A model generated the notes under the pieces. The model was not told the DNA's origin. It was given only the letters and a program-made list of their open reading frames with translations, and ran no database searches. Positions 1 through 64,000 of a DNA stretch of 64,000 nucleotides are shown here, piece by piece; within the stretch, counting starts at the first letter, position 1; each line of letters opens with the position of its first letter. Source of the DNA: a virus (lineage: Duplodnaviria > Caudoviricetes). The DNA lies in IMG/VR virus record IMGVR_UViG_2894625894_000003, positions 87,535 through 151,534 of that record, one strand, 5' to 3'. A program made the position numbers and the translations under genes.

Positions 1-1
1 T

Positions 2-1711
2 GATTACCGAGCCGTGGTCAACCTGTAAACCCAGTACGTAGAGCATGTTCTGAGCACCGAACTGCAGATCCCCGGTTCCATCGTGAAAGGGGCTGATACT
101 ACAGTCGGGCAGCCGGTGGTGCCGGATGGGCTTTCCAGCCAGCTCCCCCCAGATCAAGGGATCATTGGGGTAGCGAAGCACCGACTCCCAATAGCCCATC
201 TCCCCAGTCTCCCAGATGGTATCTTTACAGGGGTCATAAGGCTGATGGGGCTGGGTTAGCGTCCTGGCTGTATTATAAACCTGCCAGTAGGCGGGCACGG
301 CTGGGTTGCAGTCCGTCTGCTGGCTAAGCCGGTCAGCATTATCGGGTGCTGGCTTGAGCTCGTCAGTAGACGCTATCCGGCCCGGCAGGTGCAGCACACA
401 GGATTCCTCCCCCGTATCATACTCAAAGACCAATCCAACAGCAATTACCTCATCGCGGGGGTAGCCCGTCATCCGGCTGGCGGTAACCCCATTACGGTAG
501 GACCCTTCGGGTAAACTGGTTGTTGCCCACCCCAGGCGGATGCTATTGACGACCCGTTGGAGGTTAGGCTTACTGTACTCGGTCAGTCCCCAGGTAAAGA
601 GTTTGTTACCCGACTCGGTCAGTCCCTTGCTGGATTCGTAGTAGGCCCTTCGACTCAGCAGTTCGGCCAGCGGTAGGGTTGTCATCGTCTCATTACCCGT
701 TATGAGTAGCTGTCCCTGGTCGATAGGGAATGTTCCTACCAGCCGACTTTGCAGGGCACCATCGACGTTCTGGAGCATGACCAGGTTATAAAACGGAAAG
801 CTGGCCGTGTCCGCTGTTACCGTCAACCGGATTGCCTGCCCGGTATCGTAATCCGTTTCTTCCGTGGTTTGCCGGGTGGACAGGCTGACGGGGTAGGTCA
901 TTCCCTGGTAATCAGACAGGGCATTACCTTGTGCATCCGCATAGGCAGCCAGAAACCGGTAGGTCCCGGCCGGTAGGTTCCCCCCCGAGACAACCGCTGT
1001 CGGCTGCAGTCGAAGACGGCCCAGTAGCGGTTGCATCCGGATCCGGTTCAGATCCAGCTCGGCCAGCCCCGGAAACTGGAAGTAAGGATCCAGCACCAGG
1101 TTGGACAGAGGGTTAAGCGGCTGGCTGTAGGTAAAGTAAAGGTACCGATCGGGATTATACCCATCCACCCAGTAGAGACGCAGCCGGCAGTCGTCAAGCC
1201 GCACCTGGGCATCAATCGGATGATGCAAATTGAAGTTAAACCGAAAATGCTCTACCAGCACCGTCAGTCGGGCACCAGGCCCCACCGATACGGATTCCAG
1301 GGGATGCACCTGGGTAGATGGTGGGCATTCCACACAGGGGGCTACACTGCCCAGATTGTCGATCCCCCGCTCCAGGCGTACCCCCGTGAGCTCCACCAGT
1401 TTGCCTGGGGTCGTGTCAAAGCCGGACAGCGGTTGTTGGTTACCACTGACCAGGGGGGTTGCTTTGGGGGCTAAAAACAGCAAAAGCCGTTCCTGAGCTG
1501 GAACGGCAACGTAGCCAGCTACCCCAAAACCGGCAGGCAGGTGGTGAGCCAGCAGGGTCGATGGCTCATTGGTAATCAAAGGGGCCGTGGGTGTTCCCGA
1601 CAGGGCTGCATTGAGCAAGTAGGGAGAAGCCCCTTCGGGAAGTGCACCCGGGCTCACGTCCCGGTTCATGCCCGGAACGGCCTGGATGGAATGGGCTTGC
1701 GGAGTGGTCAT
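2..1711 (-). CDS. Tail muzzle / stabilization protein (P22 gp10-like, crAss-type), truncated by window edge; absent from ORF track
   Basis: ATG at 1711 overlaps upstream TGA (ATGA); translates MTTPQAHSIQAVPGMNRDVS...ITNEPS...RLYWVDGYNPDRYLYF...GYPRDEVIAVGLVFE, motifs I recognise from crAss-like muzzle proteins; position after ring protein. Confidence 0.8.
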   Translation of the reverse strand, partial: MTTPQAHSIQAVPGMNRDVSPGALPEGASPYLLNAALSGTPTAPLITNEPSTLLAHHLPAGFGVAGYVAVPAQERLLLFLAPKATPLVSGNQQPLSGFDTTPGKLVELTGVRLERGIDNLGSVAPCVECPPSTQVHPLESVSVGPGARLTVLVEHFRFNFNLHHPIDAQVRLDDCRLRLYWVDGYNPDRYLYFTYSQPLNPLSNLVLDPYFQFPGLAELDLNRIRMQPLLGRLRLQPTAVVSGGNLPAGTYRFLAAYADAQGNALSDYQGMTYPVSLSTRQTTEETDYDTGQAIRLTVTADTASFPFYNLVMLQNVDGALQSRLVGTFPIDQGQLLITGNETMTTLPLAELLSRRAYYESSKGLTESGNKLFTWGLTEYSKPNLQRVVNSIRLGWATTSLPEGSYRNGVTASRMTGYPRDEVIAVGLVFEYDTGEESCVLHLPGRIASTDELKPAPDNADRLSQQTDCNPAVPAYWQVYNTARTLTQPHQPYDPCKDTIWETGEMGYWESVLRYPNDPLIWGELAGKPIRHHRLPDCSISPFHDGTGDLQFGAQNMLYVLGLQVDHGSVI

Positions 1712-2409
1712 AGTTGATAGCGGGATAAAAGGCGGCCGTGCCAGCTTTCTTTCCAGGCCAGCAGTTGCTTGAAACTCGGCGTTTTGAGGTAGTTGGTGGC
1801 TACCGCTTCGGCTAGTTCATAGTCCCGTTTGGCCAGGTCCAGTCGTCGTTCCAGGTCATTGACCTCCGCATTGATGTAGAGGTCCTTGAGGGTCTGGTAG
1901 ATAAGAAACTTTTCCAGGTAATCGGTCAGTATCGGTTCAGCCGGCACCAGGATTGAGCCGTTATGGCGGGGAGTCCCCCACCCCTGGACCAGTACATAAC
2001 TATCGGTAAAATCGAACCGAAAGTAATGGCCGTCTTCAGTAAACTGGCGGTGGTAGTGATGGGAACGACAGGGCGATTGACGGTGGATCTGACTGTTTCG
2101 TTCGGCCTGGTGAGAGACCTGTCTGGCCCGGCTGGGGGGAATATACCGCAGCAGGGATCCGCTACTGGCCTCGGGATCTTCCAGCTCATGGATACTCCAG
2201 AAATCGACCATATCGGCGGGCTTGAGTACGCGGTGATTTTTTACGGCCAGCACCCACTCGGTCTCTTCTTTCAGAGACAGGCCCATTCGGCCCATCTCCT
2301 TTTTGAGCAGCGAGTAAAACTCTCCGGTATCCACCAGGTTAGCCGCTACGTAGCTACGCAGTCGGCTTTCAACCCCGCTTATCAGGGAGGCAGCGTCAGT
2401 AAATTGCAT
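1708..2409 (-). CDS. Tail tubular / ring protein (P22 gp4-like, crAss-type)
   Basis: 233 aa helical protein directly upstream of muzzle gene; synteny. Confidence 0.6.
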   Translation of the reverse strand: MQFTDAASLISGVESRLRSYVAANLVDTGEFYSLLKKEMGRMGLSLKEETEWVLAVKNHRVLKPADMVDFWSIHELEDPEASSGSLLRYIPPSRARQVSHQAERNSQIHRQSPCRSHHYHRQFTEDGHYFRFDFTDSYVLVQGWGTPRHNGSILVPAEPILTDYLEKFLIYQTLKDLYINAEVNDLERRLDLAKRDYELAEAVATNYLKTPSFKQLLAWKESWHGRLLSRYQL

Positions 2410-2411
2410 GG

Positions 2412-2933
2412 TTAAGGCTGGAGGCTGGAAAATTTATAGGTTCCTTCGAGATAGTCGTGCCCCTGATCGAGCCGGTCTTTGATGGAGCGGTTCAGCTCCC
2501 GAACGGCCTGAAAGGTAAACAGGTACTTTAACGGAAGGCGGGCTTTCTTGAGCCGGACCCATTTGATACAGTACGTGTAGCCGAAGGTGTGTAAATTAAG
2601 CTGGGGTACCTTCTGGCCCGTCTTACAAAAAGCAACCCGGTCGATAAAGGGCTGATTGCCCCGCACTTTACGTTTGTTAATGATCAGCAAGCCTAGTCGG
2701 TGGGGCAGCCAGAAACCACCCCGATCGGAAAGGACAGCCTCAGCAATGGATTTGTTGGAGGCTTCGATAACGGCCAGCCAGGTTTTGAAGGGAGGAGGGT
2801 TTTTATGACCGGCATAAATGGCCTGCCAGGTTTCTTTGTTGGAAAGCGAATGCCGACCGGCTAGTTTACTGGGCTTGGCCAGCTGTTTTTTCGAGTCGGT
2901 TGTCGTTTTGTAATTCGTCGGGAGGAATTCCAA
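2412..2933 (-). CDS. IHF/HU-like DNA-binding protein (crAss tail-module type)
   Basis: Basic; GFWLPHRLGLLIINKRK, LNLHTFGYTYCIKW, F-x-A-x-R motifs; between ring genes. Confidence 0.7.
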   Translation of the reverse strand: MEFLPTNYKTTTDSKKQLAKPSKLAGRHSLSNKETWQAIYAGHKNPPPFKTWLAVIEASNKSIAEAVLSDRGGFWLPHRLGLLIINKRKVRGNQPFIDRVAFCKTGQKVPQLNLHTFGYTYCIKWVRLKKARLPLKYLFTFQAVRELNRSIKDRLDQGHDYLEGTYKFSSLQP

Positions 2934-3558
2934 GGGGTGATTGTCTCAGCGATTGGGTGAGTGTCGATAGCAGGTCATGCACCAGATAATCCGGCAGCGG
3001 GCTGGTCTGCTCCAGCCGGGAGATTGCCGGATCGTAGGGATCCACCGGGTACTGGAAAAGGCCCCGTACAGTTACCGCTTCCAGATCGTCTCCAATCAAA
3101 TAGAGATGATCATCTGCCCCCCGGTGGTAGTAGCCCCAGCCGGGTGGATGTTCCTGCCGGTTGAGCAAAGCTGGCCATAAGGCGGGGTTCTTGGGGTGAT
3201 ACCGGCGGGAACCATCCAGGGAAGTTACCAGCAGCAGATCACCGGATTGCCCCGAAAACAGGGCGGGCAGCGGTTGTCGACTTTTACGGAGAGATCGGCC
3301 CGACCCCACCAGCACGTGGGTGGGTAGACCTGGCATCCAGGCAGGTACTTCTGCCGGGTCCAGCACCAGGTGGTCAATGACCTGGTAGAGATTGGTTAGC
3401 TTTAAAATCCGGCGGGAGTCCGAGTCACGCCGGATAAAAACCGAAGCCAGCCGAAGGAGCTGGCGGTACAAATATCGGTTGGAAATTCGACTATCCCTAT
3501 CGACCGACCGTAAATTATTTCGGAGGGTGTAGAGCTGCTCCCCAATAGTTTCGTTCAT
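2866..3558 (-). CDS. Tail ring/structural protein (crAss-type)
   Basis: Start reassigned to ATG 3558 overlapping endolysin stop; DSRISNRYLY N-terminus, VTVRGLF..P and C-terminal D..ND motif. Confidence 0.6.
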   Translation of the reverse strand: MNETIGEQLYTLRNNLRSVDRDSRISNRYLYRQLLRLASVFIRRDSDSRRILKLTNLYQVIDHLVLDPAEVPAWMPGLPTHVLVGSGRSLRKSRQPLPALFSGQSGDLLLVTSLDGSRRYHPKNPALWPALLNRQEHPPGWGYYHRGADDHLYLIGDDLEAVTVRGLFQYPVDPYDPAISRLEQTSPLPDYLVHDLLSTLTQSLRQSPLGIPPDELQNDNRLEKTAGQAQ

Positions 3559-4019
3559 AAGTTTGTACGGAGAAATCCTTTGATCGATGCGGCTTTCCGG
3601 CTTCTCCGGCATACCACGAACCCCTCCCGGCTACCTTCATCGTTGGTATTACCTTCAATGGTATGAAAACGGGTTCCTTCCCGGGTAGCTATCACCTGTT
3701 CGACAATGCCGGCGTGGCCCTGTCCTTTCCCATAATCCATGATAAAAATATCACCGGGACGTACATCATCGGCTTTCACCCGAAGGCTCGTCGAGGAATT
3801 CCACTGTTTGAGGACACCACCCGTTTTAAAGAGAGGGTTGATGTCATTTTGTGCCCTGGCTGCTTTTTCAGCACACCAGTAGCAGAAGGCCATGCACCAG
3901 GCGGCCGGGAAATAAATCCCGACCGATTTGAGGTACTGTTCTACGGAATACCCCCAGTTGGAACCCCGGGGGCTTTCTTCCACGCCAACCTGCGATTGAG
4001 CAGCTTGTAAAAGCGTCAT
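3555..4019 (-). CDS. CHAP-domain endolysin (amidase/peptidase)
   Basis: AAWCMAFC (catalytic Cys), GHAGIV (His), TIEGNTN. Confidence 0.9.
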   Translation of the reverse strand: MTLLQAAQSQVGVEESPRGSNWGYSVEQYLKSVGIYFPAAWCMAFCYWCAEKAARAQNDINPLFKTGGVLKQWNSSTSLRVKADDVRPGDIFIMDYGKGQGHAGIVEQVIATREGTRFHTIEGNTNDEGSREGFVVCRRSRKAASIKGFLRTNL

Positions 4020-4027
4020 TGATTACA

Positions 4028-4774
4028 TTAAAAGGGGATATACGTCAGTCCCACCCCGAGGTAGGGAGCTGGTTTGGGTGTTCCCGACTCGGGAATACTG
4101 TAGCCATAACCCACATGAAAACCCAGTTGTAGCCGGGGCTTGGGTGTCTGAACGACAATGGACTGCAGGGTCGGGGTATGCACGTAAGGGTTGGTATTGA
4201 AGGCTGACACGACGGTCTGCCGTTCACCCAGTCCCAGAAAACCGGTTTTCCGGGTAGCTACCTGGAGATGGATCTGGTTGGGCAGCAGCAGCGAGTCGAT
4301 GGTTACACCGGACGAATCGGTTGATCCTTCAATATAAAACTTAGGGAGTGCATTGAGCTGGAAGTCCATGCCCCGCCCCTGATAGGGAATCTTCAGATCC
4401 TTGATGGAGGCCTGCTGACTGGCGATGATTGTTGCCTGTGGGGTAAACTTACGGAGCCGATTTATTTCCCGTTGTAGACTATCCGTCAGGGCAATATACT
4501 GGGCAAGCACCTTAGTGGTGGTAACCGTACCGGCTTGCACCTGGGCCACCTCGACAACCTTGTCGCGGTACTGGATCTGCACCTGCTGGGTTTTGTGGGT
4601 CTGGGTAGCCAGGGCTTCGACCGTCTGACTTTCCTGCTTGGCCGTCTCACAGCTCCGGCTAATGACCAGAATGATGATCATAATAAACAAACAGATCACC
4701 AGCCAGGGGCGGGAAAGTATTTCATGGGTTGCAGCCGAGAACCAGCTTTGTTTGGGTGGGGTCGGAACGGGCAT
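4028..4774 (-). CDS. Putative spanin-like lysis protein
   Basis: N-terminal TM helix, coiled coil, C-terminal amphipathic beta strands ending LGVGLTYIPF; between holin and endolysin. Confidence 0.55.
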   Translation of the reverse strand: MPVPTPPKQSWFSAATHEILSRPWLVICLFIMIIILVISRSCETAKQESQTVEALATQTHKTQQVQIQYRDKVVEVAQVQAGTVTTTKVLAQYIALTDSLQREINRLRKFTPQATIIASQQASIKDLKIPYQGRGMDFQLNALPKFYIEGSTDSSGVTIDSLLLPNQIHLQVATRKTGFLGLGERQTVVSAFNTNPYVHTPTLQSIVVQTPKPRLQLGFHVGYGYSIPESGTPKPAPYLGVGLTYIPF

Positions 4775-4777
4775 GGG

Positions 4778-5104
4778 TTAGAGCTGTTTTTCGTACATTT
4801 TTTGCATGAGGGCCGTATTCTGGCTCAACACTTCGGTATTCCGGGCAACGGTTGCCTGGAACTGTTCCGTGGTACGGATGCTGTCAGCCTGCATCTGGGC
4901 CATCTGCTGAAGAAGCTGCAGGATCTGTTTATCCTTTTCGGCCACCAGAGCCTCTTTTTGCTGGTAAGCCCGGTAGAGGACAATAAGCACCATCAACAGG
5001 ATTCCGGCGATTGACAGATTCTGAGCCAGGGCCTGGACCTGGGTGATACCCGGATCCAGGACGGTCGGTGCGGCAGTGGTAGCCTGCAAAAGGATTGGTT
5101 CCAC
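4778..5104 (-). CDS. Putative holin (single TM plus coiled coil)
   Basis: TM segment IAGILLMVLIVLY; lysis cassette position. Confidence 0.6.
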   Translation of the reverse strand: MEPILLQATTAAPTVLDPGITQVQALAQNLSIAGILLMVLIVLYRAYQQKEALVAEKDKQILQLLQQMAQMQADSIRTTEQFQATVARNTEVLSQNTALMQKMYEKQL

Positions 5105-5113
5105 GGGAAGAAA

Positions 5114-5497
5114 TTAGTCGATGTAATACGTCAGACCGGTGCCGGTGACGGGTAGCTGGGCCGATCCTCGGCAGGATCGCCAGCCGACCAGCAGCCCCGG
5201 CTGGAGGTACCGGAGCTGATTGGTCTGAGGAAAATCAATCGTAGATCCTGGTGTGACGGACAGGGCTGCGTAGATTACGGCTTGTTTGCCATCTGGGACC
5301 GAGATCCCCCGACCGTCATTGTGTAGGGTCTCGGCGGGGGAAATACGGCAGGAACAGATCTGAAGGCGGGAAGCCAGCTGGTGCTTGACGGTTTCCACAT
5401 ACTGGGGATCCTCGGCCAGCAGTTTAGAAGGGTCTATAAATACCTCCTCGGTAACGAGGGTCTCAGAATCTAATAAGAGTGAAAGCATACTAAACAA
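5114..5497 (-). CDS. Hypothetical protein
   Basis: Co-oriented, overlaps upstream stop. Confidence 0.5.
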   Translation of the reverse strand: MFSMLSLLLDSETLVTEEVFIDPSKLLAEDPQYVETVKHQLASRLQICSCRISPAETLHNDGRGISVPDGKQAVIYAALSVTPGSTIDFPQTNQLRYLQPGLLVGWRSCRGSAQLPVTGTGLTYYID

Positions 5498-7268
5498 GCT
5501 GAAGGGTTACTTTATTGGTATCGAGGTTGACAAAGCAACGGGCCGTGAGCTTTTCGACTCCCTGATCGAAATAGTAGGGAACGTTAACCTGCCCGGTATC
5601 TTTTGAGGTAGAAGTGGTCCCCGAGATATAGAAGTCACTACCGTTTGACCGGGGGGTTGCTACAAGATCACCGGCCTGCGTTCCCTGGGAACCCATAGCC
5701 CAAAAAGGCAGATTTTGAGTGATCAGCGGGGTAAGCTCCGTAACATAAAGGGCGATGGAAACAACTCCGGTATATCCCCTGGCCCGCAGTCGGGCACAGC
5801 TCACCATCATCCGGTTAAATACTTTGGCCGGCGGATTCTCTGGGTAGCCAATACTGTCGAAGCTGGCGGCCAGCACCGCATCGTTGGCTGACGAGCCACC
5901 AATGAAGCGTTGGGATTCATCCCCGTGTTTGGTGATAGCCGACTGGCCGGCATACATACCCGACTCAATCATATACCGGCAGGCGTAATTGACCTGGGGC
6001 GGATTCGGATTCCAGCGGCTGGCGTAGGCTTGTAAAGGTTTGTTATCGTAGTGGAAATTGACCGTTACCACTCCCAGAATATCAGGGGATGGTGTGTCAC
6101 ACTGAGGGCTGACCACTTCGACGGTACGATCATACCATTTACTGCAGTCCACCCCGTTCCAGATACGTACGGTCCAGTACTGTCCCTGCCCCGCCGGGGG
6201 TGCCGCAACCGAGATACTATGGTTACTGGTTGAAAATGTTCCTTCCGGAGACGAGCAGTCGTTGCTACCCTGATACGAGCTACCCTGATAGGTCCGGTAG
6301 CGATTACCGTTGGTAATATTGGACAGCTTCAGGGTTGCCGGTCCCATGACATTATTGACGCAGACGGGCTGATCAACACTCAAATTGAAGGAAGGGTTAA
6401 CCGGTTCAGCCGTACAGGCCGGACTGGTAACGGTGATGCTCTTATCGAGCCAGTCGCCACAATTGGTTCCTTTCCAGATCCGGACCGTGTACGTCTTGGA
6501 TTCACCGGCTGGTGGTGCCGGCACCGGAATATCCACCCAGGTCGAATCAAACGTCCCTCTGGGGTTAACGCAGTCATTGGACCCTTGGTAGGTCGATCCC
6601 TCGGAAATATTATAACGGTCTCCGTTACTGACGGCCGTTACGTTCAGTACCGCATTGCTTAAATTTCCATTGGTGCAGGTGGGCTGGGTAATGCCCAGAT
6701 TGAACGAAGGGGTTGCAGGTCCCGGTGTCTGACAGGAAGGCGTACTGATGGTTACCGGCATATCAAACCAGTCTCCACAGTTGGCCCCATTAAAGGCCCG
6801 GATGACGTAATTCCAGGTCTGTCCTACCGGTGGAGGTGGCAATAACACCGTGCCGGAGTTACCTGACCAAATACCATCGGGGCTGGTACAGTCACCTCCG
6901 GAGACAAACGAGCCATCCCGCAGTAATTTATAGCGGTCGGCATTGACGATGTTACTGATGCTGGCCGATGCATTGGTGGGTGTATTACCCACGCAGGCCG
7001 GCTGAGTAACGGCCGTAATGGAAAATCCAGGCTGGGGCGCCTGGGGTACGGGACAGCTCTTCTGGAAGGTTGTTGAAGCAGGTTCGCAGCCGGCCTTACT
7101 GATGACAACCGTGTAGTTGACTACCTGACCGTTGCGGACCGGGTTGTAAGCCGCCTTGTAGGAGGCATAGTCAAAATCGGTACAACGTTCGGTATTGTCT
7201 CCCTCGGCCTTAATCGAAATGCTGTAGGGGGGCGTTCCCCCCTGAATGATTAACTGAACTTCGGCCAT
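5490..7268 (-). CDS. Fibre/adhesin-like protein with three ~105-aa Cys-containing Ig/SprB-like repeats
   Basis: Repeats begin FSITAVTQPAC / FNLGITQPTC / FNLSVDQPVC and share (D/N)RY, P.PP.G, YxxRxxxG..C. Confidence 0.75.
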   Translation of the reverse strand: MAEVQLIIQGGTPPYSISIKAEGDNTERCTDFDYASYKAAYNPVRNGQVVNYTVVISKAGCEPASTTFQKSCPVPQAPQPGFSITAVTQPACVGNTPTNASASISNIVNADRYKLLRDGSFVSGGDCTSPDGIWSGNSGTVLLPPPPVGQTWNYVIRAFNGANCGDWFDMPVTISTPSCQTPGPATPSFNLGITQPTCTNGNLSNAVLNVTAVSNGDRYNISEGSTYQGSNDCVNPRGTFDSTWVDIPVPAPPAGESKTYTVRIWKGTNCGDWLDKSITVTSPACTAEPVNPSFNLSVDQPVCVNNVMGPATLKLSNITNGNRYRTYQGSSYQGSNDCSSPEGTFSTSNHSISVAAPPAGQGQYWTVRIWNGVDCSKWYDRTVEVVSPQCDTPSPDILGVVTVNFHYDNKPLQAYASRWNPNPPQVNYACRYMIESGMYAGQSAITKHGDESQRFIGGSSANDAVLAASFDSIGYPENPPAKVFNRMMVSCARLRARGYTGVVSIALYVTELTPLITQNLPFWAMGSQGTQAGDLVATPRSNGSDFYISGTTSTSKDTGQVNVPYYFDQGVEKLTARCFVNLDTNKVTLQLV

Positions 7269-7269
7269 A

Positions 7270-7797
7270 TTAACAGGTTGGGTTTACAGCCGTCACCGAC
7301 AGCGTACAGCTGGTAGTACAGGTAACTGGTACCGTCTGATCGGCGGCTTTGCAACTGGCATAGCTGGAATCCGAAGCCCGTACCGTGTAGGTTTTTCCTG
7401 AGCTGACCGCATAGGCTTTGGTGGTACCTGGATTGAGCAGCTCGTTGCTGATTTCGGTCGCTCCGTCGAAGATCTGTACCCGTACCTGCCGGGACTGGGA
7501 AAAATTGACCTGTACATTGATCTTGGGGGCAGCGGCATTCGAGCAGTCGGCCGTGGCAAACAAACTTGGAATGGCGGCACAGGGACAGAGCTGGTTAAAG
7601 CTACTGGTAGCCGCGTTACAGGTGCCATTAGAAACCGATACGTTATAGGTATGTGACAGGCCATCCGGGATTGCGGTAAACTGGGCGGGTGTGGTGCCAC
7701 TCAAATACCGGTTGGTACCCTGCGGGTCGGTATCGGCAGCAATACGAATCGTGAACGGACCCGCCCCACCTGTAATGTTTAAATCTACACTTGCCAT
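7270..7797 (-). CDS. Ig-like virion fibre/decoration protein
   Basis: Beta-rich, paired Cys; N-terminal domain paralogous to neighbours. Confidence 0.65.
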   Translation of the reverse strand: MASVDLNITGGAGPFTIRIAADTDPQGTNRYLSGTTPAQFTAIPDGLSHTYNVSVSNGTCNAATSSFNQLCPCAAIPSLFATADCSNAAAPKINVQVNFSQSRQVRVQIFDGATEISNELLNPGTTKAYAVSSGKTYTVRASDSSYASCKAADQTVPVTCTTSCTLSVTAVNPTC

Positions 7798-7800
7798 AGG

Positions 7801-8349
7801 TTAGTCCACACAGGTGGAATTACTGATTTGAAGGGAGAGAGAACAACCGGCCGGTGGGTTAACCTTGACGGCCAGGGTAATGGGTCGGTTACCGCAACCG
7901 TTGGCAACGGTAACTTTGACGGGGTGAGTGCCCTGGGTGAACCCCCGCAGCCGAATGTAGTTGTGGGTGGACGAGCCCCCCTCGATAGCCACGAGCCCGG
8001 CTGGAACTTCCCAGCTATAGGAGAAAGGAGCCTGGCCACTAATACCCGTTACTGTCAGGACTACTTCCCCACCCTGGGGCATGGAGTCCGAACCCTGAAG
8101 GGATCCCCCAGTGGGAGGTTGACAGGCTGGCTGACAGGTGAGCGACACCTGCCGGGTAGCCGTGCGGATGCCATCAAAAATCTGGATGGCGTAGTTATGG
8201 GTCAACCCATCCGCCTGGGGTGTAAATTCGACATCGAACGCATCTCCCTGCCGGGAATGGCGGAGGTATCGGTTTTCAGTCGAAGGGGGCAGCGTCACCA
8301 GGAAACTGGGATTTTGAGCCCCAGGGTATTTAAACTTGACGCGGCTCAT
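7801..8349 (-). CDS. PKD/Ig-like virion fibre/decoration protein
   Basis: PFSYSWEVP...VTVANGCG PKD-like domain. Confidence 0.65.
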   Translation of the reverse strand: MSRVKFKYPGAQNPSFLVTLPPSTENRYLRHSRQGDAFDVEFTPQADGLTHNYAIQIFDGIRTATRQVSLTCQPACQPPTGGSLQGSDSMPQGGEVVLTVTGISGQAPFSYSWEVPAGLVAIEGGSSTHNYIRLRGFTQGTHPVKVTVANGCGNRPITLAVKVNPPAGCSLSLQISNSTCVD

Positions 8350-8351
8350 GC

Positions 8352-8804
8352 TTAGTAGGATTGTAGGTTAGTACCGGCAACCAGTTGCTCGAAGAGTTGT
8401 CGGAGCTGGGGTGTGCTGCGGATGACACTCAACAGGTTGGCTACGTTGAGGGTGATGACCCGTTTCTGATTGATGCCCGTTCCCTGAAGATCCACTGACA
8501 ACAGGCCCGAATTGTCACTGACCAGCGGTATGGAAACCGTTCCCCCGGATTCAGAGGTACCCGAGGTTTCTTCCAACTCTCCGATTTTCTCATCGATGGC
8601 TTCCAGAATGGCCTCCAGGGGGCTGTCGGAAGGCATACCCAAATTGTCAAGTTGAGATAAGCTGTTGGGACGCCCGGCATGGTATCTGACGCATCCAGCG
8701 TCTATTTCGGCATCACAAACGCCCGACGAACGGCAGGGGTCGGCAACAACCGGTGGGCAGTTTCCGCAGGGCACGGAAGAGCCGCATGGTGTTTGTTGGC
8801 ACAT
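8352..8804 (-). CDS. Cys-rich structural protein
   Basis: CVRY...LG...PLEAILEAIDEKI motif shared with 16700-17660 genes. Confidence 0.6.
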   Translation of the reverse strand: MCQQTPCGSSVPCGNCPPVVADPCRSSGVCDAEIDAGCVRYHAGRPNSLSQLDNLGMPSDSPLEAILEAIDEKIGELEETSGTSESGGTVSIPLVSDNSGLLSVDLQGTGINQKRVITLNVANLLSVIRSTPQLRQLFEQLVAGTNLQSY

Positions 8805-8816
8805 GAACAGGTGAGA

Positions 8817-9662
8817 TTAACGGGGTTGCTGATAAACCCAGGTGCGGATGGTAGGAATAGAGCCCAGAATTAGGGCGTAGTCGAAACTTAATCGCTCGGT
8901 AGCGGAGAGAACCTTGGTAGGCGTTATGGCCAGGTAGCCCGTCGGATAATCACCGGGCCTTCCTTTGCCGGGAATACCCAGAAAACCAACGTTAAAATCA
9001 GTCTGTCCCCGGCTCCACAAACCTACGCAGTTCACGCCGGAATCGGAAAGAGCTACCCAGTTTTCGGTAGCACTAAGGGCTACTGCTTCTTCGGTACTAA
9101 GTAGGGGTTGACTCAGGGGTAATTCCAGAAAAGGATCATCTCCACCGTAGTAGACAGGCCGGTAATACTGCCCCGTCAGATAGACCAGTGGGAGCTGATG
9201 GATCCGGGCGGCATATACGGCTTTATCGAATCGGTTGAGCTGTAGTTCCCCGTGGACACGTAGGGCTGGTCCATCCAGCCACACCCACTGGTCGAGTACG
9301 GCTTCGGCCGGAATACCACTCGCTGTTTCTATAAGCAGATTAGTCCGGATATACCGGGTAGTCTCATCGCCTCCCAGGTAAATAACGGGGTTGGGTGTAT
9401 CATAGAAATCCGTAGTCTGAGCAGCTGACCAGCCAACTGTTTGATGGGACGTATGAAGCGGAAAGCCCAGCACCTGGTAGGGTACTGGGCCGCTCCGCAC
9501 AATGATACCCGTTCGACGGGAGGCCGTCAGGGTGTTGAGCACATTGGGCTGGCCTTTCAATCCCAATTCCAGGAGGCCCCCACCGGCCTGGGTATCCAGG
9601 CTACAGTAGAGGACCTCACTTTGGAGAGTGGGATCTGTCAGCGCCGGTAAGGGCGTGTACAT
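8817..9662 (-). CDS. Beta-rich protein, paralog of the C-terminal part of the 1580-aa protein
   Basis: Aligns by eye: WVWLDGPALRVH...YAARIHQLPLVY...YYGGDDPF..LPL vs GWIDFD..VVRRH...YPTPRQQEAPCWY...YIAGQPFTNAPL. Confidence 0.65.
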   Translation of the reverse strand: MYTPLPALTDPTLQSEVLYCSLDTQAGGGLLELGLKGQPNVLNTLTASRRTGIIVRSGPVPYQVLGFPLHTSHQTVGWSAAQTTDFYDTPNPVIYLGGDETTRYIRTNLLIETASGIPAEAVLDQWVWLDGPALRVHGELQLNRFDKAVYAARIHQLPLVYLTGQYYRPVYYGGDDPFLELPLSQPLLSTEEAVALSATENWVALSDSGVNCVGLWSRGQTDFNVGFLGIPGKGRPGDYPTGYLAITPTKVLSATERLSFDYALILGSIPTIRTWVYQQPR

Positions 9663-9680
9663 AAAAAGAATTTTTTGCTA

Positions 9681-12600
9681 TTATGGATTCGTGGCCGTCA
9701 GATCCCGGTAAGAGATCCATTTTATTTTCAACTCCTCGTTGGTCAGCACCGTATTGTTGTTTCGTTTACGGAGCACGAACGTCGTGATGTCGGTATTGTC
9801 CCAGTTGGCCATACCCGTCATATCGATTTCTACCGTATGAAACTGACCATCATTGGCGACATTGAACTCTTTAAAAAATTCGCCCGAATTGACCAGTCCA
9901 GGTTTTACCCACCGCAACCACATGGCCCCGTCGGATGAAGTCAGCGCCATCCGTACATAGATCTTTTTGACTGTGCGGCCATTGATCCACCGTTCAGGCA
10001 GCGACACATTGTAGTCCCTTCCCGCGTTCTCCGTGTTAACCAAAGGTTTGACGGACAGGTACGAGGTAATGTTCTTTTCCAGCTGGTCTTCCGCTTTATG
10101 AAGAAAGAAACCCAGGCGGGATTTGCTGTTAAAGATGTATTCCGGTAAACCATTCCACTGAGCCTTCAGCCGGGTAAGACTGTTGACATAGGCCCGTATT
10201 TCGGCCTCGGTACCCTCCATGAAAGCCGCATCGAAGTCGTAGACACCATCCTTATCAATGCTCATCAAGGGAGCGGCTGCGAAATAGTTCGAGTTAAAGC
10301 TGGTCGGTTTATTGCTGGTAAAATTCTCCAGGTTAAACCCACCCACCGCAAACCGCGCATTATTACTAATGATGGCAATGTAGCGATCCAGCGTCCGGTG
10401 TTTCATCAGGATTACCGGTTCGGAGCCAAGTATAGGCGGGGCCGCGATGCCCCCCATGGCTTCGTTGTAGGAATACTCGATGAGTGGGGCGTTGGTAAAG
10501 GGCTGACCGGCAATGTAAAAAACCCGCTTGTAGTCAGTAGTCGTATACCAGCAGGGGGCCTCTTGCTGGCGGGGAGTAGGATATTTTGTTGAATAGGAAT
10601 CATTCCGGTCCATCTCCCAGCGGGCATGACGACGAACGACTTTCGAGTTACTTGGATCGAAATCAATCCAGCCCTTCATTTTCATCCGCCCGAAAATACC
10701 CGCCATGTCCCACTGGGCGGGCGTTGTTTCGTAGAACAACCTCGAACCACTGTTATGCAGGACAAGTGTATTACCGTACGTAGGATTCATCCCCGTACTA
10801 CCTCCTTGCACGGGATTGTAACCAATACTGCCGGCACCAGCGGGATGAAATTGTCCCGTTGATTGCCCTGCTTCGGTATAGTGCCCCTCACTATTTGGCC
10901 CCACATCGCCCCGTGGGTAGCCGTACATGGCATCCATGAGCTGGCGCCCCGCGTCGTCTTTTTGATTATCGGGCCAGATGGGGGAATTGACGGCACTAAA
11001 CAGACCACCATCGAACGACATGTAATCGATGACACTACCGAGCTTCGTGTTGACCGCAACCCGGGTATTGCCATTGATGATAAAGGCCCGAGGGAATTGG
11101 AGCGTGGCTGATGGCCGGTTTAGCTCGGGTAGATTAACATACGTACTGTTATCGGCATACAACCCGCCATAGCCCGTTGTGGGTACATTGGGAGTACCGG
11201 TTGTAATACTCGCCAATCCCTGAGCAATCCGTTTGGCAATCTCCAAATGTCCCGCATCATTCCAGTGAGCAGCTACACCCGAATGGGCATTCGGATTTGG
11301 TGGATCAAATTCCGTGGCCCGGTAGGCAGGGTAATCAACCCGGTCCGAGAAACTAATAAAGGTATAACCCCGCGAGGTCGCATACTCCTGAGCAGCGGCC
11401 GTTGACGTGGAATGGCCCGACCAGAAAGCCCCCCGAATCAGAATCCGACAATCACTGGTTTTAGGTATACGGCTGATTACCTGGTCGAGTCCAGCAAAGT
11501 ATTTTGCCTTGTCGAAGCTGGCTTCATAGATATTTTCCCCAATACTGATAACAATAGCCCCGAATGCCGGAGGGTTGTTACTAAACTGGTAATTGAGGTC
11601 CCCGGTGATTCGACTATTGTAGTCGTAATTACCATCCAGATAGGAATAGGTCTGTCCCTCGAAAGGAGCCCCGTGGGAACTACCGTAGACTTGTGCCGAG
11701 GGGTTAACCGTCCGAAGCATAGCCTGCAACCGGTGGACATAGTCCATCTCCAGGCTGCTGGCCGACATCCCGTTGCTACGCGGCCAGCCCGTAAACGAAC
11801 CCGCATAGGTAAACGAGTTACCAAAAACGTAAACGTAGTTGATACTGGGCAATCCCGAAATAATGGTCGTATTATCGGGCGGGGTGACTGTGGCTGAACC
11901 AGGCCGGCTGATTCGGATACTTTCGGACGCTAAGTAGGCCGTGGGGGTGATAGTAACGGTATTACTATTCTGAACAAAGCCTGCCACTACTGCCGTCAGG
12001 GACTTTATCTGCCCCCCTGTTCCGGCAAAGGAAAGGGCTTGAGGGGTGCCCCCGTTTACCGATACATTGGCCGTACCGGGTGTTGACGTACTCTGGTAGT
12101 TGAGCACCAGCGTATAACTCCCGGGACCAGGTACGTTGGGAATAGTATACGTTAAAGCTCCATCTTTGATTTTCCCCGATGGTGCATCTGGTTTATCCCA
12201 AATTGAACCAGGGCCTTCAGCTAAATAACTCGGAAAGGTCTGATCATAGGCCAGTACCGTTTCACTACCACATCCGGTTACTGACTGCCCAATGGTGATT
12301 GTCTTTGCCGGACAGTTGGCTTTGGTGGCTGTGGCGGTATAAAAATAGGTACCGTTGGTGGAGAGCTTGGCGGAAACCGTCTCGCCCGTAGATGATAAAA
12401 GACCGGCCCCCGTCCAGCTATAGCTAACCCCGTCACAGTTAGAACCTGCACAGGCAACCGAAAGGGAAAAGTTTGTATTACAGCCAACGCCAACTGGTAG
12501 AACCGTTGCCGTCAGCGTACCCATACAACTAGGTGTGGGGGTGACAGCATCCTTAATTACCCGTTCGGGCATGGCTTCACTGTTGGACGCCGTATATCGG

Positions 12601-14423
12601 TAATCGCCTGCCCAGGTAAACGTTTCCCCGTAAATATTGGTGAACCGCACCCGCATGTGCTGGGGCAGTAGTTGCACCCCCGCTGGCACATCATCGGGTT
12701 TGTAGGTATCAATGAAAGGTGCCCGCCCTTTGAGGGTAAAGAAGGTTGATTTACTCTTCCAGGTACCCGTATCCCACCAGACGTTGACAGTGACCTCATC
12801 TTCAGGATCCAATATTGGCCAGGCTGCCACCAGCTGGACATAGTTACCCGTTTCCGAGATACGTCCCCGGATAATAGGCTCGTTCCATTTATCAGGAGTA
12901 GCACTAATGGCCCGGATTGGCCGGATCCAGTAGTGATTACCCCAGGGCAGGTGATCAAATTCAGATGCCCGGTGGAGTGCTTTGGTAACCACTTCCCACT
13001 GGCCCAGACTGCTGGTATAACCCATCGAGCCACCCCGCTGGCCGGGAAAGTCAACCCTGTTTTCGTGACTGAGTGGTCCCCGTTGTAAATACTCCGAGTG
13101 CCACATCAAATCAGCATCGTGGAGCAGATACCGGAACAGCATACCGGCTTCCAGCCCTTCGGGATTCAGAGGCCGGCTATCTCCCTGTCCGGGTGCATTG
13201 GCTTCCTCGGTATGAACCCGGTACCAGTCTCCTGTCTTGATGTTGGCAAATTCAGCCCGGCGATCATTCTTTCGGAGCGGGTACTGTCCGCCGTTTAACC
13301 ACCAGCGGTGGGCATCATCAAACTGAACGTCCTCATAGAGCCAGGAGGTCCACCAATCGTATTCATTCTCGTTGTAAAAGTTGGGATCCTTGCCGTATAC
13401 GGTAAAGGTTTTGCCGTAAAGGGTTACCTGGCTATTATCCTCCCGAAGGATACGGCGCCCATTGACGAGCTTGTAGGACCCATCTCCATTTTTCTGGTAG
13501 ATGGTTCCCTGGCCAATGGTGTTTTTCCAGTAGTGGTCCCCCGAAGCGATACCACCCCCATTTGCTCGTAGGGCCTGGGCAATCGGAGAGTTCACATCGA
13601 CGGCCGCAATCTCGGAAAAACCCTTCCAGTACATGTTGTTGAGAAACTCCCGGTTTTCGTACCAGAGTTTACCACCAATGACCCGTCCCTGGTCGGCATG
13701 CCCCTTGTAGCTCATGGTGTTCGGGGCAACCTTCTGGCCGTAGGTAAACACCTTCGAGCCTTCACAAACTTCCAGAGCACCCAGGTAGAGATTACCCAGA
13801 AAGGTTCGCATGACTGTCTCGCCCCCCGCATCCCAGTAGTGAGCCGACTCCTCATCGATGGATATATATTTTGGGATCTTACCCCCACATATATCGTTTT
13901 TTAAAACGCCCCCAATCCAGCGGCCCATCAGCTTGGCGGCTTCCGTATTGGCCGTTGGAATCAGGCTATTGATGTATTTGCCGATTTCAGTTTTACGGGC
14001 ATCGGAGCTGGGTAGGCTGTTATAGGCGTTCTTAAAGGCATCCGGCATATTTGCCGGGCTTCCTGGCATATAGAAGACAGCAAACATCTTCTGCCCATCC
14101 AGACCCAGATCACGAGCATCTTCCGAATTGCCCGTTGTTTGGTAGAAGAACTGGGGAGCCATCTGGCTATAGCCGTGGCGAAGAGCGTCATCATCCCACT
14201 CTCCCGGAGCTCCGGGAGACTTGCGGAAGCGGGGTCCCCAGTAGAGTACATCATGCGTAGGCAGGGCAAAGCGGGGAAAGATCCGCCAGTTGACGACGGC
14301 TTTGGCGGCCTGCTGGGGCAATGGGTAGTCATTACCCTTGGGTCGCAGGTAATTCCGCATTATCTGGGCCGGCGAGAGCTGGCTAACCAGCAACAGCAGG
14401 GCTAAGAGAATCCGTTTGTTCAT
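9681..14423 (-). CDS. Large multidomain secreted-type protein with Ig-like, CBM-like and SGNH/GDSL hydrolase domains
   Basis: Signal peptide MNKRILLALLLLVSQLSPA-Q; FGNSFT, IGEN and HWNDAGH SGNH blocks; CBM6/35-like segment. Confidence 0.7.
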   Translation of the reverse strand: MNKRILLALLLLVSQLSPAQIMRNYLRPKGNDYPLPQQAAKAVVNWRIFPRFALPTHDVLYWGPRFRKSPGAPGEWDDDALRHGYSQMAPQFFYQTTGNSEDARDLGLDGQKMFAVFYMPGSPANMPDAFKNAYNSLPSSDARKTEIGKYINSLIPTANTEAAKLMGRWIGGVLKNDICGGKIPKYISIDEESAHYWDAGGETVMRTFLGNLYLGALEVCEGSKVFTYGQKVAPNTMSYKGHADQGRVIGGKLWYENREFLNNMYWKGFSEIAAVDVNSPIAQALRANGGGIASGDHYWKNTIGQGTIYQKNGDGSYKLVNGRRILREDNSQVTLYGKTFTVYGKDPNFYNENEYDWWTSWLYEDVQFDDAHRWWLNGGQYPLRKNDRRAEFANIKTGDWYRVHTEEANAPGQGDSRPLNPEGLEAGMLFRYLLHDADLMWHSEYLQRGPLSHENRVDFPGQRGGSMGYTSSLGQWEVVTKALHRASEFDHLPWGNHYWIRPIRAISATPDKWNEPIIRGRISETGNYVQLVAAWPILDPEDEVTVNVWWDTGTWKSKSTFFTLKGRAPFIDTYKPDDVPAGVQLLPQHMRVRFTNIYGETFTWAGDYRYTASNSEAMPERVIKDAVTPTPSCMGTLTATVLPVGVGCNTNFSLSVACAGSNCDGVSYSWTGAGLLSSTGETVSAKLSTNGTYFYTATATKANCPAKTITIGQSVTGCGSETVLAYDQTFPSYLAEGPGSIWDKPDAPSGKIKDGALTYTIPNVPGPGSYTLVLNYQSTSTPGTANVSVNGGTPQALSFAGTGGQIKSLTAVVAGFVQNSNTVTITPTAYLASESIRISRPGSATVTPPDNTTIISGLPSINYVYVFGNSFTYAGSFTGWPRSNGMSASSLEMDYVHRLQAMLRTVNPSAQVYGSSHGAPFEGQTYSYLDGNYDYNSRITGDLNYQFSNNPPAFGAIVISIGENIYEASFDKAKYFAGLDQVISRIPKTSDCRILIRGAFWSGHSTSTAAAQEYATSRGYTFISFSDRVDYPAYRATEFDPPNPNAHSGVAAHWNDAGHLEIAKRIAQGLASITTGTPNVPTTGYGGLYADNSTYVNLPELNRPSATLQFPRAFIINGNTRVAVNTKLGSVIDYMSFDGGLFSAVNSPIWPDNQKDDAGRQLMDAMYGYPRGDVGPNSEGHYTEAGQSTGQFHPAGAGSIGYNPVQGGSTGMNPTYGNTLVLHNSGSRLFYETTPAQWDMAGIFGRMKMKGWIDFDPSNSKVVRRHARWEMDRNDSYSTKYPTPRQQEAPCWYTTTDYKRVFYIAGQPFTNAPLIEYSYNEAMGGIAAPPILGSEPVILMKHRTLDRYIAIISNNARFAVGGFNLENFTSNKPTSFNSNYFAAAPLMSIDKDGVYDFDAAFMEGTEAEIRAYVNSLTRLKAQWNGLPEYIFNSKSRLGFFLHKAEDQLEKNITSYLSVKPLVNTENAGRDYNVSLPERWINGRTVKKIYVRMALTSSDGAMWLRWVKPGLVNSGEFFKEFNVANDGQFHTVEIDMTGMANWDNTDITTFVLRKRNNNTVLTNEELKIKWISYRDLTATNP

Positions 14424-14430
14424 AGAAAGG

Positions 14431-14450
14431 TGGGGACCCGAAGGTCCCCA
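14431..14450 (-). terminator. GC-rich hairpin with cUUCGg tetraloop (terminator or mRNA-stabilising hairpin)
   Basis: TGGGGACC-TTCG-GGTCCCCA on minus strand, 7 nt before ATG 14423. Confidence 0.6.
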
Positions 14451-14465
14451 GTCTAAAGCGAAAGG

Positions 14466-16700
14466 TTAGATGTCGGTATTCTGGGTACCGTCCAGGATAG
14501 GGGCTTGCTGGAGGGTGAAAGGGGTACTTTCGTAGTCGTTCCGGTTTTCACCACCCGACCAAATCTCATTGTAGGGCTGGTGGCCTCCCGGATCCGGGTT
14601 GGTTGGGGTATCGCCCAGCGTCGTGACGCAGAACACCCCACCGTAGGCCGACACCCCAACATTGTTTTTGGCCCGAACACGGTAGCAGTATTGCGTACCG
14701 GCCGTTAGTCCCGTATCGGTATAGTTGGTGGTATTGGCCGGAAGAGGGGCCAGGAGAGTAAAACCACTCACTGCACTGAGGGACCGTTCCAGCTCGTAGC
14801 CCGTTTCGTTGGTGGCACTGTCAAACCAGCTGATACTAATGACACTGCTGGAGAGGGCCAGTGCCGACAGCAGTGATGGGGCGGCCGGTAACGTAGGCTG
14901 CACAGGAGCCGGCTCAAAATACACGGCACCTAATGAGTCGGTACCGGAAACAAAACCAAATGGGGGCTCTAGTCCAGTCGGTTTAGCGAGTCCTCCTAAC
15001 CCCGTCGTTCCACCGGCCAGGCAGTTATCGGCAATGGTCTTGGACATGGTCACATCCGATCGGGTACGTACGTTATTGCCAACGGGGTAATACCGACCCA
15101 GTGCCAGATCCGCTGCCGACTGTAATACCAGCACCCAGCCACTGCTGAATTCTTTGGTCCGGATGGCAATACTCTGGCCATTGACCAGCCGAACACCCAC
15201 CTGTTGATCTTCTTCCATCATACAGGGTACTACCGGAGGGGTAACGACGGTAAAGGTCGCCGTCTTGGTATCGGTCAGTCCTAACTCGTCGGTTGTCGTC
15301 AGGGCAACGGGGTAAATACCCACTTGGGTAGGTGTGCCCGATGCAACGCGACCCGCACCGGAAATACCGGGAGGCAAACCATCCCACTGGTAGGAAAGGC
15401 TATGGCCGTCACTATCCGTTGATTCGGGAGCCGTATAACTAAAGGCTACACCCCGCGTCAGGGTTTTATTGTCGATAGGAGCTCCGACGGGTGGATGGTT
15501 GACTGGATCCGTCGTCGATAGAATCCGGGTTTCAGCATGGAGCACCTTCCCACAGTTATTCAGGGTGAGGATCACTAGCTGGCGAATGACGCCATTTTCC
15601 TCCTGGAGGCTGGTGGCAATGTAACCACAGGCTATGGGCGGATATACCCCGTTTTTGATATAGAGTACACTACTATTTTGTACGGGAATTGGCGTACTGA
15701 CGGGTACCTGTTCTTCGACAAGCTGGTAACCGCTCATCACTACACTTCGGAAGGACGGCTGTTGCAGCCAGTTAATCAGGCTGGCCTCGGAGCGAAATGG
15801 TTCCGCTGGCAGGTTTCCTTTTTTCCGAAGCACCGCCGTCATCAGGGGCCAATTCTGAATCTGAGTGGGCGTATAGGTGGCTCCCTGGCAAGCCTGATTA
15901 CAGGGAAAATCATCCAGCACGTGGGTAAAGACAACCTCAGATGATTTACAGGGTGGATCCGTGATGGTCTCCAGGTAGACACTATAGCTACCGGCTGGAA
16001 TAGGAATACCCAGGGAGAAGAGCACCGTGCCGTCGGTTTCCGCCCGGGCGCTGCCACTTTGAATGGTTACCCCCGTACTGGAAAGAATATAGCACCGATA
16101 CGGACCGGGGTTGGCACCTGTTCCCAGTGTGATGCGGTAGGTGCTACCGGCCTGTCCGGGTGGGGTGTCGATCCGATCGATCTGCTTGATGGGCAACCGG
16201 CAGGGTGTGGCATTGAGAACGACGATGGGAAACCGGGTTTCAATTTCCCCACAGGGGTTTTTAATTTTTACCGTCAGCGAAGCATTACCCGGTTGAAACC
16301 AGCGTACCGATACGGTAGGGGCATTGGCCCGGCCTTCAATACTTCCCCCGTAGCAGGTCCACTCATAAGTAAACTCGGGGGTACCATCGCTGGCAACAGT
16401 ATAAGCCAGCAGCCGGTCTGGCTGGGGCGTTTTCTCTCCCGTCAACAGCGCCGTGGTGACGGGCCGACAGGCTGTACCGACCGTAATATGAGCCGTGTAG
16501 GATTCCGAACGGCCGCTGCTCTCGGTGACGGTAATTACGTAAGCATGGGGCTTACCATCCGAGAGGGCATCGAACTGGATCGTCAGCTGGTCGTCATTAG
16601 CCGCGTACTGACGAAACCGTTCGGTGTCGGGGTCCCCTTCCATCCGGACCGAAATCTGATTCGGTACCAGGTTGGTGAGTTTGATGTAGGTTTCCGTCAT
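14466..16700 (-). CDS. Multidomain Ig-like protein (PKD, He_PIG-like, FN3), fibre/decoration
   Basis: NHPP...DSDGHSLSY..GLPPG..SGTPT (He_PIG-like); PAAPS..W.D...NETGYELER...YTDTGL..GTQYCYRVRA (FN3). Confidence 0.8.
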   Translation of the reverse strand: MTETYIKLTNLVPNQISVRMEGDPDTERFRQYAANDDQLTIQFDALSDGKPHAYVITVTESSGRSESYTAHITVGTACRPVTTALLTGEKTPQPDRLLAYTVASDGTPEFTYEWTCYGGSIEGRANAPTVSVRWFQPGNASLTVKIKNPCGEIETRFPIVVLNATPCRLPIKQIDRIDTPPGQAGSTYRITLGTGANPGPYRCYILSSTGVTIQSGSARAETDGTVLFSLGIPIPAGSYSVYLETITDPPCKSSEVVFTHVLDDFPCNQACQGATYTPTQIQNWPLMTAVLRKKGNLPAEPFRSEASLINWLQQPSFRSVVMSGYQLVEEQVPVSTPIPVQNSSVLYIKNGVYPPIACGYIATSLQEENGVIRQLVILTLNNCGKVLHAETRILSTTDPVNHPPVGAPIDNKTLTRGVAFSYTAPESTDSDGHSLSYQWDGLPPGISGAGRVASGTPTQVGIYPVALTTTDELGLTDTKTATFTVVTPPVVPCMMEEDQQVGVRLVNGQSIAIRTKEFSSGWVLVLQSAADLALGRYYPVGNNVRTRSDVTMSKTIADNCLAGGTTGLGGLAKPTGLEPPFGFVSGTDSLGAVYFEPAPVQPTLPAAPSLLSALALSSSVISISWFDSATNETGYELERSLSAVSGFTLLAPLPANTTNYTDTGLTAGTQYCYRVRAKNNVGVSAYGGVFCVTTLGDTPTNPDPGGHQPYNEIWSGGENRNDYESTPFTLQQAPILDGTQNTDI

Positions 16701-17182
16701 TAACAGTAGACCTCAAGCGTGGATACATCCGGCTCCGCGACAGGTTTGGTAATCTTGTCGATGTAGGCCGGGTTTTTTGAAATCAGATCGACCAGGGCCG
16801 CTACGTCCAGACAGGCCATGATCTCCCCGTTGTCAATCGTGAGTTTGATGAGCTTGTCGGGACAATCCTTGACCTTTAAGGGAGCCTGCTTGATCAGACA
16901 GAGCTCGGTATCGACGGCCTGGGCAAAGTCAGCCCAGCTGCTGATTTTATAGGATTTGGTCAAGCAGCACAGCTGACCCATCTGCATACTGCAGAGCCGA
17001 TCATCGATCTTTTCCAGGATCCGCTCCAGACTAGTACCATTCTTAATCCCCAGGCATCGGAGCTTAGAGGGTATGTTGGTATTACAGTGGTAGGTAATCC
17101 GGCTACTGTCGAAGGGTCCTACGGCCCGGCAATCCGGCGCCGGAGGGGGCTGGGGAGTGGTGCAGGGAGATTGGTTATTCAT
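16700..17182 (-). CDS. Cys-rich structural protein
   Basis: CLGIKNGTSLERILEKIDDRLC motif; TAATG coupling. Confidence 0.65.
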   Translation of the reverse strand: MNNQSPCTTPQPPPAPDCRAVGPFDSSRITYHCNTNIPSKLRCLGIKNGTSLERILEKIDDRLCSMQMGQLCCLTKSYKISSWADFAQAVDTELCLIKQAPLKVKDCPDKLIKLTIDNGEIMACLDVAALVDLISKNPAYIDKITKPVAEPDVSTLEVYC

Positions 17183-17660
17183 TCGGTAGGTAGGTTAGCG
17201 TCGAGGCACTGTATGAGGGAGCCGACACCAGGTCCCGCAGCCGGCATACCTCCCCTACCAGACTACTCAGCACCCCCTTCAGTGTCGTGGTTCCGGGTCC
17301 GCAGGCTCCCGACAGACACCCGGCATCGACACTGGTAACTAGACTCATCAGGGCCTCAGCCGTGAGTTTCTTATTTTGATTGTCGATGGTTTGCTGGAGG
17401 GCCTGATTTTTGGTGACCAGGGCCGAGAGTATCTGAGACAGTGACGCCCCCGGAGCAAGGCCGAGTGAATCCAACAATTCTTTAGGGAAGCTCAGTTGCT
17501 GTTTGTGGTGGTCGATTTCGGCATCCAGCACTGGCAGGATGTCCCCCACCAGCAGGGAGCCACAACTGGGCACCGGCACGAGCTTGAGCGGGGTGCCGTC
17601 ATAGGCAACACAGTGGGCCGCTGTCGGGGATGGACAGGGTGCCCGGCGGATTGGTGGCAT
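17175..17660 (-). CDS. Cys-rich structural protein
   Basis: CVAYDG, LGLAPGASLSQIL motif; coiled coil. Confidence 0.65.
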   Translation of the reverse strand: MPPIRRAPCPSPTAAHCVAYDGTPLKLVPVPSCGSLLVGDILPVLDAEIDHHKQQLSFPKELLDSLGLAPGASLSQILSALVTKNQALQQTIDNQNKKLTAEALMSLVTSVDAGCLSGACGPGTTTLKGVLSSLVGEVCRLRDLVSAPSYSASTLTYLPNE

Positions 17661-17661
17661 G

Positions 17662-17877
17662 TTAGAGTTGATTATACAGCGTCTGGAGCGGCTCGATTTG
17701 GGTTAGCCCAAAGGCTCGTGGATCGGTAAGCCGGTCGGTTAACCGGTTGATGAGTGCCAACCGGCAGTTGGGTGTGGCCTGGTAGCCATAGGCCAGCTGG
17801 CCGTAGAGGACATTGCCCGCCCGCAGGGTGTTATTGCAGGGCAGGTTCTGCGGTGTAACAGGGATGGGCTTGAACAA
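17662..17877 (-). CDS. Small hypothetical protein (TTG start uncertain)
   Basis: Fills the gap in the operon; stop 1 nt before next ATG. Confidence 0.45.
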   Translation of the reverse strand: MFKPIPVTPQNLPCNNTLRAGNVLYGQLAYGYQATPNCRLALINRLTDRLTDPRAFGLTQIEPLQTLYNQL

Positions 17878-18187
17878 GGGGCAGTAGCAGAAAGTCTTCG
17901 ACCTGACGCAGGCGGCTGGCTCCTACCGTGTTTTCGTAGACACAGTCGACGCCGGATTTGACAAACCCCAGGTACTGGTTGATATGAGAGAGGGAGGTGT
18001 TGAGGGCGGCCAGGGTACCGGGCTGGTTTTCCTCACTCAGTTTAAGACAGTGAAGGATATGCAGACTACGAAGCCGGCCAGCAGCTGATCCCAGGCAGTC
18101 CTGAGCAAAAGGAGCCTGGGGGTTGGCATTGACAAGGGCGGACGGCTGGTAAAGTGTGGGCAGGGGATTACTCTTGCAGTTACACAT
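17831..18187 (-). CDS. Hypothetical structural protein (MCNCKSNP...)
   Basis: Start reassigned to ATG 18187 overlapping upstream stop. Confidence 0.55.
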   Translation of the reverse strand: MCNCKSNPLPTLYQPSALVNANPQAPFAQDCLGSAAGRLRSLHILHCLKLSEENQPGTLAALNTSLSHINQYLGFVKSGVDCVYENTVGASRLRQVEDFLLLPLVQAHPCYTAEPALQ

Positions 18188-18692
18188 GGCTGAATGTATC
18201 CAGGAGACGGCTGGCCCGGTCGTATTGGGCCGTAGCCAGCGTGAAGTGACCCGCTTCGGCATTAGCAGCGCCAGCCCGCAGCAACACATCGAGTTGAGCC
18301 AGTTGATGACCCAGCTCATCGAGTTGCCGATCATCCGTATCACAGCCTACTGCCAGGAGCCACTTGTCAATTCGGGCATTGAGCTGGGAGGTTTTAAGGT
18401 AGTTCAGACAAACGGAAACCCGGTCGTGGGGAGCTACTGCATACCGTATCTGGTAGATACCGTCCGGTAGTTCAACCCGGCCGCCCAATCCTAACTCCCA
18501 GCCGGTCAGGGTTGTCAGGCCCGCTACGTTCATGGCGATAGTAGAAGCCGTCACCCGTCCAGGCAGGATCACATTCAGTAGGGCCTGCTCGGGTTCGGTA
18601 AAGTAGGCCGATCGGTCGAGAATGACCAGTGTCCGGCTGTCAGCCTCCGCTACGGCAGAGATAGCCAGGCTATGGCGTTTGATGGCTTGCAT
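18180..18692 (-). CDS. Conserved virion protein (possible tail hub)
   Basis: DRSAY, LPG, LPDGIYQIRYAVAP motifs; follows capsid-module terminator. Confidence 0.55.
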   Translation of the reverse strand: MQAIKRHSLAISAVAEADSRTLVILDRSAYFTEPEQALLNVILPGRVTASTIAMNVAGLTTLTGWELGLGGRVELPDGIYQIRYAVAPHDRVSVCLNYLKTSQLNARIDKWLLAVGCDTDDRQLDELGHQLAQLDVLLRAGAANAEAGHFTLATAQYDRASRLLDTFSHV

Positions 18693-18730
18693 AACAAAGA
18701 AAGGCCGGACGAGTCAACCCCGCCCGGCCT
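18693..18730 (-). terminator. Rho-independent terminator
   Basis: AGGCCGG...CCGGCCT stem with U-rich tail on minus strand. Confidence 0.6.
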
Positions 18731-18760
18731 ATTGAGATAGGGTTTCAGGAAAACGGATGC

Positions 18761-20689
18761 CTAGATATGCACCAGCGGTAGTTCCGGATTAGCCGAGGCA
18801 ATTAGCCCGTTGATGGCTTCAGCAAAGGCCAGCCCTTTGCCCATGGGGTAGAAGAACCGATACATGATCTGGAAGGGACCGCCCCCGAAAATGTTCGGGG
18901 TTGCCAGACTAGGCTGCAGCGTCAGCTGGTACTCGTCATAGAACTGGGACGGATCGGTAACGAACTTGTTGCCGAATACTTCACGGATCCGGGGATCGAA
19001 GGCATACTCCTTGAGGAAGTAACTCAGACTATCAAGCTCGGCCTCCACAATATCGGAGCCTTTACCGATAGCCCGGTCCGCTGTCTGCAGCACCGTAAAC
19101 GGAATGTCCCGGGGCTCGTCTGGAGACGACGTGTAGTCGTGACTATGCGTCGAGATTTCGATATAAACCGGTGAGTCATCGTCAATGCTACGGCCCGTAT
19201 AGGGGAAGTTCTCCTGGGTCACCGTCTGTTTGAAGCGGGCACCCTCGAAGATCAACCCGTAATTGACTCCCGTCTCGTCACCCGGTACTGGCAGGACTGG
19301 CTCCCAGTCCATACCGTCGAAGCTGGCCGGGCGGCTAAACGTATAATCTTCCAGAGCACAACCATCGACAATCGAGTTGTCCGACAATACGGTCGTCTCG
19401 TAGACGTGGACACATTGACCGGTAGTTACCGAGGAAACCGTCAGCGTTGGGTAACGGGCCTGTAATTCGAGTAGTCGATCTGTTCCGCAAGCTGTATCCT
19501 GCAGAGTGATTCGGTATGCACGGCTGATTTTCTTACGGGTGCCGGCAGCGGCCCAGCTGTAGGTAGCACCGGCCGGTCCCCGGCAGATGTCCCGGCTGAT
19601 ACCCAGGTAAGCAATCGTAGTAGCCGACGCGCCACTGGTAAGTACCGTATCCGTGTTGGTGTCGTTATCAACATAAACCAGATACGTATCCCCCGAGGTC
19701 GAGGTACGTACTTTCTTACGGCTGATCTGACCTGTCAGGGCTGGTAATGAACCAGTAGCTGTGCCGGCAGGTACCGTAAATTCAAAGGCTTTGATGCCGT
19801 CGACAGCTGTCCAGCCCGCTGGACAAGAGGCACACTGATCCAGGATCTGGGGAGAACTGGCCGTTGTATCAGCCGGAGCCGCCCCTGTTTTAATTGTTTG
19901 GTAGGTTGTGTTGAGGCCGTCCCGCTTTACCCGCTTGATAACCAGGGCTGGATACATCCCCTGAATTGAACCCAGGGCATCTTCTGAACCGTCATCGACT
20001 ACTGTCACCTGGTAAACGTTCAGGGTCGTGATGTCTCCAGCCGAAGGTGGCGTAGTGTACTTGGTGATTTTTTTACAACTGGCGAGTCGGCTGATAGGTA
20101 CCGATCCAAACGTAGCCCGGTGATAGGCATCGTAGATGGCCTGCTGCAAACGGGCACCAGATTCCTTGCCACTTAGGTCATCGCAGGGACCAATGGTTTT
20201 AGCATCGATATACAACTCGACAACGTGCGGGATATTTTTGTTGGTCAACCGTTGAACAGGTGTACCTTTCAAATAGATATACACCTTCAGATTCTCACCC
20301 CGATTGGCCGTAATGGTTTTACTCAGATCGTTCGAACCGTCGTAGCCCAGGGCCACAATCGGCTCTTTGCTGGACGGCTTGGCTTTGATACCCCGCCAGG
20401 CGACGATCTCACTGGCCTTGAAGTCAATAGTCTGGTGAACCCAGTTGGGCAGCAAGGCCCGGTCAACCAGTGGATCGTAGGATTGATCCATACCCAGGGC
20501 AATGCGGAACTCAGCGCCTTTGGCATGTTTGGGGGTGGTGGTACCTTTGAAGGGCTGTCCCTTCCCGTTGCTTTGGAAAATACCGATTTGGTGAAGGCCC
20601 AAACTGGCTTTGTCCACCCCAGCAAACAGGGTTGGGTTGTTAGTTACCAGCGTAATCCGCTGGCCTTGGTTAAGTTTTCCCTGGTTCAT
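18761..20689 (-). CDS. Major structural protein (auxiliary capsid / crAss gene-73-like position)
   Basis: 642 aa, third gene after MCP, followed by terminator; synteny. Confidence 0.55.
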   Translation of the reverse strand: MNQGKLNQGQRITLVTNNPTLFAGVDKASLGLHQIGIFQSNGKGQPFKGTTTPKHAKGAEFRIALGMDQSYDPLVDRALLPNWVHQTIDFKASEIVAWRGIKAKPSSKEPIVALGYDGSNDLSKTITANRGENLKVYIYLKGTPVQRLTNKNIPHVVELYIDAKTIGPCDDLSGKESGARLQQAIYDAYHRATFGSVPISRLASCKKITKYTTPPSAGDITTLNVYQVTVVDDGSEDALGSIQGMYPALVIKRVKRDGLNTTYQTIKTGAAPADTTASSPQILDQCASCPAGWTAVDGIKAFEFTVPAGTATGSLPALTGQISRKKVRTSTSGDTYLVYVDNDTNTDTVLTSGASATTIAYLGISRDICRGPAGATYSWAAAGTRKKISRAYRITLQDTACGTDRLLELQARYPTLTVSSVTTGQCVHVYETTVLSDNSIVDGCALEDYTFSRPASFDGMDWEPVLPVPGDETGVNYGLIFEGARFKQTVTQENFPYTGRSIDDDSPVYIEISTHSHDYTSSPDEPRDIPFTVLQTADRAIGKGSDIVEAELDSLSYFLKEYAFDPRIREVFGNKFVTDPSQFYDEYQLTLQPSLATPNIFGGGPFQIMYRFFYPMGKGLAFAEAINGLIASANPELPLVHI

Positions 20690-20744
20690 ATAAGGAATCG
20701 GTCAGCTGGACCGTACAGGTTATGGGAAAAGGGAGGGGGGTTGG

Positions 20745-21443
20745 TTAGAAGGTTTCGCGTTCCTCGGTAGCGATTCGGTCAGCGGCCAGCTGGAAGCCAC
20801 CACTCGATTGCCAGATGCGGAACGCTTCTTTGGCCAGCCGGTCGAGAATCTGATCGCAAGCTACATCCTCCAGCTCTGGATTGATGGTAGATGCGGCAGA
20901 ACCTGAATCGGTGATATAGCCGTTTAGATCGATATTGACCGGGTAGCGGTAATACGTGAGCTTAACCTGGTCGATCATAAAGTCGGGGGCCAGGTACAGA
21001 TGCAGCCCATCGGCCTGCAGCGTATAGAGCGTTTCCCGCCAGTCCCAGCTGGGATTGTTTAACGGATCCCGAAGCAGCTCAGAGAGGTTAGCCATATCCG
21101 TCGGCCGGGCATCGAGTGACACTAACAGCTGGGGCTGCTCCCGGTAGAACGCCCGGGGCCGCACCTGTTTGAGTCTAGCCCAATGGAGTGGGCTGGTGTC
21201 TGCCACCACTTCCAGCTCCTGGGCCATTGTTTTTACCGGCAGGATCGTACTCACCAGCAGCCGGGAAAGATCATCCCGCTCATCGGAATCATCTTTTTTA
21301 GCCAACGACTGGTGGATCCACCGCCGTTGTTCCCGGTTCCAGAGGCTAACGAAGGCCGCTACCGGGAAGTCGAGGTTGACGCCCCGGTTGAGCTCGTTGA
21401 GCAGCAGCCGGGCGTCATAGTAGAGGTCTTCGGCTGTTTTCAT
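20745..21443 (-). CDS. Ring/connector protein (crAss gene-74-like)
   Basis: DDLSRLL, LTYYRYP, S..INPEL motifs; synteny. Confidence 0.65.
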   Translation of the reverse strand: MKTAEDLYYDARLLLNELNRGVNLDFPVAAFVSLWNREQRRWIHQSLAKKDDSDERDDLSRLLVSTILPVKTMAQELEVVADTSPLHWARLKQVRPRAFYREQPQLLVSLDARPTDMANLSELLRDPLNNPSWDWRETLYTLQADGLHLYLAPDFMIDQVKLTYYRYPVNIDLNGYITDSGSAASTINPELEDVACDQILDRLAKEAFRIWQSSGGFQLAADRIATEERETF

Positions 21444-22328
21444 CTACCAGTGTGGCAAGAATTCCTCCAGGATCTGAGCCAGCAGTTCCTGCTGACGGGT
21501 CAGACTCAGCTCACTAATTACATCGAGCTTGGTGCCTCCCAGTGGGGTCCCTTTATAGGTCCACTGACCAGCTTCCTTGCCAAACTTGTGACGACGCATG
21601 GCCGTGTCCACTACGTACTGAATCTGCAACGTGGTATTGTCTTTTTCGATCTCGTCCTTCAGATGGCTCCACTCTTCGATGGATTTGAGCTTGGAACGGT
21701 AGTTAATCAGCTGCATGTACAGCGACTCCCGGTCCATGTGCTGGTTAACTGGCAGCGCCAGCCCCGAACAGATGTAGAAGAGTTTCTCACGGCTGTTTTT
21801 GATCAGACTGATCTTACCGGCTACCTCATCCATCAGCTCCTGAATCTCTACCTTACGTGAGGTATGCTGTACGGAATTGTGGACATACAGGAACGTATTA
21901 AGGTATTCCGGCTCGGAGAGCTGTTCGTAGCTATCGGCCACAAAACGTCCCGCCAGGGCTACCGTATACTTCAGTTTATCCAGGGGCAAATCCAGATCCC
22001 AGGTCAGGTCGTGGCCACCCACTTCAACCAGATCAATCTCGAACTCCAGCCAGTAATCCGAATGAGGTCCCAGGTCAACACCGAGTTTGGCTTCGAGGTC
22101 CTTCTTAAGATCCTGAATCTCCTTGATTTTTTTGGCCCGGGTTTTGGGATCGGCAATCGATTGTACCGATGGAGCATTTTCATTGAGACCCGTAACGAAG
22201 GTACGTTGGTCGCGTTCCTTGCGGGCAAAAACAGACTGACGGGCGGAAGGGTGGACAGCCAGGTCCAAGCGGTCGAGGCCAAAGTACTTGGCGGCTTCAG
22301 TGGGCCGCTGACGGATGGTAACTTTCAT
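21444..22328 (-). CDS. Conserved capsid-module protein (crAss gene-75-like)
   Basis: FVTGL, DLGPHSDYW, DLDLPLD motifs; immediately after MCP. Confidence 0.65.
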   Translation of the reverse strand: MKVTIRQRPTEAAKYFGLDRLDLAVHPSARQSVFARKERDQRTFVTGLNENAPSVQSIADPKTRAKKIKEIQDLKKDLEAKLGVDLGPHSDYWLEFEIDLVEVGGHDLTWDLDLPLDKLKYTVALAGRFVADSYEQLSEPEYLNTFLYVHNSVQHTSRKVEIQELMDEVAGKISLIKNSREKLFYICSGLALPVNQHMDRESLYMQLINYRSKLKSIEEWSHLKDEIEKDNTTLQIQYVVDTAMRRHKFGKEAGQWTYKGTPLGGTKLDVISELSLTRQQELLAQILEEFLPHW

Positions 22329-22344
22329 GGAAAAGTGAAAACAG

Positions 22345-22384
22345 TGAAGGAAACAACCCGGACCGGAAGGTCCAGCCCGGGTTG
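22345..22384 (-). terminator. Terminator/attenuator after major capsid gene
   Basis: CAACCCGG...CCGGGTTG stem followed by UUUCCUU on minus strand. Confidence 0.55.
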
Positions 22385-22406
22385 CGGAGACGAAAGGAAG
22401 AGGGGG

Positions 22407-24104
22407 TTAATCGTAGTCGAGTGGGTCTTCGCGTTCGATCAGGATTACGCGACTTGGGTCTTTAAGCCATACTTCACCCGCCCAGAACAATTTGATTTTG
22501 AAGCCAAAGAAGTCACCCGAGCTGATGTGGGCGTTCTTACCGGCACCGGCATACTGCATGAGGAAATCCGGGCAGTAGTCACCGATCTGGAAGACCGTAT
22601 GGGTGTCTGCGTAGTTCTTCGGCTTGAGCATAACGATGTTCTTGCCGTTGTTGAAACTATCTACCTGACCCTGTGGAATGGCATTGGAGAAGGTAGGATC
22701 GGTTAGATCCTTCACTAAAATAGAGTACGAGCTGTTCGGATAACGGCCGTAGAAGGTCGTCTCCGATTTGGTGCCCTCAAAGTCAAGCGCTGGGTTGTGC
22801 TCGATCATTACCTCACCGGCTTCGGGGAAGTTATAGGACACGAATCGGAACCCACCGTAACGCAGGTTCATCGAATCACCCGACAACAGACCCTTCAGGG
22901 CTGGGTGGTCAGCTAGTACTGTGAATGGGTTGTCCTTACGGTACTCCTGGGCAAAGGCTTTCTGAATTTCGATGAGAGCCCCCATGCCCATCTCGAATTT
23001 CACCCGGCGCATGTGCATCGGCAGATCCGAACGCCCGTAGAACATGGTACCCACCACGTCTTTCAGGATGTTGAGCAGCTGGCGGGTATCCGAATACTGT
23101 CGGTACATCCCCGTTTTCAGCTGTGGATAGAGACCCATACCCACGCGGGCCATCGTACCCCGGCCGTCGTAGATCACCCCACCGGTATTCCACATGCAGT
23201 GCATTTCCTGCATACGGGCCTGTTCGCGGTAGAGCATCTCGATGATGGTTGGCATCCAGCGGCCAGACCCTTTAACCTGCTTGGAGCGGTCGTAGCGGTC
23301 CTTGTTGTTTGGATCGTAGGGATCCCCCATCGTCTCAAACATGTAGACAATAGAAGCCAGGTGTGGGTTGCAGTACTGGTTCAACAGGCTCTTGTCCATT
23401 CCTTCCGGAATTTTCTTGAGCTCGATCATATCGGCATTACCCGTCATTACGTGCTCCAGGCCCTGCAGGGTCTCCCCCGTCTGGAACATGAGCGTCTCGT
23501 AACCGTCCGAGTCATTGCTGATGGCCGAATTCTCGGTTGACCATTCGGTTTTGATATGGCCGATTTTAAACCATTCCACGTCCGGCTGCAGGAACTTGCG
23601 AGGTACGTACGCCTTGGGATCGGTGGACTTCACCCGCAGACAGTACTTCCAGCCCGAACTATACGGCTCCACTTCCTCGTCGAAGACCACGTAACACTGG
23701 ACACCGATTCGGCGGTTGTAGGTCAGAATGTCCCCTTTCTGGTAGCGGTTGGTGTCGAGTACCGTATAAAACTTCTCCCGGCCAATACCAACGCGGTCCT
23801 GGTCGCCGGCAATGTCTTCCAGTACTTTGGGCAGGCTGGTTTTGTAGGGAACCGTGTAGGTCAGCTGCTCCCCCATCGTGTTGGTATACTGAACGTTACC
23901 GCTCAGCTCCGTCATCGAGATGATAGGGGTATTGACAATCTGGTAGTGATTCCAGAGTTTAAGCAGACCCAAATACTGCTGTTGAGAACCAAGCATCTGG
24001 GTAACCGTATTGGCTTCCGTGTGTTTAGTGCCCAAATTCAGCTGGGTTCGGCCCATGGCTACGCCATGCTGCAGGCCGTTCACTGGTGATCCAGGTTGAA
24101 TCAT
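22407..24104 (-). CDS. Major capsid protein (crAss-like, HK97 fold)
   Basis: 565 aa; GMGLYPQL, GFRFVSY..P..G.V.IEHNPALD, C-terminal G.VWLKDPSR; position after scaffold. Confidence 0.85.
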   Translation of the reverse strand: MIQPGSPVNGLQHGVAMGRTQLNLGTKHTEANTVTQMLGSQQQYLGLLKLWNHYQIVNTPIISMTELSGNVQYTNTMGEQLTYTVPYKTSLPKVLEDIAGDQDRVGIGREKFYTVLDTNRYQKGDILTYNRRIGVQCYVVFDEEVEPYSSGWKYCLRVKSTDPKAYVPRKFLQPDVEWFKIGHIKTEWSTENSAISNDSDGYETLMFQTGETLQGLEHVMTGNADMIELKKIPEGMDKSLLNQYCNPHLASIVYMFETMGDPYDPNNKDRYDRSKQVKGSGRWMPTIIEMLYREQARMQEMHCMWNTGGVIYDGRGTMARVGMGLYPQLKTGMYRQYSDTRQLLNILKDVVGTMFYGRSDLPMHMRRVKFEMGMGALIEIQKAFAQEYRKDNPFTVLADHPALKGLLSGDSMNLRYGGFRFVSYNFPEAGEVMIEHNPALDFEGTKSETTFYGRYPNSSYSILVKDLTDPTFSNAIPQGQVDSFNNGKNIVMLKPKNYADTHTVFQIGDYCPDFLMQYAGAGKNAHISSGDFFGFKIKLFWAGEVWLKDPSRVILIEREDPLDYD

Positions 24105-24109
24105 TAGGA

Positions 24110-25441
24110 TTATTGGATAAGGGATTTGTAGGCAGTATTGATCGACTGCTGGTAGGTACTAGCCCCTCCAGCGGACCGGCCAGGGCCGGGTTGATCAATG
24201 GCTTGGGAAGCGGTTCGACTGGGGGTAAACTGAAGCCCCTGGAAGGTTTTGTCGACCGTCTGGTTGATTACGGGTTGCGTGAGGTTCTTGATAAAGTTGT
24301 CCTCGTCGAGGACGAATTCGGCAAACCGTAGGTACTTTTCCGGATCTTTTTTAAGTTGATAAATCCGGTAGTCAAGTTCGGTCAGGATCTGGCCGTTAGG
24401 GGCTTTGTAGCGGTCATCGTAGATGTCCTTGAGCCGCTGGTTCATGGTGTCGGCCGACACATTTTTATTTTGCAGGATTTTCTGAGCAGCCGACCGTTCA
24501 CCGGCTTTGCGATTCAGCTCGGCCTGCTGAGCGGCTTTCTGACGATCCACCAGGGCTTTTTGGTCGGCCTGGATTTTGGCCCCCCACTGGCCTTCGACAA
24601 ACGTAGCCTCCTCGTCGAGTTCGGTCTTGGATAGCTCCAGGCCCTTAATGTGCCGATCAATTCGGGCTGCCGGCCACTGCTGGGCTTCGGCATAGTACTT
24701 TCGGATGGCAGCGATCTTACCACTGTCCGATTTGAAATCAAGCTGAGCCACCGCTTCTTCGGCCTGTAGCAGATGGGCCATCTGGGCGGGGTCTCCCCCA
24801 TTCTGGATGTAGTCCAGCACCCGTCCTACCCGTTCATTGCCGTTAACGGTTTTATCCCACTTGGACTGGTGGCGGTGTTGCTCCTGGAGCTGGGCCAGCT
24901 CGTGATACCCGGCCTCATCCAGATCCAGTTCATCGAAACCCTGTACAGGTTGCCAGACGCCGGCATCGATCAGCTTTTTGGCTGAGGCCTTGAACACCTG
25001 GCGGGTATAAGCATCGATTTCGGCCTGCTGATCGGCTGATAGGTTATTCCCGGCAGCTGGTGGGGCAGCAGGGGGTTCAACGACAGGGGGCGTGACAGGT
25101 GCCGGTGGGGTGGCTGGTGGCGTGTTTGGGTCAGCAGCGGGAGGTGTAGCAGCAGGTGTTGCCGGGGCCGGTGTTGGTAGTGGAACGGGAGCAAACAGAT
25201 CCTCATCATCGAGGGCTGCATTGGCCGCTGAAACAGGTTGAGGGTTTAGGTTAAAGAGTTTGTTCAGATCAGGGGCTGCCCCACCGGACCCCGTAATGGG
25301 ATCCGGCGTGGCCGCTGGTGTGGAAAGAGGCTCGGCAGGGACCGGCGGAGCAGCCGGCGGAGCTGGTGTGGGTGTAGGAGTAGGTTCAAACAGTTCGTCA
25401 ATGAACTGGTCCTGGCGGGCCACTGTGAAGGGGAAGTCCAT
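24110..25441 (-). CDS. Putative scaffolding protein (Pro/Ala-rich N-terminus, coiled coil)
   Basis: Between portal and MCP; start reassigned to ATG 25441 just downstream of a TAnnTTTG box. Confidence 0.6.
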   Translation of the reverse strand: MDFPFTVARQDQFIDELFEPTPTPTPAPPAAPPVPAEPLSTPAATPDPITGSGGAAPDLNKLFNLNPQPVSAANAALDDEDLFAPVPLPTPAPATPAATPPAADPNTPPATPPAPVTPPVVEPPAAPPAAGNNLSADQQAEIDAYTRQVFKASAKKLIDAGVWQPVQGFDELDLDEAGYHELAQLQEQHRHQSKWDKTVNGNERVGRVLDYIQNGGDPAQMAHLLQAEEAVAQLDFKSDSGKIAAIRKYYAEAQQWPAARIDRHIKGLELSKTELDEEATFVEGQWGAKIQADQKALVDRQKAAQQAELNRKAGERSAAQKILQNKNVSADTMNQRLKDIYDDRYKAPNGQILTELDYRIYQLKKDPEKYLRFAEFVLDEDNFIKNLTQPVINQTVDKTFQGLQFTPSRTASQAIDQPGPGRSAGGASTYQQSINTAYKSLIQ

Positions 25442-25451
25442 AGGATTGGGG

Positions 25452-25459
25452 CAAAAATA
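25452..25459 (-). promoter_or_regulatory. Bacteroidota sigma-70 -7 box (TATTTTTG)
   Basis: Matches TAnnTTTG, 10 nt upstream of scaffold ATG. Confidence 0.55.
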
Positions 25460-25534
25460 TGGGGGTGAAAGGCCATTTGGGGAGTTGATCACCAAAAGCC
25501 GAATTGGTGGTATAGCCGAACCGACTAAAAATCC

Positions 25535-28300
25535 TTATTTGGATTTATCGCCCATAACACGGGCATTCTGATTTTTCTGGGCTTGAAGGCGGGCTTGCTG
25601 GGCGAGAGTCTCCCGTTTTAGGGTCCGGTCTTTCTCCCGATTCTGGTTATCCAGCAATAGCTTTAAGCGATTGTCGTCCTGTTTGCGGGACTCCAGGTCG
25701 AGTTTGGCCTGGTCGGTCTGGGACTTCTGGTTGAACTTGTCGTACTCCAGTGCATCGGGTGTCCCTGAGTTGTCGGTATCGCCCATGGTGGCATTGTTGC
25801 GCCCCCCGAACGTACGGATGTAGGCCTGCCGTTCTTCGGAAGCCCGGTCGAGCTGGTTTTCGTTGGACTCCCAGGTCTGCTGGTCTTTCTGGAGCTGAGC
25901 TTTCTGATCGATTTCGGCCTGCTTCTGCTCGAAGGCAGCCTGCTGGTTTTGTCGGTCTTCGTCTTCCCCCTGACGGAGTAGTTCCAGGATTCGTTCGACG
26001 GAGTTGGTCGATACCATCTCCACCCGGTCCGAAATCCGGGTTAGCATGGTATTATTTTCGATACCCAGCTGGCGGATCGTCTCCAGAATACGGCGTTCCT
26101 CCTGGGCATCGGTAACGTACACCGATAGCTGGGCCAGCAACAGATCCATCCGGTTGAGCCGCAAAAAGGCATTGGAAAAGTCACTGTTGGTAGCAGCGGC
26201 AACGATGTCTTCATTACGACATTCGACGTACTGGGCAAAGTCGAGGTCTTTCTTGAGCACCCGTTGTTTGTACTGGTAGAATCGGGTGAAGATGCTGGAT
26301 GTCTGAACGTAGGAATTCTGGGTAGCCGTCTGAACGCCGGTAGCGGTCTCGTGAGCTTTGATGTCGGCCATCCGCTGGGGAGCCATACCCAGCTGTTCGA
26401 GCCCCATCTGTTTCATGTTCCGGGCCAGCTCGTAGCGGGCCAACATGCGACTGGTGGCTTCCAGGTTGATAACAGCCGGCAGCTGGCCTCCCCCGTTGGC
26501 TCCCTGGAGCTGGTGAGGCCGGGTATCGACGGGAGCCACCCGGATGGACCGGATGGATTCCATCCATTTTTCCCAGCCATCTTCCCCACCCCAGTCCTTG
26601 ATGTTAGGAATGGCATTGACATCCAGCATCATAAAGGGCAGCACCTCTTCCTCGGCAATTAGCACGGCCTGGTTCATAAACAGGTTGTGACTAATCTGGA
26701 AGGGCTTGATGCGGTCGACTACCGACTGGGACTTGGCATTGCGGTTATTAAAGACCTCACCGACTACTGGCAGTTCACATTCGTAGAGAAAGCCGTCTGG
26801 TTTACCCTGAAACTCCAGGGGTTTGATATTCAGATACAGGGGTTTCTGGGTTGTAGCGGTTCCGAGTGGAGTGATCTTGATACCACCCCAGACCTCATTG
26901 ATCCAGGTGTACTCGATGGTCGGACGACCGTCCCAGTCACTAGCCGGTTCTTCCCCGTAGAGGTTACCCGATACTTCCCGAATATCGGCAGGCAGCACCA
27001 CCGATTCATCGACAATGACCTTTTCAAAGAGGCTCGTCTGGGGATTGATCCAGCTGAGCTTACCCAGCTTTTTCTGGGATTTCCAGTAACCTTCCGTTAC
27101 CTGGTAGAGGTTATTGATGTAGGCGCCGTAGTTGGAGATCTGATCGCTAACCTGGAAAAGCTCATCGTACCAACCAGGTCCGGTCGTCTGACTGACCTGG
27201 GGAAACATAGTCATCATCCAGGGATTGTTGGTCGGGATCCGGCTGGCATAGGGCAACCCGTCGGGCGACAGGTAGCTAATGTTATTACCGAACCAGTCTT
27301 TCGGTTTCCACCCACCCTGATACTGAGCCGGAAGCTGGCCGTGGAGCTCTTCCAGCTGCTTGCCACTCATCAGGTGGCCGTAGCGGTCGATGATGTCGGA
27401 CAGTGAGAGGATAAAGGTGCGACCAACATAGTTGCCCTTTTCAATTTCCCGGACTTCGGGAGACTTATGAAAAAACGTGTGGACTGGGTTCCAGGTCTCC
27501 TGGGTGTAGCCCGTGCCGGTCAGATAGAAATGCCGGAAGCAACGGTCGGCAGCCATTTTATCCCGGAATTCGGTCTGGAATTTTTCGTCCGTACGGTAGC
27601 GTTTCCGGTTGGCCTTCATGCGGGTGTTGGCCCACTTGGCGGCTACATGCTGCCATTTGGTATCCATGTACCGCTGAATCTCGGGAGGTGTCATGGCCTG
27701 ACGAGCCTCCTGAAGCTGCTGGTCATAGGCCTGGGCTTCCTCGGCTGAGCTGAAGTCAGACCGGTTGGGATCGAGTCCCATCTGGGCCAGCTGCCGGTCG
27801 ATGTTTCGATTGACCTGCTCATGGACATAATCCTTCAGCATACGGGCCTTCTCGGCTTCTCGCTGGGAGTTGATCCAGTCTCCTTCGGCTATGGCCCGAA
27901 ATGTGTCGGGGTGGCTTTCCAACTCACCGCTCAGGGTGTTGATGATCTGGCCGGTAAAATCGAAATGTTGCAGCCGGCTGGGAAGCTCGAATTTTTTCTG
28001 AACGGCTGCCAGCAGGGATACGTATTCGTTCTGGTCAACGTCTTCGTAATGGTAGCGGATAAATTCACCGTTCCCAATCCGGTAGTTTTCCCGTAGCTGC
28101 AGGTTGTCCCAGTACTGAGCCCGTCCGACGGCTTCCAGTGCATCCAGGTTGTGGTGCTTCCAGTCCTCATTTTTCTCCGAAGCCGGTAGCATTTGTGGCG
28201 GAAAATTCCCCACCAAAGTGGGAATGCCAGACGGAATAAATGGGTGTTGAAGCAAGGTTTTAGGCGGGATAGAAAAATGATCAGGCAAGTTTACCGCCAT
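25535..28300 (-). CDS. Portal protein (crAss-like)
   Basis: 921 aa; PPQMLPASEKNEDW, W.NEVWGGIKI, S.VD.IKPFQ..N, LGMAPQR, ETATGVQ motifs. Confidence 0.9.
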   Translation of the reverse strand: MAVNLPDHFSIPPKTLLQHPFIPSGIPTLVGNFPPQMLPASEKNEDWKHHNLDALEAVGRAQYWDNLQLRENYRIGNGEFIRYHYEDVDQNEYVSLLAAVQKKFELPSRLQHFDFTGQIINTLSGELESHPDTFRAIAEGDWINSQREAEKARMLKDYVHEQVNRNIDRQLAQMGLDPNRSDFSSAEEAQAYDQQLQEARQAMTPPEIQRYMDTKWQHVAAKWANTRMKANRKRYRTDEKFQTEFRDKMAADRCFRHFYLTGTGYTQETWNPVHTFFHKSPEVREIEKGNYVGRTFILSLSDIIDRYGHLMSGKQLEELHGQLPAQYQGGWKPKDWFGNNISYLSPDGLPYASRIPTNNPWMMTMFPQVSQTTGPGWYDELFQVSDQISNYGAYINNLYQVTEGYWKSQKKLGKLSWINPQTSLFEKVIVDESVVLPADIREVSGNLYGEEPASDWDGRPTIEYTWINEVWGGIKITPLGTATTQKPLYLNIKPLEFQGKPDGFLYECELPVVGEVFNNRNAKSQSVVDRIKPFQISHNLFMNQAVLIAEEEVLPFMMLDVNAIPNIKDWGGEDGWEKWMESIRSIRVAPVDTRPHQLQGANGGGQLPAVINLEATSRMLARYELARNMKQMGLEQLGMAPQRMADIKAHETATGVQTATQNSYVQTSSIFTRFYQYKQRVLKKDLDFAQYVECRNEDIVAAATNSDFSNAFLRLNRMDLLLAQLSVYVTDAQEERRILETIRQLGIENNTMLTRISDRVEMVSTNSVERILELLRQGEDEDRQNQQAAFEQKQAEIDQKAQLQKDQQTWESNENQLDRASEERQAYIRTFGGRNNATMGDTDNSGTPDALEYDKFNQKSQTDQAKLDLESRKQDDNRLKLLLDNQNREKDRTLKRETLAQQARLQAQKNQNARVMGDKSK

Positions 28301-28311
28301 TGACCCGGCTT

Positions 28312-28363
28312 AAAAACAAAGTACCCGTTGGACGGTAGTAGATCTACCATCTAACGGGTACTT
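28312..28363 (-). terminator. Long hairpin terminator/attenuator upstream of portal
   Basis: ~20-bp stem AAGTACCCGTTGGACGGTAG/CTACCATCTAACGGGTACTT followed by U-tract on minus strand. Confidence 0.65.
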
Positions 28364-28387
28364 GACTGTTTTCAGAAATTTATCCGG

Positions 28388-28699
28388 TTATTCCAGAATT
28401 TGCCAGTCCTCAGCCAGCATGTCGGTTTGAGAAGCCAGCCAACCGATGACGGTGGCACCCGTGGCCGAGTACATATTTAGGTGAGGTAAGCGCGTGGCAC
28501 TGCCGTCGGCCCCTCGGTTGTAGAGGCTTGTAGATACCCCTTCAATTTTGTCTTCGAGTTGGTGGAGGAATTCGCCATTCTGGGCATCCCAGACGGAGGA
28601 TCCTTTTTCCAGGAAAACAAACATACGTTTCCCATTCCAACCCGCCCGGGCAATGCGGGCACCTTGTTTTGCGGCCTCCAGGGCCTTTCCAAAATTCAT
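28388..28699 (-). CDS. DUF2829 / Thoeris anti-defence Tad2-like protein
   Basis: MNFGKALEA.K.G...ARAGWNGK.MFV.L ... WLASQTDMLAEDW signature. Confidence 0.85.
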   Translation of the reverse strand: MNFGKALEAAKQGARIARAGWNGKRMFVFLEKGSSVWDAQNGEFLHQLEDKIEGVSTSLYNRGADGSATRLPHLNMYSATGATVIGWLASQTDMLAEDWQILE

Positions 28700-29030
28700 A
28701 GGATCTCCTCTAGGATTGAATCGATTTGAGCGTCGAGTTTATAGGCGACGGTCGTGCCGGGCGTAATGGCCCGTTTGGCCAGGATTAATAAACGGAGCTT
28801 GAGATAAGCCTTGTACTTTTTCAGAAAAGTAGTAACCATGACAGGGTTTCGATGTAAAAGGTCAACAAGTGGATGTAGGCTTGGAGCGCCACCGGGTGGC
28901 GGTATATCCAGCTACGAAGCCGGCTGATCATACGATAGGGGCTGGAATGAGTTTCTTCAACTGGCCCCACCCCCATTTACAGAACCTGTAGAGTAAGGGG
29001 GAAAGCCGTTGGCGGTGACACATGGGCATG

Positions 29031-29765
29031 TTATCCGAAGAGATCGTCGTCCCCTACTGCTGACTGGACAGTGGGATCGACTGGTGGACCGGCTTGTGGA
29101 CTCAGTTGCTGGCCCTCAGCTGCGGTAGTCTGGCTATCGGCTGGGGTAGCTGGAGCTGCCGAAGCGTTTGTCTTTTTAGCCGACTTACTGGCTGATTTAG
29201 TAGAAGGCTTGGGGGCAACTGTGACGGGTACCAAAAAATCATCCGGTTTGGTATCGGCTGGTAATTCCGTCTGGGGTTGACTGTCGGGCAAAGACACTGC
29301 AGCCGGGTCAGCTGGAGGGACCAGTGTACTAACAGGCTCCGGGGCTGGGGTCCCCTGTTTGAATAGATCCAACACAGTATCAATGGCGGGGCGCTCCGTC
29401 TCTACCGGTATGGGTATATACGTCGATGCTGTATGGCCTGTTTCCTGTATACCTGCCTCGGGTAAAGTGCCGGTTGGGGCGGGCACGTACTGATCGTGAA
29501 ATTCATCGGCCGTCTTAACCAGGTAGAATCCATCGGGATCCAGGATGACAAAGTCACCCAGCCGTAAAGCCGTTAACCCGGCTGGTGTTTTAACGACGGG
29601 TCCCAGTTCGGCATAAAACGGTACGTATTCATGACGGTAGGCAATCCGAAATACATTGCCGGTTTTGCGGTCGATGTGACCCCATTGAAGAAATTCAGGT
29701 AAGGTGTCCTCTCCCTGGTACTGGTAGGCATCTACGTACCGGGGTTTTTGAAGATAACTGAGCAT
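29031..29765 (-). CDS. Phage protein with low-complexity Pro/Ala C-terminus
   Basis: KP..VDAYQY N-terminus, GDFVI...F...Y motif. Confidence 0.6.
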   Translation of the reverse strand: MLSYLQKPRYVDAYQYQGEDTLPEFLQWGHIDRKTGNVFRIAYRHEYVPFYAELGPVVKTPAGLTALRLGDFVILDPDGFYLVKTADEFHDQYVPAPTGTLPEAGIQETGHTASTYIPIPVETERPAIDTVLDLFKQGTPAPEPVSTLVPPADPAAVSLPDSQPQTELPADTKPDDFLVPVTVAPKPSTKSASKSAKKTNASAAPATPADSQTTAAEGQQLSPQAGPPVDPTVQSAVGDDDLFG

Positions 29766-30102
29766 AAGGGTTACTACATTACAGAATGATCAATCGGAAA
29801 CACACCGGCCGATGACAGGTATGAATAATCAAATAGGGAATCGAAGCGGCCTGAATCCTTTCTGCCTGCGTAAAGCATACTCATGTAACTGTGTTTAGGC
29901 TTTTCAAGTAACAGGGTTCGGGTAGGATCTCTTAAACCAGGGTGGGTCCAGGCATTACATTGCTGTTTTAAAAACCAGTCACAAAATGATTCCGGTGGTT
30001 GTTTCTGGTAGTCCCTGGATTTTTCCAGTTTTTGGAGTAATCCTCTGGCTACTGCTGTTTCGTCCGGTTTAGTAGGAGCCGGACTGGGGGTCCAACCCCC
30101 GT

Positions 30103-30312
30103 CTAAAAAGGGCGTATTTTAATCGTTATCTGACTGAGTCGATCTTCAAACACCTCCGGGATGGCACGGGCTATTTTAGTTTTGGCTCCATCTTCACTAA
30201 TCGACAGGATTTCTGTGATGGGTACAACCACTTCTGGTTTAACGCCGGCTTTGCGTTCATCGGCAGTTGGGTAAAAGATGGCTACACCCTGGAATAATTG
30301 TTCGTTGTTCAC
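30103..30312 (-). CDS. Small phage protein
   Basis: Co-oriented 69-aa ORF ending IRPF. Confidence 0.55.
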   Translation of the reverse strand: MNNEQLFQGVAIFYPTADERKAGVKPEVVVPITEILSISEDGAKTKIARAIPEVFEDRLSQITIKIRPF

Positions 30313-30347
30313 GGTAAAAAATTGGTTTTAAGGTTACTACAACGTGT

Positions 30348-30836
30348 TTATTTAGATAGGATAGAGAAGTCGAACAGCTCATCGAACGCCTTCGAATACT
30401 GATTCCAGTCCTCGGGGCTCATTTTCATACCCAGGGGTTTGACCTCATTAGGCAGGGCATCCCGCTCGGGGTTAAAGTTTTCGGTTAGTTTTCGACGGAA
30501 CCAGTTGATGGTCAGCGTGTCGGAATAAGACTTCCACTTTTGAAGAGTGGTTAATCGGTTGACAACAAACAGTTCCTGGTTAAATCGGAGGATACCTTTA
30601 TTGTGGTTTTCCGGTGAAATCTGGTTGATCCGGGCTGGAATGGCCTGTAGCTCGGAATCAAAGTACTCCATCTGGTTGACGTAGTTGATTAACTCTTCAA
30701 CCGAGCTGAAGTAAACCGGAATGTGACTCTCGTCGATGAGGGCTTCATTCAGGCTCTCTTCCGTAATCTGGTCAACCAGAGCATTGAGTTCGGGGGTGTC
30801 TAAATCGGCTTGTGAAAAATTGGTACGGGCATCCAT
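30348..30836 (-). CDS. Hypothetical protein
   Basis: 162-aa co-oriented ORF after terL. Confidence 0.6.
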   Translation of the reverse strand: MDARTNFSQADLDTPELNALVDQITEESLNEALIDESHIPVYFSSVEELINYVNQMEYFDSELQAIPARINQISPENHNKGILRFNQELFVVNRLTTLQKWKSYSDTLTINWFRRKLTENFNPERDALPNEVKPLGMKMSPEDWNQYSKAFDELFDFSILSK

Positions 30837-30878
30837 GCTATAGGTGGGATGAAAAAGAGTAAGAAGTATGTAAGGATC

Positions 30879-33026
30879 CTACCGGCGTCTGAAGCCGAAG
30901 GGAGACTTCCGAGAGGAGCTGGTTTTCCCGGATCCTGCTTGTCCGAGGCTCTTCTGGGGATCGAGGCCCATCCAGGCATTGGAAGGCGTTCGCTTTTGTT
31001 CCGTCACCGGTTTAGGTTCCGGTTTGAGGATGGCCATCGGGAAATACTTGTTGAGGTATTTCATGTAAGCCAGGGCGTGACCGTTACCAACGGCCCGGTC
31101 GTAGTTGCCCTTAATATTGGAGGGGTCGATGGCCAGGTACTCATCGATCAGTACCGGGTCCAGCCAGCGGGTATAACCGTAAATGATATTCTCACTGGTA
31201 ACGTTACCCGAGGCATCCGTGATCTTATCGACCCGGAGTACCTCCCCGGCATATTCCACTGAAGCCCCCAGCCAGTAGGCAATGTTTCTTTCCGTAGGGG
31301 CTAATCCGTACGAAGAAGCCGCTTTCGATTTGGGATTAATAGTTTGCTGGAGGCTCCAGGTTTCCACCAGGAATTTCTCAGCTTCCTGCCGCTCGTCGAA
31401 AAAGTTGAGGACCATGTCATTACTGACCTCGTGGAGCATCTTCCCTCCATACAGAATTAGAATCTTCCGGATGGTGTGGAAAAAAATATTAGTGGACCCT
31501 CCCGGACGAGCAACGTAACTAAGTACCATCGTATCCTGGAAGGGATCACTAATATCCTCATACCGACGGCGGTAGAGATAAAAGGCACCTAGTGAGGGAG
31601 ACGTACTGGTCGAAGCGGTGTTGTACGGGTCAAGCCCTCCCGCATGCAGATAATAGGCATCCTTATGGCGAGGCTCCTCATACATGATGATTGCCGCATC
31701 CAGTTTATCCGATTTCTGGGTAGGATAGTTAGCAATAGGTACCTTGTTGGATAACTTCCATCCCACATCACCTGCCTTTTCGTCTCCAATGTAAAACAGA
31801 TCGACGGCCCGTCCCTGGGGGTTTTCACGTAGCCAGTCCCGGTGTTTAGTCATTCCTTCTTTATACTCTTCGAAGGGATTGGCCGAACTGGTGAGAAACA
31901 TCTGGTCGATGGTCCGGGGTGCAAACATCTGGGCATTGTTACTGGATTTTTTGTCATCCGATTTCTCAGCTTTGGCAAACTCTTCATCCAGTACCCGGTT
32001 TGCTTTTTCAAAATCGGTTTCCTCCATGGGGAAGTTGCCCAGCTCACCCCCCGGGTTATAATCCAGTAACCCCTTTTTGACCAGGTATTCCCCTAGTGTG
32101 GTAATTTGTTTAAGATCCTGTCGATACCAGCCCCCCACAAAAAGCCCAGTCTTCTTACCATCATTGGTATACGTCCGTATATTGTTGGCTTCGGGATTAA
32201 GGTAAAAGGATTTTGCATCCTGAGACTTTTCAACGTTACCACCGGTGAAGGCCATAAACGGAGCACTACGTAACCCATACTTTCCTTTCAGAGCCGGTAT
32301 GATGGCATCGTGTGCCGAAATAAAAGGGGCCTTGGCAATTTCATCAAAAAAATACCAGGTCGTTGATTTACCTGCCCCAACTTGGTCATTATTTCCCTCT
32401 TCGGTCAGGTAGAGGAATATACGACTCCAGATCTGTTCGGTATTGTCCTTTTGCTTGAGGCCGAATTTCACTTCGGTCTTTGCCCAGGTCTTATCAATGG
32501 AGGGCATGTAAAAGATGTCCTCGAATACCCGACCATCTGAATCCGGGGTCAGGCTGTAATTCATGCCTACGTTGAGCTTTTTGGTAAAAGTCTCTTTGTC
32601 GGCTTTGATCGAAAACAGTCCTACTATCTCCGAGTTCCGAATCAGCTTGAGCTGCCGGCAGCACATGGATACCATGTTGTCTGTTTTGCCGATTTGCCGG
32701 GCACCTCCAACACAAAATATCTCTTTGGCTAATCGGGCCAGGTCATATTCAGTGTGTATGATCCAGTCGTTGTCCCGCAAATTGGGACGCATAGCTAGTC
32801 GGGGTCGTCGCTCGTCATCGGTATCGACCATGAGCAAGTGGTGACACAAATGGTAATAGAGGGAACCAACCAGTGGCACCCCATTAATATTTACCCCAAT
32901 GAGGCATTTTTCGGTTTCAGCCTCTTCGAAAGCCTGCCGGTCAGGATGCCCATCCGGAGGAATATCCCCCGGTTTCATGTTTATATAAAGCTCGGGGGAA
33001 TGAATATTAAATATGTCACTTTCCAT
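30879..33026 (-). CDS. terL: Terminase large subunit
   Basis: Walker A GGARQIGKT, Walker B FFDEIAK, nuclease GGLDPY and GNYDR motifs. Confidence 0.93.
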   Translation of the reverse strand: MESDIFNIHSPELYINMKPGDIPPDGHPDRQAFEEAETEKCLIGVNINGVPLVGSLYYHLCHHLLMVDTDDERRPRLAMRPNLRDNDWIIHTEYDLARLAKEIFCVGGARQIGKTDNMVSMCCRQLKLIRNSEIVGLFSIKADKETFTKKLNVGMNYSLTPDSDGRVFEDIFYMPSIDKTWAKTEVKFGLKQKDNTEQIWSRIFLYLTEEGNNDQVGAGKSTTWYFFDEIAKAPFISAHDAIIPALKGKYGLRSAPFMAFTGGNVEKSQDAKSFYLNPEANNIRTYTNDGKKTGLFVGGWYRQDLKQITTLGEYLVKKGLLDYNPGGELGNFPMEETDFEKANRVLDEEFAKAEKSDDKKSSNNAQMFAPRTIDQMFLTSSANPFEEYKEGMTKHRDWLRENPQGRAVDLFYIGDEKAGDVGWKLSNKVPIANYPTQKSDKLDAAIIMYEEPRHKDAYYLHAGGLDPYNTASTSTSPSLGAFYLYRRRYEDISDPFQDTMVLSYVARPGGSTNIFFHTIRKILILYGGKMLHEVSNDMVLNFFDERQEAEKFLVETWSLQQTINPKSKAASSYGLAPTERNIAYWLGASVEYAGEVLRVDKITDASGNVTSENIIYGYTRWLDPVLIDEYLAIDPSNIKGNYDRAVGNGHALAYMKYLNKYFPMAILKPEPKPVTEQKRTPSNAWMGLDPQKSLGQAGSGKTSSSRKSPFGFRRR

Positions 33027-33370
33027 TAGGCCGAAGAGGAATCTGAATTAAGCAGCAACCGTTCGACACGGGATGGGAGTTGTCCTTGCCCTCCACGAAT
33101 TTCAACCACATCAGCAGCACCTTTCCGCATTTCTTCCAATTGGGGAAGCAGCTTGGTCAATTGCTCCATAGCTTTGATGTTGGCAGCAAATTGAGCCTCA
33201 ATTGTGGCAATGATCGTTGGAATAGATCCCCCATTCGCTGTGGTTTTATAGGCCATTCGATCCTCCAGTTCGTGGACAGGTCTAGCTTCCAGAAATTGGA
33301 TGTATTCATCCACTTTCTTTTCCAGGTATTCCAGCTCGGGCAGTGTGTAGGTGTGTTTTGCCTTAGCCAT
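33026..33370 (-). CDS. Putative terminase small subunit
   Basis: Helical 114 aa, TAATG-coupled to terL, C-terminal IRGG. Confidence 0.55.
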   Translation of the reverse strand: MAKAKHTYTLPELEYLEKKVDEYIQFLEARPVHELEDRMAYKTTANGGSIPTIIATIEAQFAANIKAMEQLTKLLPQLEEMRKGAADVVEIRGGQGQLPSRVERLLLNSDSSSA

Positions 33371-33381
33371 AACCGAGGAGC

Positions 33382-33699
33382 CTAGTAGTTAGTCGTCTCC
33401 GGGAAGAGATCGGAATAGGTCTTTTCCATCGAAGGGCGGGGCACTTGTGGTGATTCGCCTGGCAATCCGAATAGCTGGACCAGAATATGATCAGCCGCTT
33501 GCCGGCGGGTTTTATCCTGCCCTTTTCGAAAGGCGGTCCCACACATGACCCGTTTAAGGCCCATTGTTGTCTGGGGCAGTCGAGAGGTGTAAATCATTAG
33601 ACCGAATTCATCCATCCAGGCATCTTTATCCTCCAGATAGGTAAATCCAAAGGCCTGGAGGAGCTCCGTGGTTAAGGGAACATCGTGTAGGTTTTCCAT
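33382..33699 (-). CDS. Hypothetical protein
   Basis: PLT.ELL..FGF phage-type N-terminus. Confidence 0.55.
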   Translation of the reverse strand: MENLHDVPLTTELLQAFGFTYLEDKDAWMDEFGLMIYTSRLPQTTMGLKRVMCGTAFRKGQDKTRRQAADHILVQLFGLPGESPQVPRPSMEKTYSDLFPETTNY

Positions 33700-33726
33700 C
33701 TGAAAACTGTCGGGGTGAAGGGTGTA

Positions 33727-34134
33727 TCATCCGGCAAAAGCCTCCCATTTAAGGGGCTGACTGTTACCGGGGTTATTTTGGTTGTAGTAGCTCAGTCCGC
33801 ACATGTTGTCGGTACGGAACGAGAGGACTTTGTAATCAATGTCACAGGAACAGATGCTGCAATGCAGATCCTGATCGGATCGATTGGTGAAATAATGCCC
33901 CCCAAACAAAGCATCAAATTCAGGTGATGTCTTGGCATTTAGGGAGTTAAACGGGCATCCCTGACATAAGGCCATTCGCCGGTCGGCTTCGGCCGCTTTT
34001 TGGGGATCCAGTTCACCGGCCGTCTGGAGAGCTTTGTTCCAGCGGGCCTCTAGTACGTTGTCAATGTTTTTGGCTCCCTGAGCATAGTAGTGAGCCATTT
34101 CGGCAAAATAAGACCGGGGTTTTGTCGGGTCCAT
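33727..34134 (-). CDS. Zn-binding protein (crAss capsid-module type)
   Basis: R...CQGCP ... CSICSC...K...C...KW. Confidence 0.7.
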   Translation of the reverse strand: MDPTKPRSYFAEMAHYYAQGAKNIDNVLEARWNKALQTAGELDPQKAAEADRRMALCQGCPFNSLNAKTSPEFDALFGGHYFTNRSDQDLHCSICSCDIDYKVLSFRTDNMCGLSYYNQNNPGNSQPLKWEAFAG

Positions 34135-34299
34135 TATGAAAGAGAGAAGAATGGTCGGGTCCCCTGCTGCCGCAGTCGGACCCGGAATGGAGGTGGCTTG
34201 AAGGAAGGAACGGCAGACGGGAGGAAAGGCCTTACTACGGTTGGAAGCACATTATCCGGTTTACAGGCATTTTACCGGCTCTTTCAGGATTTGGCAGTT

Positions 34300-34307
34300 C
34301 AAAGATA
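34300..34307 (-). promoter_or_regulatory. Bacteroidota -7 box (TATCTTTG)
   Basis: Exact TAnnTTTG, intergenic, ~165 nt upstream of Zn-finger gene. Confidence 0.5.
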
Positions 34308-34309
34308 GT

Positions 34310-34654
34310 TTATTTATTTTTACCCGTATAGCGGTAGCCCAAAATATTTTTTAATCGCCACAGTTTGGTGACATTTTCCCGGCACTCCTGCTGGACGGCC
34401 TGGACATTATAGGCGGGCTGACCGGGTTGCTTCAACCGTCGGTGCCGGATAAGATACCCACCTAGTTGTTTGAACAGCAGGGAGGGGTTGGTATAGAAGG
34501 TCCCCAGGTAGCGGATATAGTAACCTACGTGATAGGGATTGGCCAGCTGAGCTCGTACGTGTCGCCAGTACTCATCATTGATCCGGGCAATAGTCGATTC
34601 CGATATTTTCAGATCCATCGACACCTTCCGGTTGATCTGGTTAATGTCCTTCAT
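34310..34654 (-). CDS. IHF/HU-like protein
   Basis: KVSMDLKISESTI...IRYLGTFY HU-like pattern. Confidence 0.6.
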   Translation of the reverse strand: MKDINQINRKVSMDLKISESTIARINDEYWRHVRAQLANPYHVGYYIRYLGTFYTNPSLLFKQLGGYLIRHRRLKQPGQPAYNVQAVQQECRENVTKLWRLKNILGYRYTGKNK

Positions 34655-35015
34655 TCCAGCCGAATTTGATTACGTAGGCCATCTTATCGCCCTCCTGTAC
34701 GGCCTGTACCAGGACGGGGTCTACGACATAGGTTCGGAACTTTGTATTCTTCAGACTAATCACTCCCTGCTTGCGAAGGTTACCTCGGATCTTGGCCAGG
34801 GTATGCCGGGCCATCTCTTCGCTCAGGTTGGGTAGTACATCACTGACCAGTAGAGTATCGGTTTCTCCACTCACCCCATGTAGGGCATAATAAGCTAGAA
34901 CGGTTAGTTCCCGGTAGTTATATTTCCAGTGACGGAGTAGGTAGTAAATTTCCAGAAACTGGCGGATGGCATCAATGCGGGTTGGGTGCTGACTCGGGGC
35001 TATGATTGTAGCCAT
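34641..35015 (-). CDS. Winged-HTH-like protein
   Basis: RELTVLAY...LRKQGVI...VDP. Confidence 0.5.
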   Translation of the reverse strand: MATIIAPSQHPTRIDAIRQFLEIYYLLRHWKYNYRELTVLAYYALHGVSGETDTLLVSDVLPNLSEEMARHTLAKIRGNLRKQGVISLKNTKFRTYVVDPVLVQAVQEGDKMAYVIKFGWNEGH

Positions 35016-35922
35016 GTTTTTGTCTGTAGTCGCTAATTAACTTGGTTACTTCTTTCCGCAGGTACGGAGTGTGGTAGGGAATTCGGGTACCGTCGTCGAG
35101 ACAGTGAGTGAAACGGGTGGACCGGATTGTATAGCCGCACCGTTCCAGCATTCGGCCGTAAATGGAGATCTGTAGGGCATAATGCCAGTAGTTGGTATCG
35201 TGCAGGTGGGCCACAGGAGCCTGCATCTTATCGTACCGATTGGTCTTTTTTATTTCCTTATTAGTCTTCCAATCGTCGAGGTCTACGTACCGGATAGCGG
35301 GTCCATCCGTTGTATCCCACACATAAATACCATCCTGTTTTACCAGGTTAAGTGTGGAGGGTTTGACGAGTTCCGTCGAAATCCAGCATCGGTCAATCTG
35401 ACCAGCTGTCTGCTCAAGGTGATCAAAAACCAGCAGCTCAGGCCAGTAGCCGTCCGGTAGTTTGGCCAGATCGTACGTGTAGCGGTCCTTAGGTTGGGTA
35501 ATGCCCTGTAGTTCATTATTACCTAGAATACTGTAGCCCAGCTGGTAGGCTTCATATTCCCGGGCATTATGAAACAGGGTACCTTTGGTACAGGCCTGGT
35601 CTTTGGTTTCCTGCCATTCCTGGAGAATGACAACCTGTGTATGGAGGATCTTGTTGAAGAATGCCGGGTAAGCGGCCAGTAGAAACTGCCGGAGCCTGGT
35701 TTCGGTTTTATCGGCCTGCATGATGATCCGGCTGGCCTGGCTCCACGTAGCCGACTTTTTGGATTCCTGGACTACCCGCTGGGCCGCTTTATAGAGGGAC
35801 CAGTACTGTTCGAGAAAAGGCTGTTTGTAGTGACCAATGAGCTGAGTAGCGGAGGTATATCGAATGTTATTCTCATTGGTATAGATGTGCTTTTCCGCGT
35901 CGAAGCGGACGGCTTGAACCAT
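34972..35922 (-). CDS. PD-(D/E)xK nuclease (crAss-type)
   Basis: F....H.Y, YTSATQLI, GT.FH, AGQID, DWKTNK, YALQISIY motifs. Confidence 0.85.
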   Translation of the reverse strand: MVQAVRFDAEKHIYTNENNIRYTSATQLIGHYKQPFLEQYWSLYKAAQRVVQESKKSATWSQASRIIMQADKTETRLRQFLLAAYPAFFNKILHTQVVILQEWQETKDQACTKGTLFHNAREYEAYQLGYSILGNNELQGITQPKDRYTYDLAKLPDGYWPELLVFDHLEQTAGQIDRCWISTELVKPSTLNLVKQDGIYVWDTTDGPAIRYVDLDDWKTNKEIKKTNRYDKMQAPVAHLHDTNYWHYALQISIYGRMLERCGYTIRSTRFTHCLDDGTRIPYHTPYLRKEVTKLISDYRQKHGYNHSPESAPNPH

Positions 35923-36032
35923 GAACCAGAGGAGGCTGAACCGGGGGCGGACGACTGTCCGGCTGAGGTGAAAGAAAGACTTTCCCGGCTTGTGGGCTGA
36001 AAGCCAGTTTATACCAGCTTTCTATGATTCTC

Positions 36033-36040
36033 CAAAGGTA
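36033..36040 (-). promoter_or_regulatory. Bacteroidota -7 box (TACCTTTG) heading the late operon
   Basis: Exact TAnnTTTG upstream of the first late gene. Confidence 0.55.
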
Positions 36041-36058
36041 TAACAGTTTTTCGGTATT

Positions 36059-36076
36059 ATACCCATTTTCCGGTAG
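36059..36076. promoter_or_regulatory. Candidate operator ATACC-N8-GGTAG (1 mismatch)
   Basis: Overlaps expected -33 region of late promoter; see findings. Confidence 0.45.
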
Positions 36077-36193
36077 AATATTTTTTGAGTACTCTGAAAA
36101 AAGGGTATAAATCTACCTATATTAAACCAGGTTTCTCTATTGCAAATCTGGTAAATTCTGGTTAGACTTGGTTGGTTTTCAACCTGATACTCA

Positions 36194-37096
36194 ATGGAAA
36201 TAAATCAAGTACCTGTACTCCCGGATCGGTTAAATGAGATTACCAAAAACTTGGACCGGTTTCGGGCTTACAACCTGTATTGTTTGGTAGGCGTTTGCGT
36301 GTGTGCTGTATCCACTCTGTCCGGCAAACTTACCCATACTGCCTTACTGGAATACACTGGAATAATCCTTGGGGCTGTCTCTGCATTCGGAGCCGCTTTT
36401 TTCAGTAATAAAACAAATGGCATTACTCGGGCCCTAGTAATTGAGGCAAACCAACAGATTACTTCTGTTCAAGATCAATTACGTTTTGTGGAGGCTAGTC
36501 AGAACGAGTCAAATAACTGGTTAAGTGGAAGTGAAAGTTACGGGGTTATTCTTTTTTCTATTGCTCCAACTGAAACAGATAATGAGTTTGTGGTCAGCTT
36601 TAGGGATAACGATCCTATAATTTGGGTACCTCTCTCTCGTATTCGGTTAAAATTATTTTTTTTCCAATGTGGGATTTATCCTTTGTATAATGTATCAATT
36701 TATCGTAAAGAAGATAATTGGCCAAGTACTCAGATTACACCAAATTACATTATTACTGAGACCAATAAATTTGTACCTACATATTTGGGTGAATTAGTGA
36801 TGGACATTACTGAACCTATTAAATTAGACTTCCATATTTTTTCCAGGAATAAATCCTGGGAGCAGTCTATTGAAATAGATTTAAAACAGTTTTCTGAAAA
36901 TGGAGGATTAAATAAATCAGTATTGTTAAAAGAAATGGAGCACCCCCAACGGGTTGTTTTACAGGATTTACAATTACTTCCCCGTAGCCCTTCTGAGTTC
37001 TATAGCAAACTCTTTATTGAGGACCTGTTTAATTTATTTGCTATAGATTCCAGGAAGAAGCTGTATGATTTAATCAGATCCATTCAGCCTCTTTAA
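36194..37096 (+). CDS. AT-rich membrane-anchored moron protein
   Basis: Two N-terminal TM helices; opposite strand to flanking genes; visibly lower GC. Confidence 0.65.
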   Translation: MEINQVPVLPDRLNEITKNLDRFRAYNLYCLVGVCVCAVSTLSGKLTHTALLEYTGIILGAVSAFGAAFFSNKTNGITRALVIEANQQITSVQDQLRFVEASQNESNNWLSGSESYGVILFSIAPTETDNEFVVSFRDNDPIIWVPLSRIRLKLFFFQCGIYPLYNVSIYRKEDNWPSTQITPNYIITETNKFVPTYLGELVMDITEPIKLDFHIFSRNKSWEQSIEIDLKQFSENGGLNKSVLLKEMEHPQRVVLQDLQLLPRSPSEFYSKLFIEDLFNLFAIDSRKKLYDLIRSIQPL

Positions 37097-37550
37097 CCGG
37101 TTTATTTCCTTCATATCCCCGTTCCAGTACATCCTTTAATCGGGCGGTTCGGCTGCTGGTTGACCCCCGAAAGGTAAATCGAGGATTGACAATATAGGTC
37201 CCTTTGGCACTGGACAGCAAGGCCTTATGACTCTTTAGCTCGTAGATCACATTGGATACCGTTTTGGGACTGATTCCAAAATGATCGGCAATTTCCTCCC
37301 GTAATCCCTTATTGATAGCAAAGGTACGGCCGTCCCCATTCTGGCGGGCCAGGTATCCATATACCATTATCTCCGGACAGGGATTTAATTTATTAAGCAT
37401 CTCCCAGAAATCATCGTATACCATGTTGTAGGGTTCTTTGGCATTGACCAGGTATTGGTGTTTGGTTACTGACCGGTTAACTACCTTTCCATCGTGGTCC
37501 ACGGTCATAGACTCTTCGACTAATCCTGTCTTTAAATATGGTTTATCCAT
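37074..37550 (-). CDS. RepL-like winged-HTH protein
   Basis: EIADHFGISPKTVSNVIYELK HTH plus YIVNPRFTFRG RepL-type motif; start at ATG 37550 below -7 box TATATTTG (37576-37583). Confidence 0.75.
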   Translation of the reverse strand: MDKPYLKTGLVEESMTVDHDGKVVNRSVTKHQYLVNAKEPYNMVYDDFWEMLNKLNPCPEIMVYGYLARQNGDGRTFAINKGLREEIADHFGISPKTVSNVIYELKSHKALLSSAKGTYIVNPRFTFRGSTSSRTARLKDVLERGYEGNKPVKEAEWI

Positions 37551-37610
37551 TATACCCGTTTTAACCAGCTGGAAACAAATATACCGATTCATTTTATTTT
37601 ACCCAACTCA

Positions 37611-37675
37611 ATGCCCTATTCTGGGGCATGAATCACCCCTGAACTGGGGCATATATATGCCCTATTCTGGGGCAT
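37611..37675. repeat. Three 19-bp quasi-palindromic repeats at 23-bp period (iteron/operator-like)
   Basis: ATGCCCTATTCTGGGGCAT at 37611 and 37657 (identical); 13/19 copy at 37634. Confidence 0.85.
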
Positions 37676-38080
37676 TGATAATCTCGTAATTATCTGGTTT
37701 ACTGATCATTAACCCCTCCTCTCTTCTTCTTTCTTTCTATGGGATTTCTGGAAGAGATACCATGTACCGGAATCTGTCCAAATTTTTCAATGGGTCAAAA
37801 GGCTGATCGTCAGTGGGATGAAAGGCCGGATTAGGGTATGAGCGATTGGGATGAATGTGGTTGTCAAAATTGGTCCTATGGGTTTATGAGACCAACCCTG
37901 GGCTGTTCTCTTGCCCCCCTTACCATCGTCGTTGTACCCCCACCCCCCGGGGTCGGCAATCTGGATTTGGACCGGTTGCTGGCTATTTGGGTAAATGGGA
38001 AATCGATACGGGCAGTGTCCACCGGATGACCGGACACATCAACCACAATCGCCTGGCCTCCGTGAAGGGCCGAAGAAACC

Positions 38081-38647
38081 ATGCGTACCAACATCGCAAC
38101 CCCAATGTTCAATGCTGATGCCGATTTACTTGGAGGTGGTGCAGCCACCCAAACCATGACACCACCGGCAAGCTCGGTCAATGTCAACCCACCGGTTAAC
38201 CCCGGCAAGCTCAAGCTGCCCGAAACCAAGACCATCCAGGGATACCTGTTGAATGCCGAGATCATTGACGCCAAGAACAACACGGAGATTGTCCTGCTGA
38301 CCGTGCAGGATGCACACAACAAGGTCCACACCATCAGCTCATCACCGGGCTACTGGACCCGTGTGGGTAAAGCCTTCAAGGAGGATGACGTGGTAGAGGT
38401 CAGCTACGAAAAACGTATTGCCCACGTAACCGGATACCACAAGGGCGGAGACGAGAACACACCCCTGACGGCCCACGAATCAGACGGTTCAAACCTGGCC
38501 TCGATCAAACGGTTCAGCAAATCGGCCTTCGAACGGATGCTTCTGGCCCAGGACGAAGACCGGCTGGTTGGCCGGGTGGAAGCTACCGAAGATTCCAAAG
38601 CCCTGGCCGTGGCAACCCTGCTCGGTGGTCTATATGGCCGTCGGTAG
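38081..38647 (+). CDS. First early gene, possible OB-fold/SSB-like protein
   Basis: 188 aa, beta-rich core; followed by a GU-rich hairpin at ~38666-38708. Confidence 0.55.
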   Translation: MRTNIATPMFNADADLLGGGAATQTMTPPASSVNVNPPVNPGKLKLPETKTIQGYLLNAEIIDAKNNTEIVLLTVQDAHNKVHTISSSPGYWTRVGKAFKEDDVVEVSYEKRIAHVTGYHKGGDENTPLTAHESDGSNLASIKRFSKSAFERMLLAQDEDRLVGRVEATEDSKALAVATLLGGLYGRR

Positions 38648-38984
38648 TCCGAGCTAAATCAATAAGGGTGGAGGGAGGTTGGGGTACCCCCAAACCCCTT
38701 TCTACCCCAACTCGGTCCATCCAACACTTTATCTATCGAAAACCTTTTCGGGATTTAGTGTTGGATGGCTCGGAGAAAGGGATGGAAGAAGGGGCCTGTG
38801 CTTCCCACCGTCATCCCTAGAATCGCACCAATGGACCAAAATGGACCAACACCTAATCCGATTTATAGCCAAGCCATGTTAAAACGTTTACAGAAAATTC
38901 CCGAGTCAACCTGGTTAATAATCGGCATGATTGCCTATGACCTGGTCATGTTCAGCGTTGTCACCCATTATTACTTCAGTTGAT

Positions 38985-39215
38985 ATGGATAAGCTCACAG
39001 CCAAACAGATTATGGCCTTACCGCGTCGGGTTACCTACCAGACAGCGACGGGTCACTGGGCAGGTTACTCGGATGGTACAATCCACAAAGGATCGTATCT
39101 CCGGGTATATCCAGCTAGATCGTACGTGAACCCATCCAATGGGGAATACCGAGTGTACAGTTTCCGGTCGGCTAAGCCGATAAACGTACCATTAACCAGA
39201 GTTTTCACCTTCTAA
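38985..39215 (+). CDS. Hypothetical early protein
   Basis: Start at ATG 38985 (MDKLTAK). Confidence 0.5.
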   Translation: MDKLTAKQIMALPRRVTYQTATGHWAGYSDGTIHKGSYLRVYPARSYVNPSNGEYRVYSFRSAKPINVPLTRVFTF

Positions 39216-39228
39216 CCAACCAAGCCCT

Positions 39229-39570
39229 ATGGCACCTCAAAACACATTCCGTACAGCTCAGACACCTCGTCCAGCTATTGTTGGTTCAGTAAACCCGTTA
39301 ACACAAGTCCGGGTTAAAGTAGCCCTTATGGTCACCGGTATATGCCTATGTCTTGGTGTATTCATCTGGGCCTTGGCTACACCGAAGCCTACCAACTTTG
39401 CCAAGGTGGAATTCCCCGATAAGACCGTGGACATTGTACGACTGGGTGATGCTCACCTGTACGAGGATGGCGAAATGATCATGCTGGATGATTATGATCA
39501 ACCAGTCAAATTCCTGAAAGCAGTTGAGTCTCAGGATTCTGAAAAGGTTAACGTCAGCTTCAGGCAATAA
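39229..39570 (+). CDS. Membrane protein
   Basis: One TM helix. Confidence 0.55.
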   Translation: MAPQNTFRTAQTPRPAIVGSVNPLTQVRVKVALMVTGICLCLGVFIWALATPKPTNFAKVEFPDKTVDIVRLGDAHLYEDGEMIMLDDYDQPVKFLKAVESQDSEKVNVSFRQ

Positions 39571-39677
39571 CCAGAACAGGAAGCCCTACTCGGGCTTTTT
39601 GTTTTGCTCGGGGCCGTCCGGTCAGGCTTCGCGTTCGGTAGTTGAAGCCCTTGGCCCTGTTAAATCTCCCTATATGC

Positions 39678-39710
39678 CTACCGAATATCCGGTAGTATGT
39701 TGTAGCTTTG
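39678..39710 (+). promoter_or_regulatory. CTACC-N8-GGTAG operator overlapping a promoter (-7 box TAGCTTTG at 39703-39710)
   Basis: Palindrome 39678-39695 covers the expected -33 position. Confidence 0.55.
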
Positions 39711-39806
39711 TAAAATCTTTATAACTGGATAAAATCCCAATAACTGGATTTACCGGTTTTAATATCCGAATACTCCTGAATTTGAAACTGTATACACTAC
39801 CCTTAA

Positions 39807-40151
39807 ATGAAACTTGTAGATAACCTAGGCCAAACCTGGGAAGTACTCCAGTTTGATAAATTGACCAAGAAAGCCATTATCCGGCACGGTCCCACCGAAT
39901 TGAATGTGATCCTGATCTATTTCAATGACAAGTACTTTATCAGCTGGACCGGGGAAGGTATTGAAACGATTGCCTGTAAACCTAAACGAGCACCTATCGT
40001 CATTCAATCGGAAACCCAGTATGAAGAGCTGCTAGTACGTACTCAGTCCCTAATTCATAAAGAAGACCGGACAGAGGTGGAAGAAACGGAACTGGATGAT
40101 TTGTCCATTGCCCTAGAAGAATATGAGAAACTACATTATCCGGTTGTATGA
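39807..40151 (+). CDS. Early protein ending in a HigA-antitoxin N-terminal-like domain (no HTH)
   Basis: IQSETQYEELL...KEDRTEVEETELDDLSIALEEYEKLHYP. Confidence 0.6.
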   Translation: MKLVDNLGQTWEVLQFDKLTKKAIIRHGPTELNVILIYFNDKYFISWTGEGIETIACKPKRAPIVIQSETQYEELLVRTQSLIHKEDRTEVEETELDDLSIALEEYEKLHYPVV

Positions 40152-40169
40152 AAATCATTAAGGTTACTG

Positions 40170-40553
40170 ATGGAAGATCTATTGCAACAGATTAATAACC
40201 TGTCCAACCAATTAACTGATTGTTATAATGAACGGTCTATCTTACAGACCAAGATTGATCAGTTACAATCGGAAAGATCCGTACTAACCAGTAAAGCCAT
40301 GGAAACCTTCTGGAACATTATTCAGGAGGGTGATCAATTTACCTGCGGCAACCAGGTATTTGAAATTAGTTCGATTTACCGAAATCGGGATCCAGCCTGC
40401 CTATACGTGTACGAGCTGGTAGATGGTAAACGAGAGAATGGCCAAACCATCTATAAATGGTGGTTGAATCCTGTTAGTGGGCTATTGATTCAAACTGGTT
40501 GGAAACATGTACCTAAACAAACCACAAATGACATTAAGGGAAATTCTGGTTGA
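40170..40553 (+). CDS. Hypothetical early protein (coiled-coil N-terminus)
   Basis: Co-oriented ORF. Confidence 0.55.
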   Translation: MEDLLQQINNLSNQLTDCYNERSILQTKIDQLQSERSVLTSKAMETFWNIIQEGDQFTCGNQVFEISSIYRNRDPACLYVYELVDGKRENGQTIYKWWLNPVSGLLIQTGWKHVPKQTTNDIKGNSG

Positions 40554-40821
40554 ACTCCGTCATATTAATGCACTGGATTACAGTGAATACCAGACAAACT
40601 ATACGATCTACACGAAAAAGACATGGAAGGGAAATTTAAGATATTCCGGCATAAAACGGATGATATATTCCTTATGGCATAACGGAATGAATGAACTTGG
40701 ACAACCACATCCCTATAAAATAGGTGGAGAAGCCATTCAGGCTTTTAACCATTTATGTAGTCGGGTTGTGGATACCCCAATGCCCAGTTTATGGATAGGA
40801 AATACCAATTATAATGGATAA
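40528..40821 (+). CDS. Hypothetical early protein
   Basis: Overlapping operon ORF. Confidence 0.5.
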   Translation: MTLREILVELRHINALDYSEYQTNYTIYTKKTWKGNLRYSGIKRMIYSLWHNGMNELGQPHPYKIGGEAIQAFNHLCSRVVDTPMPSLWIGNTNYNG

Positions 40822-41089
40822 GCGGCCATATTTCCACGAGCTGCCACAAGAAACCATAAATGATCTGATTGCCCGGAAAACTACCTGGCAACAGATCATG
40901 GATAATTACCAACAACCCACCTGGTGTGGATACCATGAAGCCTTAAATGGTTCTATGGGTTGTTGGACACTCACTGACCTCACACTTACCAGTCACCGGA
41001 CACAGCTCAGTTCCTCCTTCTGTGCCGACTGTGAAGAGTGTATCCAAAACAAAGTCAATCATGCTGAATCCAACCCAGGAATACATTGA
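40814..41089 (+). CDS. Cys-motif early protein
   Basis: WC..HEA...GCW...CADC. Confidence 0.55.
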   Translation: MDKRPYFHELPQETINDLIARKTTWQQIMDNYQQPTWCGYHEALNGSMGCWTLTDLTLTSHRTQLSSSFCADCEECIQNKVNHAESNPGIH

Positions 41090-41315
41090 TGACCTGGAAG
41101 ATGGAGATATTGTCTGGATTGTGTGGAAATCGGACCTCCGACGTTCGTACCAAATAAAAAAGGAACCCAACAACCAAACGTTTGGTGTACCAACCGAAGA
41201 ATATCGGTATACGGATCCTGATAGACGAGACCGTGAGATTGAAGCCAGTAAAATTTGGCTAAGCCCCACTAACATGATCGAGTGTACACCAATAGCAGAT
41301 ACCTGGTATGATTAA
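41061..41315 (+). CDS. Hypothetical early protein
   Basis: Start at ATG 41061. Confidence 0.5.
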   Translation: MLNPTQEYIDDLEDGDIVWIVWKSDLRRSYQIKKEPNNQTFGVPTEEYRYTDPDRRDREIEASKIWLSPTNMIECTPIADTWYD

Positions 41316-41748
41316 AAACAAGTATGAATCCTTTGTAGAAGGCATATTCTACCTGTCCGAACTGGGCGTAAACATCGACCATAAGGTATTGATGGAATTA
41401 GCCCATACCCACGACATACTTCGAGTATTCAACTTCGGTTTACGGGACAAGAAAACACAGGTATTGGACCACTGGGTTGATGCCAACCTCAGTCCCATGT
41501 CACATATTAAACGAGGGGATACGGTCAAAGCATTTGCCTGTTTCTATGCAGAAGCTATCGGTAAATATGTGCTGGTTGATAAACCGGACTGGAGTGGTTA
41601 TGTGGTAAAACAGGAAGCTAAGTCTATCTGGATCTCACCCGATATAAAACGGATACCACATACTATTTGTGATATGGATTCTCACTTCTTCTTATTCGAG
41701 AAGATACCGGATGTTGTCAACCCATTTACTATAAACGACAGTAAATAA
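41308..41748 (+). CDS. Hypothetical early protein
   Basis: Resembles 42605-42997 in its GD/KD-x-VKA-x-x-A SH3-like segment. Confidence 0.55.
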   Translation: MIKNKYESFVEGIFYLSELGVNIDHKVLMELAHTHDILRVFNFGLRDKKTQVLDHWVDANLSPMSHIKRGDTVKAFACFYAEAIGKYVLVDKPDWSGYVVKQEAKSIWISPDIKRIPHTICDMDSHFFLFEKIPDVVNPFTINDSK

Positions 41749-42340
41749 TTATGGATACTCATTTTAATGTATCTACCAAATGAAACAGAAAACCATACCA
41801 GAGCCAGCACTGGAGCTTCGTAGTAAAGACCCAGGCCAGTTCGGGCAATTGTATGGTCAGATTGGATCCTTACCAGTGAACTGTCCCACAAGCAGCACAG
41901 GTCTTATTGGACAATGAGCCAGTAGTGAACGCGTGGTACTTATTAGCCAGATCAGGCTGGACTATCTTTAGGCCATCATCCATTGATATTACAACTCCAT
42001 TCATAATTGTCTGACCGATGGGGTTGTGGTTTGGGTCTTTAGACACCAAGTTCCTTCGGTTTTGATCATCATACTCGACAATTGCATTTTTGTAACCATC
42101 CTCAACTTGATGCACGTAACTGGAGGCTAATCGATCAGTAAATACAGATACTGGAGTGGGACTGTTGACTTGGTTTGGAAGCTGAGTGTGTTTCTTATAC
42201 TTTCTCCGTTGGTTTTTGTGGCCTAACGGGTTGTTAGATGGCATTGTGATACTTCCACTCGGATCACATGGTTGGCAATAATAAGTGTATTGGGTTAACA
42301 TATTTAAGTTGTTTTACAAGTATACATATACACAACACAA

Positions 42341-42553
42341 ATGAACATATATTCGTTCTTAAAATCGGGTACCATACGGGCCAGACTATTTCGGTTAAGA
42401 ACCTGGTGGAGAGCCAATTATCTTAACTATCGGTTGTGGCGGGTAACCTACCCAGACGGTAACAGAACCACGCTATTACATTACCGGGAAGCCGAAGGAT
42501 GTCAGGGTGTATTTGGTGGGAAAATCTGGATTGATTATACTGCCGATTACTGA
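42341..42553 (+). CDS. Hypothetical early protein
   Basis: Co-oriented ORF. Confidence 0.5.
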   Translation: MNIYSFLKSGTIRARLFRLRTWWRANYLNYRLWRVTYPDGNRTTLLHYREAEGCQGVFGGKIWIDYTADY

Positions 42554-42604
42554 GCAGATTCAATAAATTTGCCAGCTTCAACCCCTAATTAAATAAGCTA
42601 TACC

Positions 42605-42997
42605 ATGGATGCAACGCATGCCTTTGTCCAGGATCTTCAGCAACTAGTCAGTACTAATCCGAATATATCCGTAACGGATGTTAATCGGCTGGCTGCTGTA
42701 CACAGCCTATCCGATCCCCTAGGACTCAGTGATTTATCGGCCCCGTTGGCATCCAAAATCGAGGATTTTCAGCTGTTGACAGTCAATGACTTAAAGGAAA
42801 AGGATAAAGTAAAGGCTTACATTGCTGATTATAATAAACTCCTGAAAAAGTGGTTGTTGCGTCGACATCGAGATGGTGACGGTAAGGTAATCGAAAAAGG
42901 AAACGGCCACGTAGTGATTCGGGTAGGTGAAAGCCCAGCGAGGTTTTACAACTATGAACCAGACAGTACATTGGTGGCCCTGTTCCAAAAAGGTTAA
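42605..42997 (+). CDS. Hypothetical early protein
   Basis: Co-oriented ORF converging on umuC. Confidence 0.55.
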   Translation: MDATHAFVQDLQQLVSTNPNISVTDVNRLAAVHSLSDPLGLSDLSAPLASKIEDFQLLTVNDLKEKDKVKAYIADYNKLLKKWLLRRHRDGDGKVIEKGNGHVVIRVGESPARFYNYEPDSTLVALFQKG

Positions 42998-44250
42998 GTA
43001 GCCCGTATTACATCCTCTATCCGGGTGGTATATCGCTTGGTGAGTAACTGCCGTTTAGGTTTCCAGTTCTGTTTGAATCCCTGAATGGCAAGTCTGACCT
43101 TATCCCGCCCATATTTACCATTGAGTTGATCCATCACATTACTAAGCTGTTTCATTCGCGGATCCGGTTGTTCGGTATACAGGGCCATCTGGTGGAAATC
43201 ATCCGGGACAAACCCGGACAATAGTACACCCACCTTTTTAAAATGGTAGCCGTCCTGATAGATAGACTGTAACACCGAATCGGCATACTGAATCAGCTCG
43301 GAGGTAGCACTACTGGCATGGGGTAAAGAGACTGTCCTGGTCTGGAAATACTGAGGTACTTTTGGATTGAACCGGTTGGTATGTAGAAACACGGTAATCA
43401 AATTGGCGGCTGAGTACTGCCTACGTAGTTTCTCGGCACAGCGGGCTACATGAGTTGCCAGGGCCTCCTGGATCGTTGGTAGATCGGGAATAGCTTCCCC
43501 AAAACTGGGCGCCGAGCCAATTGACTTCTTGGGAGATGGTGAGAGATCCAGATCCCGACGGAAATTACCCCGGAGTTCATCGACCAGCCTCAACCCATCG
43601 ATGGTCATGTGTTTCTGGATCCATACATCATGGACCTGAGTCAGTTCTAGTGCCGTCTTGATGTTGTTCCGTTTGAGAAGCTGGTTAAACTGGTAACCAA
43701 TGCCCCAGACATCCTCACAAGGAAAATCAGCTAAGGCAGCCTGAATCTGTGCCAGCTCGGACAGGTACAAAACACCATCCATACTGGGTGTCTGCTTGGC
43801 AATCCGATTGGCTACTTTAGCCAATGTTTTATTGGGACCCACACCGATCGATATAGGAATACCAGTCCAGGCCTTCAGTGTTCGTTGAAGGGAATGACAC
43901 CGGGATACAACGTCATCAAAACCAGTTAAATCCAGGAAAGCCTCATCGATGGAATAAACCTCCATAACCGGAACAAACCGATTCAATAACCGCATAATCC
44001 GGGCCGACATGTCCCCATACAACTCATAATTACTGCTCAAAACGTGCACCCCTTTGGACTTAACCAGCTCTTTATAGTGATGGATGGGCTCCCCCATTTT
44101 GATCTTCAGAGCCTTACTTTCATTCGAGCGGGCCACGATACAGCCATCGTTATTGGAGAGCACAACCACGGGTTTCCCTTCCAAAGCCGGGTTAAATACC
44201 CGTTCACAGCTTGCGTAGAAATTGTTACAGTCAGCGATTCCAATCACCAT
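42994..44250 (-). CDS. umuC: Y-family DNA polymerase V subunit UmuC
   Basis: DCNNFYASCE, VVVLSNNDGC, YSIDEAF, KTLAKVAN, VWGIG, C-terminal DUF4113-like tail; start at ATG 44250. Confidence 0.95.
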   Translation of the reverse strand: MVIGIADCNNFYASCERVFNPALEGKPVVVLSNNDGCIVARSNESKALKIKMGEPIHHYKELVKSKGVHVLSSNYELYGDMSARIMRLLNRFVPVMEVYSIDEAFLDLTGFDDVVSRCHSLQRTLKAWTGIPISIGVGPNKTLAKVANRIAKQTPSMDGVLYLSELAQIQAALADFPCEDVWGIGYQFNQLLKRNNIKTALELTQVHDVWIQKHMTIDGLRLVDELRGNFRRDLDLSPSPKKSIGSAPSFGEAIPDLPTIQEALATHVARCAEKLRRQYSAANLITVFLHTNRFNPKVPQYFQTRTVSLPHASSATSELIQYADSVLQSIYQDGYHFKKVGVLLSGFVPDDFHQMALYTEQPDPRMKQLSNVMDQLNGKYGRDKVRLAIQGFKQNWKPKRQLLTKRYTTRIEDVIRAT

Positions 44251-44722
44251 ATATCGGGTATTTTGGAGGTTCGAAGAAGAAAAATGTAACCTTGCCAAAC
44301 AGCCAGTAATCCTCTCCCTCATGGACAATGATGGGTGCGTAATTGGGATTAGCCGGATGGAGAATCAGTAAGGATTCACTTACAATTTGTACCCGTTTAA
44401 CAGTAAAACCACCATTAACCCAGGCAACAATCATATCCCCATTTTCCGGTATGAGCCCTTTATCCACAATCAACCATCCACCCGGAACGATGTGTTCCTC
44501 AATCATGGAGTCGGACTCTACGTAAACAAAATAGGTTAAGTCCTTGTCCCTAATAACAAGCTCATTAAGGTCAATTACCTGTTCGATGTAAGAATCGGCC
44601 GGATTGGGGAAGCCAGCTGCCACATGCCCCATGAATAAGGGAATGGCAATCCTGGTGTCCGTATTCACCCGGTAGAATGAAGTGACTGGTATACAGTCCT
44701 TTATTGGTATTGAATGCCGCAT
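44231..44722 (-). CDS. umuD: UmuD-like S24 peptidase
   Basis: VAAGFPNPA autocleavage site, DSM (Ser), TVKR (Lys). Confidence 0.92.
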   Translation of the reverse strand: MRHSIPIKDCIPVTSFYRVNTDTRIAIPLFMGHVAAGFPNPADSYIEQVIDLNELVIRDKDLTYFVYVESDSMIEEHIVPGGWLIVDKGLIPENGDMIVAWVNGGFTVKRVQIVSESLLILHPANPNYAPIIVHEGEDYWLFGKVTFFFFEPPKYPIYGDWNR

Positions 44723-44779
44723 CTCGGTTTCTTTTTGGGCTTAACATACGAAATATATGTCAACTACAATACAAACAAA

Positions 44780-44813
44780 CCAAAAATATGTTTTAGTTTA
44801 AATATATTTTTGG
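44780..44813. promoter_or_regulatory. Inverted repeat upstream of umuD
   Basis: CCAAAAATAT-N14-ATATTTTTGG. Confidence 0.5.
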
Positions 44814-44832
44814 CCCCAAACCGATTTTTAGT

Positions 44833-45186
44833 ATGTTTCTACCCCTCAAAGGTGACCTTAAAACGTTTAGCTGCTGGGCCGTTTTGTTCTACGGTCCCGC
44901 TGGAAATGAAATCATTCTGTTACGGGATAAGCCAGACACAAGTAATAATATGTTCTTCTTTGTTCAGGAGAATAACTGTCTGGGCCGGCTGTCCATCCGG
45001 GGATTCAATGCCCTCTTTAAAGCTAATTTACCAACCGCTCCAGAATTAGTGAAGGACTCTACTTGGAAGATCGACATACTGTTCGGCCGAAACCGGAGTA
45101 CACTTACCCAACCGGTTCAAATCGAGCTGGAATGGTTCTTTGATGAAGATGGTAACCTAGTTAACTTCTTACCCGATATAGGATGA
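44833..45186 (+). CDS. Hypothetical protein
   Basis: ATGA-coupled to next gene. Confidence 0.55.
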   Translation: MFLPLKGDLKTFSCWAVLFYGPAGNEIILLRDKPDTSNNMFFFVQENNCLGRLSIRGFNALFKANLPTAPELVKDSTWKIDILFGRNRSTLTQPVQIELEWFFDEDGNLVNFLPDIG

Positions 45187-45503
45187 ACCAATCACTACAA
45201 CCTAACCCATTTGCTAACGGTATACCCGAGCTGGTAGAAGAGCCAGTTACGCTAATTGATCCAGCTGGGTTCGAAGTAGGAGTCATTCAGAATAACCTCC
45301 AGTTTGCTTTTGTCCGGGCTGAGATCCGGTCCTATGGATTAAAAGGGTACTCCGTTGTATTTCGTGGAGACTCCTACCCTATTGAACAGAATGGACGTGG
45401 TCTGTTTCCTAACGAGATGTTCGGTCTTTGGGGATGCCTACTCGATACATTAATCAAACCAGCCGGACCTATGCCGGATTTAACACCTTACCTTAAACGA
45501 TGA
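45183..45503 (+). CDS. Hypothetical protein
   Basis: ATGA-coupled both sides. Confidence 0.55.
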   Translation: MNQSLQPNPFANGIPELVEEPVTLIDPAGFEVGVIQNNLQFAFVRAEIRSYGLKGYSVVFRGDSYPIEQNGRGLFPNEMFGLWGCLLDTLIKPAGPMPDLTPYLKR

Positions 45504-45922
45504 GCACTTTCAGTATACCACACCAACCAGACATATACCTGGATGGTATAAAACTGGATAACACCAAAGAATTCGAAATGATATTCATCAAACCGGAATA
45601 CCCCTTTGGTGTAAATGCTGTTATCCACTATTCTGACCGGTTAAAAACCTTTCGGAATGGAGTCATAGATACCCTGCACAATTTGAGTGAGCTGCATTTC
45701 TGGTACAATTTCAGACCCGACCAGATAGAACGAATAGAAAATCAACAGATTACATACGGACCAGAAACTGCATTTGAATCAAATTTCCATTCTACAGGAA
45801 CTATTATGTACAATGGCTACATCTCGAAGATCGAGATGACATCAGCCAGTGGTTATTACTCGGGCAAGTGTATGGTTCGTACAGTCATAAATCAAGGATA
45901 CCATGGAGTTTCTGCTGGTTGA
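45500..45922 (+). CDS. Hypothetical protein
   Basis: Operon ORF. Confidence 0.55.
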   Translation: MSTFSIPHQPDIYLDGIKLDNTKEFEMIFIKPEYPFGVNAVIHYSDRLKTFRNGVIDTLHNLSELHFWYNFRPDQIERIENQQITYGPETAFESNFHSTGTIMYNGYISKIEMTSASGYYSGKCMVRTVINQGYHGVSAG

Positions 45923-46062
45923 AAATCGATTTATACCAGGAATCAACCGACGAGTGGTGATCCAAGTTGGGAACCAGGTACGAACCCGACACCACTGGTT
46001 CCGTCTGGAGCATTTTCTGGAAGTAAACAAAATCATTCACCAAAGACCATTGGACCACTCTT

Positions 46063-46266
46063 ATGACAACCGCACAACGTTATAAATTCTGGGGCAACGT
46101 GTTCCAGATTGGATTCCGCCTTGCCAAGCGAAACAAGTCCTTCCGGTGTATTTACGAACGAGATTCGGAAGAATACCGATGGTTTCGTGCGGGATACATT
46201 AGTTGTATCTGGATTCGAAGGCCCCTGACCAGTAGGTATATGGAGCAGTTACTACCGCTCATTTGA
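46063..46266 (+). CDS. Small basic hypothetical protein
   Basis: Precedes terminator. Confidence 0.45.
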   Translation: MTTAQRYKFWGNVFQIGFRLAKRNKSFRCIYERDSEEYRWFRAGYISCIWIRRPLTSRYMEQLLPLI

Positions 46267-46286
46267 TTCAACATACTTAAAAAGAC

Positions 46287-46322
46287 AAACCCCCGCCCGG
46301 AGCATCCAGGTGGGGGTTTTTT
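46287..46322 (+). terminator. Rho-independent terminator
   Basis: AAACCCCCGCC...GGTGGGGGTTTTTT. Confidence 0.75.
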
Positions 46323-46740
46323 ATTGCCATTTCGGAAGGTCCGGAATGGAGTTCACCACAATAACGCACTGTTAGCATGAAACTCGTCACCGTTCCATGG
46401 GCTCGTATGGGAATAACCTATTACGGCTTGTCCATTTTGAGCTGTTTTAAGGTCTTTTGGCCACTTAACCAGTTTCACCTGATTTCTTCCTGTTCAGTCA
46501 TCCTGGTAGGTGGCTACTGGCTGGTTTTTCTATACCGGCGAATCCGAATAAAACCAGCCTTTAAGTAAGGGGAGGACCGGGTATGTAACAATTATATACC
46601 TGATAAGACCCTGAAAAAACCTGTAGACCCGGCCCCCTTTTCCCGTCTCGACAGTAAAGTAACGGTTTTTTAGTGGATATAGGCTACTGGTAATACAAAA
46701 AATCCCCCTAAACTGATTAAACGGGCTTATTTCCAAATCC

Positions 46741-46758
46741 CTACCGTGTTTGTGGTAG
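46741..46758. promoter_or_regulatory. Candidate operator CTACC-N8-GGTAG
   Basis: CTACCGTGTTTGTGGTAG in a long non-coding gap. Confidence 0.5.
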
Positions 46759-47067
46759 TAAGCCGGTTTTTAGACGATGGGTAATCATTGAGGTCACCGC
46801 TATCCTACCTGTAAACGGACAGCAAACCCATAAAACCATTTCTGCCTTATGTGTACGATCAATGGAGTTATCGTGGTCCTAAGCACCGGAGAAGATGAAT
46901 ACCAAACCGATTGGACAACTATCAAATAACCTGTCTTTATCGACTTTTAAACTGGATTATCCAGTTTTAAGGTAATTTTTATGATTTTCCGGTTTGTTTA
47001 TTGTTTTTAATCAAATTTTTAACTTGTTTCGGGTGTTCAAAACCAAACCGCTATAATCTAAAGTCAA

Positions 47068-47733
47068 ATGAACACCACCGAGACGTTCAACCCATTAAAT
47101 CCAATGTCTTTTTCAAACATTATCGCAAAGGCTTCTCAGACAGTTAAGAAGTATATCAAAGTTCGGTGGATCTCGGCCACCACGGTTTGGGTTCACAACC
47201 GCCGTATTGATTTAACCCGGTTAACCTACTGTCCAAACTGGACAACTCGGGATTCAGCCGGTGAAGCCTTCAACTTCGTGGCTGGGCTGCGGGAAGAACA
47301 GGCTGAAAAGGTTACCGTACTGGATTCCCGGATCAATGAGATCGACAACCAGATTGCCACACTCACCCTACTCCGGGAAGAGTCAGCCCGCCAACGGGTT
47401 CAGGCTAAAGCCAAGGAGGATACGTTGATCAACGTACTGGATAAGATCAAGGTGGTTATGGAAGAAGTTGAGCCAAAGACCTGGGTGGGCAATTCGGTGA
47501 CCAATGAATACGTTGAGGTCCCCAATATCGACCTGGAGGATTATCTGGCGGATAATTCCAGCTTGTCAGTAGTGGACACAGTACTATTCCGAAATGTTAA
47601 TAACGGGAAGACTAAATCATTCCCAGCGGCCCTAAAGGACCGGTTTGTGATAGAAAATCTGGATTGGCAGCTGGTCAAAACCATGGTGGTAGAAATGCCG
47701 AACCTGCCAATGAAGGCCGTACTGGCCGCCTAA
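47068..47733 (+). CDS. Coiled-coil early protein
   Basis: 221 aa, own terminator. Confidence 0.6.
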   Translation: MNTTETFNPLNPMSFSNIIAKASQTVKKYIKVRWISATTVWVHNRRIDLTRLTYCPNWTTRDSAGEAFNFVAGLREEQAEKVTVLDSRINEIDNQIATLTLLREESARQRVQAKAKEDTLINVLDKIKVVMEEVEPKTWVGNSVTNEYVEVPNIDLEDYLADNSSLSVVDTVLFRNVNNGKTKSFPAALKDRFVIENLDWQLVKTMVVEMPNLPMKAVLAA

Positions 47734-47786
47734 AATCTCACGGGCATGTTACGCCCAAGAGGGTTATTTAGAGGAACTTAAGGAGG

Positions 47787-47822
47787 AAACCCGTACTGGC
47801 CATGATCTGGTACGGGTTTTTT
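47787..47822 (+). terminator. Rho-independent terminator
   Basis: AAACCCGTAC...GTACGGGTTTTTT. Confidence 0.75.
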
Positions 47823-47853
47823 GTAAACTATCCATATTGAAACGGCTATAGTC

Positions 47854-48369
47854 ATGGAAACAACTGAACCAAATAAGGCCTATTTATTTTTAGATTTCGA
47901 CGGCGTCTTGAATCACGAATTGTTCCATAATGAGTGGTACGAGAAACTAGCAAATTGGCCAATTGATCAACCAAAGCCGGTAAAACCAGAGTTCTGTCCC
48001 AGGGCTATTCAGAGTCTCAACGACTTATGTGAACAGTTCACACACTTATCTATTGTGATTAGTTCGGTTTGGCGGGCTCATGGGGCGGATAGATGTTTAG
48101 AAATTCTGACATCCTCAGGATTCAGTTACCCCGAACGGGTAATTGACCGTACACCCCTCAGCCGGCACCGAGTGCGAGGTGTTGAAGTGTTGGATTGGCT
48201 CAAGCAAAACACCGAATACGGAACCAAACCAGTGGACTACGTTATCCTGGATGATGATTCAGATTTCCTGATCTGGCAGTCCCATCGGTTTATTCATGTG
48301 GACCCCTATTCGGGTCTCAATCACAACCATGTATACAAAATAGGTCGAATACTAAACCGGTTGATTTAA
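47854..48369 (+). CDS. HAD-superfamily phosphatase (Swiss-Army-knife RNA-repair type)
   Basis: FLDFDGVLN, ISSVWR, RG.EV..WL, YVILDD. Confidence 0.85.
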   Translation: METTEPNKAYLFLDFDGVLNHELFHNEWYEKLANWPIDQPKPVKPEFCPRAIQSLNDLCEQFTHLSIVISSVWRAHGADRCLEILTSSGFSYPERVIDRTPLSRHRVRGVEVLDWLKQNTEYGTKPVDYVILDDDSDFLIWQSHRFIHVDPYSGLNHNHVYKIGRILNRLI

Positions 48370-48704
48370 TGGAAAATCAAGTAAAGTTGAACTTTCCAGT
48401 TCTCACTCAGGACCTTCTGAATAGGATCCTGGCCGATAATGGGATGAACTCGGTTGTTGAGGATCATTTCCGGGAAGTTGTTCGGGATGAATCAGGCAAA
48501 CAGATTTTGACTGGTCCTAAAGTGGATCAGGTTGAAGCCTGTTTAACTCAATTCTTCAACGAATGCCCGGACCTAAATACAAACGATGTACTGGAGGACA
48601 TATCCACCGGGGAGGAATCGGAAATAGATGAGGCATACGGTCATATCAAGGCCTACAAACCTCTCAAAGAGGCCCTTGTTGCCTGGTTTGACGAACTAAT
48701 ATGA
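48369..48704 (+). CDS. Acidic hypothetical protein
   Basis: TAATG-coupled. Confidence 0.55.
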   Translation: MENQVKLNFPVLTQDLLNRILADNGMNSVVEDHFREVVRDESGKQILTGPKVDQVEACLTQFFNECPDLNTNDVLEDISTGEESEIDEAYGHIKAYKPLKEALVAWFDELI

Positions 48705-49144
48705 AATCTCCAATAAACCATTATTCACCAACTGTACGGAGCTGGCTCTACTGGAATCGGATTTCTAGGTTACTGGTCGAGATAGACGAACTAGACCGCC
48801 AGAAAGCTGAACTCCTTACGATTGGCCCTGCTGTCAAGCAGAACAATGCCCGCTGGGTTACGGCTCTTCAATTAGTATCCACTAACCTCGTGGATCTACC
48901 AGGAAATCATTCATTTCAACAGGCATGGAACGGAATAAGAGGCCACGTATCGATAGGCGAATACACTCCCTACAAGACCTATCAACAATCATTAGACCGG
49001 ATCAACCGGTTGAAGTCGAAAAAGTCGTCCAAAATCGAGCGATACAGACGATTCCTCAAGTCAATCCAAAATCCGATCTCCGTAGTCCCAACGCCGACAT
49101 CTGCCGGGTCGACCTCGGGCGAACGTACTGGAAACGGTGGTTAG
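48701..49144 (+). CDS. Hypothetical protein
   Basis: ATGA-coupled. Confidence 0.5.
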   Translation: MKSPINHYSPTVRSWLYWNRISRLLVEIDELDRQKAELLTIGPAVKQNNARWVTALQLVSTNLVDLPGNHSFQQAWNGIRGHVSIGEYTPYKTYQQSLDRINRLKSKKSSKIERYRRFLKSIQNPISVVPTPTSAGSTSGERTGNGG

Positions 49145-49285
49145 AGTCGAAAGGATTTATCTACCTCTATACATTAACATCCACTCGATTCTGTGGCCGG
49201 CCCTACGACGTATATGAGGCACCGTCAGGAGTCCGGGTATTTGAAGTGATGACCAATTTGTACTGGGATCGAACCACTTTATGCG

Positions 49286-49597
49286 ATGTTAAAGCTGCTT
49301 GATACACTGGAGGAATTTCTGATTCATTGTCAGGAGAATCAAATCAATCCTCGGTATGCCCTATACTGTTTGAATCAGGGTATAGAGGATCCAGAAAACA
49401 TGAAACGGATAGACCAGAAACGTTATCTGGGTGGCCACATGCTGGGTTATATCCTGTGGAACTCAGCCCGCGTTTCAAACTGGCAGTGCACCTTCCCGGA
49501 AAAGGATCGGTATTTACATCAGGTAAATACTATGCCCGAACAATACAACAAATGGCTTTATGACTATGTGGGAAACAACAAACGAGAAACCATCTGA
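49286..49597 (+). CDS. Hypothetical protein
   Basis: INPRY..Y, GG.M.GYI.W phage-type motif. Confidence 0.55.
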   Translation: MLKLLDTLEEFLIHCQENQINPRYALYCLNQGIEDPENMKRIDQKRYLGGHMLGYILWNSARVSNWQCTFPEKDRYLHQVNTMPEQYNKWLYDYVGNNKRETI

Positions 49598-49988
49598 ACG
49601 GATACAATTTGCCCTTGATGCCTTAATTAAGGCCGAACAACCGGGTAGTTGTGTCACCCCTCGTATGGGTACCTGGTTTTACACTCCAGATGATTCGAAT
49701 CATTGCTTTGCCTGTCTAGGTGGAATGGCCGCCCTAGAAAAAACTGGTTTAACTGTTCAGGAACATGTTCGGTTTAGGGAACAGTTTTACAATGAGCTGC
49801 ATGTATATGAAGATACTTTGGATGATGCCCGAGATGGAAACCTAGAGGAAATGTTCGCTAAAATGGGATTATCCCGAAAAATTGGGGTAAAATTCGACCG
49901 CGAATTGGTCCAATATTGGGAGGATCCAGAGCAATTTAAGACCGATCTTCGGACACTCATTTCAGATCTCCAGTCTGCTGGTTATTAA
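49560..49988 (+). CDS. Hypothetical protein
   Basis: M.TW...CFACLGG motif. Confidence 0.55.
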   Translation: MTMWETTNEKPSERIQFALDALIKAEQPGSCVTPRMGTWFYTPDDSNHCFACLGGMAALEKTGLTVQEHVRFREQFYNELHVYEDTLDDARDGNLEEMFAKMGLSRKIGVKFDRELVQYWEDPEQFKTDLRTLISDLQSAGY

Positions 49989-49990
49989 TT

Positions 49991-50218
49991 ATGTATAAAC
50001 TAACACCGGCAGATTTCGAGTTACTTCACGAGCACGTAATAACGGTAACCCTGAACTGGATACTAATCCAGGATAAGGCCCTACCGTTTCCTACTGCCGA
50101 TTACTTTAGCCATCTAATGGGGTCAAATTGGAGGAATCGAAACCTGGACATCATTGCCCGGGAGTTTTTCAAAAAATATATCCCTGGATTTGATCAATCA
50201 ATCCTCATAAAGTCGTGA
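49991..50218 (+). CDS. Hypothetical protein
   Basis: Operon ORF. Confidence 0.45.
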   Translation: MYKLTPADFELLHEHVITVTLNWILIQDKALPFPTADYFSHLMGSNWRNRNLDIIAREFFKKYIPGFDQSILIKS

Positions 50219-50408
50219 TTGTAACCCATATTAAACGGGATGGGGCCTTCTTATGTAAGATGGATAAATCACCCCTTTTTAATCTTGTTGCTCGATTCCA
50301 CCGGGCTATTACCTGGACAACCGCACTACACCGGTCCTCACTGAAGGATTGCTGTCCATCATGCGTAGGAATACTGACTGATCGGATGGAACGAGTAAAA
50401 CAAAATCA

Positions 50409-50702
50409 ATGAACATTCATCCAATTCCGGGCTGGAATACCATGCCCACCAGCCAGCAGGAAATGACCTTTGTGGAAGAGGTCAACAAAGCCTTGGCCCC
50501 TATGGAATGGGCCATGTCAACCTGGATGAAATCCGGGAATGAAAACCTGACCTACTGTGCCTACATGATTCTGCAGGCCCTGGAAGAGTCCGGTTACTGT
50601 CTAACCAAATTACCCCCATCCCATGAAACTGTTCCTATTACCACTCCTGCTGATTCTGTTCAGTCTGCCCACATTTGCCCAAACCAAAATTCAGTGGGGT
50701 AA
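50409..50702 (+). CDS. Hypothetical protein
   Basis: Operon ORF. Confidence 0.45.
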   Translation: MNIHPIPGWNTMPTSQQEMTFVEEVNKALAPMEWAMSTWMKSGNENLTYCAYMILQALEESGYCLTKLPPSHETVPITTPADSVQSAHICPNQNSVG

Positions 50703-51138
50703 ACAATCGGATACGTTGTTTTTGCCTGGCCGAGGTGATTACCACACACCAGCTCCCCTAAACTGGCCAACTACCCCTCTGGGTATGGCGCCTGACACAG
50801 CCAGGGAACTCGGGGTTGATTACAACGAGCACGAGCCACTACTGATCTATTCCGACAAGGATGTTAGCTGGGATCCAAAACTATTCCAAAATGAGAAAAA
50901 GAGGCAGGCTACTATCAATTTAAAGGGCTCAATTATTACCCGAAGAGCTGCTGAACGGGCGAGCGAAGAGGCCGAACTACTATTTCGACTGGTAATGGAC
51001 CAGTTAATGGACCGATTACCTGTACTTGAGCGGGATACACTGGAAACATTGGTCCAGGATCTGTATAACAAAACCAAACAACAGGCCTTACTGATCAAGA
51101 TACAATACAATCTTATCCGGCTGTACGAATCCAAATGA
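50623..51138 (+). CDS. Exported protein
   Basis: Signal peptide MKLFLLPLLLILFSLPTFA-Q. Confidence 0.6.
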   Translation: MKLFLLPLLLILFSLPTFAQTKIQWGKQSDTLFLPGRGDYHTPAPLNWPTTPLGMAPDTARELGVDYNEHEPLLIYSDKDVSWDPKLFQNEKKRQATINLKGSIITRRAAERASEEAELLFRLVMDQLMDRLPVLERDTLETLVQDLYNKTKQQALLIKIQYNLIRLYESK

Positions 51139-51139
51139 A

Positions 51140-51385
51140 ATGAAAGCACAATTCATCCAAGAGGTAACAGTAATGGACCCTGATTCAAATCTACCGGTCG
51201 AAATAACAATCTATAAAGAACAGGCCGGGGGTATGTTTGGGGTGGACAGCTCCTACCTAACTGATACTGATGACCCAGTTCATTCTCCGTTTGGTAATGG
51301 CATCCTGGACATGGACCGACTTGCTCAAAATAATGCTCGACTTCCAGGGAATGGAGGAAGAATCCAAATTGGGGACAATGGGTAA
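51140..51385 (+). CDS. Hypothetical protein
   Basis: GGMFGVDSSYL motif. Confidence 0.55.
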   Translation: MKAQFIQEVTVMDPDSNLPVEITIYKEQAGGMFGVDSSYLTDTDDPVHSPFGNGILDMDRLAQNNARLPGNGGRIQIGDNG

Positions 51386-51559
51386 GAAAATACGCGAAGT
51401 TCCAGTGGAATCTGATCCATCCCGGGTTCCAGTGGATGGTATAGAGCTGGGAAATTTCCAGTTCACCCTCATGGAGGATGGATCCATAAAAGCTATCAAA
51501 ACAAAAGGGCGTGAACCCGTATCGATTCGGCCCCATTCGGACAACTCCTTCACAATAAA

Positions 51560-51820
51560 ATGAAAATATTCCCCGGACAGAAAGTTATTCAGTCACATCC
51601 AGACTTCCCCGAAACAGTGGTAGCCTGGGCTAATAAGTTTATCTACAACCTCCACGTTTGTGCTCAGGGGGATGGCTTCGGTCCTATTGTTGCCAGGAGT
51701 TATCTGGCATCCATGGACAAATTCCCTGATTCAGTCCTGCTGAAGGAAGCCCAAAAGGGCATGGTGACTAACCCGGAGGCCTACGTAGACCTGGTTGCTA
51801 AATCTGTACATGACAAATGA
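51560..51820 (+). CDS. Hypothetical protein
   Basis: ATGA-coupled. Confidence 0.5.
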   Translation: MKIFPGQKVIQSHPDFPETVVAWANKFIYNLHVCAQGDGFGPIVARSYLASMDKFPDSVLLKEAQKGMVTNPEAYVDLVAKSVHDK

Positions 51821-52167
51821 AAATCGAAAGAACATTTCGGGCTACCATCCATGTAGGATTGCAGGAGGGATACGATCAGTACAGGATCCATGATCTGGAA
51901 GAAGTGTACCAAATCTGCCAGGAATTTGTCAAAGAAACCCCCAGTTGTGTATCGGTAACACCTACCCAGTATGTTTATGTGGATGGGCAGGAACCAGGAG
52001 CCATTGTGGAATTCATTCAGTATCCTCGGTTCCCAACCGACGAGAATATGATACTCCACCGGGCACTAACGCTGGCCCATCTGTTAATGGAACGATTCAA
52101 ACAACAAAAGGTCTGTGTCATCACACCCACATTTACCTATATGATCACCCCGGATTATGAGTTCTAA
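51817..52167 (+). CDS. Conserved-looking phage protein
   Basis: VGL.EGY, VTPT.YVY..G.EPG, YPRFP motifs. Confidence 0.6.
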   Translation: MKIERTFRATIHVGLQEGYDQYRIHDLEEVYQICQEFVKETPSCVSVTPTQYVYVDGQEPGAIVEFIQYPRFPTDENMILHRALTLAHLLMERFKQQKVCVITPTFTYMITPDYEF

Positions 52168-52546
52168 CCCAGTAAAGTTCAAAATCGAAAAAACTGACAG
52201 GCCCTATGTTCTGAAGATTGACGGGGACTGGTGTAAGATTGTCGAGGAAAACGGTATCGTTCAGATTCAAAATGGGTCGGTAGGTTTGGGATTCTCAGCC
52301 CATCCCAATATCGACAAAACCGGATCAGTGGAGTGCATGAAAGCCCTGGGCCGGTGGGGTAAACATGATCGGATCAAGCTGGCTCATGGGTTTTACTTCA
52401 ACAAAACCCGGGTTGTCATTACTCATAAGCTGGACTTGCTGGCTTATATGATCCAAACGGGACAGTTCGATCCGGTTGTATTTACAGCTGATTCCGAAGG
52501 TTGTGTTTCCATCCCCTATCCAGCGAAACTTCCCCGGTATATTTAG
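52157..52546 (+). CDS. Hypothetical protein
   Basis: HPNID.TGSV..MK..G.WG motif. Confidence 0.55.
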   Translation: MSSNPVKFKIEKTDRPYVLKIDGDWCKIVEENGIVQIQNGSVGLGFSAHPNIDKTGSVECMKALGRWGKHDRIKLAHGFYFNKTRVVITHKLDLLAYMIQTGQFDPVVFTADSEGCVSIPYPAKLPRYI

Positions 52547-52814
52547 TATGATAAGTATAAGTATGTACCAGCAAACCAGGAGTGGGCACGAAGTTCAGAT
52601 CAAAAGCCAAGAAACCTGGAGAAATGGGGACTATGTAGGCATGTACAGACTCAAAAAGCCACTTGATCCCAATCGATCCTGGGTAAGCACCCGCTGGACT
52701 AAAGACGGTATTTATCTGGGGAGTAACAATCCGGAACTGAATCTTAAGCTGCCGCTTCTACAGTAAAATTAAGGATGCTGTGTCTTAAATCTGTTTATAT
52801 CAAATAGATAGACC

Positions 52815-53069
52815 ATGCCAAATTATCAGAGTATTGAACACCGACTATCAATTGACTTCCCTGGATACCACCTGGCCCACTTGGATGATGATCAATTACC
52901 ACCACAATCTCCTAATCCCTTAAATCCAGAGCAGCCTTTTACCCGGATTTTAGATATTGGAGAAGATGTGGTTCGAATCAAAGTCTATGAGGAAACCAAT
53001 AAGGGGCAGATGGCCAAACAGGTTTCCTGGTGTGTGGTAACTGAATACCCACCTAAACCAACTATATAA
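52815..53069 (+). CDS. Hypothetical protein
   Basis: Co-oriented ORF. Confidence 0.45.
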   Translation: MPNYQSIEHRLSIDFPGYHLAHLDDDQLPPQSPNPLNPEQPFTRILDIGEDVVRIKVYEETNKGQMAKQVSWCVVTEYPPKPTI

Positions 53070-53145
53070 TGTTTGAATGTTTTTGTAAAGGCGAACTAAC
53101 TTCGACATATGGAAGTTTGGCCCAATGATTAACTTGTAAACATTT

Positions 53146-53475
53146 ATGCTCAAGTCTTCCCCTATATACGATCGATTATATCCTCAATTTGAAGCAGGCA
53201 CCGGTGATTTAGAAGAATTACACGAATCTGCTCGTCTGGTTACAAACAAAGTTTTGGACACATTAGGGATTAAACCAGAAGAACGTCAAATGGAAGTGAC
53301 GTTACCTAATCCCGGTGGGGAGAAACCTGTTGATCTTCTAATTACGGAAAACGGAATGGGAGTATGTTCCAGTACAACGGATCCAGAATTTTATGTTTGG
53401 TCAGAGATTGATCCATCATTAATTCTGGAACTAATTCGGGTATTGGAAACAGGGTATATAACTCACAATAACTAA
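53146..53475 (+). CDS. Hypothetical protein
   Basis: Co-oriented ORF. Confidence 0.5.
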   Translation: MLKSSPIYDRLYPQFEAGTGDLEELHESARLVTNKVLDTLGIKPEERQMEVTLPNPGGEKPVDLLITENGMGVCSSTTDPEFYVWSEIDPSLILELIRVLETGYITHNN

Positions 53476-53480
53476 TATCA

Positions 53481-53774
53481 ATGGATGTAATCTGTATCAA
53501 TGGGAAGTTTGAACCAGAACAGGTTCGAATGTACCGTGAACATGGAGTAGTTACCCCTGAACAGGACAAGCTCTACACAATTCGGAAACACAAACGGCAC
53601 AGCAATGGCCAGGTAGGCCTCTGGTTAGAGGAGCTCGTGAATCCACCGGTCCCACAAGGGGTCATGGGTATTGAGGCAATGATGGAGCCGAGTTGGAACA
53701 TCAACCGGTTCGCTACGTTAGCCGGTCAACCGATTAAGGTTAAGGAACTCGAATTGGTTGATACACTGGAATAA
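53481..53774 (+). CDS. Conserved-looking phage protein
   Basis: V.CIN, YTIR, GL.LEE..NP, EP.W...RF motifs. Confidence 0.6.
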   Translation: MDVICINGKFEPEQVRMYREHGVVTPEQDKLYTIRKHKRHSNGQVGLWLEELVNPPVPQGVMGIEAMMEPSWNINRFATLAGQPIKVKELELVDTLE

Positions 53775-53782
53775 CTCACATG

Positions 53783-53820
53783 AAAAATCCCCGACTGGTT
53801 AATCCAGCCGGGGATTTGTT
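53783..53820. terminator. Bidirectional terminator between early genes and integrase
   Basis: AAAAATCCCCG...CGGGGATTTGTT. Confidence 0.75.
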
Positions 53821-53822
53821 AT

Positions 53823-55157
53823 TTAGCCGGCTTTCCGGACCTCGTTACTTTTTCGGAGTGTTTCCGTCTGACGTAATGTAACCTCCTCCTCGGGCTCGAT
53901 CCTTCTCAGGTTGGTCCCTGGGATGATCAGGGCCTGGGAAGCGTTGTCGAGAGTTTGTTGTGGGAACTGCCGTAGGTATATCCGGGTCGTCTCTTCTGAT
54001 TCATGGCCCAGTAATTCTGAAATAACCGTAGTAGAGGCCCCCGAGTTTTTCATAGCCATGGCAAAACTATGCCGGGCAACGTACAGAGTCAGATACTCCC
54101 CTATTTCGGCTTCCTTGGCCACCAGTCTGAGTCCTTGATTCCACTGCCGGCAAATCCGTTCAATCCTCCAATTAATCTGCTGCGGTAGTACATGAACCTG
54201 GGAATGGAGAATGGGCCACACGTATTTATTTCGGGGAGGTCGACGACCCTGATAAAACTCCCAGATCTTAATGGCTGGTTCCAGCATCTTGATGTCGAAG
54301 TAGTGGCCGGTTTTCTTCCGGGTATACCGGAGCCTCACTTCCCCGCTCTCTAGGTAATGCATATTCTCGGTTGTCAGGTTGGCTACGTCCACCAGGTTGA
54401 TTCCCCGGCAGTAGTAACTGAACAGGAAAAACTGCTGGGCATGAAACCGGTCCGACATAGCCGGTAGTTCGATCCGGGCAATTTTCAAAACATCCTCCTG
54501 GGTGATTGATTTCTTGGGTGTCTCAATTTTCCTATATTTTGTCAGAGGGAATTCCTCGAACGGATTATAGGACTTTTTCACGACACCCTCCGTCCGGGCA
54601 TAGCCCACCAGAACACGCAGAGTTCGAAAGTACAATGAAATACTGGTCTTCTTTAAACCCTTACCCTGCATGGCACTCTCCCACTTTAAGAGAAAGCTCG
54701 GACCCAGTTCGACAAACTCAAATTCCTTCTTACCCATCATCGACACCAGGTGATTCCTTGTGTCCTTAAACGTAGCGGCATACCCTACCCGACCGGCTTG
54801 TTTTAACCGATCAATCGTCTCGTCGAAAAACTCAATGACCCCCTTCTCGGATTTCGGCTTGTTAATCCCCGCCTGCAGGACCTCTTCCATCGAGAAGGTT
54901 TTGGTCTCCTCGACGGCATTGAGCATTTCCTTCCGGGCATTGGTCTCCTTCTCGTCGCACATCTTGAGCAACTGACCATACAACGGATGGGACTTCTTGG
55001 GACGGCTGGTTTTATCATCCCACTGGCTGTCGGCACACGAAAATCCCAGGCCGGCATACGACTGTTTTTTGCCTTTGGTGACCCGGAGCATAACCGGATG
55101 TTCCCCGTTCTTGAGTGTCTTGGAACGGAACAAAACAACTTTTACTGACCCTACCAT
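53823..55157 (-). CDS. int: Prophage tyrosine integrase (Bacteroidota type: arm-binding, SAM-like, catalytic)
   Basis: G.HPVMLRVT arm domain; FLFSYY.RGIN..D, YVARHSFA, LGH....TT.IY. Confidence 0.92.
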   Translation of the reverse strand: MVGSVKVVLFRSKTLKNGEHPVMLRVTKGKKQSYAGLGFSCADSQWDDKTSRPKKSHPLYGQLLKMCDEKETNARKEMLNAVEETKTFSMEEVLQAGINKPKSEKGVIEFFDETIDRLKQAGRVGYAATFKDTRNHLVSMMGKKEFEFVELGPSFLLKWESAMQGKGLKKTSISLYFRTLRVLVGYARTEGVVKKSYNPFEEFPLTKYRKIETPKKSITQEDVLKIARIELPAMSDRFHAQQFFLFSYYCRGINLVDVANLTTENMHYLESGEVRLRYTRKKTGHYFDIKMLEPAIKIWEFYQGRRPPRNKYVWPILHSQVHVLPQQINWRIERICRQWNQGLRLVAKEAEIGEYLTLYVARHSFAMAMKNSGASTTVISELLGHESEETTRIYLRQFPQQTLDNASQALIIPGTNLRRIEPEEEVTLRQTETLRKSNEVRKAG

Positions 55158-55170
55158 AGCGTAGCTTGAC

Positions 55171-55272
55171 TGGTTTTTACTACTTTTGGTTTATAAATGG
55201 TTTATACCAGCTACCCGGTAATCGGTAGAAACCGAACGCCAGGGTACATAAACCGGCTATAAGCTATTGATT
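55171..55272. promoter_or_regulatory. att-arm region: tandem TGGTTTATA repeats, CTACC-N8-GGTAG box, IHF-like site, possible tRNA promoter
   Basis: TGGTTTATA at 55188 and 55198, inverted CATAAACC near 55247; CTACC box 55211-55228; TAAGCTATTGATT 55260-55272; TACTTTTG 55181. Confidence 0.6.
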
Positions 55273-55290
55273 TACAGGGCCAACGCGAAA

Positions 55291-55364
55291 GCATTCGTAG
55301 CTCAATTGGATAGAGCACCTGACTACGGATCAGGAGGTTTGGGGTTCGAATCCCTACGAGTGCA
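55291..55364 (+). tRNA. tRNA-Arg (anticodon ACG)
   Basis: GCATTCG/CGAGTGC acceptor stem, D-arm, CCTGA-CTACGGA-TCAGG anticodon arm, GGTTCGAATCC T-arm; CCA not encoded. Confidence 0.97.
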
Positions 55365-55372
55365 CTAGAAAG

Positions 55373-55414
55373 AAAAAAAACCCTCAAAATATCTCATTTT
55401 GAGGGTTTTTTTTT
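55373..55414 (+). terminator. Terminator after tRNA
   Basis: A8-CCCTCAAAAT...ATTTTGAGGG-T9. Confidence 0.85.
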
Positions 55415-55478
55415 CGGCAAAAACTAAAATGTGACTTATGATCACATACCTACCAACTCAGAATAACCACCCATAACC

Positions 55479-56354
55479 ATGAACAAAGAACAGATTTTAG
55501 TAGCCCTTCAAAAAGAAGTCAAAGAATACAATAATATCGTAGCAACTGAAAAGGGAGATTGGATCGTTAAAGGCTTTATAGATATACACCAAAAAATATA
55601 CACTATATCTGTTGATACTAAAGTCGTATCAAAAGTTTTAGAGCTTTTGTTAATTCCTGCGTTTGAAAACTTCGCACAAAAAAATAACTTATTACTCGAA
55701 TTACCCCCACAACAAAATTTCTATCCAGATATAACTTTAATCTCAAAAGATTCAGGAGAGAAATTTGCGATAGATATAAAAAGTACTTTCAAAGATTCAG
55801 ATAATCGAATTAAAAGTATGACGTTAGGGGCTTTCACTGGATATTTTCGAAATAGAGAAAGTACAAAAAATACTTTATATCCATATGGTTCTTATTCTGG
55901 CCACTTTGTTTTAGGTGTAATTTACTCTCAAAATAAAGTTAACCTTAATGAAAAAACAGTTTATAGTATAAACGAACTAGACAAGATAGAATCGGTAATC
56001 AGGGATTTCTACTTTTTCGTTCAACCTAAGTATAAAATAGCTTCAGCTAGCCCTGGAAGTGGCAATACAAAAAATATTGGGTCAACCAATAATATATCGG
56101 CGCTTATTAATGGCCAAGGTGTGTTTTCTGAATTAGGTGAAGACATATATAATGACTATTGGATGTATTATTTAACCAATGATATGGCTAAAGCGTTAGA
56201 CATTCCAAGGCCATATATAAATCTTAAAACTTACCTTGCTTATAAGAAACGTGGGATTGATGTTTTATCTAAACACGAAGAAGAAATAAAGCAACTAAAT
56301 GAAGAAGAGGAAGCTTCGGGCGAAATCGATAAAATAATTGAAGATGAAGATTAA
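55479..56354 (+). CDS. Type II restriction endonuclease, EcoRV family (probably GATATC)
   Basis: DTKVVSK..EL, QNFYPD...AIDIKST, PGSGNTKNIGS (cf. EcoRV GSGNTTNIGS recognition loop). Confidence 0.92.
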   Translation: MNKEQILVALQKEVKEYNNIVATEKGDWIVKGFIDIHQKIYTISVDTKVVSKVLELLLIPAFENFAQKNNLLLELPPQQNFYPDITLISKDSGEKFAIDIKSTFKDSDNRIKSMTLGAFTGYFRNRESTKNTLYPYGSYSGHFVLGVIYSQNKVNLNEKTVYSINELDKIESVIRDFYFFVQPKYKIASASPGSGNTKNIGSTNNISALINGQGVFSELGEDIYNDYWMYYLTNDMAKALDIPRPYINLKTYLAYKKRGIDVLSKHEEEIKQLNEEEEASGEIDKIIEDED

Positions 56355-57264
56355 TAAAATAATTGTACCTCCAATAAAAAGCCAAGGTATCAAAACTAAG
56401 CTAGTCCCTTGGATAATGGATATTGTCAAAATTGCAAATCCTAAAGGAAAATGGATCGAACCCTTTTTCGGCACAGGTGTAGTTGGGTTTAATTCAGGAT
56501 TTAAGGAAGCTATTTTGAATGATATTAACCCTCATATTATTCAATTTTATCGATTAGTTCAGTCAGGGGATATTACACCTCAGATAGTAAAAAAATTCCT
56601 GGAAGAAGAGGGCACTAAACTTTCTAAATCAGGGGACGAAGGCTATGAATATTTTAGATTTGTCCGTGATCGCTTTAATGAATCTTTTAACCCATTAGAT
56701 TTATTATTCCTTTCTCGAACAGGATTTAATGGTATGATGCGTTTTAGCAAAAAAGGCAAGTGGAATATTCCTTTTTGTAAAAAGCCAAATCGTTTTGCTC
56801 AAGCTTATGTTACAAAAATCACCAATCAAGTATCAAATATAAGTAAAGTAATTTGTGACGATTGGATATTTATGAATAAAGGTTTTGAGGAAATAATACC
56901 GCTAGCTAAAGAAGGTGACATAATTTATTGCGATCCTCCTTACTACGGAAGGTATGTAGACTATTACAATGGTTGGGATGAAAAAGACGAAGAATTATTG
57001 TTTACATTATTGAAAGAAACTAAGGCAAAGTTTATACTATCGACTTGGCATCACAATGATTGGAGAGAGAATGATATGGTTAAAAAGTTTTGGTCTGAGT
57101 TCAACATAGTGACTAAAGATCATTTTTATCATTCTGGTGCTAGTATAGAAAATAGAAAAACTGTTGTAGAAGCTCTTGTGTGCAATTTCGACATTCAAAA
57201 AATAAGTACCCATAATCATTCATCTTCTAAGAAAAACTCAGCTCAGTTGCAGATTCCTTTATAA
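56344..57264 (+). CDS. N6-adenine methyltransferase, M.EcoRV-like (Dam family)
   Basis: VPPIKSQGIKTKLVP, EPFFGTG, FCKKPNRFAQAY, DPPY, STWHHND, HFYH. Confidence 0.95.
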   Translation: MKINKIIVPPIKSQGIKTKLVPWIMDIVKIANPKGKWIEPFFGTGVVGFNSGFKEAILNDINPHIIQFYRLVQSGDITPQIVKKFLEEEGTKLSKSGDEGYEYFRFVRDRFNESFNPLDLLFLSRTGFNGMMRFSKKGKWNIPFCKKPNRFAQAYVTKITNQVSNISKVICDDWIFMNKGFEEIIPLAKEGDIIYCDPPYYGRYVDYYNGWDEKDEELLFTLLKETKAKFILSTWHHNDWRENDMVKKFWSEFNIVTKDHFYHSGASIENRKTVVEALVCNFDIQKISTHNHSSSKKNSAQLQIPL

Positions 57265-57278
57265 TGTCTTAATAAACT

Positions 57279-58268
57279 ATGGGAGCAATAAGGACTTCAA
57301 TTAAATATTTTTATGATGTAACATCAGAACTTGTCGGCATTAAATCAGGTCTACTATTGAATCAATATCAAATAAATCAGCTATTAAAAGAAAATTTTAC
57401 AGACGATTTTCTTGATATAGACGATATTAACACTGGCCTTAGAATAAGAGCAGAAGATTTTGAAGGAAAAATAAAATATATAAGAATAAGAATAGGAAAC
57501 TTACCAAATAAACCAAGAACATTTAAATCATATCAATTATTAGGACAGTATGTCAACAGTCAAGAACGATTAATTGAAATATCAGGCCTTCAATCAGTCC
57601 TTTACAGTACTCTTGAAAAAGACCTCAATTTAGATTTAAAAGAAGTAAAACAATTCTTATATAAAGATATAATAGATAAGAATACTCCAGAAGAGATAGT
57701 TGATGCTTGCATTGAAATCACTTTTGAAAGAATCGACGAAAGCATAATTGTTCCTAGCTCAATTAGTTGGGATGGTATAACTTCTTTGTCAAATTTATTC
57801 AACATGGAAGTTAAGCCAGTCCGAGACGATGACTTCTTAGATCAAAAATTTTTAGATTACCTGGCTGTTAATGGGAAAGACATTGAAAATATACATTGGA
57901 GAAACTTCGAACGTTTTTGTGCACAATATTTTAAAAAAGAAGGATATGAAGTAGTCCTTGGACCAGGCACTAATGATGGCGGGGTAGATATAAGAGTTTT
58001 TGACTTAGAAGACAAAACAAAGCCTAGTTTATTAATACAATGTAAAAGATACAAAGACGAGAATAAAATATCAATTGAGACAGTTAAGGCATTTTACACA
58101 GATGTGCTTTTTGAAGGTGCAAAAAATGGCCTTATAGCGACAACTGGTTTTATTAGTAAAGGAGGGAAGAAAGTTTGTGATATAAGAGATTATAATATAA
58201 CTTTTGCAGAAAAGAGTTCAATTGAGAATTGGGCGAAAAATATGTGGACATTCTCCCCATTAAAGTAA
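57279..58268 (+). CDS. Mrr-family restriction endonuclease (Mrr_cat domain)
   Basis: FERF...GYEV..GPGTNDGGVDI...IQCKRY. Confidence 0.85.
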   Translation: MGAIRTSIKYFYDVTSELVGIKSGLLLNQYQINQLLKENFTDDFLDIDDINTGLRIRAEDFEGKIKYIRIRIGNLPNKPRTFKSYQLLGQYVNSQERLIEISGLQSVLYSTLEKDLNLDLKEVKQFLYKDIIDKNTPEEIVDACIEITFERIDESIIVPSSISWDGITSLSNLFNMEVKPVRDDDFLDQKFLDYLAVNGKDIENIHWRNFERFCAQYFKKEGYEVVLGPGTNDGGVDIRVFDLEDKTKPSLLIQCKRYKDENKISIETVKAFYTDVLFEGAKNGLIATTGFISKGGKKVCDIRDYNITFAEKSSIENWAKNMWTFSPLK

Positions 58269-58312
58269 AAGCTATAGCCACTTTTCCAAAGTGGCTATAG
58301 CTTTTACTTTAA
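58260..58312. terminator. Perfect 25-bp inverted repeat, bidirectional terminator
   Basis: TTAAAGTAAAAGCTATAGCCACTTT-TCC-AAAGTGGCTATAGCTTTTACTTTAA between convergent genes. Confidence 0.8.
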
Positions 58313-58317
58313 ATTGT

Positions 58318-59421
58318 TTAAATTATACTACCAAACTTCTTTCTAAAAAAGGCGAGCATTCCACTTTCATTATAAGTCAAATCCGTCTTTTCTTGCTTCG
58401 CTAGGAGTTTCCGGTAATTAACCAATGATGCTTCTTCTTCATTGCCTTCTTCTGTCTCGTCTTGATCTGTGTCGGGCAAAGGCACCGGAACGGGAATAGC
58501 TTCGTTCTTCTTCGATTTTCTTTCGATAAAGGCCAGTAAGTCCACAAAGTGATTCTTCTTGGTAATCTCGATAATGCCTGTTCCTGGATTGCCGTTTACC
58601 TCGGTCACGTAGGTCTGGCCCATCTTCTCCCGAATCAAATCTACCCCGGCAAATTCTAAACCTACGGCTTTGGCTGCATTCACACACATCTCGATCTCGG
58701 TTTCACTTAGTTCAATAGCGCGACCATTCCCACCCTTTGATAAATTGGCCCTAAAATCGCCTTGGCTGGCCGTTCGTTCCATCGCTGATACCACTTGACC
58801 GCCTACCACGATAGCGCGTATATCGGTCGGATTTCCATTACTACTATTATGGGCTTTCACAAAGCGTTGGAGCTTAACGGGAATATTGGCCTTGTAAAAA
58901 CTCTCTAACGTCGTATTAGCCGCTAAGGGTGTTTCCAGGATCGATACGCCAGTTCCTTGTGAACCCGTGAGCTGCTTCGCTACTACAGGCAAACCCCCGG
59001 CCTTGTCAATGGCAAAAGCCACGTGGTTAGACCGTACCGCAAACACCGTTAAGGGTGTGCGGATGCTACTGGCACTGAGTACCTGGCTCGTCCATAGCTT
59101 ATCATGAGCCACTAGTAGGCCGATGGCCGTTTGGGGGCTGTACACCTTTAGGTTCTCGTTGAGGTGCCGTAAAATCGACACGCAGAGCGGCAGGTCAGCG
59201 CCGATCCGGCTTATGATCGCGTCGAATGAGGCCGCAAACAGGCGCACAGGGCTTTCCAGATCGGGCGAGCCATTAAAGATGCGGTCATAGCCGTTGACCT
59301 GCTCGGAGATGAACAAATACAGATTGCGGGGGTCATGAACCTCATAACTATGGCCCGCGTCGGTAATGGCCTTGATCAAATGTTTAGACGGGGTACTCGT
59401 ACTTAGTACTAAGAGTTTCAT
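58318..59421 (-). CDS. rimK: RimK-family ATP-grasp ligase with acidic C-terminal extension
   Basis: DKL, GSQG.GV, DIRAIVVG, DFRANLSKGG, AGVDL, EVN..PG. Confidence 0.85.
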   Translation of the reverse strand: MKLLVLSTSTPSKHLIKAITDAGHSYEVHDPRNLYLFISEQVNGYDRIFNGSPDLESPVRLFAASFDAIISRIGADLPLCVSILRHLNENLKVYSPQTAIGLLVAHDKLWTSQVLSASSIRTPLTVFAVRSNHVAFAIDKAGGLPVVAKQLTGSQGTGVSILETPLAANTTLESFYKANIPVKLQRFVKAHNSSNGNPTDIRAIVVGGQVVSAMERTASQGDFRANLSKGGNGRAIELSETEIEMCVNAAKAVGLEFAGVDLIREKMGQTYVTEVNGNPGTGIIEITKKNHFVDLLAFIERKSKKNEAIPVPVPLPDTDQDETEEGNEEEASLVNYRKLLAKQEKTDLTYNESGMLAFFRKKFGSII

Positions 59422-59450
59422 TTGTTTTTGTTGTGTTTAAAAGGTGAAAA

Positions 59451-59826
59451 TTGGAAAGCCAAAGATGGCTCGATCAACCGCTCAGCGAAAGGACAAAACT
59501 GCACACGCCGTTTGTCGAGCCGATTGGAAAGTGGGCGAGCCAACACTTGAAAATGGAAATTCATATATTCGGAAATGGATTTCTGGAAATTTCCAAAACC
59601 GCTAAAGGGCGGGGTCGATAAAGAAAAAAAGCCCCTAAAACGGGGGGTGTTTTGCGATAACTACCTCAAAAACAAGACATTGACCATAAATGAGGGTGCA
59701 ACTTTTTGTGAAAAGGTAATTGCTTGATAATCAACCGCGTTACATTACGGCGCTCGAATGGAGGGGAAACGCATCAATTTGGGAAAGTGGGGCTTAGTGA
59801 GCTGTGTGGAAAGTGGAAATTTCCAA
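59451..59826. repeat. Cluster of GGAAA(G/T)-core repeats
   Basis: At least 7 copies, including TGGAAATTTCCA palindromes near 59584 and 59814. Confidence 0.55.
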
Positions 59827-60681
59827 CCAGTAAGCGTTGAAATCTTTATGGTTAGCGTAGAGCCGTGAGCGGTCGATGATCTTATTTCCCAATTTACCGA
59901 GTTGCTCTAAAGCTTCTTTTCCCGCCCGATCATTGTCCAAAAACGCGCTAATTTGATCGTATTGCCGCAAAATGGGCAACGCACTTTCCAAATTGGTCGT
60001 GGAGTTAAGCACCAGGGTAGGCAGTCTAGGCGCTTCACACCGGTAGTATTCCAGGGCTGACAAGAAATCAAATAATCCTTCAAAGACATTGACGGCGGTA
60101 GCCGCTTGGCTGGCTGGTATTGTCGTGTATCCGGCTGGTCCTAGATTACGTTTGGCCCCTACGCCATTCCGTAGCGCATAACCGCCTTTGTCGTTGGCAA
60201 AACCCAACGCAAACAGGTTTTTGCCGCCCTGTTGAAAGTAGACCTCCTGACAGTACCGGCGAGCGATTGGAAAGCTGATTTGGCGGCTTTCCACGTAGCG
60301 GATTAAATGCGGGTTGGCTAGGAGCTTGACCGACCGGATTTCGGTGCTGGTGCTTTCCTGTTTTAAAGGCCCACTAAAAGAAAAGTGAGGTTTGTTGGCT
60401 AGTCCGGCGAATTGGCTCAGCCGTTCGACGGCCTGAGCAAAGCTACAGCCCTCTAATCGCTCGACCAGCCGAATTACATCATCACCCGCTTCACTAGAGC
60501 CAAAATCTTTATAGCGGTTGATGGTCGTATTGACCGAAAAGGAGGGCGTGTTTTCTTGACGGAAAGGTGATTGATAAATTAATCGCTGGCCTCGTTGGGT
60601 AATGGGCTGAAATCCTCGATAAGCCAGGTAGTCGGCAATGGCTACCTGCTTGGCTAGTTGTATGGTCTGGGGGGCAATCAT
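59794..60681 (-). CDS. Primase-like protein (zf-CHC2 plus Toprim-like)
   Basis: SPFRQENTPSF, KDFG, GD.I, VFEGLFDFLS, LDNDRAG, KDFN. Confidence 0.9.
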   Translation of the reverse strand: MIAPQTIQLAKQVAIADYLAYRGFQPITQRGQRLIYQSPFRQENTPSFSVNTTINRYKDFGSSEAGDDVIRLVERLEGCSFAQAVERLSQFAGLANKPHFSFSGPLKQESTSTEIRSVKLLANPHLIRYVESRQISFPIARRYCQEVYFQQGGKNLFALGFANDKGGYALRNGVGAKRNLGPAGYTTIPASQAATAVNVFEGLFDFLSALEYYRCEAPRLPTLVLNSTTNLESALPILRQYDQISAFLDNDRAGKEALEQLGKLGNKIIDRSRLYANHKDFNAYWLEISTFHTAH

Positions 60682-60777
60682 ATGACTTTTTTCTTCGTGG
60701 GCTTTTCAGAATATTATTCGGCTAGCCTTGCCAGACGGACGAAGACAGCCAACAGAACAATATTTGGCCAAAGTAGT

Positions 60778-61026
60778 GGACAGACAAAATCGGCGTATTT
60801 CCCTATATAGGGCGTTTTGTCCTGTCTGTCCAAACTTTATTCTGTCTAGGTGTCTCATTTAACCTTAAAACCAAATATTATAAATTTAATACAAGCATTT
60901 TGGCGCTTTTTAGCTCATTTTCTTAGACAAATACAAGTTGTCCATGTTGTCCAATCAGTGGACAGACAGGACAAAAAGCCTTATATATATAATTGTCTGT
61001 CTGTCTATATACAGGGGCGTTTGTCC
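60778..61026. repeat. Inverted GGACA/AGACA iteron clusters flanking an AT-rich spacer (candidate ori)
   Basis: GGACAGACAAAA...TTTTGTCCTGTCTGTCC and GGACAGACAGGACAAAA...TTGTCTGTCTGTC. Confidence 0.7.
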
Positions 61027-61058
61027 GGCCTGATAGCTGTCTTAAAAAAATTCTATCA

Positions 61059-62174
61059 TCAAGCGGGCGACTGGCGGGCATACATATCTCCGTCATTGAC
61101 CAACAGGTTTAGGGTAATGGCTCCTTTTATACGACGTAAAGCCGTTTTGTCCGAACCGGCACTTTGATCGTGTTTGCAAATGGCCGCCATGAGTTGCGCT
61201 TTCGTCAAGGAGGCCACCCCTTTAAAACAGAGGGCCAGTAAGCCACTTAGGAATTCGGGATCATTGTCCTTACCGGCTTTCTTTTGGGCTACTCGCTGAT
61301 TGTATTCATCCGTGGCCAGGGCATCAAGCAGGATCATTTGCTTCTGCTCCTCGGAGTAGCGGAAGTAGACATTCTCGAAGTCGTCACCAATCCGAATCAG
61401 GCGGCTTTCAATGCTGTGCGTTTTGGTTTCTCGATCTTTACGAACGGCAATTAGTCCGGCGCACTTTCGCTCGATCTGACTCCCCAAATGACCACGCACC
61501 GAACCCCCTCCCTTATTTTCATGGATCACCACGATTAAACAGGTCTTATGCCGGGAGGCTAGTAGCGATAGCTCTTCAATCAGGGCGTTCGACTTTTCTT
61601 CATCATTGACACCCGGCAAGAGGTCTGCCAGGCCGTCAATGATCAGTAAATGCAAGTCCAGGGCATCAAATGTGGCTCGTACCGCTTGTAAGCGTTGCTC
61701 CATTGTTAGTTCCAGTAGACTCAGGATATGTAGATTATCGGGACAATCGCTTAGGCCAGCGTAGCGCAATACGCGGTCATGCAAATCCTGGGTACTGCTG
61801 ATATGTTGCTCAAAATCCAGGTAGACTACGTCGCGATTATCCGCCAAAGCGGATTTGATACTCAATGTTTGTTCGGGACTTGAAAAGCTGGTTAGGGTCG
61901 TGGCTAACATGAAACCAATCACGGTCGTTTTGCCCGATTTAGGTGGGCCGGTAAGAGCTGAAATCATGCCTTGTAAGCCATAGTTTGCCCCAGAAATACG
62001 AATAACCGGCATAGGTGCCGGGTGCTTGGTGTGGTGGGATATTCGGTGCTTACGAAGGTCAGAAAATGTTAATAGTTTTGGCTGTTCGGGGGTGATCGAT
62101 GGCGCTATCGGTACACTCGGTATTTTAGGTGGCGTATCAGGGCGTTTATGGATAGCTAAATCGGTGGTAATCAT
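61059..62174 (-). CDS. AAA_25/RecA-like replicative helicase
   Basis: GPPKSGKT, YLDFEQ, IIDGLAD, VIHENK..RGHLGS. Confidence 0.9.
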   Translation of the reverse strand: MITTDLAIHKRPDTPPKIPSVPIAPSITPEQPKLLTFSDLRKHRISHHTKHPAPMPVIRISGANYGLQGMISALTGPPKSGKTTVIGFMLATTLTSFSSPEQTLSIKSALADNRDVVYLDFEQHISSTQDLHDRVLRYAGLSDCPDNLHILSLLELTMEQRLQAVRATFDALDLHLLIIDGLADLLPGVNDEEKSNALIEELSLLASRHKTCLIVVIHENKGGGSVRGHLGSQIERKCAGLIAVRKDRETKTHSIESRLIRIGDDFENVYFRYSEEQKQMILLDALATDEYNQRVAQKKAGKDNDPEFLSGLLALCFKGVASLTKAQLMAAICKHDQSAGSDKTALRRIKGAITLNLLVNDGDMYARQSPA

Positions 62175-62219
62175 TATCTTTGCGTTAGCTTTTTGAGAGA
62201 ATTAAACATGATATAGAGT

Positions 62220-62245
62220 AAGCCCCGCCAATTATGGCGGGGCTT
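62220..62245. terminator. Hairpin upstream of helicase gene
   Basis: AAGCCCCGCCA-ATTA-TGGCGGGGCTT. Confidence 0.6.
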
Positions 62246-62252
62246 CTTTGTG

Positions 62253-62444
62253 TTAATTGGTCGGGGTGAGTAAAGCGCGTAGTTTGTGGTTTTGTCGCTT
62301 GACGGCCCGGAGTTGATCCCGCAGCTCGTCGATCTCGATCAGTTGTAGACCAAGCAGGATGGTTTGGCGTTGAATACGTGCTTTAAGTCGCTCAATCTCA
62401 TTAGGCAAATCGTCCAGGCCCGTTAGTGGGTCAATAGTGGGCAT
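62253..62444 (-). CDS. Small coiled-coil protein
   Basis: 3 nt after integrase stop. Confidence 0.5.
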   Translation of the reverse strand: MPTIDPLTGLDDLPNEIERLKARIQRQTILLGLQLIEIDELRDQLRAVKRQNHKLRALLTPTN

Positions 62445-62447
62445 GAG

Positions 62448-63710
62448 TTAACTGGCTAGTTTGTTTTCGTCCTGCTTCTGAATCCGCTTAAACTCTCTGA
62501 TTACCGTTTCCCTACGCCCTTTGTAATAATGCTGTTCTGTCATGTAGGTACGACTATGGCCCATCATTATGGCCGTTTGATCCAACTTAAAGCCACGTTC
62601 TTCGGCAAACATGGTAAAGGTCTTCCTAGCCAGGTGAGTGTGTAGTGTCTCCCTTATACCGGCTACGTTACCAATCACTTTAAGCCATTTGTTCATCTTC
62701 TGATTGCTCAGCACTGGCAGCAAAACGCCTTTTAAACGGCATATAGGATGGTAGCGGTACTTGTCAAGAATAGCTTTTGATTCAGGAAATAGCGGCACAA
62801 ACGATTGTTGGCCTGACTTGCTACGGTCTTTTAAAATGCATTGTACATCATCGACCGTTACTAAGTAATCTTTGGTCAAGCTGGCCACGTCTGCATAAGC
62901 CAAGCCTGTATAGCAGCAAAAAAGAAATACATCCCGTACTTCATTAAGAGTCGATTCTACGAATTGAGTTTTCTGAATCGTCTCCAGGTCTTCAATCGTC
63001 AATGTCTTTACCTCTTTGCGTTGCTTGTTTAGCCGAGCCGCTTGCAATACGTTACGATCACACCATTCATAGGCTACTGCATAATCCAATACCGATTTCA
63101 GAAATTGAATGACTTTTATAGCGTAATTGTGGCTGCTCTTACGCTCCCCTTTCACATAACCTAACAGCTCATAATGCACCGCAGGCTTAAGCACTTCAAG
63201 AGTAGCATCTTTGCCATAGTATAGGGTAGTAAAGTCACTGATAATACGAGTGTAGCGCCGATATTGCTTGAGTGTGCTCAGCGTAATGCCATTTCCCAAA
63301 AGCTTGCTTTTTTGCTCTGTCCATCTGATCAAAGCTTCAATGATTGTAGGCGTATGATCGTCATGCCCACGTAGCCCTAGAGCAATATCACGAATCGTTG
63401 TAGGGTCAATGCTCCTACCCGTTAACTCTCTCTCCTTAAATACTTTAAGAATCGTTGCTTTTAGATCAACGATACGAGCAGTGTTATAGGAATCATTAAC
63501 TATGTGGAGAGTTTTCGGGTCAAATTCCGAAGGATCGGCCCGAATACCAAGTGATTTGAATGAGCTTGTTTTTCCATTACACCGTACTCTAAACCCTATG
63601 GTTCCACTCTCCTTTCGGACAAAGAAATTAACGGTACAAACGGCGAACTTTACGGATGTAGCTCTTTTTAAACGGCGCTCCGCTTTTGCATACTGCTGCT
63701 TGAAAGTCAT
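62448..63710 (-). CDS. int: Tyrosine integrase (Bacteroidota NBU/CTn type)
   Basis: FLFCCYTGLAYAD, SNQKMN..LK, HLARKTF, MGHS...T..YY. Confidence 0.92.
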   Translation of the reverse strand: MTFKQQYAKAERRLKRATSVKFAVCTVNFFVRKESGTIGFRVRCNGKTSSFKSLGIRADPSEFDPKTLHIVNDSYNTARIVDLKATILKVFKERELTGRSIDPTTIRDIALGLRGHDDHTPTIIEALIRWTEQKSKLLGNGITLSTLKQYRRYTRIISDFTTLYYGKDATLEVLKPAVHYELLGYVKGERKSSHNYAIKVIQFLKSVLDYAVAYEWCDRNVLQAARLNKQRKEVKTLTIEDLETIQKTQFVESTLNEVRDVFLFCCYTGLAYADVASLTKDYLVTVDDVQCILKDRSKSGQQSFVPLFPESKAILDKYRYHPICRLKGVLLPVLSNQKMNKWLKVIGNVAGIRETLHTHLARKTFTMFAEERGFKLDQTAIMMGHSRTYMTEQHYYKGRRETVIREFKRIQKQDENKLAS

Positions 63711-63741
63711 ACTTTTACGTTTTGAAATATTTAGAATTAGT

Positions 63742-63773
63742 AAAGCCCTACAACCTCGATGTGGTAGGGCTTT
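63742..63773. terminator. Hairpin upstream of element integrase
   Basis: AAAGCCCTAC...GTAGGGCTTT. Confidence 0.55.
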
Positions 63774-63778
63774 CTGCT

Positions 63779-64000
63779 TTATAGCAGTTCAGTAATTGGA
63801 ATATTGAAGATTGTAGCTACCCTTTTTAGCTCATCAATGGTAGGCACTAAACGGCCTTTTATTAGCAATCCAAACCGCTTAGGGTTGATTGCTATTTTAG
63901 TGTAGAACTCCTTATCCGTCTTAATTTTAAAGCCTAATTTGGCTTCATAGAGCTTTACAGCTTGGGCAATGGGAGGATTAGAACCATGTTGCATAGTCAT
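63779..64000 (-). CDS. HTH (Cro/CI-like) protein; start may lie at or beyond window edge
   Basis: INPKRFGLLIKG..PTIDEL..VA..FNIPITELL. Confidence 0.65.
   Translation of the reverse strand: MTMQHGSNPPIAQAVKLYEAKLGFKIKTDKEFYTKIAINPKRFGLLIKGRLVPTIDELKRVATIFNIPITELL

Follow-up and report, generated by a model that had tools for sequence, protein, structure and literature searches.

A crAss-like prophage bounded by tRNA-Arg repeats in a Spirosoma-like chromosome

The window (the whole stretch of 64,000 nucleotides analysed here) very probably contains the right-hand 55 kb of a single, intact-looking prophage of 144.4 kb, which belongs to the extended crAss-like assemblage and represents a lineage beside the epsilon group. 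Its host chromosome is that of a soil-type member of the Bacteroidota with a Spirosoma-like genome. Few human-associated viruses are as abundant as the crAss-like phages, whose cultured members neither lysogenise nor clear their hosts. The complete prophage found here and its sister in Spirosoma oryzae show that integration does occur in one branch of a group that is supposed not to integrate.

Attachment sites, integrase and chromosomal surroundings

The prophage extends over C33:415067-559439 and is bounded by an 82-nt direct repeat, the two copies of which are 100% identical and located on one contig of 574 kb. Each copy spans the entire tRNA-Arg(ACG) gene, together with 6 nt on its upstream and 1 nt on its downstream side. 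tRNAs were called with ARAGORN and Rfam; the Rfam scan revealed no RNA besides tRNA-Arg. A preliminary description of this DNA, made from the window, had the element span positions 1-55364, ending at a tRNA-Arg gene that adjoins the integrase side. The tRNA is confirmed (55291-55365), but this span covers only 38% of the element, whose left end lies 89 kb to the left of the window. A matching att repeat at the far end, which had been set as a test of the proposal, was found 144,455 bp upstream of attR (Table 1). Matches of 11-13 nt up to 70 kb left of the window, one of them near C33:467864 at a GC boundary, had been considered as att candidates and are at chance level; they were dropped once the 82-nt repeat had turned up at a greater distance to the left. 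Within a late gene, an inverted match of 16 nt to the 3' end of the tRNA (C33:498793-498808) was noticed and is probably a chance match as well.

Table 1. Features of the prophage and its right-hand neighbour (window positions unless a contig is given)
Feature	Position	Strand	Evidence or remark
Muzzle-type tail protein, N-terminal 570 of 1683 aa	1..1711	-	Continues leftward to C33:500815
1580-aa tail-region protein	9681..14423	-	Intact ORF
744-aa fibre or decoration-like protein	14466..16700	-	Pfam PKD, He_PIG, fn3; tail-protein PHROGs
642-aa conserved virion protein	18761..20689	-	phrog_32037, E 2e-23
Ring (adaptor) protein homologue	20745..21443	-	phrog_29507
crAss-type MCP	22407..24104	-	Pfam Crass_capsid, E 1e-14; phrog_11589
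461-aa protein in scaffold position	24110..25495	-	Position only
Portal	25535..28300	-	phrog_6547, E 8e-94
Tad2-like anti-Thoeris protein	28388..28699	-	Pfam Tad2-like, E 3e-23
TerL	30879..33026	-	phrog_6681, E 2e-38
Exonuclease, first gene of the late strand block	34972..35922	-	phrog_298, E 1e-15
Early region of small genes, few on the opposite strand	36194..53774	+	ORF map
RepL-like protein	37074..37592	-	Pfam RepL, 27 bits (cut-off 20.3)
umuD-umuC-like pair	42994..44722	-	Pfam Peptidase_S24, IMS, IMS_C, DUF4113
Tyrosine integrase (heterobivalent, Bacteroidota MGE type)	53823..55157	-	Three Pfam domains
P arm of the att site	55158..55284	+	GTTTATAA at 55189, GTTTATAC at 55200, CTACC-N8-GGTAG at 55211
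attR, 82-nt repeat	55285..55366	+	Contains tRNA-Arg(ACG), 55291-55365
Separate integrative element, outside the phage	55367..64000	.	R-M, Mrr, RimK, primase, AAA_25, own integrase
attL, twin of attR	C33:414985-415066		100% identity over 82 nt

On the chromosomal side, the 5-8 kb that precede the left tRNA copy are syntenic with the region upstream of tRNA-Arg in 12/12 genomes of the same genus. Downstream of this tRNA the same-genus genomes are variable, and most of those searched carry one full tRNA copy. The phage portal was found in none of the 60 relatives searched, and a scan of genome contigs with a single portal sequence yielded no match. The comparison with empty sites that had been suggested thus turned out in favour of integration. 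The synteny is based on tblastx, which replaced a DNA-level search with the left flank; the latter found no empty site, the divergence between species of the genus being too great. To the right of attR follows an element unrelated to the phage, as had been described, with an EcoRV-type R-M system, an AAA helicase and a second integrase, the last being 24% identical to the phage integrase in a partial alignment (E 1e-6). Homologues of this element are located directly after tRNA-Arg in genomes G028 and G025.

The phage integrase is of full length, in agreement with the earlier reading: arm-binding, core-binding and catalytic domains (Arm-DNA-bind_5, Phage_int_SAM_5 and Phage_integrase) all score above their Pfam cut-offs, and the catalytic-region motifs ARHSFA, LGH and RIYL are visible in the alignment. 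Homologues are common across mobile elements of the Cytophagales. The closest ones examined were considered as markers of crAss-like lysogens and rejected, since they belong to unrelated elements: a prophage of siphovirus type and a defence island. Arm-like repeats had likewise been noticed between integrase and tRNA, and both motifs are present in the P arm (Table 1). The sequence GTTTATAA is rare, with 4 copies in 147 kb; three of these, together with one variant, are found just inside the two prophage ends and in the same orientation, the three being no more than about 100 bp from the att repeats. Candidate arm-type sites would, to judge from these motifs, flank the core on both sides.

Gene content, kinship and the sister prophage

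The crAss-type head/tail gene order read from the window is confirmed for TerL, portal, MCP, ring protein and the exonuclease at the head of the operon, but not for the labels "IHF-like", "Zn-finger" and "scaffold". The first two refer to small ORFs without any match in Pfam and PDB sequence searches. The protein in scaffold position has no family match in Pfam or PHROGs; relatives have proteins of 376-430 aa at this position. The MCP reaches 54 bits with Crass_capsid (cut-off 27) and is 24% identical to the MCP of crAssE-Sib (E 6e-29), and the ring homologue shares 31% identity with the protein annotated as ring protein in the same phage (E 1e-27). For the portal, crAss001 gp20 (PDB 7qog) was retrieved with an E value of 4e-19, whereas the PDB sequence search gave no match for the MCP, the 1993-aa protein, the 642-aa protein and the presumed IHF-like ORFs. 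The best tblastn matches of TerL were Lbo-JY46, crAssE-Sib and phi4:1/phi17:2, followed by Crassvirales. Proteins of 642-662 aa occupy the position equivalent to that of the 642-aa protein in the S. oryzae prophage, Lbo-JY46, phi4:1 and crAssE-Sib, and the Tad2-like family is also encountered near the portal in relatives. A muzzle gene is present as claimed, but it is not the 1580-aa ORF, for which there was no Pfam match. It is a gene of 1683 aa that starts at window position 1711, runs off the window and joins L001:16660-20000; its left part scores 34 bits with Pfam crAss_MUZ (cut-off 27) and matches phrog_37948 (E 1e-66). The 744-aa fibre or decoration-like protein contains PKD/Ig and FN3 domains.

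The replication and virion RNA polymerase modules, which had been expected left of the window, are indeed located there. The left 53 kb of the prophage encode PolA, SF2 and DnaB-like helicases, primase, RIIA/RIIB and methylases. In the 89 kb left of the window we also found a 3594-aa protein, for which residues ~1700-1765 (GGDFDVD; DxDxD motif) have matches in RNAP genes from 82 phage records. These include crAss001 gp50, and the records are nearly all named crAss-like. By its sequence, this giant protein carries the DxDxD motif of the crAss virion RNAP.

A full replication apparatus along with RIIA/RIIB is typical of virulent phages, and its presence in a prophage counts against a temperate reading.

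The divergent early region is present as predicted, in the form of a plus-strand block of small genes. Most of these have no family match; a HAD phosphatase is encoded at 47854-48369. Of the umuD-umuC-like pair, the first member is an S24 peptidase without HTH and the second a Y-family polymerase. The RepL-like gene would permit an episomal phase. With regard to phage-plasmids, the RepL match is weak and the only one of its kind, and the element, in which no partition gene was noticed, is chromosomal.

In tblastn searches against 50,697 phage records, all 132 records matching the portal and all 27 TerL matches were crAss-like or crAss-related. The order TerL, portal, a protein of ~400 aa, MCP, a protein of ~300 aa, ring protein and a protein of ~640 aa is common to the prophage, crAssE-Sib, phi4:1 and Lbo-JY46. 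The MCP, the portal and TerL, the head-tail order, the RNAP motif and the muzzle, all of them recognised at the sequence level, assign the phage to the extended crAss-like assemblage. The designation "crAss-like" is therefore appropriate in this broad sense, but the portal tree places the lineage beside epsilon/Lightbulbvirus and not within Steigviridae or Suoliviridae. In this tree, which has no outgroup, leaves out Intestiviridae and Crevaviridae and includes only two epsilon representatives, Steigviridae, Suoliviridae and Fpv1 stand opposite to this lineage plus epsilon (SH-aLRT 100). The lineage does not fall inside epsilon either: the 14-row clade that includes it is sister to crAssE-Sib and phi4:1, which form a pair of their own (100% support). 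There is thus no grouping with the ICTV Crassvirales families sampled in the tree (Steigviridae, Suoliviridae), and the nearest named relatives are outside the order Crassvirales in the NCBI taxonomy.

That this is a true lysogenic lineage, as had been proposed, is supported by S. oryzae (GCA_003002825.1, PVTE01000009.1; also IMGVR_UViG_2728369482_000003), which carries a collinear prophage with a tRNA att repeat of its own. The S. oryzae prophage has a size of at least 136 kb, split over two contigs, and is collinear with the present one between integrase and replication module, for at least 121 kb. The portals are 52% identical, and the integrases are orthologous (37% identity over the full length). 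In both prophages the 3' end of the tRNA faces the PolA side and the integrase is located at the far end. They differ in their target: in S. oryzae it is tRNA-Arg(UCU), the 3' part of which forms a 49-bp repeat beside the integrase and at the PolA end, whereas here the repeat comprises the whole tRNA-Arg(ACG) gene. The left flank of the S. oryzae prophage is chromosomal.

Integrity of the element and mode of integration

The prophage has a coding density of 94% and 184 ORFs, among them intact genes of 3594, 1993, 1683, 1580 and 1518 aa. Integrase, TerL, portal and MCP are intact as well, the att repeats are perfect, and arm sites are kept at both ends. All this argues against an integrated but defective or domesticated element that would give rise to neither excision nor particles and would be kept for its cargo (umuDC, anti-defence genes, an extra tRNA). 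We consider such a state unlikely, though it deserves some weight: searches of Pfam and PHROGs with 30 early-region proteins gave no match to CI, Cro, a repressor, an anti-repressor or Xis/excisionase, and a low-GC plus-strand island of 4.4 kb breaks the late operon. In addition, the assembly is without attP/attB junction contigs and for this reason shows no sign of spontaneous excision. In a metagenomic relative, IMG/VR contig 3300025597_000009, the replication module is joined directly to an integrase, followed by early and late genes; with the two ends thus joined beside an integrase, this contig represents the excised arrangement. For the prophage described here, we infer that it is still able to excise and to form crAss-type virions.

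According to our proposal, the free phage would carry, beside the integrase, an attP that encloses the host tRNA-Arg(ACG) gene in its full length and has GTTTATA(A/C) arm sites on its flanks. The integrase would recombine attP with the chromosomal tRNA-Arg gene, leaving one whole tRNA at each end of the prophage. The plus-strand early/replication block would thereby be split into 17.6 kb beside the integrase and 44 kb beside the left tRNA copy, and the 80-kb late block would remain central. An attP with a whole tRNA instead of the 3' part alone is unusual. As attP would hold the whole tRNA, it might therefore also have been inserted by RecA, through homologous recombination of the phage-borne tRNA-Arg with the host gene and without participation of the integrase; 82 perfectly identical nt are sufficient for this. 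Such an origin is nevertheless very improbable in view of an integrase only 133 bp from the repeat, of arm-type motifs to either side of the core, and of a sister prophage whose integrase is orthologous and whose 3'-tRNA core, 49 bp long, is of the classical kind. Most probably, then, the junctions were made by the integrase.

It might further be argued that an episomal phage or phage-plasmid carrying a host-identical tRNA-Arg was threaded into the chromosome at the 82-nt repeat during assembly, as this repeat falls below the length that many reads or k-mers can resolve, the phage has a RepL-like gene, and the prototypical crAssphage has been reported as a phage-plasmid (PMC10983915). We judge this to be highly improbable: both junctions are within the one 574-kb contig and no alternative junction contigs exist, integrase and arm sites are exactly where expected, and the independent S. 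oryzae assembly joins the sister phage to the chromosome with the 49-bp tRNA repeat at both ends. Hardly credible, finally, is a composition of the 144 kb from at least two elements in tandem (a crAss-like phage and an unrelated replication island), as the sharp GC contrast (53-56% in the late block, 42-48% elsewhere) and the nature of the tRNA-Arg locus as an integration hot spot with other elements might suggest, since no third tRNA copy, internal att copy or second integrase was found between the ends, the two-GC pattern and the gene order are repeated in S. oryzae, and the IMG/VR relative joins the replication module to the integrase side.

Relation to known crAss-like phages and significance

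The closest sequenced phage is the Leptolyngbya phage Lbo-JY46 (portal 35%, TerL 31% identical), which has the same structural gene order and falls within the same 14-row portal clade as our prophage, but differs from it by its cyanobacterial host and a tRNA array. Metagenomic phages of 114-133 kb group with Lbo-JY46 as close known systems. IMG/VR members of the deeper Lbo-JY46 clade are devoid of an integrase (two of them are CheckV-complete, one of these with terminal repeats); gain of the integrase thus maps to one sub-clade, with deeper relatives lacking the gene.

The epsilon phage crAssE-Sib (PMC11054128) and the Cellulophaga phages phi4:1/phi17:2 (Lightbulbvirus), which were assigned to the Epsilon group by Yutin 2021 (PMC7886860), have genomes of 145-151 kb and share homologous portal, MCP, ring and TerL proteins with our prophage (24-31% identity). 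Phi4:1 has a large tRNA array, whereas the prophage has only the att tRNA. More distant are PhiCrAss001 and the ICTV Crassvirales, for which homology is detectable in the portal (7qog), the capsid family, the muzzle family and the catalytic motif of the RNAP. Steigviridae and Suoliviridae, with genomes of about 100 kb, share only 21-23% portal identity with the prophage and, according to PMC8375218, are unable to lysogenise. Carjivirus communis (PMC10983915) is likewise of crAss type, has a repL gene and persists non-lytically as a phage-plasmid, without integration or an integrase; the phage described here, in contrast, is chromosomal and has an integrase and att repeats.

Hints of crAss-like prophages exist in the literature (PMC11054128, PMC12454387), but they are fragmentary and comprise two incomplete sequences from Parabacteroides as well as prophages that software predicted in pig-gut data. 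The former were presented as prophage-like in the epsilon paper, a study that looked for integrase genes; in the portion of that paper considered here, neither integrases nor delimited att sites are reported (PMC11054128). Our case provides an apparently complete genome delimited to the base, with both att sites, candidate arm sites and empty sites in relatives, further supported by a sister lysogen in a named species, Spirosoma oryzae, and by a relative in the excised form.

The crAss virion chassis, including the giant protein with the virion-RNAP motif, is accordingly compatible with classical integrative lysogeny. Beyond this, we put forward a proposal whose chances we regard as even: the prophage may belong to a whole temperate sub-lineage of the extended crAss-like assemblage, living in soil and freshwater Cytophagales such as Spirosoma, that acquired its integrase from local mobile elements, uses tRNA-Arg as its att site and can be induced to produce crAss-type virions. 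If this holds true, it would provide a cultivable, genetically tractable lysogenic model of crAss-like biology.

Boundaries and integration site of the prophage

The window maps to positions 504156-568155 of contig C33 (573,714 bp) in the host genome G000, which comprises 7.53 Mb in 62 contigs with 47.4% GC. The GC-rich late genes extend ~35 kb leftward past the window edge. Short repeats near the GC change, considered as a prophage boundary, matched only at chance level. By searching the tRNA-Arg(ACG) against the genus, we found a second copy in G000 (attL), 144,455 bp upstream of the copy in the window (attR), in the same orientation and 100% identical over 82 nt. This repeat comprises the complete tRNA with 6 nt of upstream and 1 nt of downstream sequence. 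In all 12 same-genus genomes compared, the DNA preceding tRNA-Arg is syntenic over 5-8 kb with that upstream of the left G000 copy; the downstream side is different in each of the 12. The phage portal gene was absent from all 60 relatives searched, 36 of them from the same genus.

Within the genus, the tRNA-Arg(ACG) gene is a hot spot for integration. In several relatives, partial 3'-half tRNA copies are found at a distance of 36-65 kb, scars of the kind that other integrated elements usually leave; in G021, G027, G032 and G034 (same-genus genomes) the full gene is paired with a 3'-half copy starting at the anticodon loop. A 16-nt inverted match to the tRNA-Arg 3' end, with ~0.01 expected by chance, is found within a 677-aa late gene. 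The second integrative element, to the right of attR, was followed up to the contig end, where its far end had not been reached. In G028 and G025, two of the 12 same-genus genomes, a homologue of the element at window 58-63 kb lies behind tRNA-Arg, so that the restriction-modification/primase/integrase element of the window is a separate resident of the hot spot.

Features of the prophage region (window coordinates unless stated otherwise; C33, host contig; L001 and L004 to L006, DNA stretches)
Feature	Position	Strand	Remarks
attL	C33:414985-415066		
attR	55285-55366		
tRNA-Arg(ACG)	55291-55365		
Integrase	53823-55157		Three-domain make-up usual for integrases of Bacteroidota mobile elements
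Second integrative element	55367-64000 and L006		Directly after attR: EcoRV-like R-M, Mrr, RimK, primase, AAA_25 helicase, own integrase
RIIA-/RIIB-like genes and LAGLIDADG homing endonuclease	L004:11297-15009 and L004:16445-17293		Replication module
3594-aa late protein	C33:474055-484839 (L005:1056-11840)	-	Fusion
4.4-kb island	C33:493647-498004 (L001:9492-13849)	+	Seven small genes, 39.5% GC
16-nt inverted tRNA match	C33:498793-498808		
umuD-like and umuC-like genes	42994-44722	-	S24 peptidase without HTH; Y-family polymerase
Tad2-like anti-Thoeris gene	28388-28699	-	Between TerL and portal
Palindrome CTACC-N8-GGTAG	9053, 39678, 46741, 55211		

Gene content and integrity of the element

The left 53 kb encode a PolA polymerase, SF2 and DnaB-like helicases, a primase, RIIA/RIIB, DUF932, a LAGLIDADG endonuclease, a DUF4942 methyltransferase and a PAPS-reductase-like protein. 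Here, a temperate phage carries RIIA/RIIB-like and LAGLIDADG genes within its replication module. Adjacent lies an 80-kb minus-strand late block with genes of 1518, 3594, 1993 and 890 aa; a 1683-aa gene matching Pfam crAss_MUZ spans the left edge of the window. The GC content of the late block is 53-56%, versus 42-48% in the early and replication genes, and the sister prophage described below is alike in this respect. The 55%-GC late block is broken up by a plus-strand island of low GC content, which resembles an inserted moron or defence cassette. In total, 184 ORFs were counted at 94% coding density with no large gene obviously broken. No tRNA or att copy was found between the prophage ends, and no alternative junction contig in the G000 assembly.

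Of the four occurrences of the motif GTTTATAA in 147 kb, two are 32 and 70 bp inside attL, and one copy together with one GTTTATAC variant is located between integrase and attR, all copies near the att ends sharing one orientation. Such a layout would be expected for candidate P and P' arms of a single attP. In IMG/VR contig 3300025597_000009, whose portal is 53% identical, the replication module ends with PolA and is joined within ~4 kb to an integrase, followed by early and late genes, which is the arrangement expected after excision. The palindrome CTACC-N8-GGTAG is present four times in the prophage region versus 17 times in all 7.5 Mb of the genome; of the four copies, one is part of the candidate P arm beside the integrase and another is found in a 1.1-kb stretch (45922-47068) with no convincing ORF.

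The 3594-aa late protein has a crAss virion-RNAP motif region at residues ~1700-1765, with GGDFDVD near residue 1750; this region matches the RNAP genes in 82 phage records, almost all of which bear crAss-like names, including crAss001 gp50. Residues 2750-2935 form a DprA-like domain and residues 3040-3566 a Dda-type SF1 helicase. A DprA-like piece is located in or beside the vRNAP gene in some crAss and N4-like phages.

The early region contains a weak RepL match, a HAD phosphatase and an antisense umuD-umuC-like pair, possibly SOS-linked lysogenic-conversion cargo. Pfam and PHROGs searches recognised no repressor, anti-repressor or excisionase there. Besides the Tad2-like gene of the prophage, Tad2-like and Acb2/Tad1-hairpin genes were seen upstream of the portal gene in relatives (DNA stretches L030, L056 and L057), one of them with a TIR/SEFIR gene at this position.

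Relationship to crAss-like phages

A temperate crAss-like phage had been proposed in the preliminary description from the sequence alone. Its TerL, portal and MCP assignments proved real (PHROG families 6681, 6547 and 11589, respectively), the MCP scoring above the Pfam Crass_capsid cut-off; the labels IHF-like, Zn-finger and scaffold found no support in Pfam and PDB searches. The portal resembles crAss001 gp20 (PDB 7qog; E 4e-19). In tblastn searches of 50,697 phage records, all matches to the portal (n=132) and TerL (n=27) were crAss-like or crAss-related phages. Leptolyngbya phage Lbo-JY46 was the best match (portal 35%, TerL 31% identical), with epsilon crAssE-Sib and Cellulophaga phi4:1/phi17:2 also among the best, whereas ICTV Crassvirales ranked behind at ~22% identity. 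The head-tail module order is common to the prophage, Lbo-JY46, crAssE-Sib and phi4:1, and MCP and ring protein of crAssE-Sib align with those of the prophage. Unlike phi4:1 and Lbo-JY46, which carry arrays of ~20 or more tRNAs, the prophage (C33:415067-559439) has a tRNA only as att copy.

In a portal tree of 31 sequences (IQ-TREE LG+G4, SH-aLRT support, midpoint root only), the prophage, a prophage of Spirosoma oryzae and four metagenomic proteins formed a six-member clade (100%), nested in a larger clade of 14 members (96%) that also holds Lbo-JY46 and 114-133 kb contigs. Sister to the latter were crAssE-Sib and phi4:1, while Steigviridae, Suoliviridae and Fpv1 fell across the main split, placing the prophage outside the ratified Crassvirales families sampled. 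As phi17:2 was assigned to the Epsilon group of the "extended crAss-like assemblage" (Yutin 2021; PMC7886860), the prophage is crAss-like in the broad sense.

A sister prophage and the probable gain of an integrase

In the prophage of S. oryzae (genome GCA_003002825.1), the portal is 52% identical to that of the G000 prophage, and the integrase is an orthologue with 37% identity over its full length. Collinearity with the G000 prophage extends along S. oryzae contig C9 from the integrase across the late genes and into the replication module, at which point the contig stops; PolA (60% identical) is on contig C19. A perfect 49-bp repeat joins C9:108031-108079, just upstream of the integrase, and C19:14881-14929, the 3' part of tRNA-Arg(UCU), so that the prophage thus bounded measures 135.7 kb or more. 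On its left it is flanked by ordinary chromosomal DNA with 63-89% protein identity to G000 genes, which suggests that G000 is a Spirosoma-like bacterium.

Among nine IMG/VR relatives whose portals are 34-40% identical, none had a Phage_integrase match; CheckV rated two of the nine complete, and one of these two has terminal repeats. Integrases of the prophage's family are common in other mobile elements of Cytophagales. The simplest reading would be that such an integrase was acquired by a single sub-clade of phages that are otherwise virulent.

Integration of crAss-like phages is not unheard of, since two incomplete epsilon-like prophages in Parabacteroides are reported in PMC11054128 and crAss-like prophages were predicted in pig-gut data (PMC12454387). 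New is a complete prophage that is delimited to the base in the genome of a non-gut Bacteroidota member and has a sister lysogen.

Follow-up and report, generated by a model that had tools for sequence, protein, structure and literature searches.

One fibre built from the products of adjacent genes, as proposed here, is known from T4 (gp34-gp35-gp36-gp37) and from crAss001 (gp22 and further fibre proteins), and in such end-to-end fibres the order of the genes may mirror the order of assembly. We know of no phage fibre joint that uses a genetically split Ig domain, and a literature search for such a joint found no case. The tail fibres of crAss001 comprise several proteins and were too flexible to be modelled in the only virion atlas, and in this virion C-terminal arms and disulfides between subunits fasten the parts together (PMC10172136).

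Outside phage fibres, strands are passed between neighbouring subunits in several systems. In chaperone-usher pili a terminal strand of the neighbour fills the gap in an unfinished Ig fold, and the same is proposed here; unlike in the phage system, the strand is donated from an N terminus and takes the place of the core G strand, and assembly depends on a chaperone and an usher. The type V pili of Bacteroidia (FimA/Mfa1) assemble by protease-mediated strand exchange, in which a C-terminal donor strand fills the place of the acceptor's missing N-terminal strand, again as proposed here; their tip subunits have no donor strand (compare the tag-less gene C below), and the host phylum is shared (PMC13655056). 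The type V pilins have a transthyretin-like two-domain fold and form a homopolymer, whereas an ordered heteromer is proposed for the phage, and their acceptor strand is cut off by a protease outside the cell, whereas in the phage the strand is genetically absent and assembly would be cytoplasmic. In phage-derived structures, terminal arms extend the neighbour's sheet in the 'handshake' of contractile sheaths and in the donor-strand exchange of eCIS (PMC13266070), but these are homo-oligomeric lattices of another fold and not fibre joints.

The phage domains described here are clear homologues of the SprB repeat and PKD-like Ig arrays (PF13573, PF19408) found in T9SS adhesins of Bacteroidota, with which they have in common the fold and the motif ...P..L.L....N..C-loop-G.IDL.V.GG..PY...nGC.... 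An adhesin domain has all of its strands in a single chain, whereas in the phage a stop and a start fall in the loop after the Cys of the first strand. Also unlike the adhesins, the phage domains have additional Cys residues flanking the tag (the strand at the C terminus of the upstream protein) and the last strand. This split between consecutive tail-fibre genes of a crAss-like prophage suggests that the fibre proteins may be joined as plug and socket.

The fibre genes and their surroundings

The DNA analysed (the window) is a stretch of 64,000 nucleotides from the IMG/VR virus record IMGVR_UViG_2894625894_000003. Its fibre genes are flanked by a Crassvirales structural module, with matches to Crass_capsid (PF23898, E 9.7e-15), to crAss_MUZ (E 2e-5, under the curated cutoff) and to a portal protein (phrog_6547, 8e-94), and related loci bear CrAss_Ring_1 and CrAss_Ring_2. 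The features are as follows.

8352..8804, minus strand: 150-aa protein, immediately upstream of gene A; Cys-rich N terminus, no tag
7801..8349, minus strand: gene A (ORF), 182 aa; degenerate strand-less N-terminal domain, PKD-like domain and C-terminal tag
7804..7845, minus strand: tag A, CSLSLQISNSTCVD, gene A residues 169-182; amphipathic strand with Cys on both flanks, homologue of the first strand of the SprB repeat
7270..7797, minus strand: gene B (ORF), 175 aa; acceptor domain, second beta-sandwich (residues 75-160) and tag
7579..7797, minus strand: acceptor domain of gene B (alignment), residues 1-73, MASVDLNITGGAGPF...NQLCPC; Ig-like, without first strand
7273..7308, minus strand: tag B, CTLSVTAVNPTC, gene B residues 164-175
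5490..7268, minus strand: gene C, 592 aa; acceptor domain (1-72), three complete internal repeats (82-390) and distal domain (393-592); no tag
7053..7268, minus strand: acceptor domain of gene C (ORF, alignment and profile), MAEVQLIIQGGTPPY...FQKSC
14466..17182, minus strand: second candidate pair, a 160-aa gene (16700..17182) and a 744-aa gene (14466..16700) with a 1-nt overlap

Residues 83-157 of gene A match Pfam PKD_6 (29.2 bits, cutoff 25), and SprB PF13573 itself reached only 15.4 bits in the Pfam search (cutoff 28). The acceptor profile matches residues 1-78 of gene A (E 3.7e-23, the gene A row itself being included in the profile), the acceptor domain of gene B (E 5.4e-31) and residues 1-78 of gene C (E 2.8e-30). 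The acceptor of gene C is 47% identical to the N terminus of a protein (P0004) from a distant crassvirus contig. Within gene C, each internal repeat (residues 82-179, 189-285 and 294-390) retains its own first strand, as the preliminary description of the locus had stated. The distal domain of gene C is similar to TerD-like sandwiches and to viral clusters labelled 'tail fiber protein' (TM 0.54-0.57), and a relative (P0003) has four repeats and another distal domain. Being without a tag, gene C is a candidate for the tip of the chain.

At the other end, the 150-aa protein may serve as the base of the fibre or as its anchor on the hub. A Pfam search with it found no match; its synteny is kept in the related locus L001, and comparable Cys-rich N termini are located upstream of the chains in L002, L003 and L005. 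In the second candidate pair the 160-aa gene terminates in VSTLEVYC and the N terminus of the 744-aa protein is acceptor-like, since its residues 13-80 match the acceptor profile (E 4.8e-11), from which this protein is absent. Among the six-frame ORFs of at least 80 aa in the window only three end in Cys, and two of these stand directly upstream of a gene with a strand-less N-terminal domain, as does gene A, which ends C-V-D. Both this association and the conservation of the arrangement in independent assemblies show that it exceeds chance.

A repeat cut between consecutive genes

At the A/B boundary gene A ends CSLSLQISNSTCVD and gene B begins MASVDLNITGG 3 nt on, in the same frame (...TGT GTG GAC TAA CCT ATG GCA...). 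At the B/C boundary gene B ends CTLSVTAVNPTC and gene C begins MAEVQLIIQGG after a 1-nt spacer and with a +1 frame shift (...ACC TGT TAA T ATG GCC...). The ORF check returned these end and start peptides exactly as they had been given in the preliminary description. Neither gene B nor gene C has an upstream alternative start able to supply the first strand, the nearest in-frame stops being 2 and 6 codons upstream.

Genes A and B read through the stop (P0001) were searched against 1.84 billion representative proteins. The 613 matches were mainly giant multi-repeat proteins, and the matched stretches (approximately residues 134-202) crossed the stop at position 183. When the junction segment was re-aligned with HMMER, 743 of 747 stretches in 129 giant Bacteroidota proteins spanned both the tag and the following strand, and the Cys-to-GG spacing across the A/B junction is the canonical 13-14 residues. 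The read-through sequence thus aligns uninterrupted with canonical repeats, which bears out the initial claim that the stop/start boundaries lie inside one SprB-type repeat, and comparison with the unbroken repeats places the cut in the loop following the Cys of the first strand. At both junctions the domain is encoded in two polypeptides, its first strand being separated from the remainder by a stop and a start. The acceptor profile also matches PF13573-bearing proteins, with E values down to 1e-18; together with PKD_6 on gene A and the junction alignment, these matches assign the domains to the SprB/PKD family. A sequence search of the PDB with the tag+acceptor profile gave nothing below E 0.1.

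The tag has a 12-residue consensus, C-x-[LI]-x-[LIV]-x-[IVA]-x-N-x-x-C. In the alignment of the B family, residues C164, P173 and C175 of tag B are invariant, and the tag is the best conserved segment (mean pairwise identity 0.56 vs 0.41 for the whole protein). All eight short homologues of the B family terminate exactly at the last Cys of the tag, and the B homologues P0014, P0040, P0065, P0094, P0162 and P0183 have the same start Met as well as this same end. The high conservation and the fixed C-terminal end indicate that the tag is under selection. It is also found at the end of unrelated proteins without an acceptor domain (L002-303, where it is preceded by a Pro-rich linker, and L003-324). 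These observations taken together support the view of the tag as a conserved portable element, separate from the last domain of the upstream protein. Natural fusions of tag and acceptor, which the preliminary description had offered as a check, were not found among the homologues from the phage family. In the longer members of the B family (P0064, P0076, P0088 and P0127) a tag-like strand is fused elsewhere, being internal and followed by a different domain that is not an acceptor.

Predicted structure of tag and acceptor

In the AlphaFold2 model of the four-domain A+B protein, tag A, which has gene B following it in the chain, is a strand (E170-175), and tag B, which has nothing after it, is coil with pLDDT <50, the preceding domain reaching >90 without the tag. 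Foldseek searches with this model retrieved generic Ig or FN3 strings only. A 98-aa model of tag plus acceptor (one chain, 16-row alignment) was predicted with pLDDT 87.8 and pTM 0.77; in it the tag is a strand (E8-18, pLDDT 79-84) and the first strand of a complete PKD-like domain, and the model superposes end to end (model range 3-94) on single PKD domains (6aem_A, 83/84 residues, Z 7.7; 4l9d_B, 80/81 residues, Z 7.5). These are single-chain models, and AlphaFold2 can be expected to treat such a chain as it does any intact homologous repeat. In them the upstream strand is predicted to be compatible with completing the downstream N-terminal domain, as had been proposed. Homology, the one-chain model and the superposition on PKD domains together describe a strand-less beta-sandwich and a neighbour's terminal strand, as in donor-strand systems. 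The likeness to pilins drawn in the preliminary description does not hold for the position of the strand, since the missing one is an edge strand (A) of the PKD-like sandwich, whereas chaperone-usher pilins lack a core strand. An acceptor lacking only an edge strand may be stable alone, and the N-terminal domain of gene A, which has no donor, is predicted with pLDDT ~75.

Recurrence of the split in other loci

The split recurs in eight diverged loci (30-74% identity) that are metagenomic, independent assemblies and mostly of crassvirus type, crassvirus markers being on record, among the distant split-domain loci, for L002 and L005 only. In L001 (62-74% identical) the three genes are all preserved, together with the two tags and the two starts, and in L002, L003/L004, L005, L006, L014 and L015 a tag is followed by a stop and a Met-Ala acceptor as in the window. 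In the census, an acceptor gene follows a tag-ending gene in 10/10 scored cases and a tag-less gene in 11 of 77. Searches of viral contigs for loci related to genes B and C gave no relatives, a DNA pattern for M-A-x3-L-N-I-T-G-G found unrelated matches only in viral contigs, and tblastn with gene B had no match in GenBank phages. Among 401 genomes of the host's order, the B family was found in the window's own genome only, apart from one weak match within a 2514-aa open frame.

This recurrence bears on two explanations in which the split would have no structural role. An assembly or sequencing error, or the recent pseudogenisation of one long SprB-like gene, which the preliminary description had considered for the stops, draws on the homology to unbroken repeats and nothing more, and has practically no chance of being correct, given that identical stops and starts are conserved in the eight other independent assemblies at 30-74% identity. 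Programmed read-through or frameshifting would yield a fused A-B-C protein with the domain made in one chain, and would suit the A/B junction, which is in frame across a single TAA, as well as the fusion, which is predicted to fold well. It is nevertheless highly improbable because the homologous junctions hold no fixed frame relation: their spacers range from 0 to 49 nt with frame offsets of 0, 1 or 2, the stop being always TAA, and the B/C junction is +1 shifted in the window and in frame in L001. Also against it, a hairpin and a T-run lie between both genes in L003 and every acceptor retains its own Met-Ala start in the alignment. A suppressor tRNA was searched for in the window and none was found. 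Stops and starts that recur in eight loci with variable spacers and frames thus exclude programmed read-through as well as a sequencing error or a recent decay of the gene.

A proposed plug-and-socket fibre and its alternatives

We consider it an even bet that each of genes A to C encodes its own tail-fibre protein, in an integrated phage of crassvirus-like type, and that these proteins are joined by docking of each tag onto the next N-terminal domain. The products of genes A, B and C each begin, directly after Met-Ala, with an SprB/PKD-type Ig domain of about 70 residues that is without its first beta-strand, and the tags of A and B are homologues of precisely this strand. The tag of one protein would insert as first strand of the next N-terminal domain, rebuilding the Ig fold between separate chains. 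Partners would be chosen by gene order, giving a head-to-tail order of base, A, B and C, with the tag-less gene C product as the distal receptor-binding tip. The stop/start spacers of 1-3 nt might provide for coupled, equimolar synthesis. The term polymerisation, used in the preliminary description, does not fit, since A, B and C differ and C has no tag; at most, the three would form a hetero-chain in the order A-B-C that finishes in a tip. A disulfide lock between tag and acceptor is speculative: in a by-eye count of the last Cys of the tag and the Cys of the acceptor's 'NGxC', both were present in ~9 pairs, only that of the tag in 2, only that of the acceptor in 3-4 and neither in 2, i.e., with no clean co-variation or co-occurrence. 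The pairs to be expected of such a lock would be A-C180 with B-C60 and B-C175 with C-C61, and the first Cys of the tag might further bond with C71 or C72 of the acceptor. Acceptor domains are also found without an upstream tag (gene A, L006-174, L014-176, L002-628 and at least two consecutive genes in L016), indicating that the domain may be viable alone or borrow its strand elsewhere. These orphan acceptors, the internal tags of the long B-family forms and the unclean Cys pattern count against a plug-and-socket joint, as do the edge position of the missing strand and the single-chain nature of the supporting models.

The same orphan acceptors, including the consecutive L016 fibre genes, favour a conserved gene fission without inter-chain docking, in which the strand-less domain would be an autonomous adaptor fixing each fibre protein to the tail (e.g., to a hub or base), and the tag would serve otherwise, as a site for another virion protein, a chaperone or a receptor, or as a folding aid. 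The presence of the module in four proteins of the window, the predicted folding of the donor-less domain of gene A and the peripheral position of the missing strand are in keeping with such a fission. We regard it as unlikely, though with an appreciable share of the probability, because a tag was always followed by an acceptor gene (10/10), because the tag is homologous to the exact strand absent from the next domain, and because it is the best conserved segment and yet is predicted to be disordered alone. The tag might otherwise fold back within its own protein, on the last or the N-terminal domain, in the manner of a circular permutation, as could be thought from the internal strand of the long B-family forms and the short linker (TTS) between the second domain of B and its tag. 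This is improbable, since the second domain of gene B is predicted with pLDDT >90 without the tag, which remains coil. Moreover, L002-303 (with its tag behind the Pro-rich linker) and L003-324 are tagged without having an acceptor of their own, and the tag+acceptor model is confident without the upstream domain.

Significance for crassvirus fibres

Extended to the family, the plug-and-socket reading says that crassvirus-type phages join multi-protein fibres via split Ig domains, by means of a 12-residue C-terminal plug and an N-terminal socket, possibly with one or two intermolecular disulfides (C-x10-C on the tag and on the last strand of the acceptor), and to this general form we assign somewhat less than an even chance. 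If it is false, what is left is still a clean, conserved splitting of a domain by gene fission, with the orphan strand kept, which requires another explanation. If it is true, we know of no earlier phage fibre with a joint of the donor-strand type, and this would be a natural plug-and-socket system, SpyTag-like in principle, from which protein engineering would gain a small peptide/domain pair of natural origin. Fibre modules would be swappable gene by gene, which would account for the gene-by-gene modularity of receptor-binding clusters, and the tag-and-socket rule would give a testable assembly order of crassvirus fibres from gene order alone.

Gene boundaries inside a SprB repeat

The fiber genes analyzed here (A, B and C) are adjacent in the window:

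7801-8349, minus strand: gene A, 182 aa
7270-7797, minus strand: gene B, 175 aa
5490-7268, minus strand: gene C, 592 aa

Their open reading frames start and end with exactly the peptides given in the preliminary description. A finishes with ...PPAG-CSLSLQISNSTC-VD and is followed by TAA, three bases and the ATG of B in the same frame. B begins with MASVDLNITGGAGPF and finishes with ...TTS-CTLSVTAVNPTC, followed by TAA, one base and, after a +1 frame shift, the ATG of C, whose N terminus is MAEVQLIIQGGTPPY. In-frame stops just upstream of B and C leave no room for a longer N terminus. We call the C-terminal 12-residue strand of A or B the tag, and the N-terminal SprB/PKD-type Ig domain that lacks its first strand the acceptor.

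The A+B translation, with TAA read as Q, was searched exhaustively against proteins and gave 613 matches. Most are proteins 1000-6700 aa long, each matched in 10-50 stretches, and the best of these cross the stop (roughly residues 134-202). When the junction segment was re-aligned to these giant repeat proteins, tag and following strand were both covered in 743 of 747 stretches. A representative repeat has the sequence 'GTYTVTVTDANGC..tItEP.aLsLs..vtN.sC.G..dGsIDLtVtGG..PYtY', and its A/B equivalent in the window is 'GTHPVKVTVANGCGNRPITLAVKVNPPAGCSLSLQISNSTCVD*PMASVDLNITGGAGPFTI', so that the small loop that normally follows the Cys of the first strand gives way to the stop and the Met-Ala start, with the canonical spacing preserved. 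These alignments bear out the earlier proposal that the boundary falls inside one SprB-type repeat, and the three internal repeats of C do keep their first strand, as had been claimed. A profile of the acceptor domains also matches proteins whose annotation includes PF13573 SprB repeats and T9SS sorting domains (E down to 1e-18).

The DNA motif 'TGTTAATATGGC', in which Cys and the stop are followed by one base and then Met-Ala, is repeated almost unchanged in phages that differ widely in G+C, and may be a preferred termination-reinitiation context. It is found at the following junctions, L002, L005 and L006 being related metagenomic loci:

window 7268-7275
L002:8183-8193
L005:5540-5552
L006:4069-4079

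Conservation of the split

The fiber family is rare, with no relatives in IMG/VR by the methods tried and none in GenBank phages; metagenome assemblies provided eight loci. One of them, L001 (62-74% identical to the window), has the order 150-aa gene, A' (C terminus CSLTLTLTNPSCIG), B' (C terminus CSLTVTASNPTC) and C' (N terminus MAEVTLTIAGNDPPY), the last with one additional repeat and another distal domain. Despite this difference in the distal domain, a small conserved gene that overlaps or follows the end of C (window 5114-5497, minus strand; L001:4336-4731) is kept in both phages; it might encode a fiber chaperone or assembly factor. L002 is a crassvirus contig of low G+C that carries Crass_capsid and ring genes. 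In it, a Pro-rich linker bearing the tag CSINIQVSNIQC forms the C terminus of a 303-aa protein; the next protein begins MASVDINIVGA... and finishes ...NINNTSC, and the one after begins MAQLTLTVTGA.... The same tag, stop and acceptor pattern surrounds the B homologues of L003/L004, L005, L006, L014 and L015.

All eight short B homologues share the start Met and end exactly at the last Cys of the tag. An acceptor-starting gene comes next after 10/10 tag-ending genes, versus 11/77 other genes (window plus nine loci), in a gene-by-gene census. Not every locus in the census is independent, and the profile that identified the acceptors included most of them. The stops of tag-ending genes are all TAA, and the junctions have spacers of 0, 1, 3, 15, 16, 38 or 49 nt and frame offsets of 0, 1 or 2. 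The longest spacer (L003:5523-5571, between a tag gene and an acceptor gene) contains a hairpin (GGCCTGA...TCAGGCC) and then a T-run, an arrangement that resembles a terminator or attenuator within the fiber cluster.

Sequencing errors or recent decay, raised in the preliminary description as what would undo the idea, are ruled out because the split into stop and start is conserved in separate loci. Programmed recoding is likewise excluded by the varied spacers and frame offsets, the L003 hairpin, the B/C boundary being out of frame in the window and in frame in L001, and the absence of a suppressor tRNA in the window. A, B and C are thus separate proteins by design.

The tag and its fit to the acceptor

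When the A+B read-through is modeled with AlphaFold2, the second domain of B (model residues 261-340, pLDDT >90) ends before the tag, and the tag of B (residues 348-360, with nothing after) is a coil with pLDDT <50. As modeled, the tag is not a part of the last domain of the upstream protein. Within the B family no other segment is as well conserved: mean pairwise identity is 0.56 in the tag, compared with 0.41 over the whole protein and 0.35 in the second domain. Hydrophobic residues occupy alternating positions of the tag, and C164, P173 and C175 do not vary. Conserved, amphipathic and predicted to be disordered alone, it looks like a binding strand. Self-complementation is excluded as a general rule, since the 303-aa protein of L002 and a 324-aa protein of L003 carry tags and themselves lack an acceptor domain. 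In long B-family forms (P0064, P0076, P0088, P0127) a tag-like strand 'CD.D/F...NP.PDQV' is internal, before unrelated domains.

A 98-residue construct (the last 18 residues of A, the read-through codon and the first 78 residues of B) was folded with a 16-row alignment, five rows of which span in-frame junctions (pLDDT 87.8, pTM 0.77). The tag forms strand 8-18 (pLDDT 79-84) and probably makes a hairpin with strand 21-29, as only a two-residue turn lies between them. The model superimposes on whole single PKD domains, 6aem_A (83/84 residues, Z 7.7, model range 3-94) and 4l9d_B (80/81 residues, Z 7.5), with middling Z values and end-to-end coverage; tag and acceptor thus are, in the model, one complete PKD-like domain, of which the acceptor alone lacks the first strand. 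What this one-chain model indicates is compatibility only, AlphaFold2 being expected to fold an unbroken homologous repeat in this way.

Phage and genomic setting

In the left 28 kb of the window, the minus strand carries a structural operon of a crassvirus-like phage, and the truncated last gene of the window weakly matches the crassvirus muzzle protein. Landmarks are:

25535-28300, minus strand: portal gene (phrog_6547, E 8e-94)
22407-24104, minus strand: major head protein (Pfam Crass_capsid, E 9.7e-15)
3555-4019: CHAP lysin
53823-55157: tyrosine integrase (Arm-DNA-bind_5, SAM_5, Phage_integrase)
55291-55365: tRNA-Arg(ACG) gene, adjoining the integrase

Within a 574-kb contig of a 7.5 Mb genome, the window spans 504-568 kb, and G+C falls from ~0.55 to ~0.45 near 36 kb of the window. 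The phage is probably integrated in a bacterial contig, which is unusual for the group; the B-family profile had no match among ten other genomes of the same genus. The lower-G+C stretch between structural genes and integrase encodes a RepL-like replication protein (37074-37592) and a UmuC/ImpB-type Y-family polymerase (42994-44328). Inside the fiber operon, a 1580-aa protein (9681-14423, minus strand) has a typical Sec signal peptide, MNKRILLALLLLVSQLSPAQ, and matches no Pfam family at E 1e-3. Downstream of it lies a 281-aa gene whose synteny is kept in L001.

A candidate plug-and-socket fiber

These data are most economically read as a plug-and-socket joint, in which each tag would complete the N-terminal domain of the protein that the next gene encodes. 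The joints would give an ordered chain A-B-C, with C, whose distal domain resembles viral tail fiber clusters, as the tag-less tip. The chain would probably hang on a small protein with a Cys-rich N terminus; at each locus, proteins of this kind are encoded ahead of the chain (150 aa in the window, which has three such genes). With stop and start so close together, the partners would be translated in a coupled manner. We put docking between separate chains at about an even chance. Because the strand that is missing lies at an edge, complementation would not be as strong as in pilins unless locked; tag and last acceptor strand both contain C-x10-C, which invites the idea of a double disulfide, and the presence of Cys across junctions shows no clean co-variation.

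Acceptors with no upstream tag are found in gene A, in proteins of L006 (174 aa), L014 (176 aa) and L002 (628 aa) and in consecutive long fiber genes of L016; these sockets either receive a strand from another protein or are stable when empty. The acceptor could instead be an autonomous adaptor domain and the tag have another role, an explanation that we consider less likely. The L016 genes (L016:6001-14598; 865, 857 and 1228 aa) have similar N-terminal sequences and no tags, and the 857-aa one, the sole one of the three scored, fits the acceptor profile with E 7.9e-13. Another tag/socket pair, more degenerate, may be formed by:

16700-17182, minus strand: 160-aa gene, Cys-rich N terminus, C terminus VSTLEVYC
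downstream in 14466-17182, minus strand: gene of a 744-aa PKD/fn3 protein, its start overlapping the preceding stop by 1 nt

Residues 13-80 of the 744-aa protein, absent from the acceptor profile, match it with E 4.8e-11.

The fibers of crAss001 consist of several proteins and were too flexible to model, and parts of its tail are held together by C-terminal arms and by disulfides between subunits (PMC10172136). The type V pili of Bacteroidia have base and stalk pilins with C-terminal donor strands and tip pilins without them, the donor taking the place of an N-terminal strand (PMC13655056). The logic of the proposed plug-and-socket chain would be alike, with C-terminal donors, a donor-less tip and a replaced N-terminal strand. 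However, the fold differs, the order here would be heteromeric, and the strand is removed genetically, whereas in the pili its removal is proteolytic.
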